Assembly: GCA_965215565.1 (NCBI GenBank) | Contig: CBDCDZ010000004.1 | Span: 800,001 to 864,000, forward strand | Direction: 5' to 3' | DNA from: Trueperaceae bacterium | GTDB lineage: Bacteria > Deinococcota > Deinococci > Deinococcales > Trueperaceae | DNA: 64,000 nucleotides | Part shown: positions 1-64,000 of the stretch, in pieces | Layout: every line of letters begins with the position of its first letter | Position numbering within the stretch: position 1 is the stretch's first letter | Position numbers and translations under genes: made by a program | Notes under the pieces: generated by a model | Databases searched by the model: none | Told to the model about the DNA's origin: nothing | The model's input: only the letters and a program-made list of their open reading frames with translations

Positions 1-689
1 TCATCCGAGGCTAAGAAGGCGACGATGTTGGCAATCTCCTCGGGTTTGCCGAAGCGCCCTACAGGGATTTGCTCCAAGATGCCCGCCGCCATCGCCTGCG
101 TTTGCACTTCGTCCATGCCGAGCTTGCCGAAAATGGGCGTTTCCACCGGACCAGGGCTCACCGCATTGACCCGAATATTGCGCTCTAAAAGCTCCGCCGA
201 GAGGGTGCGAATCAGGCTCGAGAGGGCCGCTTTGCTAGCGGCGTAAACCGTCGAGCCGGGCATCCCGATATGCGCGTTGATAGACGTGTTTAAGATAATG
301 GACGCACCGTCGTTGAGATAGGGCAACGCCTTTTGCACCGTGAAGTACGCGCCTTTGAAGTTCGTGTTCATGACTGTGTCGAAGTTTTCTTCGCTCATCT
401 CGCCTAGAGAATCGAAGATGACCAGCCCTGCGTTAATAAAGAGGATGTCGACCTTGCCGAAGGTACGTTCCGTTCGTTCGAAGAGACCGTCCAAATCATC
501 TAACTTGGTCACGTCTGCGCGTACGGCGAGCGTTTCGCCGCTTATTTGCTCCACACTCCTCGCCAACGCCTCCTCGTCTCGTCCTGAAATGACGACTTTC
601 GCACCTAAATCCGCCAATGTTTGCGCCGACGCCAGACCGATACCGCTGTTGCCCCCGGTGATGACGGCGACTTTATTCTGTAACTCCAT
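1..689 (-). CDS. SDR family oxidoreductase (3' end runs off the window)
   Basis: Read by eye on the minus strand from ATG at 689: MELQNKVAVITGGNSGIG (TGxxxGIG Rossmann motif), later NAG and YAASK (YxxxK). Not in the ORF track because it is truncated. Confidence 0.9.
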   Translation of the reverse strand, partial: MELQNKVAVITGGNSGIGLASAQTLADLGAKVVISGRDEEALARSVEQISGETLAVRADVTKLDDLDGLFERTERTFGKVDILFINAGLVIFDSLGEMSEENFDTVMNTNFKGAYFTVQKALPYLNDGASIILNTSINAHIGMPGSTVYAASKAALSSLIRTLSAELLERNIRVNAVSPGPVETPIFGKLGMDEVQTQAMAAGILEQIPVGRFGKPEEIANIVAFLASD

Positions 690-757
690 ATCCTTCTCCT
701 TACGTTTCTCTGAGGTGTAAAAACTGAGTGACGACTGGGGGTGAGTGTTCTAATTTA

Positions 758-773
758 TGTACTTTCAAGTACA
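758..773. promoter_or_regulatory. Putative TetR operator upstream of the SDR gene
   Basis: TGTAC-N6-GTACA palindrome, same core as the one upstream of the TetR gene. Confidence 0.55.
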
Positions 774-793
774 AAACTTCCAAATAAAAAAGT

Positions 794-1369
794 TTAGTCC
801 AAGACGGACAGGGCGAGTTGGGCGATGGTTTCTAATTCCGCCTGGCGGTCGCCCGCTTTGGCACGTAGTTGTAGCCCTGCAACGGCGCTGTAAAGATAGA
901 GCGCTAAGGCTTCGGGGTCTTTGTCCGAAAGCTCCCCCTTTCGTTGCGCGTCGGCTAGAAAGGCGGTAAAAGCGCGTTTAGACGCGGCGTCGGTCTCCTT
1001 GACAAACGCGGCAACATCCTCGCTAGTCGCGCACGTTTGGACGGTGCTATTGACGATCATGCAGCCAGCGCAGCAGCCTTCGGTGGCTTCGGCGATAAGG
1101 TCATCAAAGATACGCGCGAAGCCCGCTTTGACGTTGGGCGCACGCCCTAGTGCCGCTAACATCTTGCCGCTATACAGTTCGCGGTAGCGTGCTAACGCCT
1201 CCATGTAAAGGGCGTGCTTATCGCCGAAAGCGTTGTACAAACTTGGTCGGTTGATGCCCATCGCTTGGGTCAGGTCGTCTAAAAAGGTCGCCTCGTAGCC
1301 CTTTTGCCAAAAGACCAGCATCGCCTTATCCAGCGCTTCACTGCGGTCAAACTTGCGCGGTCTCGCCAC
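794..1369 (-). CDS. TetR/AcrR family transcriptional regulator
   Basis: MARPRKFD...FWQKGYEAT...GINRPSLYNAFGDK N-terminal TetR HTH. Confidence 0.93.
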   Translation of the reverse strand: MARPRKFDRSEALDKAMLVFWQKGYEATFLDDLTQAMGINRPSLYNAFGDKHALYMEALARYRELYSGKMLAALGRAPNVKAGFARIFDDLIAEATEGCCAGCMIVNSTVQTCATSEDVAAFVKETDAASKRAFTAFLADAQRKGELSDKDPEALALYLYSAVAGLQLRAKAGDRQAELETIAQLALSVLD

Positions 1370-1399
1370 GGTTCACCTCCTCTCTTAAATGGACTATAG

Positions 1400-1427
1400 A
1401 GGTTATGTACTAGCAAGTACATAACCT
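1400..1427. promoter_or_regulatory. Putative TetR autoregulatory operator
   Basis: Palindrome AGGTTATGTAC-TAGCAA-GTACATAACCT about 30 bp upstream of the TetR start. Confidence 0.6.
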
Positions 1428-1495
1428 AGCTTACATAAGATTGAGGTTATGCGCCCGAGAAGTTTGTGGGAGGAAGGCTCGAGGATTTGCTAAAG

Positions 1496-1615
1496 AAGCA
1501 ATGAGGAACGAGCAATCCAGTTGAGCTGGTTACGTAGTCTCCCGAAGGGAACGAACAGTGAGCAATGAGTAAAACCCTTTAGACTCATTGCTCGGAACTC
1601 ATTACTCATTGCTCG
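1496..1615. repeat. Heptamer (AGCAATG-like) palindromic intergenic repeat
   Basis: AGCAATGAGT..TTTAGACTCATTGCTC core; related copies at about 44707-44767 and 51909-51978. Confidence 0.6.
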
Positions 1616-1760
1616 AGTCTCCCCATAAATCCCAAATCCGCAGAGAAATCGAGCCTACGCAAAGCTGCCAAATGTGAAGAAATTACGAACGCATTCTCAG
1701 CTTGGCTTTAGCCTTTGGGTGAGGCAGGCGTGTTAGACTCTTCTCTGTTTGGCGTGAGTA

Positions 1761-1836
1761 GCAGGTATCATCTGGTCATAAACGCTCTCACAATAGTAAG
1801 CACGACTCAACGTTCACATTCAGAGATGATACCTGC
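1761..1836. repeat. Small inverted-repeat (MITE-like) element, copy A
   Basis: Perfect 13-bp TIR GCAGGTATCATCT...AGATGATACCTGC; related copies at 4332, 4495, 6387 and 42812. Confidence 0.65.
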
Positions 1837-1892
1837 GATACTTTATCTCGGCATACTGGAGCGTTTTTAGCGGTTGAGTCTCTAAGAAGAAG

Positions 1893-1966
1893 TGCGCCCG
1901 GCAGGATTCGAACCTGCGACCTTTCGCTCCGGAGGCGAACGCTCTATCCGGCTGAGCTACGGGCGC
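1893..1966 (-). tRNA. tRNA-Arg (anticodon CCG), CCA not encoded
   Basis: Reverse complement reads GCGCCCGTAGCTCAGCCGGATAGAGCGTTCGCCTCCGGAGCGAAAGGTCGCAGGTTCGAATCCTGCCGGGCGCA, with acceptor stem, D arm, CTCCGGA loop and GGTTCGAATCC T arm. Confidence 0.96.
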
Positions 1967-1970
1967 ATGT

Positions 1971-2119
1971 GCTAGAGGTGGCATCTGTAGTGCGTGCTAG
2001 AGGTAGCATCTATAGTCTACTGCTACACACAACTTTAAGGTTATCATCTTTAGCGCAAAGGCGCTAGAGGTAGCATCTTGTAGAAGACGCTAGAGGTAGC
2101 ATCTTGTAGAAGACGCTAG
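1971..2119 (+). repeat. Four direct repeats of GCTAGAGGTRGCATCT
   Basis: Copies at 1971, 1996, 2063 and 2089; the last two form an exact 26-bp tandem. Confidence 0.8.
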
Positions 2120-2143
2120 TATTTTTAGGAGGACGACAAGAGG

Positions 2144-4204
2144 ATGAAGTTAAGTAAGAGAACCAACGCCATTATCTTATGGATTATTTCGATCGGGCTG
2201 CTCGTCAGTATGGTCATCGCCTTTACGCCGGGGACGTTTTTCGGTGGCAACCAGGGACCGAGCGACGGCGGCACCGCTTTAGAGGTCAACGGGCAACCGA
2301 TCAGCGAACTCGAGCTTTCCCGCGTGCAACAAAACCCGCCCTTTAACGCGGTGCAAGAGGGACCCGTCGCCGAGGACTTGGAGCGGCTCGCCTTCGATCA
2401 GCTCATTCAAAACGAGGTGCTGCGCCAAGCGGCGGCGGACGTGAACGTGTCGCGGGGCGAGGTGAGAGCCGAGGTCAACGAGTTTCGTGAGGCGCGCGGC
2501 GTGGCGGGCTCCAATAACGACCGCGCCTACCAAAACCTCCTCGGCGGCGCAGGCTACACCGACGCGACGTTTCGCGACCTCATCCGGCAGCAGCTCAAGC
2601 AGGAGAAATATTTAGAGCGTTTAGTCGAAGACACCCAAGTCACAGACGAAGAGGTGCAGACCTTCTTCGCGGCGAACCGGGGCGCTTACACCACCGATCC
2701 GCAGATCACGGCGCGCGAGATTGTCGTTACGGATGAAACGCTCGCGAACACCCTTTACGCACGGGCGCGTGCGGGCGAAGACTTCGCGAGCTTGGCGCGG
2801 GAGTTTAGCGAAGAACGCGCCGAACAAGGTGGCGCGCTCGGCGCGGCGCAAGGCGAGTCGGAGCCGCGCCCCGTCGGACGTGTTGCGCTGCCGACGCCCG
2901 TCGCTGACGCTGCCTTTGGCTTGCAGGGTCCGGGCGTCACGCGCCCCGTGCAAGCGGGCGGCGCGTACCACATCGTCAAGGTTGAGCGCTTCACGTCGCC
3001 CGAGCAGCAACCCTTCGAAGAGGTGCAGGAGCGCGTGCGCGAAGACGCGCAGCTCGCGAAGGAGGCGGGCGTCCAGGCGCAGGCCTTGGAGACTCTACAA
3101 AACGAAGCGAACATCGAGCCGAGCGGCTCGTACAGCTACGACAATCCACCTGTCGCTTACGTCGGCGAGGACGAGATTCGCGCAACCGCGTTAGCGGAGG
3201 AAACCTACCTCAACCAGCAGGTGCAGGGATTTTTGAACCCGAACAGCGCCGACATCATCCTGAATTTCTTTAAGCCCACTGTTCTAGAGCAGCTCATCGA
3301 GCGCGAACTCGCAGCGCAGGGTGCGGCCGCCTTGGATGGTAACTTCGTCGGACCACCCGCAGGCGTGGCGCAGAGCGCGCTGAGCTTCGTGAGCAGAGAC
3401 GCCGAGGTGACAGACACGCAGATTAGGGAATACTACGACGCCAATTTAGGACGTTTCACCGAAAGCGCGGTAGCGGTGGCGACGCGGGTGAACTTCTCCG
3501 ACGAAGCTTCGGCGCAGAACTTTCGTCAAGCGCTCTTGGAAAACGAGAACGTGGACCGTGACGCTATAGACGTCGCGGCAGACGCAGCAAACGGTGAGGT
3601 GGTCCGCCTCGGACCGGTCTCGCCCGGTGAGACGGAAGAGGTAGTGGACCAGGCGCTGTTCAACTTCGAGTCGGGCGACTTCGCGGCGCTCAACGCCGAA
3701 AGCGAGACCGAAGTCTCGAGCGTCCTCACGCTCGCCCAGCCCACCGATACTCAAACGGGTGGCGCAGGGACAGGGGGCGCAGAGACAGGCGGCGCGGGGA
3801 CAGGCGCTGAGACGGGTGGCGCTCTCGGTGTTTCACAGACCTACGTCGTGCTCGTCGCGACGCGCATCCCCGAGCGCGTGCGCCCCTTAGAGGAGGTGCG
3901 CCCGCAAGCCCGCGACGCGGTGCTCGCCAACCAACGCGAGGAGCTGCGCCAAACGTGGCTGAGCGGTCTGCGCGAAGAGATCACCGTCGAGAACCTGCTC
4001 GTATCCGCGCAAGGCGAAGCTACAGGTGGCGCGAGCCCCGAGGCTGGTGGCGAAGCTACAGGCGAAAGTGAAGCTACGGGCGAAAGCGCTGATGGTGCCG
4101 AAGGAAATACAGAAGGGCTAGAGGAGCAAGTTGACGTTCCCAACGACACCGAACTCGTGCCCGCTGAAGAGGGCGTGCAGGAAGCGCCACAAGAAGGGCA
4201 GTAA
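2144..4204 (+). CDS. SurA/PrsA-like PpiC-type peptidyl-prolyl isomerase (membrane-anchored foldase)
   Basis: N-terminal TM, SurA_N-like VNGQPI, rotamase motif GEDFASLAREFSEE...GGALG, duplicated architecture, acidic tail; AGGAGG RBS. Confidence 0.85.
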   Translation: MKLSKRTNAIILWIISIGLLVSMVIAFTPGTFFGGNQGPSDGGTALEVNGQPISELELSRVQQNPPFNAVQEGPVAEDLERLAFDQLIQNEVLRQAAADVNVSRGEVRAEVNEFREARGVAGSNNDRAYQNLLGGAGYTDATFRDLIRQQLKQEKYLERLVEDTQVTDEEVQTFFAANRGAYTTDPQITAREIVVTDETLANTLYARARAGEDFASLAREFSEERAEQGGALGAAQGESEPRPVGRVALPTPVADAAFGLQGPGVTRPVQAGGAYHIVKVERFTSPEQQPFEEVQERVREDAQLAKEAGVQAQALETLQNEANIEPSGSYSYDNPPVAYVGEDEIRATALAEETYLNQQVQGFLNPNSADIILNFFKPTVLEQLIERELAAQGAAALDGNFVGPPAGVAQSALSFVSRDAEVTDTQIREYYDANLGRFTESAVAVATRVNFSDEASAQNFRQALLENENVDRDAIDVAADAANGEVVRLGPVSPGETEEVVDQALFNFESGDFAALNAESETEVSSVLTLAQPTDTQTGGAGTGGAETGGAGTGAETGGALGVSQTYVVLVATRIPERVRPLEEVRPQARDAVLANQREELRQTWLSGLREEITVENLLVSAQGEATGGASPEAGGEATGESEATGESADGAEGNTEGLEEQVDVPNDTELVPAEEGVQEAPQEGQ

Positions 4205-4215
4205 CCTTCCCAGTG

Positions 4216-4253
4216 AAGACCACCCCTCGAGCTAACTAGAGGGGTTCTTCTTT
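4216..4253 (+). terminator. Probable intrinsic terminator
   Basis: GAAGACCACCCCTC...GAGGGGTTCTTC stem followed by TTT right after the foldase stop. Confidence 0.55.
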
Positions 4254-4331
4254 GGCGTAGCGGTTTAGCATAGGTGTTGAGTCGGAACAGCGAAATTATC
4301 GCTGCTAGGTATAGCAGTTCCAAGACATATA

Positions 4332-4405
4332 GCAAGTATCATTTGGTTTGAGACGCTCACGATGTAGAACACCGTGCAGCACGCACACTTGAGAATGATA
4401 CTTGC
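4332..4405. repeat. MITE-like element, copy B
   Basis: TIR GCAAGTATCATT...AATGATACTTGC; internally similar to 6387-6462. Confidence 0.65.
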
Positions 4406-4494
4406 GCTATTCCAATCAATACTTATGTTAATTGCTATACTGAGGCAAAGTGCCGCTTTCTGAAAGCCCGCAGGGACGTAGTTTTCGCTCCGCG

Positions 4495-4659
4495 AAGGGC
4501 ATCATCACCGAACGTGCGTGCTAATCACGCAGTTTGCTGCCTAGCAACGTCGCTTCGGACGGTAAGAGTATTGCTTCGCTTACGAAGTTTCCCTTTCGCA
4601 GACGCGAAAACGGTGTAACCGGGAACAACTTCGTACACTCAAACCAGATGAAATCCCGC
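4495..4659 (-). repeat. MITE-like element, long form, copy D
   Basis: Reverse complement aligns by eye with 42812-42933 (TCATCTGGTTTGAGTGTACG...GTTGCTAGGCAGCAAAC...TAGCACG...TTCGG). Confidence 0.65.
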
Positions 4660-4785
4660 TAGGCTTTGCCTGAGACCTGCTAGTAGTAGTGGAACTTTAT
4701 CCCCTGACGTTCATGAAGGCTTGTTTTCTCAAGCAAGCGTGTTGGTAACCAGATGCTACCTGCTTTCCTGGGTTACATTGCCCCT

Positions 4786-6300
4786 ATGCCAAGAGCACTC
4801 CTCAGCGTATCGGACAAAACGGGCCTGGAAACTTTCGCCCAAAACCTCTTAGACGCGGGCTTTGACCTCATCTCGACGGGCGGCACCTTTCGCACTTTAC
4901 GAGCGGCTGGCTTAGCGGTTCAGCAAGTTTCCGACGTGACGGGCTCGCCCGAGATTTTAGAGGGACGGGTCAAGACGCTGCACCCCAAAATCCACGGTGG
5001 CATCCTCGCTAAGCGGAACGCTGAGCATTCCAAAGAACTGGAAGAACAAGGCATCGAGCCAATCGATCTAGTCGCCGTCAACCTCTACCCCTTCCGCGAA
5101 ACGGTGGCACAAGAGGTTGACCTAGAAACGGCTTTAGAGAATATTGACATCGGCGGACCGACGATGCTCCGCGCGGCGGCGAAGAACTTTCCGCGCGTTT
5201 TAGTCGTGAGCGACCCGGCGGATTATGGGCGCGTGGCTGAGGCGCTTAGGGAGGGTGCGGATGAGGCGTTGCGGCTCGAGCTAGCCCGTAAAGCATTCGC
5301 CCACACCGCCGCGTACGACGCGGCGATCATCCGATATTTAGGCGACCAGATGGACGGTCACTGGACGGACGAGACCGCTTTAGAACTCCACAAGGTGCGC
5401 AGTCTGCGCTACGGCGAAAACCCCCACCAACGCGCCGCCTTGTGGCGACTCGGCAGCGAAAGGGGTCCGGTTCTTGACGCGGAGGTGCTGCACGGAAAGG
5501 AAATGTCCTTTAACAACTACAGCGACGCGGAAGCCGCTTGGAACCTGCTCAGCGAACTGCCTACCCCTGCCGCCGTTGCCGTCAAACACGCTAACCCCTG
5601 CGGCGTGGGAGTGGCGGACGAACTTTTGGACGCCTACAAGAGGGCGCACGCCGCCGACCCCGTGAGCATCTTCGGCGGCATTGTGGCGGTCAATGAGACC
5701 GTGACGGAGGCGCTAGCGGACGAACTCGCCAAAACATTCCTGGAGATCATCCTTGCACCCGACTACGAGGCTGCGGCTTTAGAGCGGTTGCAGCGCAAGA
5801 AAAACCTGCGACTACTTAAAGTGACGACGCCTGCGACTTCTAGGGGACGCGACATCCGCAGTCTGCGCGGTGGGCTGTTGGTGCAGGATTTGGATGAAGG
5901 AACCCTAAATGACGCCGACCTGCACGTCGTCACGAAGCGTGAGCCTTCCGAGGCGCAGTGGCGCGACCTCCGCTTCGCCTGGACGGTCTGCAAGCACGTC
6001 AAGTCGAACGCCATTGTGCTGGCGAAAGAGGGCGTTACGGCGGGCATCGGCGCGGGGCAGGTCTCGAGGATTTGGGCGGCGGAGGGCGCGGTAGCGAGAG
6101 CCGGTGAAGCGGTGAAGGGCTCCGTGATGGCGAGCGACGCTTTTTTCCCTTTCGACGACGTGGTGAGGATGGCGGCGGACGCGGGCGTGGCGGCGGTCAT
6201 TCAGCCCGGCGGCTCGGTCCGTGACGAAGAGGTCATCGCGGCGGCGGACGAGCTGGGTGTGGCGATGGTCTTGACGGGGATGCGGCACTTTAAGCACTAG
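4786..6300 (+). CDS. purH: Bifunctional AICAR transformylase/IMP cyclohydrolase
   Basis: [58 protein letters not shown]. Confidence 0.98.
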
Positions 6301-6386
6301 GCGTTCGTTGCAAGCAAAGCTCACGACCGTGCCGCAGACTCAACCGTTCTGCCGGGTGAATTTGGATGCCCTCTTGAGAGAATATA

Positions 6387-6462
6387 GCAAATATCATTTG
6401 GTTTGAGCCAGTCTCACGTTAGAGAACTTGGGCGAACACGCACATTCTTAAATGATGCTTGC
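6387..6462. repeat. MITE-like element, copy C
   Basis: GCAAATATCATTTGGTTTGAG...AAATGATGCTTGCGCTATTCCAAT, direct homolog of copy B; the two flank purH. Confidence 0.65.
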
Positions 6463-6744
6463 GCTATTCCAATTCAGTACTTCTGTGAACTGCTTTAGTT
6501 TAGAACTCGAGACGCCTCTACGACCTCTTTTATTGAACTGTCCAGCAAGCTTCTAAATCTGGCAAAATTCTGTGTGAATTTTGCCACACTTTTACCTCTC
6601 TAAACGCTTCGCGAATGTCTTGCAGACCTCTTTCTGCCGACTCCATCTTTAAGGTATAGTCCTCTATCCCCAAGTTAAAAGCTCGTCATGGACGTTGCTT
6701 CTCTTCAACTATCTATACTACTGATTGTACCTCTTGCTCATTAG

Positions 6745-6891
6745 GCACATCATGTGGTACGTTTTGCGAACACAATCGTGTATGAACTTTTCGTGCTCGA
6801 GACTTGACGTCGCACATCAGACGCATTAAGATGTTTTTGTGTAAGTGCAACAATGTGTGTAATTGGCTCGTAGCCATACAAGATGTAGTCA
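6745..6891 (+). promoter_or_regulatory. Putative NrdR boxes upstream of nrdJ
   Basis: ATACAAGATGTAGTCA (6876-6891) fits acaCwAtATaTwGtg; weaker matches at 6845 (31 bp upstream) and 6745. Confidence 0.5.
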
Positions 6892-6924
6892 GAAGCCGCC
6901 CCACTCGCTCCCCGGAGGACCCTC

Positions 6925-9900
6925 ATGGATAAGCCCGCATCTGCACGCCCCTTAAACTTCGACGACCACGCCGTCGCCATCGCCAAACGGCAGTACTTCC
7001 AACCGGGGGACGAGGGCTTAGAGGGTCTCTTCGGGCGTGTCGCGTCGTGGGTGGCGAGCCCAGAAGGTACGAAGTTTTCTGAAGGAAAGGGTGAGAATCA
7101 AGCGCACTACGAGGGTGCATTTTACGACCTCATGGCGTCGAAGCGCTTCTGCCCCGGCGGGCGCGTCTTAGCGGGCGCGAACACGAGCCACGGCAACGTG
7201 CTCAACTGTTTCGTGCAAGACGGCAGCCCCGAAGCGCCCGGCACGGACGCCTGGGTGCTCGGTCTCGCGACGAAATTGGCGCTCGTCACCAAAGTCGGCG
7301 GCGGCAACGGGCTCTGCTTGGACCCCTTGAAGCCTAAGCGTCCTTACACCCAAGCGGTGGGCAACCTCTTCGTTACGGTGTCGTCTTCGCACCCTGACTA
7401 CGCCAAGGTCAAGTCGGGAACGTACATGGACCTCGTGCACGGCAAATATGTAACGAAGGGGTACCGGTACGCGGAGTTTCTCGAGCTAGACGACGTGGAC
7501 GCTGGGATGAATGTGCGAGAGGTGGGCGACTCCGTCGAGAGCATCTGGCAGGGCGCAGGTGAGATGATTCAGACGCTCCTCCGCGGCGAAGATGTGGTTT
7601 TGGACCTCTCCCGTTTGCGCTCGGAAGGGACGCCCGTCAAGGGCTCGGGCGGCACGAGCAGTGGACCTTCATCCTTTGCCGTCGAGGTTTTCGACAACTT
7701 CGCGTACTGGGCGTCGTTGGGCGGGGCGGAGTACGCGGGGCCGATTGCGACGCTGCGCTATATCTTCGCACCGACTTTGCGCGTCATTCGGCAAGGCGGC
7801 TGCTTGCACCCCGACACGCTCGTGCATACAAGTCGGGGCACGCTTCGCCTGAGCGAACTCGTGGATTCTTACCAGTATGGTTGGCAAGACCACGCCCTCA
7901 AAGTCGCCACCGATGAGGGTTGGAAAGACAGCCCGAGAGGGTTCAATAACGGCAACGCGGAGACGCTCAAAGTCACGCTCGGCAACGGTCAAGAGATTCA
8001 GGGTACGTCCAACCACAAGCTCAAGGTGATGTGCGAAAATGGCGAGCGGCAGTGGGTGAAGCTGGAAGATTTACGCGAGGGTGACTTCGTGATTCAGGTG
8101 CTCGACCAGCATACGGGGACGAGCGTCACGCTGTCGTCCGTGGAGGCGTCTACGCTCCATCACAACGCCAAACGCATCACCACGCCTGAAACGCTGAACG
8201 AGCGCTTGGCGTTTTTCCTCGGCTATCTCTGGGGTGACGGGTTCGTAAGCGGGAACCGCGTGGGCTTCGCTGTCTCCCACAACTCACCGATGATAGAGGA
8301 GACGCCCAAGCTCTTTGCCGAGCTGTTCGGACTAGAGGTCAGGCTCGAGCAAAAAGAGAATGACAAGAGTGCCATTTTTGTTGCGAGTAGCGCGGCGCTC
8401 GTCCAGTGGTTAGAGAGAAATGGCTTGGTGAAAGGGAGAGCGAAAGACCTGGTCCTGCCCCGCGCGATTCGCCAAGCGCCGAGACCTGTTCTAGGCGCGT
8501 TTCTGCGGGGGCTCTTCGAGGCAGATGGAACCGTAACAGTCGGTTATCCAACGCTCGCGAGCGCTTCTAAACAGCTTGTGCAAGAGGTGGCGGTGATGCT
8601 GGGTGGCCTGGGAATTCCTACCACGCTAAGAGGTGTCGCCGCTCGCACTGACCGCTACTCTAAGGGTCCTTACTACCACGTCAAAGTCGTGAGCGCGAAA
8701 GGACACAAGCGCTTTTTAGGGCGTATCGGTATGATGGCAGGCTCGCGCTTTGAAGCGCTCAAAGCTTTCCAGCCAAATACCGCTAGGGAATCATCCTGGG
8801 CGCTGCCCCATGCGAGTGCGCTGTTGCAAGGGGCGTTTGACGCTCTGCCCGCAGGCGTAAAAGGGCGTCCTTCACCCTATACGCAGGCGCGTAAAACGCT
8901 GTCACGTTATATACGCGGCGAGCGCCAACTCACCGCTACGGGATTTGAGCGGCTGGAGCAAGATACGCTCATTGCGGACAAACTTCCCGAGTTTGCCTTT
9001 GACGAGTTTTACACGCCGGTCAAATCCATCCAAATAGGTGGGCGCATCCTTACACTCGACCTTTCGGTAGACGAAAACAGGACGTACTTAGCCAATGGAA
9101 TGGTCAGCCACAACACGCGGCGTGGCGCTGGGATGGCGACGATGTCCGCCACGCATCCCGACATCCAGGACTTTGTCACCTGTAAGGATTTAGCTCGAGA
9201 AGAGGCTGAGGGCGACATCTCGACTTTTAATATCTCGGTTTTAGTCACCGATGACTTCATGAGGCGCTCGAAAGGTAGAAGTGGCGGCACTTTACACGAT
9301 GTCGCCGAGCACGCTTGGCAAACAGGTGAGCCGGGGCTTATCTTCATCGACCGCATCAACGAATTTAATCCGGTGCGGGAGAGCTTGGGGGATATTAAGG
9401 CGACCAATCCGTGCGGCGAAATCCCCCTCTTCCCCGGCGAACCCTGCGACTTGGGCGCGATCAACTTGGCTCAATACGTCGAGACACCCAGCCAGGGCAC
9501 GAACGGCTTTAACTGGACGGACTTCCGTCAAGACGTCAAAACTTGCATCCGCTTTTTGGATAACGTCTTGGAGGTCAATAAGTTCGCCCTGGAGGACAAC
9601 CGTACCATGAGCATGAAGCTGCGCCGCTTGGGACTGGGCGTGATGGGCTTGGCGGACGCGCTCATCAAGATGGGGCTCACCTACAACTCGCAGGCAGGGC
9701 GTGACGCGGTAAAAGAGGTCATCACCGAGCTGCGTGAGAACGCTACGGCTGCCAGCCAAGAACTCGCCGAAGAGCGCGGCGTTTTCCCGGGCCTCGCTTC
9801 AAGCAGCGTGGCGGAGCCGCGCCGCAACATTGCCCTGTTGACGGTTGCGCCAACCGGCACGACAAGTATGCTCATGGGCGTCTCCTCGGGCGTCGAGCCG

Positions 9901-10890
9901 ATTTTCGCGCCCTTCATCTACCGCAAAATCGGCGACTCGTACGCCGCTCTGATCTCTCCTCTCTTCAAGGAGATGCTAGAAGCGCACGAGCCGCATCCCG
10001 ATTACCGACAAGGCGACGCCTGGGATTGGGATAAAGTCGTGTCGAAGGTGCAAGAGCAGCACGGCAGCGTGCAAGGTCTGGACTTCATCCCGCAAGAGGT
10101 CAGAGACGTGCTAGTCTGCGCTCACGACATCTCACCCGAAGACCACGTCAAGATGCAGGGCACCGTGCAGAGCGCCTTTGATGCGGGCGGCGAGATGGTG
10201 GCGAACAGCATCTCGAAGACGATCAACATGCCCAACGAGGCGACCGTGAAAGAGGTCTATAACGCCTACAGCTTAGCCTTCGAGACGGGCTGTAAAGGGA
10301 TCACGGTCTATAGAGATGGCAGCAGGCAGTTCCAAGTCCTGAGTACGAAAAAAGAGGAGAAGAAAGCCAAGACTGCTTCAGCGAAACCTAAAGCTGCACC
10401 TGCAAATGCGCCTGTTACCAAGGACTCCCGCTTACCCGGCGAGCCCCTCTTCGACCGCCCCTGCCGTTTAGTCGGCTTTACCGACAACGTCAAGCTTACG
10501 ATGTCCTCGGGCGAGCGCCGGAGCTTTTACATCACCATCAACAAACAAGATGACCTGCCGACTGAGGTTTTCATTCAGTCGGGCAAAGGTGGCGAAGAGA
10601 TCATGGCGGACTCCGAGGCGCTCGGTCGACTCGCCTCGATTGCGCTTCAGTACGGCGTACCCGCCGAGGCGATCGTGAAGACGCTGCGCGGTATCAACGG
10701 CGGTATGTACGGCACCTATCAGGGGCGCATGGTGGCGTCGAAAGCGGACCTCATCGCGGTGGCGTTAGAGAGCGCTGGTGTCGCAAATGAGCTAAACAAA
10801 GGGCTCGCTTGCCCCGACTGCGGCGCTCCCCTGCGCTTCGAGGAGGGGTGCCAGAAGTGCGAAAGCTGCGGTTACAGCAAATGCTCATGA
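6925..10890 (+). CDS. nrdJ: Class II (adenosylcobalamin-dependent) ribonucleotide reductase with intein
   Basis: PGGRVLAGA, NCFV, TNPCGEIPL catalytic loop, RRLGLGVMG, APTGT, KGITVYRDGSR, TSCPD-like domain and C-terminal CxxC..EGCxxCxxCGYSKC. Confidence 0.95.
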   Translation: MDKPASARPLNFDDHAVAIAKRQYFQPGDEGLEGLFGRVASWVASPEGTKFSEGKGENQAHYEGAFYDLMASKRFCPGGRVLAGANTSHGNVLNCFVQDGSPEAPGTDAWVLGLATKLALVTKVGGGNGLCLDPLKPKRPYTQAVGNLFVTVSSSHPDYAKVKSGTYMDLVHGKYVTKGYRYAEFLELDDVDAGMNVREVGDSVESIWQGAGEMIQTLLRGEDVVLDLSRLRSEGTPVKGSGGTSSGPSSFAVEVFDNFAYWASLGGAEYAGPIATLRYIFAPTLRVIRQGGCLHPDTLVHTSRGTLRLSELVDSYQYGWQDHALKVATDEGWKDSPRGFNNGNAETLKVTLGNGQEIQGTSNHKLKVMCENGERQWVKLEDLREGDFVIQVLDQHTGTSVTLSSVEASTLHHNAKRITTPETLNERLAFFLGYLWGDGFVSGNRVGFAVSHNSPMIEETPKLFAELFGLEVRLEQKENDKSAIFVASSAALVQWLERNGLVKGRAKDLVLPRAIRQAPRPVLGAFLRGLFEADGTVTVGYPTLASASKQLVQEVAVMLGGLGIPTTLRGVAARTDRYSKGPYYHVKVVSAKGHKRFLGRIGMMAGSRFEALKAFQPNTARESSWALPHASALLQGAFDALPAGVKGRPSPYTQARKTLSRYIRGERQLTATGFERLEQDTLIADKLPEFAFDEFYTPVKSIQIGGRILTLDLSVDENRTYLANGMVSHNTRRGAGMATMSATHPDIQDFVTCKDLAREEAEGDISTFNISVLVTDDFMRRSKGRSGGTLHDVAEHAWQTGEPGLIFIDRINEFNPVRESLGDIKATNPCGEIPLFPGEPCDLGAINLAQYVETPSQGTNGFNWTDFRQDVKTCIRFLDNVLEVNKFALEDNRTMSMKLRRLGLGVMGLADALIKMGLTYNSQAGRDAVKEVITELRENATAASQELAEERGVFPGLASSSVAEPRRNIALLTVAPTGTTSMLMGVSSGVEPIFAPFIYRKIGDSYAALISPLFKEMLEAHEPHPDYRQGDAWDWDKVVSKVQEQHGSVQGLDFIPQEVRDVLVCAHDISPEDHVKMQGTVQSAFDAGGEMVANSISKTINMPNEATVKEVYNAYSLAFETGCKGITVYRDGSRQFQVLSTKKEEKKAKTASAKPKAAPANAPVTKDSRLPGEPLFDRPCRLVGFTDNVKLTMSSGERRSFYITINKQDDLPTEVFIQSGKGGEEIMADSEALGRLASIALQYGVPAEAIVKTLRGINGGMYGTYQGRMVASKADLIAVALESAGVANELNKGLACPDCGAPLRFEEGCQKCESCGYSKCS
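7801..9114 (+). mobile_element. Intein (438 aa) with LAGLIDADG homing endonuclease in NrdJ
   Basis: QGG|CLHPDT...MVSHN|TRRGAG junctions; block B TSNHK; FLGYLWGDG and FLRGLFEADG motifs. Confidence 0.95.
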
Positions 10891-10898
10891 ACTTCGGA

Positions 10899-10966
10899 TG
10901 TAGCGAGGGAATAAAGTCCGATACACGGGAATAAAGTCCGATACAAAGTAAAAAAGTCCAATACGG
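10899..10966 (+). repeat. Tn7-like end with three contiguous TnsB sites (right-end type)
   Basis: 8-bp terminus, then 20-bp units at 10907, 10927 and 10947 (GGGAATAAAGTCCGATACA-like). Confidence 0.92.
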
Positions 10967-11168
10967 ACTTGAGAGAATGATGAGCGCTTTTCAGTTGGCG
11001 AACCAAGTTGTGCATAGTTCATCGTTAGAGTTAAAAGCAGTCTACCTTCTTCTCAACTGAAGGGGTAGACTGCTCGCTAGTAATCTGTAGGTCTGCCGAA
11101 AGGTATAGCCGTTCAAGGAGCTCAAGGAGATTGTTCGGAAACCTACCACTTAGGGGCAAGCGCCATTT

Positions 11169-14100
11169 ATGAATGTGGACGAAACCAGAATAGTTAATCT
11201 GAAACCAGCCATTGATCAAATTAGGCAACGGCTCCATAGCGGGCAGGCGGCAGCTATGGTCGGAGCTGGCTTCAGCCTCAACGCCACAAAGAAATCAAAG
11301 GATGCCCCGAAGTTTCCGCTATGGAGCGACTTAACGGATCAAATTTTCCATCAGGTATATCCAGATTTTCCTAAAGACAACGACCATTTGAGCCACGAAC
11401 AGATCGCGTCCAAAGCGCGAAAGACATCTGATTTCTTGAGGCTCGCCCAAGACTTTGAGAATAACGATAGAAGTAAGTTAGATGCATTTCTCGAAAAAGC
11501 TATACCTGACAGAGACTACAACCCGGGAGAGCTACATAAGCAACTCCTGAACTTGCCCTGGGCTGACATCTTCACGACAAACCAGGATACGTTGCTCGAG
11601 AGAACCACTGGCTTCATTCAGCGGTATTACAGCGAAGTTTTGTCAGAAAAAGCCTTATCTTCTGCCGCACCCCCGCGAATTGTCAAGTTGCACGGAACTC
11701 TAGGGCACAACAATTATATCTTCACGGAACGCGACTTCGACAACTATCCTACCCACCATGAAGCGTTCGTCAGCTACGTCCAGACTTCACGGGCGATCAA
11801 TACGTTTTGCCTTTTTGGTTTTTCTGGTGATGACCCTAACTTCAAGAAGTGGAACAATTGGGTCTTGAATGTTATGGCAAATCACGCACCTCAGGTGTAC
11901 CTCATCGGCCTTCTTAACCTAAGTAAACAGGATAAAAATTACTGGCGAGACAGGAAAGTCGTTCCAATAGACCTCTCAGTCCTTTTCCAGCCAGGACAAA
12001 AGCCAGACCATGCGCTTGCCCTCGAATGGTTTCTAAACGAACTCCGAGACGAAAAGGGAGGGTCAGTCGTTGAAAAAGACGGCACGGAAGAAAGCGAAGA
12101 TGATGCGCCACTTCTCTCTTGGCCTAATGTACCGGGAGCGGCCAACACTAGACTTTACATGCCTGAGCCTTACGGAAAGGACCTGACGCATGATCAGCTA
12201 AAGGAGATTGCATTGCACTGGCGTAAGCAGCGGTTGTCCTATCCCGGCTGGCTCATTACTCCGCGTGCAAATAGAGAAAATTTGTGGTCTCTAACAGAGA
12301 TGTGGGTTGATCCAGTCTTCCAAGCTGCGCAAGATATGGATGTATCCGAAGCTATCTTAGTGCTTCATGAACTGTGCTGGCGTATTCGTCAATCGCTATT
12401 CCCTTTTCTTATCGATCATGCCAAAATCATTGCTGACAGGCTCGAAACTCTTAATCCGTTTCCTGATAACCCTGAATTAAGCGGCTCTGAAGTTGTACGC
12501 GGCAACGAAGCATTTGCTGAGCTGGACTGGAAGGTGTTGGAAGAGGCTTGGCTCGAGCTTGCTTTCGTGGTGGCGCAAGAGGCTAGAGAGGACCTAGACG
12601 AGCAGAGATTCACTGTATGGATGACAAGATTGGAGAGCGTCATCCCTAAAAATGGCGACTGGTATCACCGTTGGCACCACGAACAATGCTTAATGGCGCT
12701 CTATAAGTTAAACCAGAACAGCCTCGAGCAGCATCTAGGTGAATGGATCGTTCCCGAAGCAGATTTCGTTTGGTCACTCAGGAAGTCTGCCCTCTATGCT
12801 GAGCTAGGGCAAATCAAAACGGCAACGAAGTCTTTGGAGAAGAGCCTAACGACAATTGAAGAGGCCAATGAGAAGGAAGAAGACATACACATAGGACTTC
12901 TTTCTGCGGAAAGTTGGACACTATTCGCCCTCAACGGTATAAAACGGGCTGAAAGAATTTTTCCTAATGACACAGAGTGGCAATATAAATATTCCGCTCG
13001 CCGAGAAGCACTCAAAGCGTACAGATGCGACCCCGGTGACGAGATAGATTTCCTAAGCCAAAAGGTAAGCGGCCTGCTCCCTCAGGAGAAACCAGAAGAG
13101 ACCATCAAGCATGAATTTGACCCTGGAAGGGTGACAACGACAAAGCACTTCGGACATCCATCGTCTATCGTAGATAGGCGTCACGCCTTTGCGCTGCTAA
13201 CCCTACCTGAGCACGCTGGTATTCCTGTGCGCAGCGGCAGCGTGCGGTTTTTGAAGAATGCAGAGCAAGCGGCACAGTGGATTTGGCCTTCTGCCCCTTT
13301 GTGGGCGTTAAGTGCATATATCCGTAATGGTTACGACCACAATAAGCGGGTTGATCAGTGGCTTACACGGGTTGAGGTTGCGGGTATAGCGCAAGGTGTC
13401 GCTGATGCCAGCTTCCGCATGTTCGTCCCTGCACTAAAGCAAGTGATAAGATTATTGCCTACCGAACCGCCGAGACGGAGCAGCTTTTCAGAAGAGATAG
13501 TTGTCGCCCTTGGGGAAGTGCTTTCTCGCTTAACGGTCCTCTTCTCTCCGCAGCAACTTGAAGAGCTTTTGGATGTCACTTTAGCGATGTACGAGAGCCC
13601 GGCGTTCCAAAAGGATTTTCGCCTTTACAGTGTAGTTGAGAAGTTTTTAAGGCGTGTCTTGCTAGCCCTCCCGAATACCGAACTTACCCAGCGCCTACCG
13701 GAAATTCTAAGCCTCACCTTTCCTGGAGATAAACACTCCCTAGTTGACGACATGGCGTCAGGAAACTGGCCCGAGCCCGTCAATTACATCCAATGGGATT
13801 TGCTAAATGAAGAGCTCATTGATAAGAAGGGTTCCGAGTGGGTTAGCGTGATAAGCAAGCTCACGACTGACGTTGAACATGGGTCTTCTCAAGTTAGGTC
13901 TCGAGTGGCGAGCAGGTTAGAGAAGCTTTCAAGTGCAAACCTATTGACCTCCGACCAGAAACAAGCCTTTGGCAAAGCGCTCTGGTCAAGGACATACGAG
14001 ACCCTAGACCTTCCTTCAGAAACGGAGTTCACCCCTTACGGTTTTATGGTCCTGCCAGCTCCCGAGCCCAGACGCGCAGTTGAAAGCCTGCGCTCCTACA

Positions 14101-15101
14101 TAAAGGACAACGATTTCCCTCGACTCTTCTCCTATGAGGAACCTAAAGCATCTCCCGTTAGTCATTTGACAAGGGAGGGCAAACCCGACCTCTACTACAG
14201 CCGTAACCGTAAAACAGAGAATCTCATCAATGCTTGGAAATATGCTTCAAAACGTCCCATAGATACTCTCGTGAGAAAAGATGCTTACCTTATCGAATGG
14301 TCGCCTGAGGAAGCCAGCGAACTCTTCGATAAGATTCTCACCTGGTGGCGGTGCGAAAAAGATGACGTTTTAGAAGCGAAGGTAAAAATCGCTTTTAAAG
14401 ACGAAATTCAGAATAGGATTCATGAGGTTCTTTATATCGTCGGGCATACGATTCTTCCACATTTCAAGGCGAGTGAAGAGAGCGAGAAAAGCAAGGTTTT
14501 CGACTTTTTAGAGGACCTGGAGAATTCTGATTTCGTTGTTCTCTCACCTCTGCCGATGACACTCTATCTAAACAGTTCGAAAGAGCGGCAAAGGCAATTA
14601 ACAGACAAACTCCGTAGGGGTATTCATAGCCAAGCTAAAGAAGAAGTCAGTGAAGCTCTGCAAAGTACGATGGATTGGTTAGCCTACGCCGCACTTGGTG
14701 AGCTTCCCGAAGCACCCCAGACTGTCCTCGAAGACGTCGCTCTAAAATTGGTTGCTCGGCGTGGACCTAAGCTTCGGTCTACAATTCAGATACTGACTTG
14801 GATTATCAGATTTGTCCCGCAAGTTCTAGGTGAGGTTTCGCTGAGATACATTCTCATTGCCCTTCAGTTTTTGCTCGAGGAGACGACAACCGCGCACGAG
14901 ATAAAATCAGCTCACACCCCTATTTCGGCTGAAGAGATACCTCACCTCCGAGTAGAGGCGGCTAAATTAGCGAGTGAGCTTTACCGCTATTACGGCGAGT
15001 GTGGAAGAGAAATGCCTGAGATACTGCAAGAGTGGCAGCAGATATCTTTTGAGGACCCACTTCCAGAAGTAAGAAAAGCTTTTTCTACGACTCAGAACTA
15101 G
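11169..15101 (+). CDS. SIR2-domain defence protein (Dsr1-like defence-associated sirtuin)
   Basis: N-terminal SIR2-like motifs VGAGFS, FTTNQD, KLHG, FGFSGDDPNF followed by about 1000 aa of probably helical sequence; AT-richer than the host genes. Confidence 0.8.
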   Translation: MNVDETRIVNLKPAIDQIRQRLHSGQAAAMVGAGFSLNATKKSKDAPKFPLWSDLTDQIFHQVYPDFPKDNDHLSHEQIASKARKTSDFLRLAQDFENNDRSKLDAFLEKAIPDRDYNPGELHKQLLNLPWADIFTTNQDTLLERTTGFIQRYYSEVLSEKALSSAAPPRIVKLHGTLGHNNYIFTERDFDNYPTHHEAFVSYVQTSRAINTFCLFGFSGDDPNFKKWNNWVLNVMANHAPQVYLIGLLNLSKQDKNYWRDRKVVPIDLSVLFQPGQKPDHALALEWFLNELRDEKGGSVVEKDGTEESEDDAPLLSWPNVPGAANTRLYMPEPYGKDLTHDQLKEIALHWRKQRLSYPGWLITPRANRENLWSLTEMWVDPVFQAAQDMDVSEAILVLHELCWRIRQSLFPFLIDHAKIIADRLETLNPFPDNPELSGSEVVRGNEAFAELDWKVLEEAWLELAFVVAQEAREDLDEQRFTVWMTRLESVIPKNGDWYHRWHHEQCLMALYKLNQNSLEQHLGEWIVPEADFVWSLRKSALYAELGQIKTATKSLEKSLTTIEEANEKEEDIHIGLLSAESWTLFALNGIKRAERIFPNDTEWQYKYSARREALKAYRCDPGDEIDFLSQKVSGLLPQEKPEETIKHEFDPGRVTTTKHFGHPSSIVDRRHAFALLTLPEHAGIPVRSGSVRFLKNAEQAAQWIWPSAPLWALSAYIRNGYDHNKRVDQWLTRVEVAGIAQGVADASFRMFVPALKQVIRLLPTEPPRRSSFSEEIVVALGEVLSRLTVLFSPQQLEELLDVTLAMYESPAFQKDFRLYSVVEKFLRRVLLALPNTELTQRLPEILSLTFPGDKHSLVDDMASGNWPEPVNYIQWDLLNEELIDKKGSEWVSVISKLTTDVEHGSSQVRSRVASRLEKLSSANLLTSDQKQAFGKALWSRTYETLDLPSETEFTPYGFMVLPAPEPRRAVESLRSYIKDNDFPRLFSYEEPKASPVSHLTREGKPDLYYSRNRKTENLINAWKYASKRPIDTLVRKDAYLIEWSPEEASELFDKILTWWRCEKDDVLEAKVKIAFKDEIQNRIHEVLYIVGHTILPHFKASEESEKSKVFDFLEDLENSDFVVLSPLPMTLYLNSSKERQRQLTDKLRRGIHSQAKEEVSEALQSTMDWLAYAALGELPEAPQTVLEDVALKLVARRGPKLRSTIQILTWIIRFVPQVLGEVSLRYILIALQFLLEETTTAHEIKSAHTPISAEEIPHLRVEAAKLASELYRYYGECGREMPEILQEWQQISFEDPLPEVRKAFSTTQN

Positions 15102-15107
15102 CGAGGG

Positions 15108-17651
15108 TCAAGCGAGAAGGCGGTGCACCACCGCATCGAGCAACTGCTCCGCGTCCCCCTGCGCCCGCTTTAGCCCCTCCTCCAGCGCGTCAATCAGCCC
15201 CATAAGCTCATCCACCTTAGCAACGATGCGTTTTTGTTCGTTGAGGGGCGGGAGAGGAAATACAAAGTTTTTTATGGACTTAACACCTACGTTTGCCTGA
15301 GTGGTTTTATTAGGCTCTGTTGAAATTCTTCAGTACTAGTTGTTAGAAAAGGGCATGAGCGACGTAAGAATCAAGGCTAAGCAGTGGACTAAAATCAAGG
15401 CATTCTTAGATGAGAACCCGCAGGTGTATGTAGGACAGGAGAAGCAGTGCCGTAAATTTGTTGAAGGGGTACTGTGGATGTTGCGTTCGGGTGCACAGTG
15501 GCGACTTCTCCCCCCGAGGTATGGCAATTGGAACAGTGTGTATAAGCGTTTTGACAGATGGAGTGAACGAGGCATCTGGAAGGAAATGTTTGAGCACTTT
15601 GCTGATGATCCCGATATGGAAAGTGTGATGATGGACGGCAGTGTCGTGCGAGCCCATGCGTGTTCGGCAGGTGCGCCCCATAAAAAAGGGGTCAAGAAGA
15701 ACAACACCTCGGCTATAGTCGCGGCGGGTTCAGTAGCAAGATACACGTCTTAGTCGATGCTTTAGGCAATCCGTTGCGGCTCTTACTCAGTGCCGGACAA
15801 GCGCACGAAGCGCCTTATGCCAAAGCCTTACTCGCAGACTATGAGGTTGAATTTGTGTTTGGTGACAAAGCCTATGACGCTGAAGCTATCCTCACGACTA
15901 TCGCTGAGATGGACGCCGAAGCGGTCATTCCACCCAAAAGCAACCGCAAAGAGCAGCGCGATTATGACGAAGAACTGTACAAAGAGCGTCACCTAGTTGA
16001 ATGCTTTTTCAACAAGCTCAAGCAGTATAGGCGCTGCTTCTCACGCTTCGATAAGTTCGCTCGTAACTACCTCGGCTTCTTACACTTCGCCTCGGCTCTC
16101 ATCTGGTTGCGGTGAAATGTCAACACAACCTAGTATATCTTGCGATCTCATTTTTTACAAGTCCAGACAACGAATAAAAGTAGATATATCTTGGCTCTAC
16201 GTGTCCCTTTAAGTTCTTGACAACTGCGCACGAGTAAGACGCAAGAAAGTCTATATCCGTTTCAACGAGTCCATTCTCTCCAATAGTGCCATAACGGGGG
16301 AAATGATGTCATCTCTCTTAGGCTGTATCTTACGACTCAACCGCTCAAAGTCGGTATTAGAAATTTTCTTTGCTGTTGAAAAGTTGATCTCGTTGTCCCC
16401 CGTAAAATCTCGAGGAGATACATAAGGTACGCCTTCTCTTACCTCTTCCGGCATCTTATGATCTACATCTCCTATTTGAAGCGAAACTTCATCCCATCTA
16501 CACCAGCGCCAAGTATTTGGTATTCGTATGGAAGTTTCGTCAGAACTAACTGGAGTTAAACCCTTTGTTTTTCGTATCTTTCCCTCTTCAACTAATTTTG
16601 CTTTCTCAGCTTCTATGCTCTCGAGCAACACTCCCGCCGGTTCATCCTCCGGGTCTTGGGGCACGAGCTTCCCCTGCACCGCCAGTTGCAACACCGCCTT
16701 GCGCAACGCCGCGACGCCCCCCGGCGCAGCGCACAAGAGGTCGAAGTTGTCCCGCACGCGCCGCCAGCTCCCCGCAAACGTATCCGCGTCCTCTGCGCTC
16801 AGGAGAGAGCTTAGCGCCGCGCCGCCGAACCTCATGCGGGCGTCCCTTTTGGCGCGTCCTTGCGCCTCGAGCCTGTCTATAAGCCCCATAAGCTCGTCCA
16901 CTTTGGCGACGATGCGTTTTTGTTCCTCGAGGGGTGGGAGGGGGAACAGAAGTGTATTTAGCTTGCCCTGATAAATCGCTGCAACATTAGTCGTATTTGA
17001 TTTGAGAAGGTCTAGTAGACTTTTACCCGAGGGAGACTGAAACCAGAGATTAGCAAAAGCATTATTAACACCCGGTCCGAAAATAACTTTAAGAATATTG
17101 TTGTTGAACAGCCAAATTTCTCCTGTCGGATTGAGAAATACACACGTTTTACCTACCAGCTCGAAGCTATTTCTCGTGTTGAAAAGAAAATCACCTTCAG
17201 ATAACTTGTACTTCTCAAGCTCTTCCTGGCTGGCATCGACTTTGGTAATGTCGCTAAAATCACACAACCCTGTTGTAGAAATATTGTTCATTTTGAAATA
17301 TGGGTAGTTGTTGCTTTCAGATTGTAAACGTTTTGCGCGTTCTAAGCCTGTGTGAGAATCGAGTTTTATAGATTCGAAATCTACCCAAACCCAAGATTGT
17401 GGAAGACAGAATGGACCATCAACCGACTCTGGAGTGAATAACTTTGATTTCCGAATCTGCTTATTCTGTATCTGGTTATATTTCTCTAACGTTAGTTTGC
17501 GAACTAACGCTGAGGCAGACTCATCACTCGGGTCTTGTTCGACTAACTTCCCCTGCACCGCAAGCTGCAACACCAGCTCGCGCAGCTTCTTGGCGGCGTT
17601 GGGCGCGTCGGTCAAGAGGTCGAAGTGGCGCTCTAAGGTCTCAGGCGTCAT
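15108..17651 (-). pseudogene. hsdS: Type I RM specificity subunit, disrupted in TRD2 by a 1-nt deletion (about 16300) and an IS insertion
   Basis: LQLAVQGKLV twice and PLPPLxEQKRIVAKVDELM twice; the 3' piece at 15108-15312 rejoins in frame when the IS and one TA are removed. Confidence 0.9.
15313..16130 (+). mobile_element. IS5-family (IS427-like) insertion sequence, 818 bp, copy 1
   Basis: IRs GGCTCTGTTGAAATT / AATGTCAACACAACC, TA duplication; orfA 15355-15753 and orfB ending 16115 joined by an AAAAAAGGGG slippery site; YKERHLVECFFNKLK motif. Confidence 0.93.
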
Positions 17652-18006
17652 CGTCAGCGCGTCCTTCTTCAGTTTGGTCTAACGCGCTTTGCAGCTCGGG
17701 CAAGAGCACAGGGATTTCGTTCTCGACCACATCCCACACGGTCTCCAAGCGGATGCCGAAGTAGTGGTGCGCCAGCACGTCACGAAACCGCGCTAGGCTG
17801 CGCCAGGGGATAGCGGGGTGCTGCTCGCGCACCTCGGCGGGGATGTTTTTGGCAGCTTCCCCCATGATTTGCAGGTTGTGAAGGGTCGCGTCTATGACCT
17901 GTTCGTCGCCTCGGAACCTCTCAAAGTCGTAGCCCTGAGTATAGCGCTGTACCTTTTGCGCTGCGCCCCGCATGTCCTCCAAAAAGAGGCGGGTGCTACG
18001 CGGCAT
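17641..18006 (-). CDS. HEPN (DUF86/HepT-like) RNase toxin
   Basis: IMGEAAK...IPWRSLARFRDVLAHHY containing the RX4H motif. Confidence 0.9.
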   Translation of the reverse strand: MPRSTRLFLEDMRGAAQKVQRYTQGYDFERFRGDEQVIDATLHNLQIMGEAAKNIPAEVREQHPAIPWRSLARFRDVLAHHYFGIRLETVWDVVENEIPVLLPELQSALDQTEEGRADDDA

Positions 18007-18307
18007 GGATGGTCAGTAAGTCCTGCTGTACCTCTTCGGTGACGTGAGGGTTCAGCGTGCCTTGCGTCGCCAAGTCCACCTTGCAGCCTAAGAGGTCTTC
18101 CAGGTAGAGCAGTGCGCCCGTGTACTGCCGAAAGGTCGGAGCGCTGCCGAAGTCCGCCAAGAGGTCTACGTCGCTCTCGGCGCTGCGCTGGTCTCTAGCG
18201 GTTGAGCCGAAGAGCGACAAGCTGCGAACGCCGTAGCGGGATTCTAGGACGTTAAGGTGTTCGCGCAGCGTTTGGATGATGTGTTCGCGCTTTAGCTCAC
18301 CTGTCAT
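17996..18307 (-). CDS. Minimal nucleotidyltransferase (MNT) antitoxin
   Basis: LFGSTARDQRSAESDVD (GSX10DXD), KVDL; overlaps the HEPN gene. Confidence 0.9.
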   Translation of the reverse strand: MTGELKREHIIQTLREHLNVLESRYGVRSLSLFGSTARDQRSAESDVDLLADFGSAPTFRQYTGALLYLEDLLGCKVDLATQGTLNPHVTEEVQQDLLTIHAA

Positions 18308-18536
18308 AATTTGTGCGGCGCTCCATCCCCCTTAGCAGTTCCTTCTGCGCCTTCGGGTCGTGCATAGGCTCCGCGAACGCTTCCCAGAGGGCGATGGTCT
18401 CTTCGATGCGTTGCGCCTCTGTATTCTGGTCTATGTCCTGACCCGCTTCGATGTCTTCCAATGCAGCGGCGAGTCTGAAAAGGGCACTATCGTCAAGCTG
18501 GTCTATCTTTCTGCGTAACTGTTCTCTCACGGTCAT
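18297..18536 (-). CDS. Small hypothetical protein (79 aa), overlapping hsdM and the MNT gene
   Basis: Overlaps both neighbours; helical, antitoxin-like composition. Confidence 0.65.
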   Translation of the reverse strand: MTVREQLRRKIDQLDDSALFRLAAALEDIEAGQDIDQNTEAQRIEETIALWEAFAEPMHDPKAQKELLRGMERRTNYDR

Positions 18537-20002
18537 AACGCTACCTCTTCACCCTCCATCTTACCCGCTTCGGGCTCCAACGCCGCCATCAGCTCCCGTT
18601 TAAGCGCGTCCCGCGTCTCAGCGAGGTCGGCTAAGTGGGCTTGATACTCCGCTAAGAGGTCGTCGGGGTCGCCTAGAGCTTCCTCAACCGTATGCGGGTT
18701 CTTGATGTCCAGGTTGTAGCCGTTCGCCTTGATGTCCTCCACCGGAACGCGCCAGGCGTGGGCGTTCTCTTCGCGCTTATCCCACCACGCCTTCTCCGGG
18801 GCAAACTCGTCAATACGCATCGGCTTGGTCTTGGAGTACGACTTATAGCCCTTGGGGTAGGGGTGCTCGTAGTACCAGACCTCTTTCGTGGGTCTGCCTT
18901 TGGTGAAGAAGAGCAGGTTCGTCTTGATGCCCGTGTAGGGGTTGAAGACGCCATTGGGCAACCTCACGATGGTGTGCAGGTCGCACTCGTCCAAAAGCCG
19001 CTCTTTGATGCGCGTCTTGACGCCCTCACCGAAGAGTGTGCCGTCTGGCAAGACGAGCGCGGCGCGTCCGCCAGGTTTCAAGAGGTGCATGATGAGGACT
19101 AAGAAGAGGTCCGCCGTCTCGCGGGTGCGGTAGGTCGCGGGGAAGTTCTGCTCGATGCCGTCTTCCTCGGTGCCGCCGAAGGGTGGGTTGGTGAGCACCA
19201 CGTCTACGCGCTCGCTCGGGGCATAGTCGCGCAGAGGACGGGCTAAGGTATTGTCGTGACGAACTGAAGAGGGCACGTCAACGCCGTGCAAGAGCATGTT
19301 CGTCACGCAGAGCATGTGCGGAAGTTGCTTCTTCTCGACGCCGTGAATGGAGGCTTGTAGGGTCTCCCTATCTTCTGGTGTTTGGACGTAGGTGTCGCGC
19401 ACGTGCTCGAGCGCCGCCGTCAAGAAGCCGCCTGTACCGCACGCCGGGTCTAAGACCGTCTCGCCCAGCTTAGGGTCGGTCATGTCCACCATGAACTGTG
19501 TCACGGCTCGAGGTGTATAGAACTCACCCGCGTTGCCCGCGCTCTGCAAGTCTTTGAGGAGTTGTTCGTACAAATCGCCGAAGAGGTGCTGGTCTTTGGA
19601 GCTGTTAAAGTCGATCTCGTTCAGTTTATTGACCACTTGGCGAATCAGCGTACCGTTCTTCATGTAGTTGTAGGCGTCTTCGAAGACGCTACGGACGACG
19701 GTGGCTCGAGCGTCCCCGGCGGGCAAGTTCTTCAGCGCCGGGAAGAGGTCGGCGTTGACGAAGTCCAAGAGGGCGTCACCCGTGATGCCCTCGTCGTCGC
19801 TCGCCCAACTCTGCCAGCGCAGCCGCTCGGGGATGGGTGAGGTGTAGGCGTCGTCGAACATTTCGTGCTCTTGTTCGCGGTCGTCGAAAATTTTTAAGAA
19901 GAGCAGCCAGACGAGTTGGGAGATGCGCTGGGCGTCGCTATCTACCCCGGCGTCCCGGCGCATGATGTCTTGGATGCTTTTGACGGTGGTGCTGAGGGAC
20001 AT
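18533..20002 (-). CDS. hsdM: Type I RM N6-adenine methyltransferase
   Basis: GEFYTPR, DPACGTGGF, NPPFGG; resembles EcoAI/type IB subunits. Confidence 0.96.
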   Translation of the reverse strand: MSLSTTVKSIQDIMRRDAGVDSDAQRISQLVWLLFLKIFDDREQEHEMFDDAYTSPIPERLRWQSWASDDEGITGDALLDFVNADLFPALKNLPAGDARATVVRSVFEDAYNYMKNGTLIRQVVNKLNEIDFNSSKDQHLFGDLYEQLLKDLQSAGNAGEFYTPRAVTQFMVDMTDPKLGETVLDPACGTGGFLTAALEHVRDTYVQTPEDRETLQASIHGVEKKQLPHMLCVTNMLLHGVDVPSSVRHDNTLARPLRDYAPSERVDVVLTNPPFGGTEEDGIEQNFPATYRTRETADLFLVLIMHLLKPGGRAALVLPDGTLFGEGVKTRIKERLLDECDLHTIVRLPNGVFNPYTGIKTNLLFFTKGRPTKEVWYYEHPYPKGYKSYSKTKPMRIDEFAPEKAWWDKREENAHAWRVPVEDIKANGYNLDIKNPHTVEEALGDPDDLLAEYQAHLADLAETRDALKRELMAALEPEAGKMEGEEVAL

Positions 20003-20097
20003 GGGGTATCTTATAACGTGGGCTCGAGGTATGATCGCGACTTCTTTTTGTAGTGTGAAAGCGCTTGCTGGCTCACGTATAATTGAACCTATCTGCT

Positions 20098-23000
20098 ATG
20101 GACGGCTCTTTAGATCAACTTGTCAACTTCCCTCCCGAAGTGCGCGAAGCGCTTCAAAACGGCGCTCTCAGTTTCGCAGTCAACGTTCTCAGTAATGACT
20201 ATGTGAAGCAGCGTGCGTACATGCAGGACGAAAGGCTCAAACGCCTCAAGTTTGAAGCGGTTCCTGGAGACTACGATATTGAACGCGGCGTCCGAAAGGC
20301 TCAACTTTGGGCTACCTATAAGGTTGCTAGACATGCCGCAGAGACAGAGCCTCGTCACCAAGACTACTTCAACGGCATTGCAGACATGCTCCGAAGCGAG
20401 ATAGATAAGGTTGATAGAGACGACTATACCTTTACGAACATGCCGAGCCTCGACAAAGGAGAGATCAAGAAACTTCTACCTGGCGTCAGTATCGGTGAAG
20501 ATGAATTAGGCTGGCGACTCAAACTCACCACGTTGGCTGAACTCAAACAACGTTTTGGTTCAGAGCAAGCATTTGATACCTTGCAGCGACTTCTTCTCGG
20601 CGGATGGCAGGAGGGGGAACGTTCATTCGATTGGTTCGGTACTTTTTCAACATACTTTGCTGAGGAACGCAAAGACAATCCTGATCTAAGAGCCGCATTC
20701 GATGGATATGTATTAACCGAGATGGCGAATCAGCTCGAGCTAAACCATAGAGATGTACTCGCTCGATTAGAAGGAATCACCGACCGCTTAGCGCAAGTTA
20801 TACGGGAAGACGGTGCATCAACTCGCGCCGAGCTAAAACGCACTGCCGAGGGTGTAGGTACGCTTCTCGAGCAATCAAAGCCGAACGAGTGGTTTTTACC
20901 CCCCGGTGCATTGACGCCTGACGCCTCTCACCTCCCCCGGATTAAATCTGATTTCGTTTTTCCCCTTTCGCTAGGGGTTGAGGAAACGAATCACTCTACC
21001 CGCGATGGTGTCCAAATACTAACTGAAACTCGTACGTACGGCGAAAGCAGGGAGTTATACCGGAGGCGGCGCGTTCCCAAGCTCGCTGACACTTTTTTAG
21101 GTGAATGGGCAAGACAGCCGGGGTTATATGTAGTCACTGGAGAGCCAGGTGGTGGTAAGACCACGCTGCTAGGGTACTGGGCTAAAGAGCTGCATCAAAC
21201 TTATTTAGAAGATGACTCTCGAGCTTTCCCCCTCTATGTTTCCCTGCGGGAAATGCGTGGCACTGATAAAACTATTCTTCACGACCAGGGGGTACAACGG
21301 TACTTCAATCGTAAAGGATTGTGGGGCTACGAGATAGATGTGAGTCCTTACTGGAGCGGCGAGCGCAGAGCAATTTGGCTTCTTGACGGTTGGGATGAGC
21401 TAGAACCAACCGAGCAGGAAGATTGGCTAACTATCGCACGGTCGCTAAAAGGAACTGTGATTGTTAGCTGCCGAGCAGCCCAGTACCAAGGCAACTTAGG
21501 TCCTGACCACCTCATTATAGGGCTGAGCAAAGAGGAACAAGCGCGGTTCCTCAAAGGGCTCATACCTTCTCTTCGTATAGAAGACTCTACCGCCTACGCT
21601 AACGCTGACACAAGCTGGCGTGACGAGTTACTAGGCGAGGTTGAAAAACACCATCATCTACGCGAATTAGCTAGTAACCCCTTGCTACTTACTTTGATTG
21701 CACGGACGAATCCACCCGGCAAGGTTCAATTGCCTAGAAACCGAGAAGCATTCTACGGAGAAACGTTCGACTATATAGTGAAGCGACGCTTACCCGACCT
21801 AAATTATCGGGAGAAGCGCGACCTCAAAGCTGCACTCAAAGCAGTTGCAAGCCGGGCGCAGCTTGACCTTGTGATCAGTGAAGATGTTTTCTGGTCAGCG
21901 CTTGATGAGGTAAATGCATCTTCAAAAGTCGAGGAGCGGGCAAAAAGTTGCGGTATTCTTCAACCTAAAGGTAGCGGATACGAGTTTCTACACGCTACTT
22001 TTCAAGAATGGTTTTTAGCCCAAACCCTAGCCCAAAGTGGCGCATTAGTTGATGCTTTAGAAGCTCATTGGCGGAAGCCGAATTATGAGGAAACGTTAGC
22101 GCTCTTGTGGAGTATGGAAGCACCAGATGAGCGCTTCGCTGCCACAAAGTTTTTGCTTAACGTAGGGTGCCAATCTCAGGTCAATCAAGGTGAAGAAACA
22201 CAAGGTAAATATAAACGTAGTGGTATACGTACAGCTTTACACCTATGGCACCGAAGCGGGCTTCCCGTCGAGTCAAAGAGTCTGGAGCAGCTTTGGAACG
22301 AATTGCTAAGTAGTAATACTCCCAACAATCTTCGCGTCCTTGCAGCGGCAAGAAATGATAGGACACCCGTCGAAATACTCAAGCTAATGAAAGATAAGGT
22401 TGAGGAAGTGCGTTTGGATGTCGCTAGCAACCCAAACGCTACCGAGATGATGTTGTTAGAGCTAATGAAAGATGAGATCGCGATGGTGCGTCGGCGTGTC
22501 GCTAGCAATTCAAACGCCACTGAGCTGATGCTATTAGAGCTAATGAATGATAAGGATATGATGGTGCGTCGGCGTGTCGCCAGCAACTCAAATGCCACCG
22601 AACCTATACTGCTTGAGCTTATGAAAGATGAAAATGGAGGGGTGCGCCAGTATGTTGCCAGTAACCCAAACGCTACCGAGGCGGTGCTGTTAGAGTTGAC
22701 GAAAGATAAGGATAAACACGTACGTCAGAATACAGCCAGCAATCCAAACGCTACCGAGGTGGTGCTGTTAGAGCTGATGAATGATGAGGATGTGATGGTG
22801 CGTTGGCATGTTGATCGCAATCCAAACGCCACCGAATCTATGCTGCGTGAGCTTGTGGAAGACGGAGGAGTGCATTGGAGTATAGCCCGCAATCCAAACG
22901 CCGCCGAAGCAGTTCTGCTTGAGCTAATGAATGATGAGGATAAGCATATACATCGGAATGTCGCCCGCAACTCAACTACCACCGAGGCAGTGCTGTTAAA

Positions 23001-23310
23001 GCTGATAAAAGATAAGGACAAATATGTACGTCGGGGTGTCGCCCGCAACCCAAATGCTACCGAGACAGTTCTACTTGAGCTAATGAATGATGAGGATGAA
23101 TATGTGCGTCAGAACGTCGCCAGCAACTCGAACGCCACCGAGGTGGTGCTATTAGAGTTGACGAAAGATAAGGATACGATGGTGCGTCGGAATGTCGTCA
23201 GCAACCCAACCACTACCGAGGCAGTGCTGATCAAACTAACAAGAGATGAGAATAAGCATGTGCGAGAAGCTGTGGCTACTAATCTAAACACCTGCCTCGA
23301 GTGGCTCTAA
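20098..23310 (+). CDS. NACHT/STAND NTPase with C-terminal 26-aa LRV/HEAT-like repeats
   Basis: GEPGGGKTT, WLLDGWDE, VSCR, NPLLLTL, FLHATFQEW; about 12-13 repeats of VRxxVASNPNATExxLLELMxD. Start may be 20083. Confidence 0.88.
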   Translation: MDGSLDQLVNFPPEVREALQNGALSFAVNVLSNDYVKQRAYMQDERLKRLKFEAVPGDYDIERGVRKAQLWATYKVARHAAETEPRHQDYFNGIADMLRSEIDKVDRDDYTFTNMPSLDKGEIKKLLPGVSIGEDELGWRLKLTTLAELKQRFGSEQAFDTLQRLLLGGWQEGERSFDWFGTFSTYFAEERKDNPDLRAAFDGYVLTEMANQLELNHRDVLARLEGITDRLAQVIREDGASTRAELKRTAEGVGTLLEQSKPNEWFLPPGALTPDASHLPRIKSDFVFPLSLGVEETNHSTRDGVQILTETRTYGESRELYRRRRVPKLADTFLGEWARQPGLYVVTGEPGGGKTTLLGYWAKELHQTYLEDDSRAFPLYVSLREMRGTDKTILHDQGVQRYFNRKGLWGYEIDVSPYWSGERRAIWLLDGWDELEPTEQEDWLTIARSLKGTVIVSCRAAQYQGNLGPDHLIIGLSKEEQARFLKGLIPSLRIEDSTAYANADTSWRDELLGEVEKHHHLRELASNPLLLTLIARTNPPGKVQLPRNREAFYGETFDYIVKRRLPDLNYREKRDLKAALKAVASRAQLDLVISEDVFWSALDEVNASSKVEERAKSCGILQPKGSGYEFLHATFQEWFLAQTLAQSGALVDALEAHWRKPNYEETLALLWSMEAPDERFAATKFLLNVGCQSQVNQGEETQGKYKRSGIRTALHLWHRSGLPVESKSLEQLWNELLSSNTPNNLRVLAAARNDRTPVEILKLMKDKVEEVRLDVASNPNATEMMLLELMKDEIAMVRRRVASNSNATELMLLELMNDKDMMVRRRVASNSNATEPILLELMKDENGGVRQYVASNPNATEAVLLELTKDKDKHVRQNTASNPNATEVVLLELMNDEDVMVRWHVDRNPNATESMLRELVEDGGVHWSIARNPNAAEAVLLELMNDEDKHIHRNVARNSTTTEAVLLKLIKDKDKYVRRGVARNPNATETVLLELMNDEDEYVRQNVASNSNATEVVLLELTKDKDTMVRRNVVSNPTTTEAVLIKLTRDENKHVREAVATNLNTCLEWL
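22408..23290 (+). repeat. Coding tandem repeat array, about 78-bp period, about 12 units
   Basis: Recurring GTCGCyAGCAAyyCAAAyGCyACCGAG..GCTGTTAGAGCTrATGAA units within the NACHT gene. Confidence 0.85.
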
Positions 23311-23342
23311 CCCCATCTAATTTACCAGCGCACTTAACATCT

Positions 23343-25691
23343 CTAAGCCGCGTAAAGCTCCATCTCCAATCCCTGCAACGCCGCCAAATACTGCTGCTTC
23401 CCCCCAAAGTGCTTGATAAGCTCAACAGGCGACCCCAACGCACTAATCGGCTGCACCTTGAGCACACTGAAGTCTTCAATGCTCTCAATCCCAGCGTCCG
23501 CATACTTCTCCAAAAGCGCGTCCAACACCTTCCGCGCCTCTTCGCTGTACGACGAGAAGTACCCCCGTTTGCGGACACTCTCCGCCCGCTCACGCCGCGT
23601 CAAGGGCGGCTGGTCGTAGACGATATGGCAGATGAGGTCGAAGGGGTCGTAGTCCTTGCCGACCTTCTTCTGAAGCTCTTCGAATAGGATGCCCTGCTCT
23701 TCTAGCTCAGCGATGATGGCGTGTTTCTGCTCGGTGCGCGTCCAGGACTGTAAGAAGGACTCCAAGGTGCTGTACTCGCGCCTCACCGCCTTGCGGGTGT
23801 AGTCGGTGAGCGACTCGGTGATGAGCTTGCCGCCCGGTCCGTAATACTGCACGCGCTCGGCGATGACGGACACGTCGATGTCACGCACCGTGTACTTCCT
23901 GCGCCGTTCACCCTCGCCGATGGAGAAGGCGATGTCGGGCTCGAGTTCCTGCGCTTCCTCGCCCTGGTCTTCATCCTCGGGCGGTACAGGCGACTCGTCC
24001 GTCTCAGGCTCGTAAATCTGCACGGGCTCCCCGTCGAAGTCGGGGTCGGCGAAGAGTTCGGTCGCCTTCTTGAAGTCCATGATGGTGAAGAACTGTTTGC
24101 CGTAGTCCTCGGCGACCCGCGTGCCTCGTCCGATAATCTGCTTGAACTCGGTCATGGAGTTGATGCGCCTGTCTAAGACGATGAGCTTGCAGGTCTGCGC
24201 GTCTACTCCGGTAGTCATGAGCTTGGAGGTCGTGACGATGACCGGGTAGGGCTCCCAGGGCAAGATGAAGTTGTCCAGCTCGGCTTTCCCCTCGGCGTCG
24301 TCCCCGGTGATGCGCATGACGTACTTGTAGTTCTCGGCGACCTTATCCATGTTCTCGTTGATAAGCGCTTGACGCATCCTGCGGGCGTGGTCGATGTCCT
24401 CGCAGAAGACGATGGTCTTACCCATGCGGTCGGTTTGTCTGAGGTAGTCCGAGACCTTCTTGGCGACGAGGCGGGTGCGGGGCTCTAAAACGAGGTTTCG
24501 GTCGTAGTCCATCTGGTTGTAGATGCGGTCCTCTATTTCCACGCCGTAGGAGTCGCGCTGCCCCGCCTCGGGTCGCCAGCCCGTAAGGTCCTTGTCGATG
24601 TCGATACGCACGACCTTGTAGGGCGCTAAGAAGCCGTCGTTGATGCCCTCTTTGAGCGAGTAGGTGTAGACGGGCTCGCCGAAGTAGTGGATGTTCGATA
24701 CGTCTGCCGTCTCTTTGGGTGTCGCCGTCAAGCCTATCTGCGTCGCCCCGGAGAAATACGCCAAGATTCTGCGCCAGTTCGAGTTCTCCTTAGCACTCCC
24801 TCGGTGGCACTCGTCAATCACGATGAGGTCGAAGAAGTCGGGGGAGAACTGCGTGTAGATGTCGGCGTCGATCTCGTTGCCCGTCACCGCTTGGTAGAGC
24901 GAGAGGTAAATCTCGTAGCTCTTGTCCACCGTGCGGTTGCTGATCTTCGTCATCGCCCCGCCGAAGGGCTTGAAGTCGTTCGTCTTGGCTTGGTCTACCA
25001 AGATGTTGCGGTCGGCGAGGAAGAGGATGCGCTTCTTCGTGCCTGACTTCCACAAGCGCCAGATGATTTGGAAGGCGGTGTAGGTCTTGCCCGTCCCTGT
25101 TGCCATGACGAGGAGGATGCGGTCTTGCCCTTTGGCGATGGCTTCGACGGTGCGGTTGATGGCTTTGACCTGGTAGTAGCGCGGCGCACGCCCCGAGCCG
25201 TCGTCGTAGTAGGGCTGCACGGCGACGCGCTCGACCTCAGTGTCCTCCAAGCCCTTCCAGGCTTTGTAGCGCCGCCAGAGTTCGTCGGGGGAGGGGAACT
25301 GCTCCAAGGTCAGCTCTTGCTCTGGTATAGCAGCATTACCCATGCGGTCATGGAAGATGAACCCATCGCCGTTGGAAGTGAAGATGAAGAGTACGCCCAG
25401 CATCTCGCCGTATCTGAGGGCTTGCTGCATCCCGTCGCCTACACCGTGCGTGTTGTCCTTCGCTTCCACGATGGCGAGCGGGATGTTGGGGCTGTGGTAG
25501 AGGATGTAGTCGGCGCGTTTGGTCTCACCGCGCTTGGCGGTCTGTCCCCGCACGATGATGCGCCCTTTGGTAAACGTGACCTCTTCGCGTATTTGCGTCT
25601 GCACGTCCCAACCCGCCTGCTTGATAGCGGGGGTGATGTACTTGGTGCAGATGTCGCGTTCGGATAGGGCTTGTTTGTTGATGTGCGTCAC
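23343..25691 (-). CDS. hsdR: Type I restriction subunit R (EcoAI/EcoEI-like)
   Basis: [24 protein letters not shown] nuclease motif, [23 protein letters not shown]. Confidence 0.96.
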
Positions 25692-25923
25692 GTGAGGGTC
25701 TATCCTACCGTGTTGGACGTTAAAGGGTTAGAGATTAGGTCACGGCTGTGTGCCTTACAGCAGGAGAACGCTTGCTTTACTGTCGAGCACGGTTCGCTTC
25801 GGCATAAGAAAAGAGTTGCGAAGCGTTCCACCTACGTGTTTGCACAAGACTTGACAGCAGTGTCTAAAACCACAGCAGACGTCTCATCGCAAATCCTTCT
25901 CCCTCTCATCAAACATAAGATGG

Positions 25924-25941
25924 TGTGTACTAACGTACACA
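25924..25941. promoter_or_regulatory. Putative XRE operator palindrome
   Basis: TGTGTAC-TAAC-GTACACA immediately before the AAGGAGG RBS of the first XRE gene; TTGACA at 25851. Confidence 0.5.
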
Positions 25942-25956
25942 TAAGGAGGTAGGGGA

Positions 25957-26205
25957 ATGGCTCATAGTTTGGAACTCGACGAAATGCTCGTCACGGTTGC
26001 CTGCCGCGTTAAGACCATGCGCACACAGGGTGGCATGATGCCTGAAGACCTAGCCGATAAAGCGCAGATCGACTTACCTGTCGTACACGAGATTGAGGCG
26101 GCGCGGCGCAACATGACCTTAACGGAACTCTACCGGCTCGCCAGGGCTTTCGACGTCTGGCCCAGCGACCTCGTTGCAGACTTTCCGGGGGATGCGTCAC
26201 AATGA
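25957..26205 (+). CDS. XRE-family HTH regulator
   Basis: RVKTMR...EDLADKA...IEAARRNMTLTELYRLARAFDV. Confidence 0.8.
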   Translation: MAHSLELDEMLVTVACRVKTMRTQGGMMPEDLADKAQIDLPVVHEIEAARRNMTLTELYRLARAFDVWPSDLVADFPGDASQ

Positions 26206-26209
26206 CGTC

Positions 26210-26461
26210 ATGGCTAATCAAAAGAGGGCGTTCAGTCCCGAGTTCGAGGCGTTTAGAGACGCAGTGGGCGTGCGCGTCGCAGAAGTTCGTAGAGACAAAG
26301 GACTGACCCAAGCTGAACTCGCAGAGAAGACGGAGTTACAGCGTACTCACATCAGCCGCATCGAGAACGGTCAGAAGGACCTGAACCTATCGACGCTCTA
26401 CAGATTGGCGAAAGAACTCGAGGTGCGCCCTAGCTACCTTATCGACGTAGCCTTTCCTTAG
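26210..26461 (+). CDS. XRE-family HTH regulator
   Basis: LTQAELAEKTELQRTHISRIENGQKDLNLSTLYRLA. Confidence 0.9.
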   Translation: MANQKRAFSPEFEAFRDAVGVRVAEVRRDKGLTQAELAEKTELQRTHISRIENGQKDLNLSTLYRLAKELEVRPSYLIDVAFP

Positions 26462-26522
26462 AGGAGGGAGGGACGAGTCTCGAGCGCTGCTATTTCGACA
26501 AGGTATCGTAAGGGAGAGAGCT

Positions 26523-27056
26523 TTGCCGATAACGCTCAACGGTATTTCCGTTCATGCCCGCTCTGACGACGTTGAACGTCGAGCGCTCGCACGATGCGGT
26601 CATCTCTTCTTGAGGAAGCCGATAACTTTGTTGCTCGATGATCGACCCGGCTACGCTTTAGAGGCGCTTCCTTCGCTAGCTAGACCCATATTGCTTGTCA
26701 CCGCGAACCGCTCGCCCCACTACCTCCTGGACCTGCTTGACGAGCAGCCGGAGGGTCTGCTGGTGACGCGAGCACTGCCGCCGAATCTAATTTGCCACCT
26801 TATGCGGGTAGCAGCAGGGGAGCGTTTCTACGAGGGTCCGCCGCCTAGTCAAACGCTCCTGACACCGCGCGAGCGCGAGGTGCTGCGACGCACGATGTAC
26901 GGGGAGAGCATCGAGGCATTGGCGCGGTCGCTCGGCATCATTCCCTACACCGCAGGAGAACACCTCAGGCACATCATGGAGAAACTCGGTGTGGAGCGCA
27001 GTGTCGAACTGGCTTTGGCTTACTTCGCTGGGGACACAGCCCAGCTTGTCGTATGA
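26523..27056 (+). CDS. LuxR-type HTH regulator with degenerate receiver-like N-terminus
   Basis: VAAGERF...LTPREREVL...HIMEKLGV. Confidence 0.75.
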   Translation: MPITLNGISVHARSDDVERRALARCGHLFLRKPITLLLDDRPGYALEALPSLARPILLVTANRSPHYLLDLLDEQPEGLLVTRALPPNLICHLMRVAAGERFYEGPPPSQTLLTPREREVLRRTMYGESIEALARSLGIIPYTAGEHLRHIMEKLGVERSVELALAYFAGDTAQLVV

Positions 27057-27328
27057 GGAAAACGACGAAGAACACCCCAGAGGTACAGGACTATCGCCTT
27101 AGCGAACTCGAGCGTGATTACGAAGCTATGACGAAGCAGATTTACCGCATGGCGCTGCGCCACGAAGATATCAGGCAGGAGGTCAGACAATCGAGGGAGG
27201 AGACAAAACGGGGATTGGATGATTTAGGTGATCTTCTACGTAGCCGCTCTTTCTGGACGATATTTACGCTCCTAGCTGGCCTCTTTTTTCTCGCTATCCT
27301 GATCGTTGAAATTCGCATGAGCCTGTAG
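27053..27328 (+). CDS. Small coiled-coil protein with C-terminal TM helix
   Basis: ATGA overlap with the upstream gene; FWTIFTLLAGLFFLAILIV. Confidence 0.65.
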   Translation: MRKTTKNTPEVQDYRLSELERDYEAMTKQIYRMALRHEDIRQEVRQSREETKRGLDDLGDLLRSRSFWTIFTLLAGLFFLAILIVEIRMSL

Positions 27329-27430
27329 CATCTGTACAACACCACCCACGCCGCTACAAAGCCCAACGCTCTTCTGAGGTGAACGTGAGCTGATTGAGTT
27401 GTGTCACTCCGATAAAGCAAAACTCTTTAC

Positions 27431-28417
27431 TTAGCCTACTTCTTCCTCTCGCTCGCGCATCTGTAAAATTGTCTCAAAAATAATGTCTTCATCGTCATCG
27501 ACTTGGATGTTTTGGCTTTCAAGATGGCAGACGGCTTCACGGAACTCTAACCCGCTCACCACCGGAAGAGATTTGGGTGCGCAAGGGAGAGGGAGGTAAA
27601 TGCGTAGTTTAGGTTCGAAATACCAATCGCGGTTCTCAATTCGTTCGTCGCCGCGGATGGTAAATCTACGCTTTTTGGTTTTAGAGTAGGGCGCGTCTAT
27701 CCAAGGTCTTATAGGATTGCGAAAGTAATCAACGTAGTTAAAGCGGGTGCTGAAACTTTGAGGCCGAGGCGCGCTAGGATACGCAAAAATAGCGTTCCTA
27801 CGGTAATTAGGGTTGTGATATCTATTAGATTCAGTTACCGGTTTCCGTCTTGCCAGATATCTGTAAAAGCTAGCTCGACTTATCCTCCATCTCCGACACA
27901 TTTCTTCGATAGAGAACCCCATGAACTTGTTTTGGTGGATTATATATCGATAGAGGTCCTCCCCAAGAGCTACTGGACGACCTCGGTTTCGAATATTCCA
28001 TCTTTTCTGGGTCAATAGACGATTGAGTCTTCTTTTCTCTCTTCGTCTCATTAACTTGAATAAGACTAGCGGCTTAGGTCCACTAACACCGCTCGGCAAC
28101 CACTTAGAAGTCAGATGAGTTAGGCACCGCCTAGCTCTTTGCTTTCCCAGCCTCTTCTTGATGCGGCCAAGTACCCAGACTTCAACCCGCTCAATTGTGC
28201 GACTCACTGTAGAGACCGCAACGCCGTATTGAGTTGCAAGCTCCGACAGAGAAGCAGGCTGCATCCAAAAGCGGTGTGTGAGCTTCGCCTGTTCAAGCGG
28301 GTCGAAAACAGACTGAGTTCCCCTCGTACCCTGTTGGCGAGCTTCAACATACTCATCGAGAAGTCTTTCTGCCTCCTCAACCGCTTCGGAGTAAAGATCA
28401 AATTCCCAAATTGCCAT
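27431..28417 (-). CDS. Hypothetical basic protein with two HTH motifs
   Basis: SLSELATQYGVAVSTVSRTI and RGRP...SIEEMCRRWRISRASFYRYL (resolvase-type HTH); divergent from tnsA. Confidence 0.7.
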   Translation of the reverse strand: MAIWEFDLYSEAVEEAERLLDEYVEARQQGTRGTQSVFDPLEQAKLTHRFWMQPASLSELATQYGVAVSTVSRTIERVEVWVLGRIKKRLGKQRARRCLTHLTSKWLPSGVSGPKPLVLFKLMRRREKRRLNRLLTQKRWNIRNRGRPVALGEDLYRYIIHQNKFMGFSIEEMCRRWRISRASFYRYLARRKPVTESNRYHNPNYRRNAIFAYPSAPRPQSFSTRFNYVDYFRNPIRPWIDAPYSKTKKRRFTIRGDERIENRDWYFEPKLRIYLPLPCAPKSLPVVSGLEFREAVCHLESQNIQVDDDEDIIFETILQMREREEEVG

Positions 28418-28911
28418 TCGTGGGCCCAACACACAACGATTCTACTAGATACTAGTCTTATGTGCAAAATAAGAAACTTTTCGAGACATATTGGAGAAGT
28501 CGTTTATCCACTCTCAAACTCGAAAACTCACTTAATAACGTAGTAATTTCAAGTACCACGCGGCAGAAAAGATGAGAGTAAGTACGTCCTAGACGCATTT
28601 GACAGCGTTTATGGAAGTCTGCTATGACTGTGTTAAAGGGCTAGGTGAAAAGAATGTAATAAGTACTTTTAGCGGCTTTTCAATATAGGAAATCTCGGTT
28701 ATTTGCAGTAACCGAGAAATCCAGATGATCTAATTTGCTTCCGACCTAGTGAGCAGCTTAGACCATCTGGACAGGTGCCGTCAACCCTCGAGAAAGGGAG
28801 TAAGGATGCTGTCCAAGTTAGGAAAAAACTTTTTCGTAGACGCTAATCTCAAGCAAAACGGAGTGCAAATTTACCAAGGGCTCGTTGCTGACGCCTCCAT
28901 TGCTGCTGTAA

Positions 28912-29790
28912 ATGCGGCCTCGCGCGGGTGCAAACCTCTACGGCAGGACCAGGGGCGTCATGCCACAAGGTAAGAAGCGTATGGATGCTGCAGAAGCGCA
29001 AGCAGCCCAGGATAAGGCGATTGCGAAGTGGCGTAAGACAGGCGATGGTCATGGTCAAAACTACGAACCGTGGCTCACCGTTAGAAGAGTGCCGTCGCAC
29101 GGCCGCGTCAGCCGGGTTCTTGGGCGAGTCACAGGCCGCGTGCACCACCTGATGAGCGACCTGGAGACGAACACGTTTTACGTCCTCGACGCTAGCGACA
29201 ACGTTCTCGACATCCGTGAGCAGTACCCCTTATTGCCGTTGGAGGAAACTCTCGAGATTGCAGAAGCCAACACCCTCAAGCATCCCAAACACCCCCGTTG
29301 GAAAGGACCAATTATCATGACGACTGATTTTCTAGTTACACGTGGCGGCGACCTCGGAGATTATCAGGAGGCGTGGTCCGTTAAGCCTTCGTCGGTGCTC
29401 AGTAACAAGCGAGCGCTCGAGAAACTTGAAATCGAAAGGCTGTTCTGGCAAGCTCGGTCAACACCTTGGTATCTGATTACAGAGCGTGAACTGCCCAAAG
29501 GACTGCTGCACAACCTGCGCTGGCTCGCCGCCGCGAGAGACCTGAGCGACTTCCACGTTCCTGCCGACAGGCTCGAGGGTGTACTAGACGAACTCTACCT
29601 CACAATCACTGTCTCCGACGAGCCGCTGGCTAGTTTGTGCAGCCAAATGGACGGGCGGCTCGGGTTACGTGCCGGGACGTCTCTGACAGCGGTGCGACAC
29701 GCTCTCGCGACGAAACGCTGGCACGTAGACCTCACGAAGGCGATTGACCCCGACCGGCCCTCACTGGGTCTCACCCGTATCGATGGATAA
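28912..29790 (+). CDS. tnsA: TnsA endonuclease
   Basis: GHGQNYEPWL, HHLMSDLE, DIREQYPLL, MTTDFL..SVKP, EKLEIER. Start may be 28960. Confidence 0.95.
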   Translation: MRPRAGANLYGRTRGVMPQGKKRMDAAEAQAAQDKAIAKWRKTGDGHGQNYEPWLTVRRVPSHGRVSRVLGRVTGRVHHLMSDLETNTFYVLDASDNVLDIREQYPLLPLEETLEIAEANTLKHPKHPRWKGPIIMTTDFLVTRGGDLGDYQEAWSVKPSSVLSNKRALEKLEIERLFWQARSTPWYLITERELPKGLLHNLRWLAAARDLSDFHVPADRLEGVLDELYLTITVSDEPLASLCSQMDGRLGLRAGTSLTAVRHALATKRWHVDLTKAIDPDRPSLGLTRIDG

Positions 29791-32116
29791 ACCCACTCTG
29801 TCGCCCTCGGTGAACGCCGGAACGAACGACCTTCCCGCAAAGCGCGATATCTTCGCGCTTAACGCCCTTTTCTATATCGTCGATCTCTCTCCCCCCGAAA
29901 AGGATAAGGAAAAGGAACACAAGTTCCAGCGTCTGCTCTGGGCAGTCCCGGATACCGAGCAACTGGTTATGATCGACGTGCCGACCACGAGCCCACCCTT
30001 CTGGATAACACGCAGCGCCCTGCTCTACGAACTCGACGAAGGCAACCTGGTGCTCCAAATGCAGGACCCGTTCGCGCCCCCATCTGTGCAGGAGGAGGAC
30101 CTCACGGAGAAAGAGCGCAACATCCGGGACCGCCGCTGGGCGCTTATCGAGCCACTCGTCACCGACGCGAAGCGCCGAATTTTCTATCCCGAGCACAGCG
30201 GGGCGCTCATCGCCGAGGCGAGTCGGGCGGGCAAAACCTGTCGCACCAACATGCACAAGTTCCTTCGCCTCTACTGGCAGGGCGGGCAGGTGCCAAACGC
30301 CCTCTTACCAGCATTTCACCGATGCGGTGGTCGGGGAAAGCCTAAGACGATTGACGAGGACAAACGAGGCCGACCGAGCAAATTGGCGTTGGTTGATGCG
30401 ACGCGCATCGGCATCAACATTACGAAGGAGCAAGCGGTAAAGTTGGTCGCAGGAGGGCGTAAGTTCATCGAAAAGATGGGTCTTTCGCAAAAGGCTGCCC
30501 ACCGCGAGACGATCCGCGTTTATTTTAGCGAGGGACTCGAGTGGCAAGACGGGAAGCTCGTCGCTATATTGCCAGAGGCGCACCTGCTGCCCACGTTCGA
30601 CCAGTTCATTTATCACTATGGAAAGGTGCGGTCCAACACGGACGCCGTGCGCATCCGTGTCGGGTCGAGGCGCTTCAACCTCCAACACCGGCCCGTGCTC
30701 GGTTCCTCAACAGATAACACGTTTGGTCCTGGTTCGGAGTACCAGGTTGACGCGACCGTCGGTGACCTTTACCTCCTGAGTAGGATTCTCAAGGGGCGCG
30801 TTATCGGGCGTCCTGTCATCTACCTCGTTATCGATAGCTTCTCTCGCATGGTCGTGGGCATCCATGTCGGTCTCGAGGGGCCGAGTTGGTTAGGTATGAT
30901 GCTCGCGCTCGAAAATGCCTTCACCGGCAAAGTGGATTTCTGCCGCCGCTTCGGGCGTGACATCACCGAGGACGAGTGGCCCTGTCATCACTTCCCCGAA
31001 ACCCTCTTAGGAGACCGCGGCGAGCTGATCAGCAAGCACGCGGATCAGCTTGTGAAAGCCTTCGGCATCCGCGTACCGAACACCGCGTCGTGGCGACCGG
31101 ACTGGAAACCCATCGTCGAGAGGAGCTTTCGGACGCTGAACGACGAGGTCATCGACTGGCAGCCCGGCGCGGTACATGAGGTGCGCGAGCGCGGCGAACC
31201 CGACTACCGGCTCGACGCGACCCTGACCCTCGAGGACTTCACCGAAATGCTGATCGTCCTTATCCTGCACTACAACCACAATCATTCCATCCAGGAGGAC
31301 ATGCTTCCCCTCGGGTTCCCCTACCCGGAGCACGGGAACCCGACGCCCATCGAGCTTTGGAACTGGGGCATCGAGCACCGGAGCGGATACCTGAGGATGG
31401 CGGACAGGACACGTGTACGCGCCAACCTCTTGCCCGCGAAGGAGGTCTCGGTGACGTCTCGCGGATTGAACTACCACGGCCAGCACTACGCGCCGCTCAG
31501 CCTCTTGGAGAATTACGGCGACGAGGACCCGGATGCGGCGCACTTCGAGAACTGGTTCCTGCGTAAGTTGGGGCGCAAGACCCGTAAGGTCGAACTCGCC
31601 GTCGATCCGCGTGACGTCTCTTTCGCCTATATCCGTCTCGAGCGTGGCCGCGTTCTCGTGCCCTGCGGCCTCCTGCGCGGCGACCGGCGCTTCGCCGGGA
31701 TGTCGTTCCAAGAGGTGATGGACGCGCGTGCTGTGAAAGCTATCAGCAACCAGGTGAATCAGACCGAAGTGCTCCGCGACTGGGCGGCGTTCCGCGCCGA
31801 GGTTGAGGCTATTGAAGAACGCGCCTGCAAGCAGCGGGACGACGCCTTGGGCAGCGCGAACACCCCTGCGAACGTCAAGAACATCCGCGAAACGCGCAGC
31901 GTCGAGCGGCGGGAGCTTCAGCGCGAAGGGGTCTGGTACTTGGGCGACGTCCCTCATACGGATGATGCCCCTGACGCAGCAGAAAACCCAGATCATCAAG
32001 CACCGTCGTCAGCGTCAGGCAGCGACGGTCAACAGGGCGGCTACGTCCCGCCGCCCTCGAACCTTGATTTGCTCACCGCCGCCAGAGCACGTAAGCAGGA
32101 AGAGGAGGCATCATGA
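29783..32116 (+). CDS. tnsB: TnsB DDE transposase
   Basis: GPGSEYQVDAT, GRPVIY..IDSFSR, LGDRGE, KPIVERSF; overlaps tnsA and tnsC. Confidence 0.95.
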   Translation: MDKPTLSPSVNAGTNDLPAKRDIFALNALFYIVDLSPPEKDKEKEHKFQRLLWAVPDTEQLVMIDVPTTSPPFWITRSALLYELDEGNLVLQMQDPFAPPSVQEEDLTEKERNIRDRRWALIEPLVTDAKRRIFYPEHSGALIAEASRAGKTCRTNMHKFLRLYWQGGQVPNALLPAFHRCGGRGKPKTIDEDKRGRPSKLALVDATRIGINITKEQAVKLVAGGRKFIEKMGLSQKAAHRETIRVYFSEGLEWQDGKLVAILPEAHLLPTFDQFIYHYGKVRSNTDAVRIRVGSRRFNLQHRPVLGSSTDNTFGPGSEYQVDATVGDLYLLSRILKGRVIGRPVIYLVIDSFSRMVVGIHVGLEGPSWLGMMLALENAFTGKVDFCRRFGRDITEDEWPCHHFPETLLGDRGELISKHADQLVKAFGIRVPNTASWRPDWKPIVERSFRTLNDEVIDWQPGAVHEVRERGEPDYRLDATLTLEDFTEMLIVLILHYNHNHSIQEDMLPLGFPYPEHGNPTPIELWNWGIEHRSGYLRMADRTRVRANLLPAKEVSVTSRGLNYHGQHYAPLSLLENYGDEDPDAAHFENWFLRKLGRKTRKVELAVDPRDVSFAYIRLERGRVLVPCGLLRGDRRFAGMSFQEVMDARAVKAISNQVNQTEVLRDWAAFRAEVEAIEERACKQRDDALGSANTPANVKNIRETRSVERRELQREGVWYLGDVPHTDDAPDAAENPDHQAPSSASGSDGQQGGYVPPPSNLDLLTAARARKQEEEAS

Positions 32117-34561
32117 ACGACAACTCAGGCGATTCACCCGAGCGCGACAGGTTACGCCAGCGCTTTCCAACCGCCGACTACCGCGAGCAGGCTGTCCGAA
32201 CCTACAACGGTAATCCTTTCATCGAAACCTTGCCAGCCATCCGTTCCGACGAGGATACCGCCGTCATGCTGATGCGCGACCTTGAATACTTCGATGAAGA
32301 CCGGGAACAACCCGTGGAGATACGTCAACATCTCCTCGCTCAGGTTCCGGGTTTCTACACGCCGCTGCCTGAGCCTCTCGAACTCGACGAGCGCCTGTCT
32401 CGGATGATCCGCATCGGCTACCTGGGCCGCAACCCCGTCGCGCCGAGCTTCCACACCAACTTTCGGAACGGCATTCATAACCTGTCGGTAGGGGTTGTGC
32501 GGCGCGTCCCGTGCACCGCTTGGACCTCGGCGACGGGCATGACGCTTATAGGTATCAGCGGCATCGGCAAATCAACGGCTCTCGAGGCGTCGCTCGACCT
32601 CTATCCTCAAGTGATACTCCACGATCAGTATCGTGGGCGTGTGCTGATGCGTAACCAGATCGTCTGGCTGAAATTGGAATGTCCCGGCGACAGCTCGATC
32701 AGAGGATTATGCATCAACTTCTTCAAAGCTGTTGACGAGCTGCTCGGTACAACGTACGCAAAAGAGTACGTGAAGTGGAACTCGACCGTAGAGACCCTCG
32801 TACCAGCTATGGCAACTGTGGCCTACCAGCACATCATCGGCGTCCTCGTCATCGACGAGGTGCAGAACCTCAGCGCCGCGAGTAGCGGTGGCAGAGATAA
32901 AATGCTGAACTTTTTTATCCAGCTTGTGAATACGATAGGGCTCCCTGTAGTGTTAGTAGGTACATACCGCGCGATGCCTATCCTAGGTAGACAGTTTCGA
33001 CAAGCCCGGCGCGGTGGGGGGCAGGGTGACTTTATTTGGGACCGCATGGCGTTCGGTCCGAAGTTTCGCCACTTCTGTGGTGACTTGTGGAAGTATCAGT
33101 ACGTCCGAAATCCTACACCGCTCACCGAACCTATGCTCGAAGCGCTGTACGACGAAAGCCAGGGGATCACCGACATCGTCGTCAAACTCTTCATCCTTGC
33201 GCAACACCGCGCTATGCGCACCGGGCGAGAGCGCCTAGAGCCGAACCTGATCGTTTCGGTCGCGATGGATAGCTTGCGGCTCGCACGCCCCATCATACAG
33301 GCGATCAAGCTCGGGGACAGAAGCGCCCTTGATAGACTAGGCTCTGTTGACATTCCCGAGGAATGGTTGTTAGAAAAGGGCATGAGCGACGTTAAACTAA
33401 CAGCTAAACAGTGGCGTAAAATCAGAGCGTTCCTAAATGAGAAGCCGCAAGTGTATGTAGGACAGGAGAAACAGTGCCGCAAGTTTATTGAAGGGGTGCT
33501 GTGGATATTGCGTTCAGGTGCACAGTGGCGACTTCTACCTCCTAAGTACGGAAACTGGAACAGTGTATACAAGCGTTTTGACAGGTGGAGCGAAAGGGGC
33601 ATTTGGGAAGCGATGTTCGAGCGCTTTGCCGATGACCCAGACCTGGAGAGCGTGATGATGGACGGCTCAGTGGTGCGGGCTCATGCGTGTTCGGCAGGTG
33701 CGCCACATAAAAAAGGGGTCAACAGATGCAAGACCTCGGCTATAGTCGGGGCGGGTTCAGCAGCAAGATACACGTCTTAGTCGACGGTTTGGGCAATCCG
33801 CTGCGGTTGTTACTCAGCGCTGGACAAAAACACGAAGCACCCTACGCCCAAGCCTTACTCGCAGACTATGAGGTCGCGTTCGTATTCGGTGATAAAGCCT
33901 ACGACGCTGACCCTATCCTTACAACTATTACTGAGATGGACGCGCAAGCAGTCATTCCACCTAAAAGCAACCGCAAAGAGCAACGCGACTACGACAAAGA
34001 ACTATACAAAGAGCGTCACCTCGTGGAGTGCTTTTTCAACAAGCTCAAGCAGTATAGGCGTTGCTTCTCAAGGTTCGACAAATTCGCAAGAAACTACCTC
34101 AGCTTTCTCCACTTCGCCTCTGCTCTCATCTGGTTACGGTGAAATGTCAACACAACCTAGATGATGTCCTACCTTTCAAGCTCGATGACCTTCTTCTAGC
34201 TCAGAAGAACGGATTTAACGAGACAAAAAGCCTAAAATTCCTGAAGGAGCTAAAGGACAAACCCGGTACGACGAAAGAGGATGAGGGTGTTGGTGCCCAA
34301 GCAGATGCGCCCCACGAACCATCGCCCTCCGAAACAGGGATGCCTCAAGCTACGCCTGAGCAAAGTGCTACCGAAGCGAACGGCGCTGGATCTGGAGCAC
34401 CTTCGGGAAAAAGGGTGAGTAACCAGTCACTAGTGGCGAGAGTGCTCGCCGGACGTAAGGATAAGCGGTCGGGACATAGCGTGCTTAAAACAGGCGGCGT
34501 CGTTCGCGACCTAGGTGCCGAGTTTCTACAACGCCATACGCAACAGCGCTACAGCAACTGA
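32113..34561 (+). pseudogene. tnsC: TnsC AAA+ ATPase interrupted by an IS5-family element
   Basis: GNPFIETLP, GISGIGKS, LVIDEVQNL; removing 33340-34159 restores ALDRL-DDVLPFKL in frame. Confidence 0.93.
33340..34157 (+). mobile_element. IS5-family (IS427-like) insertion sequence, 818 bp, copy 2
   Basis: IRs GGCTCTGTTGACATT / AATGTCAACACAACC, TA duplication, same two-ORF slippery-site layout; related but not identical to copy 1. Confidence 0.93.
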
Positions 34562-36477
34562 TGCTAGGTACGTTCCCAGAGCTTCTGCCCGACGAGCTTC
34601 TCTACAGTGGGTTTGCTAGGCACCAGGCTACGTTCGGTTACTTAGTAGGGACGCTTAAAAAGAGTCTCTTCAGCACCGTAAACGTTACGGCCACGATTGA
34701 TCTACCTGGGCATCTCGGGGCGTTCGTGTCGCGGTTACCTTCGGCAGATGTGTACTCAGTGGACTACCTGATTCGCAACCACACCATGCTCCCTTACTAT
34801 GAGCCTTTCGTCCCTGCCTCTCGCGCTTCGCTAGCGCGAGAGGCTATGTGCAGCAACCGGATTCGAGGCGTGCATTTTTACCTCAACGCGACACATAGTA
34901 CGCTCCCTAACCCACCTTTTCTTCGGTTCTGCAAGCTGTGTGCCGAAGAAAACCAGCGTGCGTATGGCGTCGCCTACTGGCACCGGACTCATCAAGCGCC
35001 GGGCGTCCTGATGTGTCCCACTCATAAGACTGGACTCGTCAACAGTTCAATTGAGCGGAGTCTTCGCAAAGAGCGGGGGAGGTACTACATGCTGTCCAAC
35101 GAAGTCATGGCAGCCAGCAGCGCCATCTCCGTACCAGAAAGCGAAGAAAGACATCTTCTACAAATCGCCGCAAACACCTCGTTCACCTTAAATGAGAGCG
35201 CAGTCGTCGGAGATTTGCAAAGGTTGCACGAACGTTACCGCTACTTTTTGAACCTTCGAGGCTGGATCGGTAAGTCCGGGCGTATACAGGCACAGGGTCT
35301 GGAAGAAGCCTTCGTTGAGTTCTACAGCGAAGCGTTCCTGGAGGCTCTCAAAACACCTGTGCTCAACGCGGGAACAGGTGACTCTTGGGTCGCGCGTTTG
35401 TTCCAGCTACCGGACCGGGCACATCCGCCTTTGCGTCACTTTCTCGCTATGGGCTTCCTCGGTTACTCAGCAGCAGAGGTTTACACGGGACTCCGCGAGG
35501 TGGGCAAAGAAGACGCAGACTCGGAAGAAATCCCTTCGGGTATGAGGGGCGCAGTATACTCGTCACCTTGCCGCAATCCCTTCTGCGACCGCTATGACAA
35601 AGAGAAGGTGCGGGCGACTAACGCTCCTGAGGGTGCTCCTCGTAAGGTTACCGTTAAGTGCCCTGAGTGCGGCTTCGCTTATGATTTTGACGCCAACTGC
35701 CCGAGAATCTACGCCATCCGCAACGTCGGACCACGATGGGAAGCGCACGTACGTCAGATGATTGCCGAAGGCGACAGGACGAAGTGCCAGATAGCGGAAG
35801 CTGCTGAAATCAGTCCAGACACATTTGACCGAGTTCTGGCGAGGTCCAATGTTGCTACTCCAGATTGGGCGGGTCCTAACAAGGGCGTGCCCTGGTCGGA
35901 TGAGGCGCGGCAGTGACGGCTCGAAAGAAGACAACAGGATTGTCGCGCCGAGTTCCTAGAAATGCGAAAAGCTCACCCCACCTACGGACGCAATGCCCTT
36001 AGGCAAGCTATTCCGAACGCTTATGTGTGGCTGATAAGGCATGACCGTGCTTGGTACGAGGTTCACGCGCCATCAAAGAAATACGTGAATAGTAACAACT
36101 ATGATTGGGGCGCTATTGACGAGGAGTTTGCTAAGCGCGTGCCTAAAATTGTTGAAGAGTTGAGGATGGAGCCCGGCTTTCCGAGGAAAATAACGCGGGC
36201 TGCGATTCGGACCAAGCTCAATCCCACTATTTATGCTCACCGACCTCGAGAAAAGTTGCCCAAAACCTGGGCGGCGGCTACCGCCGCAAGGGAAAGTAGG
36301 GAGGAGTGGCACTCGAGAAGGTGCGCCTGGGTTGCCGACCAATACATCCTGGAGGGTGTTGTTCCTACGCTTCGAGAATTCGTAGAGCGTGCAGCTTTGA
36401 AGAACGTGAGGAGTGCACGACTCTTCTCGGATGTCGATGCATACCTCCGACTTATCAAGTTGAAGGTTGCCTCTTAA
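34561..36477 (+). pseudogene. tnsD: TniQ/TnsD target selector split by an in-frame TGA at 35914-35916
   Basis: FPELLPDELLYS, CKLC..YWHRTHQ..CPTH Zn finger, second CxxxxC..CPEC; the 35962-36477 ORF is in the same frame and has TnsD C-terminal motifs (YVWLIRHDRAW, DWGAID, PRKIT). Confidence 0.9.
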
Positions 36478-36510
36478 TTCATACCGAAGATACTCATGAA
36501 AGTGATAAAC

Positions 36511-36651
36511 TTGTATCGGACTTTATTGCATCAAGAGAGGGTCCAATCAGAGCTGGTAGGTGTTTTTGTATCGAACTTTTACTACAACTGGTGATCGAGA
36601 AAGGCCCGTTATATGCTTCCAATTTATATCGGACTTTATTCCCTTGCTACA
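36511..36651 (-). repeat. Tn7-like end with three spaced TnsB sites (left-end type)
   Basis: Sites at 36511, 36566 and 36624 (TTGTATCGGACTTTATT-like), ending GCTACA. Confidence 0.92.
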
Positions 36652-36726
36652 CTTCGGATTTGATGACGGGAGTCTTTGTTGAAGATTGTCAGTAGAACAT
36701 CATATATTGAGTAGGACTCCCGTCAG

Positions 36727-36759
36727 GTCGCACTAGCGGTGATTTACCGCTAGTGCGAC
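36727..36759. terminator. Perfect 14-bp stem hairpin (terminator-like)
   Basis: GTCGCACTAGCGGT-GATTT-ACCGCTAGTGCGAC followed by T-rich sequence; preceded by IR TGACGGGAGTC..GACTCCCGTCA (36664-36725). Confidence 0.55.
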
Positions 36760-36790
36760 TAAGTTTTGAGTTTCTTGGTAGGCTTGCTTC

Positions 36791-37812
36791 GTGAGACCAG
36801 CGTATAGAAATTAGTCAGTCATCACTTATACCTGCCCTTATCTCGATCGAGAGGTTACGGAAATTTGGGACGGTCTTACGCCTTGCATTTTCGTAAACTC
36901 ATATCTTCGCGATAAAAGTCAGCTCTCTTTATGGGAACCTAGTTCAGTTAAGACCAAAGCCTACCGTCTTCTTGCCTTTGTCCGATGGCTTGAGAACTCG
37001 GAACGCTCGTTCTGGGACCAAGATGCTCGACTTGGAGGCGAAGCCATATTAGCTTTTCGGGCAACGTTGCTCCAAAAAGTTAAGGCGAGAAATCGAAGTA
37101 CAACATCATCGCTCACTATGGTGACTGCGCGAGAAATTATGGGCGAGGTGCTTGGGCTCTGCAGGTACTGGAGGGGGTCAGGAGAGCGGATACGCGGTGA
37201 CGAATTGAAGGTTGGTGTCGAAGAAAGCCAAAAGAGCAAGCGCCCTGCCGCTTTTGAAATCAGGATTAGGAACCGGTCTGAGAAGGGAAAAGAATCGCTA
37301 CACCCTGAAGAGATTGACGCCGTCTGGGATTACTTTTTGATAGAGCGTCGGCTACCCCGCCGTTGCCCACCTGATGTGTCCAAGGAACGCTGGCAGACAC
37401 AGACCGCGTTGTGGGCACGTGAGTGCATGGTTTGGGCGCTGTTTATGTGTACCGGTTTGCGGCGGGGCGAAGCACCCGCGATAATGCTGGAGGACGTCAG
37501 GCATGAAGCGAAAGCAGGGTGGTGGGTACATCTAATCGATCCTAGAGAGACCCAGACAGTTGATGCGCGACGACAGAAGATTTTTGACGCTGGCGCTGCA
37601 CTGAAGACCGGCTCACGTGACATGATCGTGTGGTTTGAAGAGCGCTTCAACCAGGTCTATCAACGATGGGTTCAGTGGCGTCCGCTTCTCGTCGCGAAAA
37701 CGGGACGACCCGATCACGGAATGCTGCTTGTATCCGGTCAGGGGCGAGGTAGAAGTATTGGGGATCCATTCACTTATCAGGGTGCAAAGTCGATATTTGC
37801 AAGCATCAATAA
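36791..37812 (+). pseudogene. Tyrosine recombinase, C-terminally truncated by an IS
   Basis: TGLRRGEA box I and LKTG, but no HxxR/Y. The frame is open back to 36815, with a TAG at 36812 after a GTG at 36791. Confidence 0.75.
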
Positions 37813-38837
37813 TAGACCTGTTCCCCAATAGTCTCATTGAAGCCAGAAGTTCCATAGACCAGCAGCAATGACTAGCACATCATCTTCGAAGTCATCTTTA
37901 CGGTTGCGGTAAGGGGCAACGAGGATTTGATAGCGCTTGAGACCACCTATCGCATGTTCGATAAAGACTCTGAGCTTAGCTAGGGCGCGGTTTTCTCGCT
38001 TTTGTTCAGGGCTCAGTTGGGGGTTAGGGTTCTTCTTACTCTTGCGCGGTTTCTTGTGAGGGATAGAGATATGCTCGCCCTGATAGTCGCTCTGGACACC
38101 CTGGTAACCTAGGTCAAGTAGAACCTCTGTACCGACAAACCACGCTTGCTCAGGCGGGAACTCGCTTTTGAACATGGTCTAGTCGTGCGTTTTACCTGCA
38201 AAGGTCTGACCGACGAAAAGGATAGCTTTGCTCGCTGACGACAACAGCGTGTTCTTCAGAGTGTGGCGCTTTTTTTACCACTATAGTGCTCGCGCTGTTT
38301 CTCATCGTCGCTCGGACGCTGGCACAGACGCTCGGTGACATCAACGAGTAGCTGGTCTATATCGGCTTCTGCTAATGCCGCTTTGAACGCTTCAGCGTTA
38401 GCAAACTCGCGCTCAGGCAACACGCCTAGCTCCGCTAAGGTCTTGTGTAGCAAAGGCGTCAGCTTATGCACGTTCTCACAGGCTTTCGAACGCGCCATAT
38501 AGAACGGGCAAAGCCCGGCCCGTTGGGCCTAGTTCATCAAAGTGCGTCCCCAACACGTCAAACGTCGGGTAGTTCTTGAAGTAGTAAAGCACAAAAAACA
38601 GCTTCGCCTCAGCGCTAGGCAGCTTGCCTTTCTGTCCCCCGCCCGGCCTACGCTGCTTGCGTCCTTGTTCATAAGCCTGTTACCGCTCAGCCTGAGATAT
38701 CTTCGCAAACACTGCTGCCAAAGCAGCAAACTTCTCTTTCGACATCCCTATCAGCGCTTTGAGTTGCCGTTCATCTCTTACCTTCCCTAGCATCGCTTCA
38801 GCTTAGCAGCTTTTTCCTCTATTAGGGAACGGGTCTA
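37813..38837 (-). mobile_element. Degenerate IS5-family (ISL2-like, DDE_Tnp_4) insertion sequence
   Basis: IRs TAGACCTGTTCCCCAATAG / CTATTAGGGAACGGGTCTA; transposase fragments (YSGKK, DLGYQG, RVFIEHAIG) broken by a 37-bp insert and a TAG. Confidence 0.85.
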
Positions 38838-39800
38838 TTCACTTAACATGTACTTTTCGTGACCTAACACAAGGTGTCCAATCTCATGCGCAAGGGTGAA
38901 GCGGACACGTTCCAGTTGTTGTCTATCAGTTCGAAATATAGTGATACGGGGTGGAGTGAATGATAGCGAGCCGAGAGCATCGCCTCTATGCGAGAGATTT
39001 ATACCAGTCTCTACGATAAGACCTCGCTCTCGCTGCTGCCATTCGCAAATTTGGTATAAATCAACCATTCCATATCGGTAGCTTATTCGATGTAGAGACG
39101 AAGTAGCTAACTCCTCAATTTCCTCTTTCGGTCTGTACTTAACAACTCCTAGACTCTTCCTCTTAGGATTACCTAGCACTGCAATGTTACGAACGCTTAA
39201 ACTAGAATTACCGCCTAAAAATAGTTGCTCAAACATGTCATTGACAGAGTGGCTATAAGTTTCTCGAGCGACACAGCAGATATCAAAATATTTGCTGATA
39301 AAAGCTTCTTCACTAAGTGCTGACTGCAAGCTTAATGAAGTTTGGAGGTAGGAATGCGCAAAAGTTGAAGGTGGTCTAGGGAGAATGTACTTGAAATAGC
39401 GATTGTCAAACTTTCTCAATAAACCAAGACCATTCGATTTTGCATATTTTATGGCACCTTCTTGAAAAGCACTTTTAGAAGCAAATACTCCCTTAACATT
39501 CGCCCCAGAAACTTGCCGCACTTTCTCTCGAAACTCTTCGATATCATCTACAGGAATAGTACCTGAATAGTTCTTACATTCGATAAGCACAACAATAGAG
39601 TAGCTAGGCATACCAGGCAAGGTAATTTCAATAGAAACGTCGAATTTTATTTCCTTATCACGGTCTCTGGAATAATAACCTTTCTGGCGAAATATCTGAC
39701 AGAACTCTTTCCGAGCCCAAAATCTATCTTCCTCAATTTGAATACGAAAAAGCTGGTAGATTTCTTCTTCAAAGCCATCACCTTTTTCGAATGTGTTCAT
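38835..39800 (-). pseudogene. Restriction endonuclease-like (Mrr_cat) / ImmA-IrrE metallopeptidase fusion, 3' truncated at the IS end
   Basis: KGDGFEE, FDV..LIECKNY PD-(D/E)xK motif; RFTLAHEIGH; the stop codon lies in the IS terminus. Confidence 0.8.
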
Positions 39801-39854
39801 TACTTAACACTCAATATAGCGCTTAGCACGCCAACGTACAAACTGATAGCTCTT

Positions 39855-41006
39855 CTAAAACTCGCTCAACTCCCGCACGGCAGGCAGCGCCGTGGCCCCC
39901 TCAAACGCATTTACCTCTTCGATAAACCTCTTAAACGAATACGAAGCGTCGTGCGGTCCGGGGCTCGCCTCGGGGTGGTACTGCACGCTGAAAACAGGGT
40001 AGCGAACGTGCGCCATGCCTTCCAAGGTGCCGTCATTCAAGTTGATGTGCGTCGCGCGAAACTGCTGACCGGGGATGGAATCAATGTCCACCGCGTAGTT
40101 ATGGTTTTGCGAGGTGATTTCGACCTCTCCCGTGACAAGGTTTTTGACGGGCGTATTCGCGCCGTGATGCCCGTGCTTGAGTTTGTAGGTCTTGCCGCCT
40201 ACCGCTAAACCTAAGAGTTGGTGTCCCATGCAAATCCCGTAGGTAGGCAGAAGCCCCAGCATCTGCCAGACGGTGTCATGCGCGTATTTAGGGCCGTTCG
40301 GGTCACCGGGACCGTTGGCGATAACGAGGCCATAGGGGTTCAAGGCCATAATCTGCGCGGGCGTGGTTTGCGCGGGCACGACGATGACTTCGGCTCCGGC
40401 TTGCTCGAGCTTGTACACAATCGAGTGCTTGATACCGAAGTCGATGACCGCGACGCGGGGGTTGTCCTTGAAGGTCGGGCGGGCGTACGGAAGAGGTGTG
40501 GTGACCTCTGGGGTCATGTCGCGCCCGTCGATGTCCTCGTGGTCTTTCGCCCGCTGCACCAGTTCAGCGCGGCGCGCCTCGTCCGTCTCGCCATGATAGA
40601 TGATGCCCTTGACGACGCCGCCTTCGCGCAGCCGCCGCGTCAGGGCGCGCGTGTCCACCCCTTCGATGCCCACGATTTTGTGTTCGTCCATAAAGCTCTG
40701 CAAATCCTGATTCGAGCGGTGGTTGCTTGCGACGCGGGAGTATTCGCGGACGATAAACCCTTTTGCAAAGGGACGGTTCGACTCCATGTCGTAGACCGAC
40801 ACACCATAGTTGCCGATGTGCGGGTAGGTCATGGTGACGATCTGCCCGTGGTAACTCGGATCGGTCAGGATTTCCTGGTAGCCCGTCATGGCGGTGTTGA
40901 AGACGATCTCGCCCACCGTCTCGCCGTGATAGCCAAAGGCGTAGCCGGGGTAGAGGGTGCCGTCCTCGAGGGCTAAAAGTGCCGGGGGTTTGTTCAAGAG
41001 GGACAT
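39855..41006 (-). CDS. carA: Carbamoyl-phosphate synthase small subunit
   Basis: [40 protein letters not shown]. Confidence 0.98.
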
Positions 41007-41063
41007 GCGTGAGTGTAGCAAGAAAAAGCGGGTCAATCTGTTAGGAGAGGTTGAGGAGTTGTT

Positions 41064-41285
41064 ATGCTTGGCGTCATGGCAACGCTTCACCTTATTTGCG
41101 GTCTCCCCTGCTCAGGCAAAACGACCTATGCGAAAAAGCTCGAGCCCCGAGTCTCCGCCCTGCGCCTCACGCCTGATGAGTGGCACGTCGCCCTGTTTGG
41201 TCACGACGTTTTAGAGGAGGAGAGCGGCGCGAGACATGACCTCTCGAGCTTCGCCCCGCGCCTTGTACTCACCAATTTAGGTTAA
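41064..41285 (+). pseudogene. Truncated AAA_33-type P-loop kinase fragment
   Basis: [14 protein letters not shown]...TPDEW, but only about 70 aa. Confidence 0.65.
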
Positions 41286-41375
41286 AATACGTTTATTCTG
41301 TGCTAGCACTCACCTCATGAGGCTCATCTAAAGTGCTTCTCGCTAGTCCTGCACGTTTAACCCTAAGGAGTCTCC

Positions 41376-42158
41376 ATGCGTCTACTGCTCTTCCTGACCT
41401 TATTCATCTTGAATATCGGCTTTGCGCAGTACGAGGACTACGGCAGCGTCTACCGGGGCGACGAGGGCGTCCGCGTCGCGCTGCTGCCCAGCGAGGACGG
41501 CGAAAGCGCACTGATAAGGCTCGAGCGCACCGGCTCGCTCTTAGATGGGCTCGTGTTGTCCGCTGCCTACGACGCCCAGAGCGAGCAGGTCACGCTTGAC
41601 TATCAGGGGCGGGACTGGCCGCTCATCGGCAACGACGGCTACGGCGGCTCGGTGCTGCGCGTCCCCGGTCAGCGGGAAGAATCCCTCTTCTACGACGAAG
41701 AGGCGTCGGAGGGTCTCAACGTCGCCGAGTTCGTGCGCGACGCCGAACGCGACCGCGCCGACGCCGAGTCCGCTACCGCGTTTAGCCGCGAGGACGAGGA
41801 GGCGCGGGTGCTGGCGAGCCTAGAGCCGTCCCTTACAGGTGTTGCTGAGGCGTGCGGCTACAGACCCGCCATGAGCATCGCTTGGGACACGGTCTCGGAC
41901 GCGGCGCTGGCGAACACCAGCATCTATTCGTTCGCCACGATACCCCTAGACGCGATGACGCGGATATGCAACGAGGACGCGGCGCTCGCAGCGCAGCTCG
42001 CAGAGGACGTGTCGGGCGTGGTGTACGCGCTCGGCGGGGCGATGACCCTCGCCGTCAACGACAGCGTGCTCATGTGGCGCAACACCCCGGAGGCAGCGAA
42101 TCAGGAGACGTTCGCTTACGACACGCTGCTCAACGCCCTGCGCACCGCCTCGCCTTGA
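41376..42158 (+). CDS. Secreted hypothetical protein
   Basis: AGGAG RBS, signal peptide ending GFAQ, host-like codon usage. Confidence 0.75.
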   Translation: MRLLLFLTLFILNIGFAQYEDYGSVYRGDEGVRVALLPSEDGESALIRLERTGSLLDGLVLSAAYDAQSEQVTLDYQGRDWPLIGNDGYGGSVLRVPGQREESLFYDEEASEGLNVAEFVRDAERDRADAESATAFSREDEEARVLASLEPSLTGVAEACGYRPAMSIAWDTVSDAALANTSIYSFATIPLDAMTRICNEDAALAAQLAEDVSGVVYALGGAMTLAVNDSVLMWRNTPEAANQETFAYDTLLNALRTASP

Positions 42159-42221
42159 GGTTAGTATGAGGAGCGGACCCGCTAGGGCTTGCAAGTGGCG
42201 CGGTAGCCGACGCGATGCTGA

Positions 42222-42812
42222 GTGAGGTACGAGGTGTCTTACACCGGCGTCCTTGAAGAGGTCGCGCACCTCGTCGAACGCGCCTGCGCCGCGCCCGCCA
42301 ACATCTTCGGCTACGGCATCTGGACGCATCACATCCGAGAGGTCGTGCGTTTGGGCCGAGACTTAGCGGGGGAGTTCGGCGCAGATGAAGAGGTGGTGGA
42401 ACTCGCCGCGCTCCTACACGACTACGCGAGCGTCAAAGATGAGCGGCTCTACGCGGCGCACCATATTCATGGACCGCTCGAGGCTGAAAAAGTCTTAACC
42501 TCTTTAGGCTATCCAGCGAAGAAAATAGACGCGGTGAAAACTTGTATTGCTGAACACCGGGGTAGCGTCAAGAGCGAAAGAAGTACGCCCGAAGCGCGGT
42601 GCTTAGCCTCGGCGGACGCGCTGGCGCACATCCAGAACGTGCCGTCACTGCTTTATTTTGCTTATGTCTACAAGAGGTTAGGAATCGACGAGGGCGCAAT
42701 TTGGGTGAAAGAAAAACTCGAGCGGAGTTGGGAGAAGTTGGAGCCCCACCTCCAAGAGAGGTCAAAAGAGCAGTGCGAAGCGGCGCTCGAGGTGCTCGGC
42801 TCACTTGGATAG
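42222..42812 (+). CDS. HD-domain phosphohydrolase
   Basis: HHIREV, ALLHDY, HHIHG, EHRG, SADA. Confidence 0.88.
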   Translation: MRYEVSYTGVLEEVAHLVERACAAPANIFGYGIWTHHIREVVRLGRDLAGEFGADEEVVELAALLHDYASVKDERLYAAHHIHGPLEAEKVLTSLGYPAKKIDAVKTCIAEHRGSVKSERSTPEARCLASADALAHIQNVPSLLYFAYVYKRLGIDEGAIWVKEKLERSWEKLEPHLQERSKEQCEAALEVLGSLG

Positions 42813-42933
42813 CAGGTATCATCTGGTTTGAGTGTACGTAAGTTTTGCGAAGCAACACTCTCACTACGCAAAGCGGTGTTGCTAGGCAGCAAACTTGCGT
42901 AACTAGCACGTACATTCGGAGATGAAATCCCGC
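42812..42933 (+). repeat. MITE-like element, long form, copy E
   Basis: GCAGGTATCATCTGG...GAGATGAAATCCCGC; begins at the HD gene stop codon. Confidence 0.65.
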
Positions 42934-43100
42934 TAGTCCTTACGGACAGAGATCTGCGCTCATCCGTCTCAGTATGTCTTGGAACTGCTAAGAGACACCG
43001 CACGCACGGTCATGACTTCATCAGGAAAGAAGTGAAGACCCACCACGCGCTTTGTGACAAGCGTGTGAACTATCTCTCTTCTATCCCGTTACACTGAGCT

Positions 43101-43622
43101 ATGAACTTCTTTTTGCGAAGCGTTGTCCTGTTCATTCTCATCGTGTGGGGACATGCGCTTTCTCAGAGCGCATATAGTGTAGGCGAGGTCTCCTACGGCA
43201 CCTATTTCAACGGTCGTTACGGTTTCGCGGTGGCGGTGCCGCTCAACTACCTCCAGCCTCAAAGTAGGGTGCTGGACGGGAACGGTCAGGTCTTCGCGTC
43301 CCCCGACATTGAGATGCGGGTGTTCGGGAGCACCTTGCTGCTCGAGTACGATCTCACCGAGGCGTATGAGGTGCTCTCGCAAGATGCCCCAGATAGACAA
43401 GTCACCTACAAGGTGCAGCGTGACGGTTGGTTCGTCGTGTCGGGCTTCGCTGGCGAAGCGGCGAACACGGTGTTCTACACCAAGGTGATGGAACACCCCG
43501 AGAGCGGCGCATACCTGAGCCTCACCCTCCGCTACGCCCGCGACCTCAAGCCCATCTTCGATCCGATCACCGAAGAGGTGGTGCGCTCGTTTCGGGTGCT
43601 AGGGGGCGTCGGTGGCGGCTAG
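43101..43622 (+). CDS. Secreted hypothetical protein
   Basis: Signal peptide; Y.NGRYGF..VP and WFVVSG motifs. Confidence 0.75.
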   Translation: MNFFLRSVVLFILIVWGHALSQSAYSVGEVSYGTYFNGRYGFAVAVPLNYLQPQSRVLDGNGQVFASPDIEMRVFGSTLLLEYDLTEAYEVLSQDAPDRQVTYKVQRDGWFVVSGFAGEAANTVFYTKVMEHPESGAYLSLTLRYARDLKPIFDPITEEVVRSFRVLGGVGGG

Positions 43623-44659
43623 CTCGGAACGGGCTCGGCTGATATAGGCTGGGCGTCCAAAACGCTCTCAGGAACCTCTTTCATTGCACTCAACAAAGCT
43701 TGGGCGTCCGCGCCCTTCTTGTGCGCGTTCTCGCTGATAAAACGCCGCCAAGAGCGCGCTCCGGGTTGATGCGCGAAGAGCCCCAGCATATGCCGCGTGA
43801 TGCGGCTCAAGTAAACCCCTTCTTCTAACTGCGCTTCAACATAAGGAAGCATCCCCATCACGACCTCTCGCCGCGTCTTAGGTTCTACCTCTTCCCCGAA
43901 CACGCCCTTGTCGACTGTGGCGAAGAGGTAGGGCGTTTCGTAGGCGGCGCGTCCGACCATCACAGCGTCCACCTTATCCAGTTGGGACTGGATAGCGTCC
44001 AACGTCTTAAACCCACCGTTGATTTCAATCAAGAGGTGCGGAAACTCCCGCTTTAAGCGGTGCACCTCTTCGTAGCGCAGGGGCGGCACGGTGCGGTTCT
44101 CTTTCGGGCTCAAGCCTTGCAGCCAGGCTTTGCGGGCGTGCACGGTGAAACGCGCGGGGGCCGCCTCTGACACAACCCGCACGAAGTTCGCCATGTCCTC
44201 ATAGCGGTCGAGTTCGTCTACGCCGATGCGGTGCTTGACCGTGACGGGCAACGAGGTCACGTCGCGCATCGCCGTTACGCACTCGGCCACAAGTTCGGGC
44301 TGCACCATCAAACACGCGCCAAAGTTACCGCTCTGCACGCGCGCCGACGGGCAACCCACGTTGAGGTTGACCTCACTGTAGCCCCAAGTTTCGGCAATGT
44401 GGGCGCACTCGGTAAGGGCAGCAGGGTCGTCACCGCCGAGTTGCAACGCTAAGGGCAACTCTTCGGGTGAAAAGTCCAAGTGACGCGCCTTGTCGCCGTG
44501 AATAATCGCGCCCGTCGTGACCATCTCGGTGTAGAGGAGGGTCCGCCGGGTGAGTTGGCGCATAAAGACGCGGTAGTGGCGGTCGGTCCAGTCCATCATG
44601 GGGGCGATGCTCAGGGGATAGGGGCTTAGAGGATAGGAATTGACGGAATCGCGCTGCAT
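43619..44659 (-). CDS. dusA: tRNA-dihydrouridine synthase A
   Basis: IAPMMDWTDRHYR, NLNVGCPS, HARKAWLQGLSPKENR. Confidence 0.96.
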   Translation of the reverse strand: MQRDSVNSYPLSPYPLSIAPMMDWTDRHYRVFMRQLTRRTLLYTEMVTTGAIIHGDKARHLDFSPEELPLALQLGGDDPAALTECAHIAETWGYSEVNLNVGCPSARVQSGNFGACLMVQPELVAECVTAMRDVTSLPVTVKHRIGVDELDRYEDMANFVRVVSEAAPARFTVHARKAWLQGLSPKENRTVPPLRYEEVHRLKREFPHLLIEINGGFKTLDAIQSQLDKVDAVMVGRAAYETPYLFATVDKGVFGEEVEPKTRREVVMGMLPYVEAQLEEGVYLSRITRHMLGLFAHQPGARSWRRFISENAHKKGADAQALLSAMKEVPESVLDAQPISAEPVPS

Positions 44660-44736
44660 TCTTTAAGTTTACCTTTGGGTTGGAGGTTGAGGCGTAAGAG
44701 GTGAACAGCAATGAGTAATGAGCGAGCCCTTTAGAC

Positions 44737-45054
44737 TCATGGCTCGTTGCTCGTTGCTCGTTGCTGCCTTACTCGCCACACCCTCATCCCCCCCGCCACG
44801 TTATAAACCTCTTCAAACCCTGCCGCCTCGAGGTAAAGCCCCGCTAGTTCCGACACCTGACCTCTTTCGCAGATGAGGTAAACGGGTTTGTCTTTTGGTA
44901 CGTCGGGCAAGTCGCCCGCTTGAACCTCTTCTAAGCTCAGAACTTCCGTCCCCGGTAATCCGTCGCGCTGATGCTGCACTTCGGTCCGCACGTCGAAGGC
45001 GGTGGCACCTCTTGCCAGCACCTCCAAAAACGCTTCAATATCAATAGGGCGCAC
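44737..45054 (-). CDS. Rhodanese-like domain protein
   Basis: FDVR, ICERGQVS, NVAGGM..W. Confidence 0.85.
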   Translation of the reverse strand: MRPIDIEAFLEVLARGATAFDVRTEVQHQRDGLPGTEVLSLEEVQAGDLPDVPKDKPVYLICERGQVSELAGLYLEAAGFEEVYNVAGGMRVWRVRQQRATSNEP

Positions 45055-45056
45055 CG

Positions 45057-45332
45057 TTAGGCTTCGCTGTCTTCTTTCTCGAGCGGAATGAGCGGCCACA
45101 AGATGAGGTAGCCGAGCAGGGTGATGAAGCCGCTGAGCGGCAAGCTGAGCGCGAAGAGGATGCGCAGGGTGCGCGGGTTCGCGTCTACGTATTCGGCGAT
45201 GCCGCCCATGATGCCTGCGACGACGCTGTCATCTCGAGACCGAGTCAAGCGTCCCGGCTTATTCGGACGCCGGGCGCGGCGCTGATCGTGCAAGAGGGTG
45301 TCTCGCCTCGTTTCTATGTTAGGTTCGTCCAT
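45057..45332 (-). CDS. PspC domain protein
   Basis: LTRSRDDSVVAGIMGGIAEY...YLILWPLIP. Confidence 0.88.
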   Translation of the reverse strand: MDEPNIETRRDTLLHDQRRARRPNKPGRLTRSRDDSVVAGIMGGIAEYVDANPRTLRILFALSLPLSGFITLLGYLILWPLIPLEKEDSEA

Positions 45333-45334
45333 CT

Positions 45335-45682
45335 CTACTTTATACCCTCTGTAAACGGAATTTTAGGTTTCTGCGAAGGGTTGCGCAAGGCGGCGTGAAC
45401 TCGCGCCTCTAGCTCGCGCACGTCCACGCCGAGATATTCATCCGGGACGAGCGCGAGGTGAGCGAGCGCCTTGGCGTAGTTGCGCCGCCCCCCTCTCGCG
45501 CTCCCCATCGCTCTGGCTTTGTGCAGCGCCGCCGCTAAGAGGATAACGCCGCCGTAAAACTCTCTATCCAGCCCGCCAGCCTCCAACCAGATAGGCTCTA
45601 AAGCCTCGTGGCACTCCCAGTATTCGCCCGCTCCAAAGAGGTCCACACCGCTCGCCCAAAGGCTAGCTAGTCCGCCGTTCAC
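45335..45682 (-). CDS. DUF309 domain protein
   Basis: GVDLF..GEYWECHEALEPIW, AAALHK. Confidence 0.85.
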   Translation of the reverse strand: MNGGLASLWASGVDLFGAGEYWECHEALEPIWLEAGGLDREFYGGVILLAAALHKARAMGSARGGRRNYAKALAHLALVPDEYLGVDVRELEARVHAALRNPSQKPKIPFTEGIK

Positions 45683-45973
45683 CTCTTCAGTATAGCTCGG
45701 AGTGCGCTTTATGCTCGCTCTACCACAATGTCTCGCTCGTTTCCCGGTGTATTAAGGTGAACTTAGAGAGCGTTGACAAGGTTTCGGTATCTCGATTAAA
45801 CTTCTCTTAACAGCCAAATTAGACGGTGCAGCTCGAGTGTAGTTCGGCCCAACCGTGTTTCGGCCTAGTTGTGGGCTTTGTTGCCCTACCTTTTGAAGGT
45901 TTTAGAAGGAGGGCTCGAGCCTTAGCTATGCCCCGCAGAAAACCTGTCGGGGAAAAAGAAGAGGAGACACGTT

Positions 45974-47260
45974 ATGAAAACCATTGCAACCTCTCTACTC
46001 ACCCTCTTGCTCGCGGGAACTCTGTCAGCGAGTTTCGCGCAGAATGACTTAGAGGGCGACATCACCGTGATGGCGTGGGACGTCGCCGCCGAAGCGCTAG
46101 ACAACCTCGTGCCCGGCTTCAACGAGGAGTACCCCAATGTAACGGTCAACGTCGAGGACTTGGGCAATCAGCAGGTCTACGACAGGGGCTTGGCAGGCTG
46201 CGCTGCAGGCGGACAGGACATGCCCGACGTGTACGCCGTCGAGAATAACGAAGCCGAGGTCTTCTGGAACCGCTTCCCGACCTGCTTCACCGACCTCAGC
46301 ACGATGGGCGCAAGCGAGTTGCGCTCGGACTACCCCGACTTCAAATGGACCGAACTCACCATGGGCGAGCAGATTTTCGCCGTTCCCTGGGACTCGGGTC
46401 CCGTCGTGACCTTCTACCGCCGCGACCTCTACGAGCAAGCGGGCATCAACCCAGACGAGATCGAAACCTGGGACGACTTTATTGCCGCCGGGCAAACTCT
46501 AGGCGAGGCGACGGGCGCGAAGATGCTCTGGTTCGACTTCTCCGACGACGGCGTCTGGCGGCAGCTCGCCAATCAGAACGGCTGCTTCTACTTCGACGAC
46601 GCGGGCGAGGCGGTAACGGCGAATCAGCCCGGCTGCGTGGACGCGATGGAGACCATGAAGCAGCTCTACGACTCGGACGTTGTCTCCATCGTGGGCTGGG
46701 ACGGCGCGATTCAGGCGATCAAGAACGATTCGCTGGCGGGCGCGGTCTTCGGCGCGTGGTACGTTGGCACGATTCAGTCCGAAGCGCCCGAGCAAGAGGG
46801 CAACTGGGGCGTTTATCCGATGCCTGCGAGCGAGCCCGGCGGCGTGCGCGCGGCGAACTTGGGCGGCTCCGCGTTAGCCATTCCCGCCTCCACGGAGAAC
46901 CCCGAAGCGGCGATGGCGTTTTTAGAGTACGCGCTCGCCACGACGAACGGTCAGGTGACGATGTTGGAGGACTACGGCTTGGTCCCCTCCTACTTGCCCG
47001 CTTTAGACGCACCTTACGTGGGCGAAGAGATCGCGTACTGGGGCGGTCAGCCGATTTGGGAGGACATCTTAGCGACACTCGGTGAGATTCCGCAAGCTCG
47101 CGGCACGCAGTACTTCGAAGAGGCGCGGCAGATCGTCACGAACACCTTATCGCAGTACCTCTCGGAGGACGCTTACCCCGACGCGCAAGCCGCGATGGAC
47201 GCCGCGGCGCAACAGATTTCGGCAGCCGTCGGTCTGCCTGTTGCGGAGCAGTCGGAGTAG
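45974..47260 (+). CDS. Sugar ABC transporter substrate-binding protein
   Basis: Signal peptide, YRRDL, NLGGSALAI. Confidence 0.92.
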   Translation: MKTIATSLLTLLLAGTLSASFAQNDLEGDITVMAWDVAAEALDNLVPGFNEEYPNVTVNVEDLGNQQVYDRGLAGCAAGGQDMPDVYAVENNEAEVFWNRFPTCFTDLSTMGASELRSDYPDFKWTELTMGEQIFAVPWDSGPVVTFYRRDLYEQAGINPDEIETWDDFIAAGQTLGEATGAKMLWFDFSDDGVWRQLANQNGCFYFDDAGEAVTANQPGCVDAMETMKQLYDSDVVSIVGWDGAIQAIKNDSLAGAVFGAWYVGTIQSEAPEQEGNWGVYPMPASEPGGVRAANLGGSALAIPASTENPEAAMAFLEYALATTNGQVTMLEDYGLVPSYLPALDAPYVGEEIAYWGGQPIWEDILATLGEIPQARGTQYFEEARQIVTNTLSQYLSEDAYPDAQAAMDAAAQQISAAVGLPVAEQSE

Positions 47261-47596
47261 TGACATGGAAGGGAAAGAGCGAATTTTCCCTTCTCTTTAT
47301 TAAGGACTCGAGCCTTGCGCGGCTCGAGTCCTCCTTGTTTGTCCTGTCTTGACGCTTTTCAGCTTTTGATACCGATTCTGCCAGCGAATGTCGCAGTTTA
47401 GAGCTTCTGAGTTTACCCGCGCTTCGTGTTGGCAAGCCGAACATAGAGCGACTTTTCGAATGTCGCACTTTGACACTCGAAAAGCGAACTGGTACAACTG
47501 CACCACTAAACGGGTTGCAATGGCGCGTACGCTTGAATTTGACGACGCAAAACGTGCACGGATGGGTCCAAAAACACAGATTTATACGGAGTTTCC

Positions 47597-48454
47597 ATGC
47601 GACGAAGCAAACTCATTCCCTATACCTTTTTACTCCCCTATCTCCTTATCTTCATCCTCTTCTGGGCTTGGCCTATTCTAAACTCGTTCTACCTCTCTTT
47701 TTTGGACACACGCAGCTTCCCCAACACCTTCGAGCCGGGCGTGAACTGGGGGCGGCTCGTGAGTGACCCCTTCTTCTGGGAAGCCTTTTGGAACACCTGC
47801 CTTATCCTGTTCGTCCAGGTGCCCGTTATGCTCGTGCTCGCCACGGTGCTCGCGGTGGCGCTCAACTCGCCGCTTTTAAGGCTGCGCGGCTTCTTCCGCT
47901 TCGCCTTCTTTGCGCCTGTAGTCGTCGGCTCGGTGGCGTACTCCGCCGTGTTTCGGCTGCTCTTTAACGATCAGAATGGCGCGGTCAATGCGGCGCTAGG
48001 CGGGCTCGGGCTGCCCACCCTCGACTGGCTCAACACGCCCGGACCGGCGCTCTTTCTCATCATGCTGACCGTGACTTGGCGCTGGACGGGCTACAACGCC
48101 ATCATTATTTTAGCGGGGCTACAAAACGTCCCGCTGGAACTCTACGAAGCGGCAAAAATTGACGGCGCGAACGGCTGGCAGCAGTTCTGGGGCATCACCG
48201 TGCCGATCTTGCGCCCGATCATCCTCTTCGCCTTTGTCCTGTCGGTCATCGGCACGATGCAGCTCTTTACCGAGCCCTTCCTCATCACGCAGGGCGGTCC
48301 CGGCAACGCGACGCTGACCCTGGGCGTCTACCTCTACCAGCAGGGCTTTCGCTCCTTTAACTTCGGGTACGCCTCCGCCATCGGCTACACGATTGCGCTC
48401 TTAGCTATTTTCTTCTCCGTCATCCAACTCCGGTTCTTCGGGAGAGAGTCGTGA
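47597..48454 (+). CDS. Sugar ABC transporter permease
   Basis: EAA loop LYEAAKIDGA. Confidence 0.93.
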   Translation: MRRSKLIPYTFLLPYLLIFILFWAWPILNSFYLSFLDTRSFPNTFEPGVNWGRLVSDPFFWEAFWNTCLILFVQVPVMLVLATVLAVALNSPLLRLRGFFRFAFFAPVVVGSVAYSAVFRLLFNDQNGAVNAALGGLGLPTLDWLNTPGPALFLIMLTVTWRWTGYNAIIILAGLQNVPLELYEAAKIDGANGWQQFWGITVPILRPIILFAFVLSVIGTMQLFTEPFLITQGGPGNATLTLGVYLYQQGFRSFNFGYASAIGYTIALLAIFFSVIQLRFFGRES

Positions 48455-49281
48455 AGCGGGCGCAGCGCGTGAGCAGCTTCTGGCTCCACCTCTTTATCGT
48501 CCCATTGGCGCTCCTCTGGCTCGCACCGCTCTGGTTGATGGTGGTTTTCTCGACGGTCGAAGAGCCCCGTATTTTCAGCACGCCTGTGCCGCTTTTGCCG
48601 GGCGGCAACTTTCTAGCCAACTTTCAAGACCTCCAGGCGGACACGAACTTCGTGCGGACGCTCCTCAATAGCGTGGTGATTTCGGGGCTCTACACGCTGC
48701 TCTCGCTCCTCTTAACCAGCATGGGCGGCTACGCCTTTGCCCGCTACCGCTTCTTCGGGCGGAGTGCCCTCTTTACCCTCGTCATCGCTACGTTGACCAT
48801 CCCCTACTTCGTCGTGGTCATCCCGCAGTACATTTTGGTAGCGCGGGAGTTCTCGCTCACGAACTCTTATATCGGCGTGGTCTTGCCGCTTCTGGCGAAC
48901 TCGCTGGGCATCTTCTTCATGCGGCAGAACTTCATGGGCTTGCCGCAGAGCCTTTTAGACGCGGCCCGGGTAGACGGCGCGGGCGAGTACCGCATCTTCT
49001 TCCAGATCGCGTTGCCGCTGGTGCGCTCCGCGTTAGCCGCGCTAGGCATCATCCTCTTCTTGACCGCCTGGAACGACTATTTGTGGCCGCTCCTCGTCCT
49101 GACCGAAAAAGAGATGTACACCGCGCCCGTCGCGCTCGGCACGCTTTTAGGGCTCACGCGGGTCTCGTGGGGCGGCATCATGGTGGGAGCCGTCTTGATG
49201 ACCCTGCCCTTTTTGATCTTGTTCCTCTTCTTACAGCGCTACTTCGTCGCGGGCATCACGGCGGGGGCGGTGAAGGATTAG
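48451..49281 (+). CDS. Sugar ABC transporter permease
   Basis: DAARVDGA, WNDYLWP, GITAGAVK. Confidence 0.93.
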   Translation: MKRAQRVSSFWLHLFIVPLALLWLAPLWLMVVFSTVEEPRIFSTPVPLLPGGNFLANFQDLQADTNFVRTLLNSVVISGLYTLLSLLLTSMGGYAFARYRFFGRSALFTLVIATLTIPYFVVVIPQYILVAREFSLTNSYIGVVLPLLANSLGIFFMRQNFMGLPQSLLDAARVDGAGEYRIFFQIALPLVRSALAALGIILFLTAWNDYLWPLLVLTEKEMYTAPVALGTLLGLTRVSWGGIMVGAVLMTLPFLILFLFLQRYFVAGITAGAVKD

Positions 49282-49367
49282 GGGCTAGAATACAGAATTC
49301 AGAGCACAGAAGGCAGAATATGCTGTTCTTCTGTATTCTTTATCCTCCATTCTGTATTCTACCCTTC

Positions 49368-49803
49368 ATGTCCCTCTCCCTCCGCTCTGCCACACCCGAT
49401 GACCTGGGGCGCTTAGCCGTCCTCAACAAGCGGCTCATCGAGGACGAGAAGAGCGCCAATCCAATGAGCTTAGAAGCAGCTTCGTGAGCGGATGTGGGGC
49501 TGGCTCGAGGCGGACTACCACGCTGTTCTCTTCGAGCAGACGGATGAGGTCGTCGGTTACGCGCTCTACCGGTTCGAAGATGAAACTTCTGGAGAACGAC
49601 GCGCCGTTTATGTGCGGCAATTTTTCGTTGAACGAGCGCGCAGAGGACAAGGTCTGGGGCGACGAGCCTTTGAAGCGCTTAGACGAGACTTTTTCGGAGA
49701 GGCGCATGTGAGGCTCGAGGTCCTCACCGCCAATCTAGGTGGCTTAGCTTTTTGGCAGAAGTTAGGCTTTGAACCCCGCTCAGTAACGATGGCGTTAAGG
49801 TAA
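49368..49803 (+). pseudogene. GNAT acetyltransferase with an apparent 1-nt insertion near 49476
   Basis: LRSATPDD N-terminus and RRGQGLG / N..GLAFW motifs lie in different frames. Confidence 0.75.
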
Positions 49804-49994
49804 CGTTGCTTTGCCCTCTCGACAAAGGCGGAGCGCAGTAGCTCCACTGATCCTGATCTTTAAGTATAGGCGTCAATACTGAAAGTGCGTGCTAGACGTT
49901 ATGTGTCCGAGATCAACATAAGCGGACGGCGAAACGGGCATAGTGGTACTTAGGTGATATTTTCTATAAAGCTCGAAGCTAGGGGGCTCATATC

Positions 49995-50840
49995 GTGTTT
50001 GGACGCTTAGGACGAAAAGGGCGCGTGCTCGCCGCATTGTGGTTGGGCGTCGGGCTCTACGCCGCTTTTGTCACTATAGGTGCATATATCAGCGAACACT
50101 CCGACGTTGACGTTCTAGGCTTTTCGGCGGACGAGACTTATCCGAGTGTGGAGGAGATAGTCACCCAGAACCGCACGCAGCTCATGATGGTGAGCGCCGA
50201 GCCACCCGCCAAACCTCTTTTGCCTGACCTCGTCGCCTATCCCCCTAGCGACTTGGGCTTAGTTGGCTCACGCGCGGACGGCACCTTGCGCTTAAAATTC
50301 ACCACGCGCTTTAGCAACCAGGGCGAGGGACCCTTAGAGGTCCGCCCGGAGAGCGAGAACAGCGCCAAACTCTTGCAAGTCGTCTACAGCGCTGACCCCG
50401 ACGCGCCCCTCAGCGAACACGCCGAGGTCGGGCACTACACCTTTGAGCAGCGTCACGGGCACCTTCACATCGACACCTTTGCATACTATGAGGTGTGGTC
50501 AGTGGACGCTCAAGGCGAGCTAGAAGAACCGCTCGTCTCCAACCCCAAAGTGGGTTTTTGCCTCATCGACGCCGAAATCGCTGACCCGGCGATGACCTCT
50601 AAAGAGATGCAGGTCTATTGGGGCTGCCGCAGCGAGGTGCAGGGGCTCTCACCAGGCTGGGGCGACGTGTATACCGCACAGCTCGCCATGCAGGATTTGA
50701 ATGTTAGCGGTCTACCCGACGGACGCTACGCGCTAGTCAACGTCATCAACGCGCAGGAGAACTTAGTCGAGAGCGACTACACGAACAACCGCGCGTGGGT
50801 TTATCTGAGGATTGCGGGTGGGGTGCTTAGGCTCGAGTAA
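49995..50840 (+). CDS. Membrane-anchored lysyl oxidase family protein
   Basis: LPDL, HGHLH Cu site, KVGFCL, QGLSPGWGDVY, ESDYTNN. Confidence 0.85.
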   Translation: MFGRLGRKGRVLAALWLGVGLYAAFVTIGAYISEHSDVDVLGFSADETYPSVEEIVTQNRTQLMMVSAEPPAKPLLPDLVAYPPSDLGLVGSRADGTLRLKFTTRFSNQGEGPLEVRPESENSAKLLQVVYSADPDAPLSEHAEVGHYTFEQRHGHLHIDTFAYYEVWSVDAQGELEEPLVSNPKVGFCLIDAEIADPAMTSKEMQVYWGCRSEVQGLSPGWGDVYTAQLAMQDLNVSGLPDGRYALVNVINAQENLVESDYTNNRAWVYLRIAGGVLRLE

Positions 50841-50842
50841 CC

Positions 50843-51865
50843 TCACTTTGCACCACAAGATTCACGAACGATCAGTTCCGCGTTACTGATATGAATGTTT
50901 CGCTCGTCGGGCGCGTCACCACGAACGAGCTGAATCAAGACTTCACCCGCCCGCCGTCCTTGTTCCCTAGGATGGGTACGTACGGTGGTGAGCGGCGGCA
51001 CCGCGTACGCCGCCGTCGGAATATCGTCATAGCCAACAATCGCAATATCTTGAGGGATGCGCAAGCCACGCTCATGAATTGCTGCGATTGCCCCTAACGC
51101 AACTGTGTCATTGCCGGCAAAAAGTGCCGTGAAAGGCGGCGCGTCATTTAGCAGCGACACCATCGCCTCATACCCGCTTTGAGCGCTCAGCCCGCCGTAG
51201 CGCACGAGCGCGTCGTCCACTGGCAAGTCAGCGTCTTTAAGCGTCTGCCGGTAAACATTTAACCTGTCGAGTGACCCGTGATATGAAGTAGGCGCATAGG
51301 TGATATGCGCGACGCGCTCGTGACCTAAACCGATAAGATGACCCACAGCGTCTTTCATACGCGAAGACTGCGTTATCGTGTACGCCCCCGGATGCTCGAC
51401 GTCGTCTACAAAAACCAGTGGAAAGCCTGAGCCGATGAGTTCGCTCTGCACGCTCACATCCTCTAAGCGCGGATTGAGCACGATCAAACCGTCGATTTGT
51501 CTCGCGGCGATAAGTGAGAGGTAGGCGTCCCCACTACTCGCCCGCATCCCTTCAACGATGACGCGAAACCCGCGCTCGTTACAAGTGGCAGTCAACCCGT
51601 AGAGAAGTTGCGGGATAAAAGCGTCCACCTCTAGATGGTGCGGGTCAGGCAAAAGCAGCCCGAGCGTGCGCGTCAGCCCGCTCGCTAAGGTGCGGGCCGC
51701 CGAGTTGGGGACGTAGCCGAGTTCACGGGCCGCTTTAATCACCCGCGCCCGCGTCTCTACGGGAATCGTCTCGACTAAAGGCGCATCGTTTAAGACAAAT
51801 GAAACCGTCGTACGCGACACACCTGCGCGGGCGGCGACTTGTTGACTGGTGATGCGTTTTTTCAT
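50843..51865 (-). CDS. LacI family transcriptional regulator
   Basis: VAARAGVSRTTVSFVLN, IPQDIAIVGYDD, PPLTTV. Confidence 0.95.
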   Translation of the reverse strand: MKKRITSQQVAARAGVSRTTVSFVLNDAPLVETIPVETRARVIKAARELGYVPNSAARTLASGLTRTLGLLLPDPHHLEVDAFIPQLLYGLTATCNERGFRVIVEGMRASSGDAYLSLIAARQIDGLIVLNPRLEDVSVQSELIGSGFPLVFVDDVEHPGAYTITQSSRMKDAVGHLIGLGHERVAHITYAPTSYHGSLDRLNVYRQTLKDADLPVDDALVRYGGLSAQSGYEAMVSLLNDAPPFTALFAGNDTVALGAIAAIHERGLRIPQDIAIVGYDDIPTAAYAVPPLTTVRTHPREQGRRAGEVLIQLVRGDAPDERNIHISNAELIVRESCGAK

Positions 51866-51979
51866 AAAGTGAGCCGAAAGTAATCAGTCATGAGGTAGGA
51901 AAGTCGAAAGCAATGAGCAACGAGCAATGAGTGAAAATCTTTAGGCTCATTGCTCGTTGCTCGTAACTCATTGCTGCTC

Positions 51980-53344
51980 TTATGCTAACACACCCTCCTT
52001 CTCCCGCAGTCCCTCCGGTATATAGTCCCCGTGCGCTTCAATGAGGTCGTCCACCAGGTTCCAAATCTCGTCCAAACTTAGTTCGGCGGAGGTGTGCGGG
52101 TCGAGCATGGCCGCGTGGTAGATGTGCTCGCGGTTGTTCTTCAAAACCGCTTCGACACTCAAGGCTTGCACGTTGATGTTAGTCTGCATCAGCGCGGCCA
52201 AGTGCGGTGGGAGTGCGCCGATTTTGGTCGGTTGGACGCCGTTTTTATCTACAACGCAGGGGACTTCGACGACGCAGCCAGTCGGCAAATTGTCGATGAG
52301 ATTATCGTTTTGCACGTTGCCGTAGACGACGCTGGGAGTGCCGGTTTCGAGCGAATGAATGATCGTCGAGCCGTACTCATGAGAGCGCTCGACTTTAAGC
52401 TCTGAATTCGGGTTCTCGAGCTTTTCTTTCATCTCGTGCCAGCCCTCAATCTGCCGCTCACAGCGCGTGAGGTACTCGTCTAAAGGAATGTCATATTCCT
52501 CCAACAAATCCTCGCGCCCCTCCTTGATGAACCAGGGCGTGTACTCGCTGAAGTGCTCGCTAGACTCCGTGACGAAGTAGCCTAAACGCCTGAACATCTC
52601 GTAGCGCACCGCGTCGCTGAGTCCCCTCGTCCCTCCGTCCGTCCGGTCAGCGTGACCGCGCATCGGAACCTTGCCGCTCTGAGCAACCTCACGAATTTTC
52701 GGGTAGAGGTCTTCGCCGTTACGTTCAAACTTGAGGTAAAACGCCACGTGGTTGATGCCCGCGCAGAGGTAGTTGATCTCGTCTATCGGCACGCCGATGT
52801 CACTTGCAAGCTGCTCCGCCGTTCCTTGCACGCTGTGGCAGAGACCAATGGTGTTGATGCTCGAGGCGCGGTTCATCGCGAGGCAGTTCATGACCATCGG
52901 GTTGACGTAGTTGAGGTGCGTCACCTCGGGGCAGAGTTGTTCCATCTCTTGGGTCATCTCGAGAAACACCGGGATCGTGCGCACCGCCCGCATGATGCCG
53001 CCGATGCCCAATGTGTCCCCAATGGTTTGCCGCAGCCCGTACTTTTTGGGGATGTCGAAGTCAGTCACAGTCGCAGGTTTATAGCCGCCCACCTGAAACA
53101 TGCTGATGGCGTAGTCGGCGCTGTCTAAGGCGCGCTGGCGGTCTAATGTCGTCTCTATCGTCGGCTTGACGCCCAAAATATCCGCGATCTTGTGCGCGAC
53201 GACTTCAGACGTTTTAAGCCTCTCTTCGTTGATGTCGAACAAAGTCAGCGTAGACTCGGCAAGTTCGGGGTAGGACAAGATATCGCCGATGAGGTTCTTG
53301 GCGAAGACAGTACTGCCTGCGCCGATTAGAGTAATTTTAGGCAT
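51980..53344 (-). CDS. melA: GH4 NAD-dependent alpha-galactosidase
   Basis: IGAGSTVF, QTIGDTLGIGG, NYVNP, GLCHSV, TESSEHFSEY. Confidence 0.92.
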   Translation of the reverse strand: MPKITLIGAGSTVFAKNLIGDILSYPELAESTLTLFDINEERLKTSEVVAHKIADILGVKPTIETTLDRQRALDSADYAISMFQVGGYKPATVTDFDIPKKYGLRQTIGDTLGIGGIMRAVRTIPVFLEMTQEMEQLCPEVTHLNYVNPMVMNCLAMNRASSINTIGLCHSVQGTAEQLASDIGVPIDEINYLCAGINHVAFYLKFERNGEDLYPKIREVAQSGKVPMRGHADRTDGGTRGLSDAVRYEMFRRLGYFVTESSEHFSEYTPWFIKEGREDLLEEYDIPLDEYLTRCERQIEGWHEMKEKLENPNSELKVERSHEYGSTIIHSLETGTPSVVYGNVQNDNLIDNLPTGCVVEVPCVVDKNGVQPTKIGALPPHLAALMQTNINVQALSVEAVLKNNREHIYHAAMLDPHTSAELSLDEIWNLVDDLIEAHGDYIPEGLREKEGVLA

Positions 53345-53369
53345 GGTCTCTCCTTTGCAAATAAATGGC

Positions 53370-53381
53370 TAACACGTGTTA
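53370..53381. promoter_or_regulatory. Putative LacI-family operator
   Basis: Palindrome TAACACGTGTTA upstream of melA; related TAAAGCGTGTTA at 59233. Confidence 0.6.
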
Positions 53382-53394
53382 CGTATTGCACTCG

Positions 53395-54183
53395 TCACTT
53401 AATCATGTGAGCAGTAGGGGGCGGCGTTTCCGAACGACGTTGTGCTAAGAGCGTTGACAGTTGGGTGTTTGCCGCCAAGAGGAGCAGCGCAAATTCGCCC
53501 ACGTTCCACCAGAAGTGAACCGCGACTCTAGGTGCAGTTGTCAACCCCGCGATGCGCCCGCAGAACGAACTATAGGCGAGCCAACCGTTTTTCCCCAAAA
53601 TACCGGGGAGCCCCTGTGCCGAGTCGAACAGCGGCAGACCGAGTGCTCTTAGCTCTACAACGACTTGGATATAGCGAACGAGCAGATAGGTGTGCTCCAG
53701 GCTATGCGCCGTCGCCCAGACCATCAGCGCCCAGCCCCACACGCCGCGCATCCCACGCACGAACAGAAATAAGCAGCAGCCCCACACGAGCCAGTTCCAA
53801 GTGAAGTGAATCCACTCGGCGTTCGCCGCGACGATCAACCCGAGCGAGCGAGCCGAGGTCCAATCCAAGAGGTAGTACTGGACGACTTGGGCGGCGTGCT
53901 CGAGCATGTGAAAGCTCTGCAAAAGGAGGAGTACGCTCAGCACTACCGCCGTGAGACCGAACGCCCTGGCGTCATCGCGCCACTTGAGCACGGCGGGCAC
54001 GGCGACGATGCCTAGCGCGATAAGCGTGGCGTTGGAAAGAGATACGTTCCAGCCGTTGACCAATACGCCCCACACTATCGTCGCCGCCGCGCCGCTTAGT
54101 ACGCTCAGCATAAACCAGCGTCCAGGGTCGAGTAGCGTGAGGAGAGGAATGGACGGACGAGACCGCCCGACTTGCACGCTCAT
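53395..54183 (-). CDS. His-rich integral membrane protein (DUF6008-like)
   Basis: Several TM helices; QSFHMLEH, EWIHFTWN, AHSLEH, HFWWN. Confidence 0.65.
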   Translation of the reverse strand: MSVQVGRSRPSIPLLTLLDPGRWFMLSVLSGAAATIVWGVLVNGWNVSLSNATLIALGIVAVPAVLKWRDDARAFGLTAVVLSVLLLLQSFHMLEHAAQVVQYYLLDWTSARSLGLIVAANAEWIHFTWNWLVWGCCLFLFVRGMRGVWGWALMVWATAHSLEHTYLLVRYIQVVVELRALGLPLFDSAQGLPGILGKNGWLAYSSFCGRIAGLTTAPRVAVHFWWNVGEFALLLLAANTQLSTLLAQRRSETPPPTAHMIK

Positions 54184-55802
54184 CTCGTGACCTCTTGTCT
54201 TGTGACGGTTAAGAGCGTATGTGCAGAGAGGTCAGATAGTGTCGAGACTGCGCCGTCGGACCAGAGGATGTCTAGGTGGAAAGTGAGGCGTCTTCAGGAA
54301 TACCGAAGTGAACCCTAGGAGCGTCCCCGCTCAGATAACCGCTGCCGCTTTTGATCTCTCGAGTCAATCGTCCCTTCGCTCGTGTGGAGTTTGAGCGTTG
54401 CGCCTAGGGCTCTCGTATTGCCGTCCGACTGAAAGAGGTCAAGCTCGAGCCCCTGCCCGCCACACAGTTGATTCTCAAAGAGAACAGCCGGAGACTCTAA
54501 GTTATTGATGATAATATCTAAGTCTCCGTCGTTATCGACATCCGCCATCGTCATCCCGCGTCCCCCTTCCCGCGCGTTTAGGTTCCATTCGGGCATCGGT
54601 TCGAAACCTTGCTCAGCGTTCTTGAAGACCTGATTCTCTTCGACGAGTTCGTCGTTCGGTAAGTGCGCAAAGACCTCTTTCGCCCGCATTCCGTTGACCA
54701 CGTAGAGGTCTAAACGCCCGTCGTTGTCGAGGTCGCCGAACTTGCCTGACCAACTCCAGCCCGTCGCGTCGAGTTTGTAGGGATAGGCGAGGTTTTCGAA
54801 GCCGCCTTCCGTGCGGCTATAGAGTATGTTTTCTTCGGTTTGAACTTTTTTGCTAACGTTGCGCTGGTAGCTCTTTTCCATCAAGGGCATCCAGGCGGCT
54901 AAGGCTTCGGGGTCGCTAAAGTCGGGCTTCATGTCGGTAGCGAACAGCTCGAGCCGCCCATCATTATCCACGTCGCCCGTGTCGAAGCTCATCGTATTGC
55001 GCGTGGTGGTTTCGAAGGGTGACACCTCTTGCCAGCCTTCTGGCGTATTCAGATAGGCATAGTCCGGTACTTCGAAGTCGTTGCCTACCAAGAGGTCGCG
55101 TTTGCCGTCGTCGTTGAGGTCGAAGAGCGTCATAGCGAGCGCTTGAGAACGTTCGGCGAGCCTCGTCTCCAAAAACCCCTCGGACGTTTGTTCGTAGACA
55201 AAGACGCCCGCCCCGCTCGAGAACAAAAAGCTATCTCTCAGGTCTTTTTCCAAGAGCGAGTCGTACGACGCCGTCACGAGGTCCAAGTCGCCGTCTGCGT
55301 CCAAGTCATCCCAAAGCATCGTGTACGCCTTTTGCGTGACGCCTTTTAGAACGCTCCGTTCGAGCCTACCCCGAACGTTTTTCCAATAGCTGAGCGACCC
55401 CAAACTCTGTGTGAAGACGAGGTCGAGCCACCCATCGCCGTCCACATCCACGAGGGTGACGGCTCTCGAGTCGCCGTGCGTCAGCGCCTCCTTGCGAAAC
55501 GACAAACCGCCCTCGTTCCAGAAAATCGTGTTGTTGCCGTCTAAGTTAGCGAGGACAAGCTCTAAGTCGCCGTCATTGTCCAGGTCGCCCACCGCGACGC
55601 CTGCGCCGTTAGAGTCGTAGTAGGTGACCTCTTCGCCGTGAGCACGAGTGGTGTGATCTAAGGGATGCTTGACGAAGGTGTTGGCGCATGAACTTGCGTT
55701 TAACGGCGTCACCTCAACACCGACAGGCGTGGTTTGCGCGTAGGCAAGCGTCATTAGAGCGAGTCCTACAAAGAGTGAGAAAAATAGCGTGCGCGCCATC
55801 AT
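54180..55802 (-). CDS. CRTAC1/FG-GAP repeat protein with ASPIC/UnbV C-terminus (two apparent compensating indels near 54367 and 54277)
   Basis: Many DxDxDGxxD repeats; SGSGYLS..VHFG and ILWSDG motifs lie in shifted frames; the restored stop overlaps the next ATG (ATGA). Confidence 0.8.
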
Positions 55803-55851
55803 AAGAAGAGATGGGGCGTGCTGAGAGCACGCCCTGTCAACGTGTCATCTA

Positions 55852-57153
55852 CTAGAAGAGACCGTTGATCTCTTCGTTGGCTGCGGGTAGCGCCGTCTCC
55901 GGCTCGACCTGACCGAGCAAGATGCTCTGCATGGTGCGCGTCATGATTTCGTCCACCTGCGCAGCGTAGTCGGTGACAGGAAAGAGGAACGTCGCCCCTT
56001 CGATTTCGGTGAGGTCAGAAAAGGCAGTTACGTCCACGCCCCTCTCCTCGAAGGCTGCCACTGCAGTATCGACGGCTGACTCCACCGCCGGAAAGACCAC
56101 CGCGTATGAAGCGACGACATCTTGACACTCGGGCGAAGCTAAGAACTTGACCCACGCCCAAGCCGCCTCTTGGTTATCCGTACCCGCCCAGATGGAGTCT
56201 GCGAGCCCGTTGAACATGCTCTTCTTACCTTCGGGACCAGCAGGAACATAGGCGAAGCCGACCGGAAACTCGGCGCTGTTGATGTTCGTGCCGATGTTCC
56301 AGCTTCCGTCGGTGAGCGTGGCTCCTCTACCTGCGGCAAAGAGCGCATTTTTACCGAGCGCGTTGACCTCTTCAAAGGTGGGCGCAAAACCCCGCTCGAC
56401 GAGGCTCTGATACCACGCGATGGTGGCGATAAAGCGCGGGTCGCTGTAGTTGTATTCCTCGGCGTAGAGGTCGTCGATGAAGTTCCAACCCGTCGAGGCG
56501 GCGAAGGACGCCCACTGCGTCTGCCCGTTGAAGTTCGCGCCGTCGGAGGCTAAGTAGCCGTACTGCTCGACGTTTCTGGGGTCGAAGTCGGGCGAGAGAC
56601 CGTTGTTGCCGTTCGCGTCGATAGAGAGCCGCGCGATGATGTCGGTAAAGGTGCCTCCGTCTTCGGGGTTCCAGGTGGCGTTGTTGAGTTCTTCCGCCGT
56701 GACGCCCGCCGCTTCCAACATCTGCTCGTTGTAGACCACCGCGATGGTGTCCCAATCTTTAGGAAGCCCGTAGCGCTCGCCGTCCCTGGTCCAGAGTTCG
56801 GCTAAATCGCCGACGTAGATGTCGGTGGGAACACCGTCCGCCTCGACGAGCGGCTGAATATCCACGAGTTGACCGTTCGCCGCGAGTTCCGGGTAGCGGG
56901 CTAGGTGGTTGGTGAAAACGTCGGGCGCAGTCCCCGAGACCATGCCCGTGGTGATGCCGCCCCAGTAGTCACCCCAGCCCTGCTGCGTAATCTGGACCTG
57001 AATGTCGGGATTTTGCTCCATGAAGATATTCGCGCATTCCTGATACGCGGGCTGTTGGTTGGCGTCCCAGAGCCAATAGTCGATCTGTTGGGCGAAGGCT
57101 GCGCCTGTAGCGAACGTGGCGGTGAGCGTAGCGGCAGTTAAAAACTTCTTCAT
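55852..57153 (-). CDS. Sugar ABC transporter substrate-binding protein
   Basis: Signal peptide, APDVF, YGLPKDWDT. Confidence 0.92.
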   Translation of the reverse strand: MKKFLTAATLTATFATGAAFAQQIDYWLWDANQQPAYQECANIFMEQNPDIQVQITQQGWGDYWGGITTGMVSGTAPDVFTNHLARYPELAANGQLVDIQPLVEADGVPTDIYVGDLAELWTRDGERYGLPKDWDTIAVVYNEQMLEAAGVTAEELNNATWNPEDGGTFTDIIARLSIDANGNNGLSPDFDPRNVEQYGYLASDGANFNGQTQWASFAASTGWNFIDDLYAEEYNYSDPRFIATIAWYQSLVERGFAPTFEEVNALGKNALFAAGRGATLTDGSWNIGTNINSAEFPVGFAYVPAGPEGKKSMFNGLADSIWAGTDNQEAAWAWVKFLASPECQDVVASYAVVFPAVESAVDTAVAAFEERGVDVTAFSDLTEIEGATFLFPVTDYAAQVDEIMTRTMQSILLGQVEPETALPAANEEINGLF

Positions 57154-57268
57154 CTCTTCCTCCTTAGAATTGCAAACTCTCCGCAGAGAGGGATTGCTTG
57201 ATTAAGAGCTTTTAGCAATTGCAATTAGCTGCTAGGTATTGGCTAAGAACTAAGAGCCAACAGCTTCC

Positions 57269-58192
57269 CTACTTGAGTCCACTAAACTGCAACGAATTCA
57301 CCACTTGCCGCCCCAACACGATGAGCAGGATGAACACGGGGATGATGCTTAAAAACGTACCCGCCATGAGCCCCGTCCAGTCGGGCGCACCTTGCGGCGT
57401 CTGGGTGCGAAAAAACTGCAAGGCGACGGTAAGGACGCGCACGCTGTCGTCCTTGCCAACCAAGAAGGGCCAGAAGAACTCGTTCCACATCTGGATGCTC
57501 GTCAGGATAACGAGCGTGATAATAGGCGTGCGGCTCATCGGCAAGATGATGCGCCAGAAGATACCGAAGGGTGACGCGCCGTCTAAGCGAGCCGCCTCCT
57601 CGAAGGCGGCGGGAATCCCTAAAAAGAACTGCCTGAGGAAAAAGACCGCGAAGGGCGACATCAGGAAAAAGGGCGCAACCATGCCCGCGTAGGTGTCGAG
57701 CCAGCCCAGGTTGCGAATCAGGATGAAGTTGGGAATAAAGAGGACGATGGCGGGCACCATCAGCGCGGAGAGGTACAGCAAGAAAATCGTGTTGCGTCCC
57801 GGAAACTTGAGCCGCGCAAAGGCGTACGCCGCCATCGCACTGAAAAAGGTCTGCCCGAGCACGATAAGCGTTGTAAACACCACCGAGTTCCCCATGGCCC
57901 GCAAGAAATTGATGTTGCCGCTGCTGCCCCCCGCTGCCACGCTCTCCTCCGCGCTGACGAAGCCCAGGACGCGGCGAAAGTTAAACAGGGTTGGGTCATT
58001 GGGGAACAGCTCGCCGACGCTGCCGAAAAGGGCGCGTTGCGGCGTCAAGGCAGTTTTGAAGACGATGAAAATCGGAAAGAGGGTGAGCGCAATGAGGAAG
58101 ATGAGGAGCGCCCAGGTGAGAATGCGTCCAACGCTCCACTTACGGTCACTGACGGTTTTTGAAGTGGCTGTTTTTGAAGTCGCTGTTGCCAT
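57269..58192 (-). CDS. Sugar ABC transporter permease
   Basis: EEAARLDGA, WNEFFWP. Confidence 0.93.
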   Translation of the reverse strand: MATATSKTATSKTVSDRKWSVGRILTWALLIFLIALTLFPIFIVFKTALTPQRALFGSVGELFPNDPTLFNFRRVLGFVSAEESVAAGGSSGNINFLRAMGNSVVFTTLIVLGQTFFSAMAAYAFARLKFPGRNTIFLLYLSALMVPAIVLFIPNFILIRNLGWLDTYAGMVAPFFLMSPFAVFFLRQFFLGIPAAFEEAARLDGASPFGIFWRIILPMSRTPIITLVILTSIQMWNEFFWPFLVGKDDSVRVLTVALQFFRTQTPQGAPDWTGLMAGTFLSIIPVFILLIVLGRQVVNSLQFSGLK

Positions 58193-58216
58193 CTCTATCT
58201 CCTTACGCTCGAGTCA

Positions 58217-59203
58217 TTAAGCAAGGTCCGACGAGTCGCCGCGCAAGAAGCGCATCTGAAGAAGCGTCACCGCGATGAGCAGCAGGAATAACACTACGGA
58301 CATCGCCGTGGCGTAGCCCATCCTGAAGAACTCGAAGGCGTTTTGATAGATGTAGTAGACCAGGACGCGTGTCGCGTCCACTGGACCCCCTTGTGTCGTG
58401 ACGGCGACGGTGTCGAAAATCTGGAACGAGCCGACTAAGGCTGTGACCAGCACAAAGACCATGATGGGGCGCAGCAGCGGCAGCGTGATGTTGCGAAACA
58501 TGCGCCATTCGCCCGCACCGTCGATGGTGGCGGCTTCGTAGAGCGACTTGGGGATGCTCTGGATACCCGCGTAGAAAAGTAGCGCGTTAAAACCCATGTG
58601 CCGCCAGATATTGATACCGGCAATCGTCGGAAGCGCCTGCTCCACCGAGCCGAAGAAGGGCTGACGCCCGATGCCGATGTTGGTCAGGAGCGCGTTGCCC
58701 CAACCCAAAAGCGGGTCTAACATCCAGAGCCAGATGAGCGCGACGATGACGTTGGAGAGAAGATAGGGGAGCACAAACACGCCGCGCACGAAGATAGATT
58801 TGGCGACGCGGTCCATCACCACGGCGATAAAGAGACCTAGCGCGGTCTGTAAGGGGATGTTGTAGAGCACGTAGAGCCAAGTCACGCCCATCGCGTTCCA
58901 GAAGTCGCCGTCGCTGAAGAGTTCGCGGTAGTTCTCGAAGCCTACCGCTTCGGGGGGGCGCAAGAGGTTCCACTCGGTGAAGCTGATTTGCACCGCTCTG
59001 ACGGAGGGGATCGCGAAAAAGACCGCGAACCCAATGAGACTTGGCAAAATAAAGAGGTACGCCGTGAGCGCTTCTTGACTAGTGAACTTACTTATGAACG
59101 AAGGCTCATCTCGTTTGGCGGACGTGGGGGCGGCCCTGGTACTCACACCATTCCTCTCCTTCCGAATAGGCAGCACCTCTCTCATGAAAGACGCCCTATT
59201 CAC
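58217..59203 (-). CDS. Sugar ABC transporter permease
   Basis: LYEAATIDGA, TQGGP; start uncertain. Confidence 0.92.
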   Translation of the reverse strand: MNRASFMREVLPIRKERNGVSTRAAPTSAKRDEPSFISKFTSQEALTAYLFILPSLIGFAVFFAIPSVRAVQISFTEWNLLRPPEAVGFENYRELFSDGDFWNAMGVTWLYVLYNIPLQTALGLFIAVVMDRVAKSIFVRGVFVLPYLLSNVIVALIWLWMLDPLLGWGNALLTNIGIGRQPFFGSVEQALPTIAGINIWRHMGFNALLFYAGIQSIPKSLYEAATIDGAGEWRMFRNITLPLLRPIMVFVLVTALVGSFQIFDTVAVTTQGGPVDATRVLVYYIYQNAFEFFRMGYATAMSVVLFLLLIAVTLLQMRFLRGDSSDLA

Positions 59204-59232
59204 TCTTCCGAACGGGTAACTTACACTGTTAG

Positions 59233-59244
59233 TAAAGCGTGTTA
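59233..59244. promoter_or_regulatory. Putative LacI-family operator in the permease/galK divergent region
   Basis: TAAAGCGTGTTA, near-match to the site at 53370. Confidence 0.5.
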
Positions 59245-59425
59245 GTTAGTTTATAAGCCTTCCGCATTTTGTCAAGTGTAGCGTCTTCATACTAGGGAAA
59301 TAGGGTTATAACCGCGATACTGCGCCCTTCAAATGCTATAAAGGGCGTACTTTTAACTGTTTCTAAGGAGTATTGATGCACGTTACAGCGTTAGGAACCA
59401 CCTCATCCACCGAAAGCCTCGCCCT

Positions 59426-60559
59426 ATGACTAACCCTAAAGAACGAGTTTTAGAAACCTTCCAAAAACGCTACGACGCCGAGCCCACGCTCTTGGTCCGT
59501 GCGCCGGGGCGCGTCAATCTCATCGGCGAGCACACCGACTACAACGGCGGCTTCGTTTTACCGCTCGCGATTGACCGGGCGGTGTGGCTGGCGCTCAGAC
59601 CGCGTGAGGATTCGAGAGTTGAGGTTCATTCGCTCGAGTTCGGTAAAACGCGCAGCTTTAACCTCGGAGGATTCGGCAAAGGTGAGGGGTGGTTGGAGTA
59701 CCTCAAAGGCACCGCGTGGGCGCTAGGAGAGGCGGGTTACGAGCTTAAAGGCTGGCAGGGGGTCAGTGGGAGCGACGTGCCGCGCGGCTCGGGGCTCTCC
59801 TCGTCGGCGGCGCTAGAACTCGCCGCGGCGCGGGCGTTCGCCGCCGTCTCTGACCTTACGTGGGACGCGGCGGAGATGGCAAAGCTCGCGCAAAAAGCCG
59901 AGAACGAGTGGGTGGGCGTGAGCTGCGGCGTCATGGACCAACTCGCGTCGGCGGCGGGACGAGAAGGACACGCCATCCTGATCGACTGTCGCTCTTTAGA
60001 GACCCAAGCCGTACCCCTACCCGAAGGTGCGGCCGTCGTCGTCCTCAATACGGGCGAACAGCGTGGGCTCGTAGCCTCGGCGTATAACGAGCGGCGGCAG
60101 CAGTGCGAGGCGGCGGCGCGAGCCTTCGGCGTGGAGGCGCTTAGAGACGTGAGCGTAGAACAGTTTGGCGCGGAGGCGGATAAGTTAGACGAGGTGACGA
60201 GAAAGCGGGCGCGGCATGTGATTTACGAAAATGCTCGGACGCTTCAAGCTGCTGAGGTGATGAGGCGGGTCGACGCGAAGAGGTTGGGTGAACTGATGAA
60301 CGAGAGTCATAGAAGTTTGAGAGACGATTTTGAGGTCTCGAGTGACACTCTTAACGCGATAGTCGAGTGCGCTTGGAACGCAGGTTGTTACGGCGCACGC
60401 ATGACGGGCGCAGGCTTCGGCGGCTGCGCGGTAGCGCTGGTGGCACAAGATAGTGTAGACGCCTTCGTCCAAGAGGTCGCGCCCTGCTACGAGGAGAAAA
60501 CAGGGCGCGAGGCGGAAATCTACGTGTGTCAGGCGACAGAGGGAGCGGCGGTGGTCTAG
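59426..60559 (+). CDS. galK: Galactokinase
   Basis: APGRVNLIGEHTDYN, GSGLSSSAA, GARMTGAGFGG. Confidence 0.97.
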   Translation: MTNPKERVLETFQKRYDAEPTLLVRAPGRVNLIGEHTDYNGGFVLPLAIDRAVWLALRPREDSRVEVHSLEFGKTRSFNLGGFGKGEGWLEYLKGTAWALGEAGYELKGWQGVSGSDVPRGSGLSSSAALELAAARAFAAVSDLTWDAAEMAKLAQKAENEWVGVSCGVMDQLASAAGREGHAILIDCRSLETQAVPLPEGAAVVVLNTGEQRGLVASAYNERRQQCEAAARAFGVEALRDVSVEQFGAEADKLDEVTRKRARHVIYENARTLQAAEVMRRVDAKRLGELMNESHRSLRDDFEVSSDTLNAIVECAWNAGCYGARMTGAGFGGCAVALVAQDSVDAFVQEVAPCYEEKTGREAEIYVCQATEGAAVV

Positions 60560-60694
60560 CCGGGCTACGTTGACACCCTAAGGAGATGAACGCAAGCACC
60601 TATAGAGCGCCGACGCTGCGCGTCTCGGGCGAGTTTTTCTATCGCTCCTTGCTTCTTACTTCTCAATTCAAAGACTGCAAAACGTCAATAGAAC

Positions 60695-60847
60695 CTAGTT
60701 TTTTCCATCTTCGTCATCGCCGCCGCGCCAGAGCAGGAAGTAAAGGATCACGGCGATGATAGCGAGAACCGCCGCCACCTCGACGAAGAGGAGCAGCTTC
60801 TCCCAGATGGACAGATCGGGAATGGCTGAAAAGCTTTCTGGAATCAT
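60695..60847 (-). CDS. Small single-TM protein (50 aa)
   Basis: GAAGGAG RBS; MIPESFSAIPDLSIWEKLLLFVEVAAVLAIIAVILYFLLWRGGDDEDGKN; below the ORF track cut-off. Confidence 0.65.
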   Translation of the reverse strand: MIPESFSAIPDLSIWEKLLLFVEVAAVLAIIAVILYFLLWRGGDDEDGKN

Positions 60848-60982
60848 AGGAGACTCCTTCTGGAGGCTGGTGAGGCACTTTGACCTCTCGAGTAGTAGGC
60901 GATCAGCCGCCAGGTATAGGCTGCTAACACCTAACCTACCAAAAGGTTACCCCTCGCGCCTCTAGAGAACGTGAGACACATC

Positions 60983-61348
60983 CTACAGCATGTCCGCCCG
61001 TCTACTCTGCGTCACGGTAGGCGGCTCTTCCTCCTCGACCCGGTTGCGCAACAACTCGATAAGGAACACCTGCGCAACGCCGAAACTCAGCGCGCTGATG
61101 AACCAGTTGATCCAGCGGAGCGGGTTATCCACGTTCTGCCGCAAATTGATAGTGATGACTGCCGGACGAAAACCCCACCGCGTGATGAAGTAGACTGCGC
61201 CAAAGGCAAACACGACGCTGAAGATGCTCATGACTAAGCGCGAGCTGAGCCAAGCGTCGGGGACCCACCGCTTGCCGAAGCGGTTGACGAGAAAAAAGGT
61301 GACGAAGGATATGACTAGAAAGATAAGTGTGGTGGTAAGAACATTCAC
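60983..61348 (-). CDS. Hypothetical membrane protein (3 TM)
   Basis: AAGGAGG RBS, three hydrophobic segments. Confidence 0.7.
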   Translation of the reverse strand: MNVLTTTLIFLVISFVTFFLVNRFGKRWVPDAWLSSRLVMSIFSVVFAFGAVYFITRWGFRPAVITINLRQNVDNPLRWINWFISALSFGVAQVFLIELLRNRVEEEEPPTVTQSRRADML

Positions 61349-61509
61349 GCTTAGCGCCTCCTTAATGCGGCTAGTTTCGTACCGTTGACGTATTTGTGAA
61401 CTTTTCGTTGCCTTCTTAGGCTGATTATAGACTGTGAACTCTGCTTTTCTACTGATAGATTCGACCTTGTGCCTCCCTTACGCCGCACAAGGTGCTCTGC
61501 AGGCGTGGT

Positions 61510-64000
61510 TCACGAGTCGCCCCTACTCGGCTGCAAGGTTTCGGAGGTTTCCGCGTCCGGCGCGGGACGTCCGAGCCACCACACGCTGAGGCGCATGATA
61601 ATGAGCACGCCCAGCCCGAGCAGCGACGCCTTGAACCAGGCGAAGCTGTCGATAGGCGCGGAGCCGAAGACGGCGTTCATGGCGGGTAGGTAGATAAACG
61701 AGAGTTGCAGCGCGGCGAGCGCGCCGACGCTCAAGATAACCCAAGGGTTGCGGCGGCCTTGAAGGCGCGGCGCGCGGATCGCGAAGAGGTAGGCGAGCTG
61801 CGCCAGGACGATGCCTGTGACGGTGAGCGTCTGCACCCTCGCGAGCGTGCGTTCTGGCGAGACGCTGTCCGCTAAGGCGTCAGCCAGACCTAGATAGCTC
61901 AGCGCGAGCGTCCCGAGGGTCAGTAAGACGCTCATCAGCGCGATGAGGATGAGGTTGGCGCGGCTCAGCAGGGTGTTTTGGCGCGAACCGAGGGGAGTGG
62001 GGATGGACTCGAGCGCCAGCGGTAAGCCCAGCAAGAGGTTCGCCACGAGGTGAACCCACAGCGCTTGCGTCGGCAAAAGGGGTAGGAGCGTGCCGTCCCC
62101 TTGCAAGAGGGCGTACCCGGTGCTCACGGCTAGAATCGCTAAAAGCGCGATATTGACGGGCAGCGCAAACGTCAGGAGCCGCGTGACCGCCGTACGCACT
62201 TTGCCCCCTTCTTGCAAGGCGGTCAGGAGCCCGCCGATGTTGTCGTCCGCCAGCACCACGTCCGCTACCTCTTTCGCCACGGACGTGCCCGACACGCCCA
62301 TCGAGACGCCCACGTCGGCTTGTTTCAAAGCGGGCGCGTCGTTGACGCCGTCGCCCGGCACCGCGACGACGTGCCCGTCCGCCTGGAGCGCCTTGACAAG
62401 CTGCACCTTCTGCTCGGGCGTCACGCGGGCGAAGACGCTGTGCTCGCGTACGGCTTGCGCGAACCTCTTGTCCGAGAGCGCCGCGAGTTCTTCGCCCGTG
62501 ATGACCTCTTCGCCCTCGCGTAAAAGCCCTAAATCTTGCCCGGTGAGCCGCGCGGTGGCGGCGTGGTCGCCCGTGATCATCTTGACAGTGAGGCCCGCCG
62601 TTCGGCAGACGTGCAGCGTCGAGCGCGCTTCGGTGCGGACCGGATCGACGACGCCGACGAGACCTAAGAAGGTGAAGCCGTCTTCGACGTCGCTGGTGAG
62701 GAGTCTGGGAGAAGGCTCGGGCAAGCGGCGCTCCGCTAATGCGATCACGCGCAGCCCCCGCGCCGCCCACGCTTCAGCCTCGCGGCGGACGCGCCTGAGG
62801 TCTAAATCGTGACCGTCACTCTGGATCACGCAGCGCGTCAGCACCTCGTCCGGGTCGCCGCGCAAGGAGATGAGCCCGTACCCCGCGGGCGTGCTGTGCG
62901 AGCTGGCGGTGAAACCGCGCCACGTCTTAAAGGGCAGCGTGTCGAGGCGCGGGTAGTTCTCGCGGAGGCTCTGGGCGTTGAGCCCAAGCTTGTAACCCGC
63001 CACGACGAGCGCCCCTTCGACGGGGTCGCCTGTAATGAACCAGCCGAGCCTATCGCGCTGGAGCGTGGCGTCACTCGAGATGACCCCCACCGTGAGCAAA
63101 TCCTCTCCGTTCGAGGAGAGCAGCCGGACCTGTTCGTCGTCGAAGCTGAGCAGTTGTCCTTCGGGCGCGTAGCCTTGACCGCTCAGGTGGAAGGGCAAGG
63201 GCGGCGTCCAGAGCGACGTCGCAGTCATCTCGTTATGGGTGAGCGCCCCGGTCTTGTTCGCTAGAATCGCCGTGACGCCGCCCAGGGTCTCCGTCGCCGC
63301 GAGGTGGCGCAGCGCGACGCGGTGCGCGATCAAGCGCCAAATCCCGGCGGCGAGCGCGATGGTCACGAGGATGGGCAGACCGACAGGCGCAGCGCCTACT
63401 GCGATCGCGGAGACAGTGAGCTTGATCTCCGCGAAGGAGAAGTCGCGCCAGACGCCGCCCAAAGCGACGAGCGTGGAGAGCACCGCGATGGCTACTGTGA
63501 GCGCCCAGCCGATGCGGACAAAGGTCCCCGAGAAGGGGGGCGCGTCGTGCTTGATGCGCTGGATCAGCCCCGCTAGGTGCCCTAGCTCCGTCGTCATGCC
63601 CGTCGCCACGACGACGCCCGCCGCCCCGCCGCTGCTTACGTACGTGCCGCTGTGGAGCATACTGTGGCGGTCGCCCACGCCGACCTCTTCGGGCGTGGGG
63701 TCAGCGTGCTTATCGACGGGCAGCGATTCGCCTGTCAGGGCGGACTGCTTGACGCGCAGATTGTAAGAGCTTAAAAGACGCAAGTCGGCGGGCACCCAAG
63801 CGTCCGCCTCCAAGGTTACGATGTCGCCCGGTACGAGGTCTTCTGCTGGGACGGAGAGCTTCTGCCCGCCGCGCAAGACCGCCGCCTCATCCGGCACGAT
63901 CTTGATGAGCGCGTCGAAGGAACGGTTCGCCCGGTACGCCTGGACGAAACCGATGGCGAGGTTGATGCTCACTGCGATAAGGAGCACCACGCCGTCTAAG
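61510..64000 (-). CDS. P-type IIA-like cation ATPase homolog with degenerate catalytic motifs (5' end outside the window)
   Basis: LVPGD, LTGES, MITGD and GDGVNDAPALK present; the DKTGT motif reads NKTGA. Confidence 0.88.
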   Translation of the reverse strand, partial: LDGVVLLIAVSINLAIGFVQAYRANRSFDALIKIVPDEAAVLRGGQKLSVPAEDLVPGDIVTLEADAWVPADLRLLSSYNLRVKQSALTGESLPVDKHADPTPEEVGVGDRHSMLHSGTYVSSGGAAGVVVATGMTTELGHLAGLIQRIKHDAPPFSGTFVRIGWALTVAIAVLSTLVALGGVWRDFSFAEIKLTVSAIAVGAAPVGLPILVTIALAAGIWRLIAHRVALRHLAATETLGGVTAILANKTGALTHNEMTATSLWTPPLPFHLSGQGYAPEGQLLSFDDEQVRLLSSNGEDLLTVGVISSDATLQRDRLGWFITGDPVEGALVVAGYKLGLNAQSLRENYPRLDTLPFKTWRGFTASSHSTPAGYGLISLRGDPDEVLTRCVIQSDGHDLDLRRVRREAEAWAARGLRVIALAERRLPEPSPRLLTSDVEDGFTFLGLVGVVDPVRTEARSTLHVCRTAGLTVKMITGDHAATARLTGQDLGLLREGEEVITGEELAALSDKRFAQAVREHSVFARVTPEQKVQLVKALQADGHVVAVPGDGVNDAPALKQADVGVSMGVSGTSVAKEVADVVLADDNIGGLLTALQEGGKVRTAVTRLLTFALPVNIALLAILAVSTGYALLQGDGTLLPLLPTQALWVHLVANLLLGLPLALESIPTPLGSRQNTLLSRANLILIALMSVLLTLGTLALSYLGLADALADSVSPERTLARVQTLTVTGIVLAQLAYLFAIRAPRLQGRRNPWVILSVGALAALQLSFIYLPAMNAVFGSAPIDSFAWFKASLLGLGVLIIMRLSVWWLGRPAPDAETSETLQPSRGDS

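Follow-up and report, generated by a model that had tools for sequence, protein, structure and literature searches.

A Tn7-like transposon behind nrdJ in a Trueperaceae genome and a candidate TnsD attachment site at the 3' end of this class II ribonucleotide reductase gene

The window, a 64,000-nucleotide stretch of a Trueperaceae bacterium genome, contains a Tn7-like element of ~26 kb that lies behind nrdJ and carries defence (anti-phage) cargo (Table 1). The nrdJ product scores 508 bits against TIGR02504 (cut-off 400). The TGT terminus starts at 10899, 8 bp past the TGA stop codon of nrdJ (10888–10890), as the earlier note had placed it. The two termini form a 25-bp inverted repeat (10899–10923 and 36627–36651) that is 96% complementary. 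At the nrdJ end, TnsB-type sites at 10908, 10928 and 10948 follow each other at a spacing of 20 bp, whereas the three sites of the far end (36624, 36566, which is weak, and 36511) are spaced; the gene-proximal end is indeed the one with contiguous sites, as first proposed. The exact 11-bp core of the TnsB site occurs at only four places in the 4.49-Mb genome, all within the element ends.

Table 1. Positions of the element, its target gene, its transposition genes and its cargo in the window
Feature	Position	Strand	Remarks
nrdJ, class II (B12) ribonucleotide reductase, LAGLIDADG intein	6925–10890	+	TIGR02504
Predicted TnsD-binding stretch	10837–10872	+	+23 to +58 by Tn7 geometry; codons FEEGCQKCESCG
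Left copy of 7-bp flanking duplication	10892–10898	+	CTTCGGA
Tn7-like element	10899–36651		TGT...ACA ends, 8 bp behind class II nrdJ
nrdJ-proximal end (right end, Tn7 convention)	10899–10966	+	TGT terminus, 3 contiguous TnsB-type sites
Dsr2-like sirtuin	11169–15101	+	PADLOC 715 bits; under NCBIfam cut-off
IS5-family copy	15311–16133	.	Interrupts type I specificity gene; 85% identical to copy in tnsC
Type I R-M specificity subunit (5' part)	16251–17651	-	
Nucleotidyltransferase + HepT-like pair	17641–18307	-	
Type I methyltransferase	18533–20002	-	
NACHT + HEAT/LRV-repeat protein	20083–23310	+	Between hsdM and hsdR
Type I restriction subunit (EcoEI-like)	23343–25691	-	
Small HTH/LuxR-type regulators + HTH-repeat ORF	25957–28432	.	
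tnsA	28912–29790	+	PF08722, PF08721
tnsB	29783–32116	+	Open frame, DDE-type motifs
tnsC (AAA+)	32113–34561	+	Split by IS5, about 33338–34160
tnsD (TniQ + PF15978)	34561–36477	+	638 codons, in-frame TGA 35914–35916
Distal end (left end by convention)	36511–36651	-	Spaced TnsB-type sites, ACA terminus
Right copy of 7-bp flanking duplication	36652–36658	+	CTTCGGA

The element shows the hallmarks of the Tn7 family: TGT...ACA termini, several TnsB sites arranged asymmetrically between the ends, a TnsA nuclease, a DDE transposase TnsB, an AAA+ TnsC and a TniQ-family selector. Judged from its reading frames, the copy is unable to transpose by itself, because both tnsC and tnsD are broken. Twenty ORFs of the element were scanned with Pfam and none matches the TnsE family or a Cas family, and the repeats found in the window include no CRISPR array. 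The gene content of TnsA, TnsB, TnsC and one long TnsD, without tnsE or cas genes, therefore stands as originally described, and the element does not class as a CRISPR-associated transposon.

The flanking duplication departs from the family pattern. It is 7 bp long, and no 5-bp duplication is compatible with the TGT and ACA ends. Two control elements (L057 and L077) have a 5-bp duplication, and a tandem junction in G260, from another genus, has 4 bp. A 5-bp duplication is typical of the Tn7 family, and its absence is not sufficient to exclude membership; the 7 bp may be secondary. They may come either from a 7-bp stagger of the TnsB of this element or from recombination between two alleles inserted 2 bp apart. 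A tandem insertion with a later deletion, worked through by hand, yields no 7-bp overlap and was rejected. A real 7-bp stagger, if true, would be uncommon among transposases of this family.

TnsD combines PF06527 (TniQ) with PF15978. Its only sequence match in the PDB is Tn7 TnsD (entry 8glu, E-value 1e-34), which is also matched in fold; the AlphaFold prediction is of low confidence (pLDDT 68, pTM 0.39) and confirms the TnsD fold only. The closest relatives are three proteins at 64–66% identity and four at 35–43%. Among these seven, genomic context is available for L064 alone (TnsC 65% and TnsD 39% identical), where just the far end of the element is visible. The window has the only complete element seen. 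Searches with a TnsD alignment gave nothing in viral contigs, distant matches in 5 of 351 Chloroflexota genomes with no clade member, and a best match of 27% in plasmids. Seven other genomes of the class have TnsD matches (eight matches, 25–36%); none is at nrdJ and five of the eight sit at glmS. Nor is there an nrdJ match in any of 36 loci that came out of scanning genomes and metagenomes. Mapping of homologous loci thus places the mappable relatives elsewhere, mostly at glmS, and the support from related genomes comes from an end relic behind nrdJ in G258, described below.

In a quick tree, the branch of the window TnsD (SH-aLRT 99) includes none of the six glmS-sited TnsDs. A 6-residue xxG[P/S]D loop in the zinc ribbon is present in all eight glmS-sited TnsDs and absent in all nine aligned branch members; the loop alignment includes G261, G051 and G018, which are outside the tree. 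The window TnsD shares the large TniQ+PF15978 architecture of glmS-targeting TnsDs, and this comparison suggests that its reshaped zinc-ribbon region is the likely seat of changed specificity. The orientation, with the contiguous-site end and the 5' side of tnsA facing the gene, is the same as in the glmS-sited relatives.

In Tn7, the stretch read by TnsD spans +23 to +58, counted from the middle of the duplication (Mitra 2010, PMC2918618). The earlier note assigned the NrdJ tail codons at about 10840–10890 to TnsD; by this geometry TnsD would read about 10837–10872, which leaves out the final YSKC codons (to 10890). The tail is kept in 99 of 128 family genomes (at most one mismatch to a degenerate pattern) and would therefore be a usable landing pad for Deinococcota. 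In the exact Tn7 register (+23 at 10873, centre 10896) it resembles the glmS site, sharing four of the seven bases that Tn7 TnsD requires and 15 of 25 consensus letters, which is in the top 0.15% of genome positions. This likeness, together with the preference of most mappable relatives for glmS, would fit a TnsD whose primary site is elsewhere, glmS-like or unknown, and for which nrdJ is an occasional secondary look-alike. We consider this unlikely. The tail scores only −3.9 bits against 43 for glmS, a level that 13,135 of 8.79 million positions reach; the TnsD belongs to a branch separate from the glmS-sited proteins and without their loop; and the clade end motif is found nowhere else in the genome, glmS included. 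The element is not inserted about 25 bp behind glmS, where this genome has a different, decayed element.

G258, a second genome of the same genus, retains a 14-bp relic of an element end, lying 5 bp after the nrdJ stop codon. Of its 14 positions, 13 agree with the element end in the window and all 14 with the far end of L064, a better fit than to either end of the window element. In 28 other nrdJ loci, which provided 153,864 control positions, no 14-mer reaches 12/14. Such a leftover end in a related species suggests that the nrdJ end is a dedicated landing site of the element. Among about 99 nrdJ ends of the family the relic is clear in G258 only (G275 is weak, with 10/14, and G257 has none). 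TGTA lies within 30 bp of the nrdJ stop in 25 of 364 class genomes, with a best match of 10/14 apart from G000 and G258; a 10/14 match in G244 continues as a palindrome and was set aside. In G260 the spacer after the nrdJ stop is similar. The TnsB-site core is absent from all five genomes searched (G257, G258, G244, G259 and G262), and the only TnsA of G258 is part of a decayed glmS element. A search for the end motif in 131 class genomes with two mismatches is uninformative, as nine genomes matched and a control pattern did so equally often. In viral contigs, the single exact end motif is inside a phage ORF and was discarded as chance, and six matches to the nrdJ tail plus TGTAG (best 10/14) include no end.

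Contigs that align with this locus also occur in metagenome run X1 (2019, independent study). One of 1028 nt covers 10289–10984 and thus crosses the junction, reaching 86 letters into the element; it carries 83 other letters and 23 gaps of unlocated position relative to the window. A 210-nt contig matches 11030–11239 with 7 differences. A true empty allele was not found in a search that included run X2, probably the source sample, and run X4, which has the same species label and leaves the locus uncovered.

The relic and the X1 contig could also descend from one untargeted or ancestral insertion behind nrdJ. G258 is in the same genus, its spacer before TGT is like that of the window at 4 of 5 letters, so that a 3-bp deletion could account for the offset, and what lies behind nrdJ is different in each of the three genomes of the genus. 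This reading is quite unlikely. Identity at fourfold sites between the two nrdJ genes is only 62% (131/210), so that a 13/14 match inherited neutrally from a single old insertion has a p of about 0.013. The relic is closer to the L064 end than to either window end, and the different offset (5 versus 8 bp) and base 6 point to a second insertion in G258. Distance and orientation are those of a TnsD-directed insertion. That a different TniQ or Cascade module of the genome directed the insertion in trans is highly improbable: the genome has four other TniQ loci, one of them beside type I-E cas genes, but the TnsBs of these loci are at most 40% identical and without these ends, no repeat array is seen at the cas locus, and the element has its own full-length tnsD.

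We therefore favour a TnsABC+TnsD transposon from a small clade that is seldom sampled and whose TnsD probably recognises the 3' coding end of nrdJ. The originally proposed TnsD-directed site has slender, independent backing from the G258 relic, the bridging X1 contig, the separate TnsD branch and the conserved tail; against it stand the single complete element and the mappable relatives, which lie elsewhere. TnsD would bind the conserved EEGCxKCxxCG codons and load TnsC towards the stop codon. TnsA and TnsB would then insert the contiguous-site end 5–8 bp past the stop, so that nrdJ stays intact while the defence cargo is delivered. A wider scenario, which we regard as speculative and rather doubtful, is that the clade shifted from glmS to nrdJ through the pre-existing look-alike in the exact Tn7 register, with one TnsD zinc-ribbon loop reshaped and a TnsB of 7-bp stagger. 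Because nrdJ also rides on plasmids (the conjugative plasmid pOCEPR01 has an nrdJ with a related tail), a single selector could give the element a safe harbour and also a route onto mobile DNA without TnsE.

The element shares with the Tn7 attTn7/glmS pathway (Mitra 2010, PMC2918618) the TGT...ACA ends, the TnsB sites, tnsABC with a large TnsD, and insertion in a fixed orientation behind a conserved 3' coding end. Unlike Tn7, it has nrdJ as its probable target, lacks tnsE, has a 7-bp duplication, and carries its cargo between the proximal end and tnsA. Its end lies 8 bp behind the stop codon, compared with 24–27 bp in glmS-sited relatives. The pair of TnsDs, the glmS type with the loop and the window type without it, offers a direct test of target change in a protein selector.

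The class I beta subunit NrdB is unrelated to the NrdJ zinc-finger tail. Its gene, nrdB, is a published attachment site of Tn7-like elements in Acinetobacter and Guyparkeria, assigned from genomic position (Correa 2024, PMC11014353); those elements also sit behind a ribonucleotide reductase gene, but nrdB and not nrdJ. The class III gene nrdD is a published site for Tn7-family elements of archaea, Agathobacter and Fusibacillus, likewise at the 3' end, and its targeting is noted to have arisen repeatedly and independently (Thesier 2025, 10.1101/2025.07.27.667033). The bacterial TniQs of these nrdD elements carry helicase-associated PF03457 domains (Thesier 2025, 10.1101/2025.07.27.667033), whereas the window TnsD has PF15978 and no match to PF03457. 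The novelty first claimed thus holds for nrdJ itself, which our literature searches did not turn up as a Tn7-like attachment site, and is narrowed by the nrdB and nrdD sites already in print. If true, nrdJ would complete the set, with Tn7-family selectors at all three ribonucleotide reductase classes.

In the window (C4:800001-864000 of a 4.49-Mb genome), the Tn7-like element lies behind class II nrdJ, with its TGT terminus starting 8 bp past the nrdJ stop codon. Its ends form a 25-bp inverted repeat (96% complementary) that encloses 25,753 bp. The nrdJ-proximal end carries three TnsB-type sites at 20-bp spacing and the far end carries three spaced ones; tnsA, tnsB, tnsC and tnsD are located close to the far end and are transcribed towards it. 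No TnsE or Cas family match was found among the 20 ORFs scanned inside the element. The position of the terminus, the contiguous TnsB sites on the gene side and the TnsA/B/C plus TnsD gene set free of tnsE and cas, all claimed in the earlier note, are thus borne out. The cargo is defensive: a Dsr2-like sirtuin, a type I R-M system, a nucleotidyltransferase-HepT pair and a NACHT-HEAT protein. The DNA 3' of nrdJ is unlike among all three genomes of the genus.

Coordinates of the features discussed (plain numbers are window positions; G000 is the window genome)
Feature	Coordinates	Remarks
nrdJ	6925-10890	passes NrdJ cut-off TIGR02504
LAGLIDADG intein in nrdJ	7800-9115	no intein there in G257, a different insertion in G258 (same genus)
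Predicted TnsD-binding stretch	about 10837-10872	mapped from Tn7 geometry
Tn7-like element	10899-36651	
DNA beyond the far end	36659-39800	low GC, IS fragments, Mrr-like nuclease fused to IrrE-type domain
Second Tn7-like element	G000:C4:1895780-1901200	decayed, 25 bp behind glmS
Block with tnsA, IS-split tnsB-like gene, tniB, cse2, cas7, cas6e	G000:C4:1548889-1557913 (L198:3890-12923)	a 254-aa TniQ, oppositely oriented, in the same block
Two more TnsB-like/TniB/TniQ loci	G000:C4:3019345-3024474 and 3708887-3712707	TniQs long
Tandem elements behind glmS, genome G260	G260:C2:1204000-1277080	at least two Tn7-like elements
nrdJ of conjugative plasmid pOCEPR01 (Oceanithermus)	L186:3856-6639	related tail, no element behind

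The element is decayed. Its tnsC is split by an 823-bp IS5 that has an identical copy at another place in the genome, a further IS5 copy (85% identical) interrupts hsdS, and tnsD carries an in-frame TGA. The flanks have 7 bp in common, and they hold no 5-bp duplication compatible with the TGT/ACA ends; 5 bp is the family length in the accessible parts of Mitra 2010 (PMC2918618) and Correa 2024 (PMC11014353). Among relatives with both ends located, L057 and L077 show a 5-bp duplication, the flanks of L055 are unmatched and the junction between the G260 tandem elements is 4 bp, so irregular flanks do occur. A 7-bp stagger and recombination of alleles duplicated at +2 to +6 and +4 to +8 appear about equally probable, with some room for repair slippage. 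We found no report of a Tn7-family element with a 7-bp duplication in literature mostly outside subscription journals.

The sole solved-structure match of the window TnsD is Tn7 TnsD 1-318. A quick IQ-TREE of 35 proteins places it on a branch of 12 (SH-aLRT 99) that includes none of the six glmS-sited proteins, and a FastTree of 23 proteins, with G261 and G051 added, agrees on this branch. In all eight glmS-sited TnsDs the CxC(x)F knuckle in the central cysteine region is followed by a loop of six residues; the loop is missing from the nine aligned members of the window branch, which have four cysteines with different spacing. The loop may set TnsD specificity. The part of Faure 2023 available connects a C-terminal extension with site recognition.

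Close TnsDs are scarce: P0002, P0003 and P0030 are 64–66% identical and P0004–P0007 35–43%, and a TnsB search returns the same small clade (43–69%). These are ENA, Logan or JGI records, with genomic surroundings accessible for L064 alone, a 3.8-kb contig with tnsC (65%), tnsD (39%) and the element far end. Among 364 class genomes searched, seven besides G000 have TnsD matches (25–36% identity), none of them at nrdJ; matches in G260 (two in tandem), G261, G113 and G051 are glmS-sited. Within the fetched stretches of 36 loci from genome and metagenome scans, nrdJ is found at none and glmS at the element end in three. Because a different site is expected at such distances, the 25–36% relatives neither support nor refute nrdJ targeting. 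That nrdJ is a secondary site of a TnsD with another primary site is unlikely.

Several other loci were observed. The spacer between glmS and the decayed G000 element may contain the remnant of an older end. The locus with cse2, cas7 and cas6e resembles a type I-E CRISPR-associated transposon, and no repeat array was seen in 15 kb there. The elements of G018:C68 (L174) and G076:C1 (L044) both adjoin the same membrane-protein gene at its 5' end, one by one element end and the other by the opposite one, a possible further attachment site; the glmS-type loop is missing from the TnsDs of these two elements as well.

The nrdJ site may have been used repeatedly. In G258, whose NrdJ is identical to that of the window at 444 of 490 residues, a 14-mer 5 bp past the stop is identical to the L064 far end and matches the window end at 13/14, with no other element remains at that nrdJ; none of 153,864 control positions reaches 12/14. 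Since fourfold sites of the two genes are only 62% identical, neutral descent of the 14-mer from one old insertion has p about 0.013; we consider a single chance or ancestral event improbable. Among the other family nrdJ ends with TGT 2–16 bp past the stop, G275 gives a weak match (10/14 at offset 8, terminal 8 letters exact). In L150 (G258) and L166 (G275) the end-like stub sits between stop codon and hairpin. One contig of X1, a 2019 metagenome run of a different study, aligns over 10289-10984 with 83 differences and 23 gaps in the alignment summary, and a second over 11030-11239. A single degenerate pattern of 45 letters fits the nrdJ tail in 99 of 128 family genomes, unpublished G324 included (98/127 otherwise); G324 enters no other result. 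Best plasmid matches of the NrdJ C-terminus include Oceanithermus and Deinococcus, which suggests a host of class Deinococci.

The earlier note proposed a TnsD attachment site at the nrdJ 3' end. The G258 relic, the X1 contig across the junction and the separate TnsD branch favor it, and the proposal stands in part. The layout, position, orientation and decay of the element are established. Probably, TnsD would recognize the EEGCxKCxxCG codons, TnsC would be loaded towards the stop codon, and TnsAB would place the contiguous-site end 5–8 bp behind it, leaving nrdJ whole. Targeting in trans is very doubtful.

In Tn7, TnsD contacts +23 to +58 from the duplication center and requires seven bases, according to the accessible part of Mitra 2010 (PMC2918618). 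With the center at 10896, one base off the codon frame, the nrdJ tail matches four of these seven. On a 9-site glmS matrix it ranks 13,135 of 8.79 million positions (-3.9 bits vs 43); with about five registers open, p is near 0.01. This look-alike hints at a possible starting point for retargeting and is not strong enough to count as a true pseudo-site. In literature mostly outside subscription journals, we did not find nrdJ as a Tn7-family attachment site; the available parts of Faure 2023, Benler 2021 and Hsieh and Peters 2023 do not mention it, and 'nrdJ', 'class II' and 'B12' are absent from the main text of Thesier 2025 (10.1101/2025.07.27.667033), whose supplements may bear on it. The main text of Thesier 2025 does describe nrdD attachment sites in archaea and bacteria and cites nrdB, which is an attachment site in the accessible part of Correa 2024 (PMC11014353).

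What the first reader, a model, noticed from the sequence alone, without database searches (positions are those of the whole stretch)
10892..36658. 7-bp target-site duplication instead of the canonical 5 bp
Seen: the left junction is CTTCGGA|TGTAGC (10892-10898) and the right junction is GCTACA|CTTCGGA (36652-36658). The 5-mers abutting the ends (TCGGA vs CTTCG) do not match, so a 5-bp TSD is excluded while a 7-bp one is exact. Known: Tn7, Tn5053 and CAST TnsB enzymes give 5-bp duplications. Inference: either this TnsB clade has a different strand-transfer stagger, or this is a rare aberrant or repeated insertion.
Basis: partly seen in the sequence, partly recalled or inferred. Interest (0 to 1): 0.78.

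Follow-up and report, generated by a model that had tools for sequence, protein, structure and literature searches.

The report
Tn7-type transposon with 7-base flanking repeat
A broken 26-kb Tn7-type jumping element behind the nrdJ gene is flanked by an exact 7-base repeat instead of the usual 5; this is more likely a one-off accident of this locus than a new way of cutting, but the question stays open because no close relative could be checked at both ends.

Summary
CTTCGGA abuts both TGT ends (10899, 36651). Of lengths 2-12 only 7 matches, with chance about 4e-4. The left junction is identical in short-read contigs; the right was not read-checked.

The element is a decayed Tn7-family TnsABCD transposon (IS5 in tnsC, stop in tnsD), 8 bp behind nrdJ in a Trueperaceae genome. 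Related ends lie 5 and 7 bp behind nrdJ.

Of 24 end pairs from distant relatives, 5 had an exact 5-bp repeat, 3 had one mismatch, none had 6 or 7, and 3-4-bp overlaps were in excess.

Best reading (0.52): an ordinary 5-bp enzyme, with the 7-mer made by recombination between insertions 2 bp apart or by one mis-staggered event. Rival (0.36): a true 7-bp stagger. The nine closest TnsBs form a clade with an 11-20-residue insertion near the target-DNA contact region, but no DNA for them was reachable.

The parts
6925..10890 (+). nrdJ, class II ribonucleotide reductase with LAGLIDADG intein; its 3' end is the inferred TnsD target
   Evidence: Pfam; related transposon ends 5 and 7 bp after nrdJ stops
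10892..10898 (+). left copy of the 7-bp direct repeat
10899..10963 (+). nrdJ-proximal end (Tn7 right-end type): TGT, 8 bp, then TnsB sites at 10910, 10930, 10950
11169..15101 (+). cargo: 1310-aa SIR2-like protein
   Evidence: Pfam SIR2_2
15311..16133 (+). IS4/5-family insertion sequence in the cargo
16251..25691 (.). cargo: type I restriction-modification genes (S, M, R), HepT/nucleotidyltransferase pair, NACHT-HEAT protein
   Evidence: Pfam, ORFs
26523..28432 (.). cargo: LuxR-type and HTH proteins
28912..29790 (+). tnsA, intact frame
   Evidence: Pfam Tn7_TnsA N and C
29783..32116 (+). tnsB, 777 aa, intact; D323/D411/E446 invariant; clade-specific insertion at about residues 570-583
32113..34561 (+). 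tnsC (AAA+), interrupted by an IS4/5-family copy at about 33334-34159
34561..36477 (+). tnsD (TniQ + TnsD domains) with an in-frame TGA at 35914-35916; full-length relatives of 636 aa at 65%
36514..36651 (-). distal end (Tn7 left-end type): TGT, 8 bp, spaced TnsB sites at 36640, 36582, 36527
36652..36658 (+). right copy of the 7-bp direct repeat

Best explanation
This is a cut-and-paste Tn7-family element. TnsD binds the last codons of nrdJ, TnsC is loaded, and TnsA/TnsB insert the element a few bases past the stop, right-type end towards nrdJ (anatomy shown; mechanism inferred from Tn7). TnsB has the usual 5-bp stagger. The 7-bp repeat is a one-off product of this locus (inferred). Most likely two independent insertions of the same element, one ending 8 bp and one 6 bp past the stop, sat on different chromosome copies and recombined inside the element; the product has the left flank of the first and the right flank of the second, an apparent 5+2 bp repeat. 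A single mis-staggered joining event would leave the same trace.
For: (1) Of 24 end pairs from distant relatives with the same end geometry, 5 have an exact 5-bp repeat, 3 more have 1 mismatch, 0 have an exact 6 or 7 and 0 have 7 with one mismatch. (2) Flanks from different events are common: 16 of 24 pairs have no 5-bp match, and overlaps of 3-4 bp occur in 3 of those 16 against 0.23 expected from mismatched flanks (P about 0.002). (3) Insertion position wobbles: this end type lies 8 (here), 5 (G001; chance 5e-6) and 7 bp (run X1) after nrdJ stops; 16 of 19 glmS-adjacent ends lie 23-26 bp after the stop. (4) The catalytic core aligns without clade-specific indels to TnsBs of elements with 5-bp repeats; best solved relative is Tn7 TnsB. 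(5) The element is dead (IS in tnsC, stop in tnsD), so it has had time to recombine. (6) Thermus and Deinococcus are polyploid and heterozygous cells are obtainable (PMC6469415); host family inferred as Trueperaceae. (7) Papers state 5 bp for Tn7-like elements.
Against: No overlap longer than 5 bp was seen in 24 pairs, whereas recombination between copies should yield long and short products alike; the short excess is also explained by tandem resolution, which cannot give 7. The surveyed elements are distant (33-43% TnsB identity for the 11 of 24 pairs with a measured TnsB; unmeasured for 13), 8 pairs span two contigs and some may be mispaired. No second allele was seen in the X2/X3 contigs, though contigs drop rare variants. 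Polyploidy of this host is not shown. The different spacers after nrdJ come from different species and could be indels. The close clade has a specific insertion near the target-DNA contact region.
Confidence: 0.52

Rival explanations
1. TnsB of this clade joins the two ends 7 bp apart on the target, so 7 bp is its normal duplication; an inserted helix and loop in the domain after the catalytic core could change how target DNA is bent.
For: One event suffices. The repeat is perfect and abuts canonical ends. P0001-P0009 form a clade (SH-aLRT 97, quick tree). The strand-to-DPR segment is 49-58 aa in 9 of the 10 clade rows aligned (P0005 is truncated), against a mode of 38 aa (169 rows) in the other rows, of which 2 reach 50 or more; Tn7 TnsB shows a 14-residue gap there. 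AlphaFold models the insertion as helix 572-578 plus a loop. By extrapolation from the ShTnsB alignment it falls near R416-N428, which PMC10370016 places close to DNA 12 bp from the duplication. Absence of 6-7 bp overlaps in 24 other pairs suggests accidents of this size are rare (under about 12%).
Against: n = 1. All 5 exact repeats of 5 bp or more among relatives are 5 bp. The catalytic core has no indel. The insertion's length varies from 11 to 20 aa across the clade, which looks more like a tolerant surface loop than a ruler (inference). An earlier scan note reports a 5-bp duplication for another nrdJ-targeting element (e1-4128683, unchecked, other clade).
Confidence: 0.36
2. The duplication is 5 bp and the true element tips lie 2 bp in total outside the TGT/ACA motifs (1+1, 2+0 or 0+2).
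For: Formally fits the single locus.
Against: The extra tip bases would be asymmetric. The geometry TGT, 8 bp, AATAAAGT is the same as in the five relatives whose exact 5-bp repeat directly abuts TGT. The base before the nrdJ-side TGT is A here, C in G001 and T in X1, so it is not a conserved tip.
Confidence: 0.07
3. The repeat is a coincidence of unrelated flanks, pre-existed as two copies, or is an assembly error.
For: No empty site of the same species was available. 1 of 546 mismatched flank pairs overlapped by 8 bp. The right junction was not checked against reads. DNA right of the element is itself mobile-element debris.
Against: Composition-based chance is 4e-4. Left junction confirmed in contigs. 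The genome is nearly closed, 4 contigs.
Confidence: 0.05

Closest known systems
Tn7 (TnsABC+D into attTn7 behind glmS)
   Same: TnsA, TnsB, TnsC, TnsD in one operon; TGT ends; close TnsB sites at the end next to the target gene, spaced sites at the other; insertion just past a conserved gene. TnsB profile hits Tn7 TnsB 7PIK at E 7.5e-135.
   Different: Target is nrdJ; cargo lies upstream of tnsA; no tnsE among the ORFs scanned; flanking repeat 7 bp; TnsB has about 14 extra residues in the post-catalytic domain.
Tn7-like elements targeting nrdB (Acinetobacter) and nrdD (Agathobacter, Fusibacillus, archaea)
   Same: Attachment at the end of a ribonucleotide reductase gene (PMC11014353; bioRxiv 10.1101/2025.07.27.667033).
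   Different: Class II nrdJ here; those papers state 5-bp duplications for Tn7-like elements. TnsD relationship not tested.
glmS-targeting TnsABCD elements of cyanobacteria and Trueperaceae (G054, G055, G633, G400 and others; plasmid element in AP018224)
   Same: Nearest elements with DNA at hand: 33-43% TnsB identity, same end geometry.
   Different: Outside the P0001-P0009 clade; the rows aligned lack the insertion; exact repeats are 5 bp.
Tn552 (Mu/Tn7-superfamily transposase)
   Same: Recalled, from no call: a 6-bp duplication, so the stagger can vary within the superfamily.
   Different: No TnsA or TnsD; my search gave no passage confirming the length.

Membership tests
Tn7-family transposon (TnsABC+TnsD) | Heteromeric transposase TnsA + DDE TnsB | tested here: met
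   Pfam TnsA N and C; TnsB hits 7PIK by sequence and fold; D323/D411/E446 invariant in 127 rows
Tn7-family transposon (TnsABC+TnsD) | AAA+ regulator TnsC | tested here: met
   AAA_22/TniB hits; gene interrupted by an IS
Tn7-family transposon (TnsABC+TnsD) | TniQ/TnsD target selector | tested here: met
   PF06527 + PF15978; one in-frame stop
Tn7-family transposon (TnsABC+TnsD) | Asymmetric ends with TG..CA tips and several TnsB sites | tested here: met
Tn7-family transposon (TnsABC+TnsD) | Fixed, oriented insertion behind a conserved gene | tested here: met
   Same end type behind nrdJ in G000, G001 (14-nt remnant) and run X1; TnsD binding itself not tested
Tn7-family transposon (TnsABC+TnsD) | 5-bp target-site duplication at this copy | tested here: not met
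   Only 7 of n=2..12 matches. This is the anomaly under study: the element is filed by its genes and ends, and this feature is left open.
Tn7-family transposon (TnsABC+TnsD) | 5-bp strand-transfer stagger of the enzyme | not testable with these tools
   Needs an assay or both junctions of close relatives
Hypothetical 7-bp-stagger TnsB clade | Independent insertions of the clade show 7-bp duplications | tested here: inconclusive
   No second element of the clade with both ends found
CRISPR-associated transposon | cas genes or CRISPR array inside the element | tested here: not met
   No cas family among the 19 element ORFs given to Pfam (a chosen subset of the ORFs); no array among the 20 largest repeat families shown

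The most novel reading that the evidence does not exclude
The P0001-P0009 clade is a branch of Tn7-family TnsB with a 7-bp strand-transfer stagger, and its clade-specific insertion after the catalytic core is the structural cause. It would be a natural test case for what sets duplication length in Mu/Tn7/CAST transposases, and it would be missed by pipelines that call ends by 5-bp duplications.
Probability: 0.36. Interest if true: 0.72.

Novelty: new member of a known kind. Interest (0 to 1): 0.45.

Why it matters
The 5-bp duplication is treated as the signature of Tn7-family transposition and is used to call element ends and to pair ends with events (PMC11014353). A clade with a 7-bp stagger would show that the geometry can change in an otherwise ordinary TnsB and would point to a residue stretch to test, which bears on CAST engineering. 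If it is a by-product, it is a clear example that flanking repeats at attachment sites record recombination history and that a single genomic copy does not give an enzyme's stagger.

Tried and rejected
Searches for close relatives with DNA all failed. TnsB in genome contigs: 13 loci, best segments 30-36% (the single protein was used, an alignment might have reached further). TnsB in the family: 3 of 127 other genomes, 37-41%. 25-nt end with up to 3 mismatches: 0 of 363 other genomes of the phylum. TnsD in the phylum: 7 of 363, 24-33%. End pattern in metagenome contigs: 6 of 6 hits without a match to the element. Viral contigs: 10 hits not end-like and 0 of 17 confirmed. Plasmids: best 40.9-42.8%. 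Earlier notes by sequence: none.

G067 has a TGT motif 8 bp after nrdJ but no TnsB sites and no TnsB match (80% complete); about 0.3 such hits are expected in 100 genomes, so it was not counted. No partner end for the G001 remnant. G002 has no end motif behind nrdJ but is too diverged to serve as the empty site. Run X4 covered only 5 of 30 bins and not the junction.

The outer flanks of the G054 tandem match with one mismatch at both 5 and 7 bp, so they are uninformative. The G001 row in the tree was mistranslated and is ignored; the tree is the quick version. Atlas search added nothing. No complex prediction was run: a protein-only job cannot give a stagger.

Literature: no report of a 7-bp duplication by a Tn7-family TnsB surfaced in searches; none of nrdJ as a site in 19 and 38, and 'nrd' does not occur in PMC10293859. 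The library is partial and supplements were not read; target-site tables there may bear on nrdJ.
Full report
Observation. The junctions are as described. The element runs from 10899 to 36651 between 25-nt inverted repeats, 96% complementary. Of flank lengths 2 to 12, only 7 matches exactly. Chance is 7e-5 for n=7 and 4e-4 for any n of 6-12 from genome composition; an empirical control with mismatched flanks gave 1 overlap of 8 bp in 546. Contigs of runs X2 and X3 (one sample, perhaps the assembly's source) span the left junction with no difference. One locus cannot fix the tips: moving 2 bp in total into the element gives a 5-bp repeat.

Anatomy. It is a Tn7-family element: tnsA, tnsB, tnsC and tnsD at 28912-36477, with defence-type cargo upstream (SIR2-like, type I R-M, HepT pair, NACHT-HEAT). 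tnsC is split by an IS4/5 copy and tnsD has an in-frame stop, so this copy cannot move by itself (inference). Three close TnsB sites mark the nrdJ-side end and three spaced sites the other. NrdJ relatives that carry a lineage name are mostly Trueperaceae.

Target. The end lies 8 bp after the nrdJ stop. G001 (same genus) has a 13-of-14 match to the tip 5 bp after its nrdJ stop (chance 5e-6). A contig of marine run X1 shows the tip 7 bp after the stop, and two X1 contigs align across the junction. In 128 family genomes the nrdJ-plus-tip pattern hit G000, G001 and a weak case in G067 that I did not count. So nrdJ is the attachment site and the position varies by up to 3 bp between species. Earlier scan notes report nrdJ-targeting elements in other genomes (unchecked). 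In print I saw nrdB and nrdD sites (passages of PMC11014353, and bioRxiv 10.1101/2025.07.27.667033).

Close relatives. The nearest TnsBs are 69, 57, 56 and 59% identical, then 43-46%. P0001-P0009 form one clade (SH-aLRT 97, quick tree of 57 rows with one mistranslated row). None was found in the genomes, metagenome contigs, viral contigs or plasmids searched. The decisive test was therefore not possible.

Distant relatives. I called ends around TnsB hits and by an end pattern in 128 family genomes and 251 genomes of a cyanobacterial order. Twenty-four right/left pairs were kept. Ends without a partner, one weakly matched pair (G750) and alternative pairings in stacked arrays were left out; 8 pairs span two contigs; TnsB identity (33-43%) is known for 11. 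Longest exact overlaps were 5 bp in 5 pairs, 4 in 1, 3 in 2, 2 in 4, and 0-1 in 12; 8 of 24 match at 5 bp with at most one mismatch; none has 6 or 7. Among the 16 without a 5-bp match, 3 overlap by 3-4 bp against 0.23 expected. Of 19 ends next to glmS, 16 lie 23-26 bp past the stop. All five exact 5-bp repeats abut TGT directly, in the same end geometry as here, which argues against shifted tips.

Mechanism. Shown: genes, ends, repeat, site preference, positional wobble, 5 bp in the wider group. Inferred: how 7 arose. A second insertion on the same molecule followed by resolution gives overlaps under 5 bp, matching the short excess but not this case. Recombination between two chromosome copies with insertions ending 8 and 6 bp past the stop gives exactly the observed flanks. 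Related genera are polyploid and can be heterozygous at one locus (abstract and opening of PMC6469415); this host was not tested. A single mis-staggered joining gives the same trace. Against this, no long overlap appeared in 24 pairs, so such accidents are rare.

Case for a true 7-bp stagger. The segment between the post-catalytic strand and the DPR motif is 49-58 aa in the clade and mostly 38 aa elsewhere; Tn7 TnsB lacks about 14 residues there. The model (mean pLDDT 84.5) shows a helix at 572-578 and a loop, and the fold matches Tn7, ShCAST and Mu transposases. Extrapolating from the ShTnsB alignment, the insertion lies near residues that PMC10370016 places close to target DNA 12 bp from the duplication (passage); calling it domain II-beta is my inference. 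The catalytic core shows no indel. This is a correlate, not evidence of stagger.

Literature seen. Passages only: PMC10370016, PMC12326709, bioRxiv 10.1101/2022.10.12.511933 (67, nothing relevant), PMC11014353, PMC9881144, PMC10293859, bioRxiv 10.1101/2025.07.27.667033 (40). Abstract and outline: PMC6469415. Where a length is given it is 5 bp. Searches surfaced no 7-bp case. The 6-bp duplication of Tn552 is recalled.

Verdict. A real, unexplained 7-bp repeat around a new but decayed member of a known family. By-product of a 5-bp enzyme 0.52, true 7-bp clade 0.36, shifted tips 0.07, chance or error 0.05; these odds are my judgement. Interest 0.45: one natural copy, but with a sharp and cheap test on named records.

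Noticed in passing
window 36659-39800: Older mobile debris between the element and carA: an integrase-like ORF without Pfam hit (37067-37831), an IS fragment, an Mrr/M78 gene and two hairpins right after the junction.
   Followed up: no
window 10907-10947: The first two TnsB sites are a near-perfect 20-bp tandem repeat; one X1 contig seems to lack a unit (loose end at 10927).
   Followed up: partly
window 36652-36665: By eye the target sequence matches the TnsB site at 9 of 14 positions on the minus strand; probably chance given positional freedom.
   Followed up: no
window 6925-10890: nrdJ carries a LAGLIDADG intein; several relatives have about 875-aa forms without intein domains.
   Followed up: no
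G000:C4:1895781-1900521: A second, decayed Tn7-type element behind glmS in the same genome; only its right end was found.
   Followed up: partly
G000:C4:1852994-1934683: Long inverted repeats of another kind, in several copies, bracket about 82 kb around that glmS island.
   Followed up: no
G054:C2:1204657-1277080: Two Tn7-type elements stacked 4 bp apart at glmS; the newer has a 4-bp overlap.
   Followed up: partly
glmS-side flanks in G001, G054, G055, G364, G647, G629, G565, G425, G447, G388, G825 and the nrdJ-side flank in X1: The flank just before the right end often ends in GT or TGT, giving TGT-TGT; target preference or a footprint of older ends.
   Followed up: no
window 16251-25691: The type I R-M genes are interleaved with a HepT/nucleotidyltransferase pair and an opposite-strand NACHT protein with 78-bp repeats.
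   Followed up: no

Follow-up and report, generated by a model that had tools for sequence, protein, structure and literature searches.

The hsdR-hsdM gap of a type I restriction-modification (RM) locus holds an NLR-like gene, here called NACHT-LRV, and our preferred reading, in which we place a little better than even confidence, is that it encodes a stand-alone, one-gene anti-phage bNACHT receptor that acts independently of the RM system through an unnamed, probably non-enzymatic effector. The first-pass annotation of the window (the whole 64,000-nucleotide stretch analysed) had proposed an uncharacterised NLR-like defence receptor that might guard the RM system. The receptor half of that proposal is supported by inference, from the NACHT signature and the Tn7 defence cargo described below, whereas the guarding half is not. 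Bacterial NLR-like receptors are a known class, so the architecture by itself is unsurprising, and the receptor function is putative. The N-terminal domain, conserved and mobile but unnamed and unmatched in fold searches, offers a concrete candidate for a cell-arrest effector of a new kind.

The gene lies at 20098..23310 on the + strand, between hsdM (18533..20002, −) and hsdR (23343..25691, −; EcoAI/FtnUII family by NCBIfam), just as the antisense gene of about 1070 aa had been described. Translation from ATG 20098 gives 1070 aa, and an alternative TTG at 20083 would give 1075 aa; the ATG is the likelier start because the orthologue P0003 also begins with MDGSL. Contigs of runs X1 and X2, both of which may represent the source sample, span the open reading frame with 0 differences. 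An assembly error behind this reading frame or behind the hsdS frameshift is rejected for this sample, in that the X1 contigs match without gaps. A promoter scan returned 4 sites where 3.4 were expected, and no terminators were found.

The protein is tripartite, with an N-terminal domain, a NACHT module and a repeat array. The NACHT module, including its helical and winged-helix parts, covers residues about 331-745 (21088..22332, +), and it is intact, as had been reported: Walker A (GEPGGGKTT, residues 348-356; 21139..21165, +), Walker B (WLLDGWDE, residues 427-434; 21376..21399, +), SCR (457-459), NPLLL and the winged-helix motif FLHATFQEW are all present, and the Pfam NACHT match (E 2.8e-8) is over the model's cut-off. 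Both GEPGGGKTT and LLDGWDE are kept in 3/3 orthologues. The motif [FY]LHATFQEW, which we take to be the winged-helix extension behind the NTPase, is also conserved in the orthologues and falls where the structure model has low confidence. The Walker B sequence follows D[GAS]hDE, the NACHT Walker B signature (10.1101/2022.07.19.500537). The same source describes 'antigen-receptor type' bNACHTs with HEAT-like repeats, which the window protein resembles in its D[GAS]hDE motif, winged-helix signature, tripartite layout and single-gene organization. It differs from the bNACHTs presented there in that its N-terminal domain matches no Pfam model, NNH1-3 included, and in that an LRV-type array of 26-aa units, recently homogenised at the DNA level, serves as its predicted sensor.

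Like Avs1-24 (PMC13581612), it is a STAND NTPase whose repeat sensor is predicted to recognise a phage protein and to bring N-terminal effectors together in a cluster, but most of the Avs sensors are TPR-like; seven supplements of that paper make no mention of LRV, NNH, HEAT_2 or Truepera(ceae). In the PADLOC check suggested by the first-pass annotation, a Dsr2-like neighbour was matched and the window protein was not: it hit 0 families of PADLOC 2.0 and NCBIfam at E<=0.01, the named Avs models included, and none of the PADLOC 2023 Avs models. Its orthologues P0003 and P0004 likewise hit 0 PADLOC families at E<=1e-10. The full-length structure model, which is poor outside the repeats, matched HEAT solenoids for the most part, with weak hits to NLRC4/NLRP chains.

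Behind the NACHT module lie 12-13 LRV/alphaRep-type repeats of 26 aa (22315..23307, +), the predicted sensor, hypervariable at xx-VR-xx-VA-x. Eleven units are complete (one of 24 aa), the first is degenerate and the last is cut. Pfam LRV matches at E 4.3e-15, and aligned PDB matches include alphaRep and 1lrv, with a fitting VRxxAA helix register. Like LRV (PDB 1lrv) and alphaRep, the repeats keep a KDED-xx-VR-xx-[AV]A-x register with the variable positions on one helix face. However, they are natural 26-aa units fused behind a NACHT module, whereas alphaRep proteins are engineered binders, with a repeat of 31 aa. As the first reading had noted, the units are still alike in DNA. TRF finds a period of 78 with 10.8 copies and 70% matches, and at four-fold-degenerate third positions 262/471 pairs between repeats agree (56%), where the composition of the gene would predict 26%; the DNA likeness therefore exceeds what protein constraint alone would produce.

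Repeat identity between orthologue pairs is about equal whether units are compared by position or all against all (0.353/0.357, 0.522/0.495 and 0.375/0.360). Of 29 units, 20 have their nearest neighbour within their own protein (2 ties), and a repeat tree, although poorly resolved (1/23 branches starred), has 6 label changes against 14.0 when shuffled. The highest-entropy columns (18, 19, 26, 22, 23) align to the variable binding positions of alphaRep. Judged by their sequences, the repeats undergo turnover separately in each lineage, with variation at alphaRep binding-face positions, and their clustering by protein rather than by position lends inferential support to the recombination-variable sensor that had been suggested. 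Variation in repeat number, which the first-pass annotation had proposed to check, is not seen: all three orthologues have 12-13 units, which rejects diversification through repeat count, and the variation is in sequence. The predicted sensor is a natural counterpart of the engineered alphaRep binders, and its lineage-specific repeat turnover offers a convenient system for following the evolution of receptor specificity.

The roughly 270 N-terminal residues that could not be assigned at first indeed match no named family in the libraries searched, and they can now be divided into a variable segment, a core, a coiled helix and a linker. Residues 1-56 (20098..20265, +) are predicted to form variable, amphipathic to moderately hydrophobic helices of low model confidence (pLDDT <50) and may act as a switch or membrane segment; among 19-residue windows over residues 1-300, the best hydrophobicity is 0.60 and none reaches transmembrane level. 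Residues 57-214 (20266..20739, +), the unnamed domain core, carry the motifs D[LI]xRG[VI]RxA, EL..RF and F...K.N..L...F.G and are modelled as almost all helix (pLDDT 65-94), with no beta core. Residues 215-260 (20740..20877, +) are less conserved (28-41%) and are predicted to form a long coiled helix or helical hairpin, followed by the linker up to about residue 330. The N-terminal region comprises a genuine helical domain, at about 57-214, and a coiled helix.

Between orthologues this domain is 59-61% identical, compared to 61-62% for NACHT. It occurs on at least 12 proteins with three types of STAND NTPase (NACHT-LRV, NB-ARC-like/TPR and NPHP3_N-like), always where an effector would be placed; the count is a lower bound from word-seeded searches with a ceiling of about 8,000 candidates, the homologue searches having covered proteins of at least 397 aa. 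Reciprocal HMM matches link the NACHT-LRV and TPR groups at 28-77 bits. Columns R66, L70, E148, L149, F187 and G203 are classed as invariant.

Database searches with the domain gave no assignment. No Pfam, PADLOC or NCBIfam entry matched, and residues 1-267 hit 0 Pfam families at E<=1, NNH1, NNH2 and NNH3 (PF22733-PF22735) included. The NNH1 and NNH3 models found 0 matches in the domain's own genome, and the NNH2 model matched 0/364 genomes, nor did it match any control. A PDB sequence search with alignment A4 gave a single match at E 6.5. The fold search that had been suggested yielded a helical model but no named fold: Foldseek against PDB and BFVD found 0 matches at E<=0.001, and VIA-align against 48,161 chains reached a best Z of 7.8, none >=8, mostly through the 204-260 hairpin, with the core barely covered. 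No HeLo/MLKL/Bell-type fold was among the matches listed, which residues 204-260 dominated. When metagenomes were scanned using the full-length alignment, 0/181 candidates qualified, and plasmids gave no match to the window domain. Our literature searches listed no paper that describes the domain or a bacterial NACHT-LRV family, although closed supplements may contain such a description.

We propose that the ADP-bound protein would be held closed by its repeat solenoid until a phage protein binds the variable repeat-helix face (xx-VR-xx-VA-x), a surface that recombination between repeats would re-diversify. Nucleotide exchange would then allow NACHT to oligomerise, and the clustered N-terminal helical domains, as a non-enzymatic and self-sufficient effector, would stop the infected cell. 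As to how, release of the amphipathic first 55 residues against a membrane is the likeliest route we can name, if a fairly doubtful one.

Instead of acting by itself, the N-terminal domain of an anti-phage sensor could serve as an NNH/EAD-like adaptor or autoinhibitory cap, the effector being a separate protein that it recruits, either from the host or from the same cargo (Dsr2 or HEPN), for example. A helical domain with no evident catalytic constellation would suit this role, and adaptor-type effectors are listed for bNACHTs. The Atlas feature neighbours are NNH1/2/3 clusters (scores 0.81-0.89), leads only, and the kinship to NNH-type domains that they hint at is a weak one. However, no second stand-alone copy of the domain was found in its own genome, and no partner gene was seen in common near the six domain relatives with context. 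We therefore regard recruitment of a separate effector as unlikely.

The locus is carried by a 25.75-kb Tn7-like element whose left end (10899..10964, +), 8 nt past the stop codon of a gene for class II ribonucleotide reductase, has a TGT terminus and a 20-bp TnsB-type site in about 3 copies, and whose right end (36512..36651, −) has two such sites and an ACA terminus; a scan for TnsB-type sites found 4 against 0.02 expected. The genes tnsA, tnsB, tnsC and tniQ/tnsD lie at 28912..36477 (+); tnsB is identified from its position and a weak Mu-transposase match, an IS5-type element splits tnsC, and tniQ/tnsD is spread over two open reading frames. The target-site duplication of Tn7 is usually 5 bp, whereas this element is flanked by a 7-bp direct repeat, and no empty insertion site was seen in G001 or G002. 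Besides the RM genes, the element carries a Dsr2-like SIR2 defence gene (11169..15101, +; PADLOC Dsr2 E 3.8e-215, under the NCBIfam equivalog cut-off) and an MNT (NTP_transf_2) plus HepT-like (HEPN) toxin-antitoxin pair between hsdM and hsdS (17641..18307, −). Tn7 cargo is known to include RM, sirtuins and HEPN (PMC8649781), and the locus has the same make-up between its TnsB-site ends, together with tnsABC and tniQ/tnsD, but Table 1 of that paper contains no NACHT proteins.

The protein might instead be a non-defence signalling STAND, or a passenger without a role in a neutral slot of a decaying transposon. Several element neighbours, namely tnsC and hsdS, are disrupted, and the Trueperaceae TPR relatives sit mostly amid housekeeping or metabolic genes. 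Enrichment of defence genes around homologues, which the first-pass annotation had anticipated, is weak. Among six domain relatives (P0003, P0004, P0006, P0008 and P0009 being left out of this count), a PADLOC candidate-defence gene of a common family (Uma2, YhcG or DUF262) adjoins 3/6; the other 3/6 have no adjoining candidate in the available DNA, two of them cut by contig ends. Against this reading, the 3.2-kb reading frame is intact with its motifs kept across three orthologues, the sensor face is diversifying, and defence genes make up the rest of the identifiable non-regulatory cargo. A function outside defence, or none, thus seems quite unlikely.

PrrC is an RM-embedded backup system, an ABC-ATPase/HEPN anticodon nuclease that guards type I RM, and the NACHT-LRV gene resembles it in being embedded in a type I hsd locus. 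By analogy, the repeats might keep watch over Hsd subunits, or over anti-restriction proteins of phages, and set off a backup response. The gene not only lies between hsdR and hsdM but has a 95-nt divergent region in common with hsdM, and run X3, from a second study, has near-identical pieces of it and of the Hsd genes, with one short contig leading from the hsdM start into its 5' end. However, it has neither the ABC-ATPase/HEPN architecture nor a conserved RM linkage. The slot (20003..23342) is interchangeable: in run X4 the corresponding gap of an RM operon 93-95% identical is filled by 3,043 nt of different sequence, in another related contig of run X1 the gap is only 38 nt, and 3/8 other EcoAI-type loci hold unrelated inserts there, often antisense. 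In addition, hsdS (15111..17651, −) carries two breaks, a frameshift near 16302 and an inserted IS5-type element (about 15311-16133), while the NLR gene is intact, and within the available flanking DNA 0/6 domain relatives lie beside a type I RM gene. These observations make guarding of the RM system very unlikely.

It is extremely improbable, finally, that the N-terminal domain hides an enzyme (nuclease, NADase or other) of unrecognised fold. D60, R66 and E148 show little or no variation, the domain is as conserved as the NTPase and enzymes make up most characterised bNACHT effectors, but the model consists almost entirely of helix, R66 and E148-L149 are missing from the most distant member (Salinibacter) in the alignment, and no enzyme fold is among the matches.

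A broader form of the self-sufficient receptor model is possible but, taken as a whole, tentative. Residues 1-214 would be a new immune effector domain with an unrecognised helical fold that kills without enzyme activity and has been swapped among NACHT, NB-ARC-like and NPHP3-like STANDs across phyla; here it would be wired to an alphaRep-like sensor re-diversified by repeat recombination, and the EcoAI-type hsdR-hsdM gap would be a cassette hotspot. The gap itself behaves as a general, exchangeable insertion slot, and new defence genes may be sought among its other occupants. The present occupant has a GC content at third codon positions of 0.485, compared to 0.84 for hsdR and 0.79 for hsdM.

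The gap between hsdM (18533-20002, − strand) and hsdR (23343-25691, − strand) holds a single long open reading frame (20098-23310, + strand) that is divergent from hsdM, 95 nt away, and convergent on hsdR, 32 nt away. Its 1070-aa product has Pfam matches to NACHT, LRV and HEAT, and none among the PADLOC and NCBIfam profiles. Two full-length orthologs from ENA, P0003 and P0004 (51% and 57% identity), retain the Walker A, Walker B (DGWDE) and HATFQEW motifs. Both the opposite-strand gene of about 1070 aa filling the gap and the intact NACHT module, as described in the first-pass annotation, are thus confirmed. The GC3 of this NACHT-LRV gene is 0.485, compared to 0.84 for hsdR and 0.79 for hsdM, and is near that of a Dsr2-like gene (0.51) and hsdS (0.52). 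By sequence, the protein is a NACHT family member, and we infer that it works like antigen-receptor bNACHT proteins. By the tests run, it is not a member of any named Avs, NNH or PrrC group. What is new here is the combination of an unnamed mobile effector domain and an alphaRep-like diversifying sensor on a known kind of NACHT protein, although the supplements of 10.1101/2022.07.19.500537 may already list a NACHT-LRV clade.

The N-terminal domain (residues 1-214) is 59-61% identical between orthologs, like the NACHT core (61-62%). NB-ARC-like/TPR proteins of four further genomes from the host's family begin with it too, and it is found in 5 of 364 Deinococcota genomes including its own, all from this one family. 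The metagenome proteins P0006, P0008 and P0009 begin with it on the same NB-ARC-like/TPR architecture, and it precedes NPHP3_N/AAA_16-like STANDs on contig L014 and a Salinibacter ruber plasmid, giving a domain family of at least 12 proteins. An HMM of the NACHT-LRV group detects the TPR group at 28-63 bits, the reverse search gives 68-77 bits, and L014 scores 35-43 bits. Salinibacter is tied in less firmly, by a tblastn match from L014 (E 4e-5), and neither group HMM reports it. In BLAST, the NTPase regions behind the domain match one another only weakly or over short stretches; the domain has therefore moved from one STAND type to another. An 11-sequence AlphaFold model has a helical core (residues 61-200, pLDDT 65-94), an uncertain segment (residues 1-56) and a long helix after residue 195; in fold searches with this model no match stands out, and the core alone is barely covered. 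In the Atlas, this domain and that of L014 both fall close to NNH clusters, which is no more than a lead, and NNH1-3 HMMs do not match the domain. The Salinibacter STAND gene (L036:5935-8625, S. ruber M8 pSR56), which has a distant copy of the N-terminal domain and adjoins a DUF262 gene, spans the record start and is absent from the plasmid's gene table.

The repeat array has 11 complete units, preceded by a degenerate one and followed by a truncated one, in line with the 12-13 repeats noted earlier as alike at the DNA level. Four-fold-degenerate third positions are identical in 262/471 comparisons versus 26% expected, showing that units have recently been copied from one another. Same-position identity between orthologs is about the same as all-pair identity (0.353/0.357, 0.522/0.495 and 0.375/0.360, with imperfect P0003 anchoring). 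In a second test on 29 units (10/13, 9/12 and 10/13 detected per protein; mainly first, last and irregular units omitted, two irregular ones retained), the nearest neighbor lies within the same protein for 20 units, with 2 ties. The unit tree has 6 label changes versus 14.0 in shuffles, with good support at only 1/23 branches. Identical units occur in P0004 and diverged ones in P0003. The predicted recombination-variable sensor is therefore supported in the sense of sequence turnover, with units clustering by protein, but not in repeat count, which varies little among orthologs. The five most variable columns flank VR and VA residues and correspond in alignment to the alphaRep helix KDED-xx-VR-xx-AA-x. 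In alphaRep proteins the binding surface is made up of variable positions 18, 19, 22, 23, 26 and 30 (PMC3754942); for the present array we infer target binding. A separate LRV-type repeat protein of ~440 aa (G000:C4 ~1606060-1607400, − strand) lies elsewhere in the genome, in a cluster that also has SWIM-like and MoxR-like genes (assignments made by eye).

By analogy with characterized STANDs, as described in 10.1101/2022.07.19.500537 and PMC13581612, the repeats would likely bind a phage protein, NACHT would then likely oligomerize, and the N-terminal domain would likely act as effector. This domain is helical, with a small number of invariant polar residues and no stand-alone copy in its own genome, and its relatives with context share no neighbor gene. 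We therefore favor a self-sufficient, non-enzymatic effector. Rival readings take the domain as an adaptor or enzyme, or the gene as a passenger or a guard of the restriction-modification (RM) system. The single best guess for the domain's action, on membranes via the first 55 residues, is a doubtful one drawn only from uncontrolled amphipathicity scores.

That the gene guards the surrounding RM system, as the first-pass annotation proposed, is not supported. Fragments matching this gene and the hsd genes at 95-100% identity do recur in sequencing run X3 from a second study, where one short contig crosses the hsdM junction. However, a contig of run X4 matching hsdM at 93% and hsdR at 95% has another insert, of 3,043 nt, at precisely the interval from 20002 to 23345, and a related X1 contig has just 38 nt in the gap. 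Among eight other EcoAI-type loci (all 4 genome matches and 4/53 plasmid matches), hsdR and hsdM are adjacent in five, and three have unrelated inserts of 1.9-2.9 kb, each including opposite-strand genes. In addition, hsdS (15111-17651) is broken by a frameshift near 16302 and an IS split at ~15311-16133, and no type I RM gene lies in the flanking DNA examined for six domain relatives (G005, G066, G009, G024, L014 and Salinibacter; true orthologs are not among them). A truncated HsdS might still function; hsdM and hsdR are intact, and the broken hsdS encodes a 466-aa product with one full recognition domain. The X4 cassette, in a near-identical RM operon, is itself a candidate new defense gene. 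In a related locus on X5 contig 25, the MNT gene region joins hsdR directly, without hsdM or an insert.

Defense enrichment among homologs receives weak support. We scanned 17 selected neighbors of five relatives and one of the Salinibacter gene. Candidates adjoin three of six relatives: two Uma2 (PDC-S03) genes upstream in G005, a YhcG/DUF1016 (PDC-S02) gene downstream in G066, and a DUF262 gene upstream in Salinibacter; these are common families considered against no background rate. None was found among the neighbors scanned in G009 and G024, both ending at contig ends, or L014. A ClpA match was discounted.

The gene lies in a Tn7-like element of 25.75 kb, between termini TGT (10899) and ACA (36651), that encodes tnsA, B, C and tniQ/tnsD. 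A 20-bp repeat directly after the ribonucleotide reductase stop has inverted copies at 36512 and 36625 (4 sites versus 0.02 expected). The cargo consists of a Dsr2-like sirtuin (11169-15101, PADLOC E 3.8e-215), hsdS, MNT-HEPN, hsdM, the NACHT-LRV gene, hsdR and HTH regulators. The sirtuin is a divergent member, as its score is half of the NCBIfam equivalog cut-off. PMC8649781 reports RM, sirtuin and HEPN genes as Tn7 cargo and expects the remaining cargo to include unknown defense genes; a defense role suggested by this company would be guilt by association only.

The element is inserted 8 nt past the stop of the class II ribonucleotide reductase gene, which may be a TnsD target, and two same-genus genomes have other genes downstream of the same reductase. 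A 7-bp direct repeat, CTTCGGA (10892-10898 and 36652-36658), flanks it, whereas 5 bp is usual for Tn7. The reductase (6925-10890) contains a LAGLIDADG intein that its 879-aa homolog in G024 appears to lack. The sequence beyond the right end (36652-39800) contains IS-like remnants and two ORFs, one of 254 aa and one of 321 aa; the latter is low in GC, with restriction-endonuclease-fold likeness by eye and no Pfam match at 1e-8. A second IS5-type copy (33338-34160) breaks tnsC, and tniQ/tnsD (34561-36477) apparently falls into two separate ORFs; the element has therefore probably lost its mobility. The genome also carries a second, degraded tnsABC-tniQ cluster (G000:C4:1896037-1900521).
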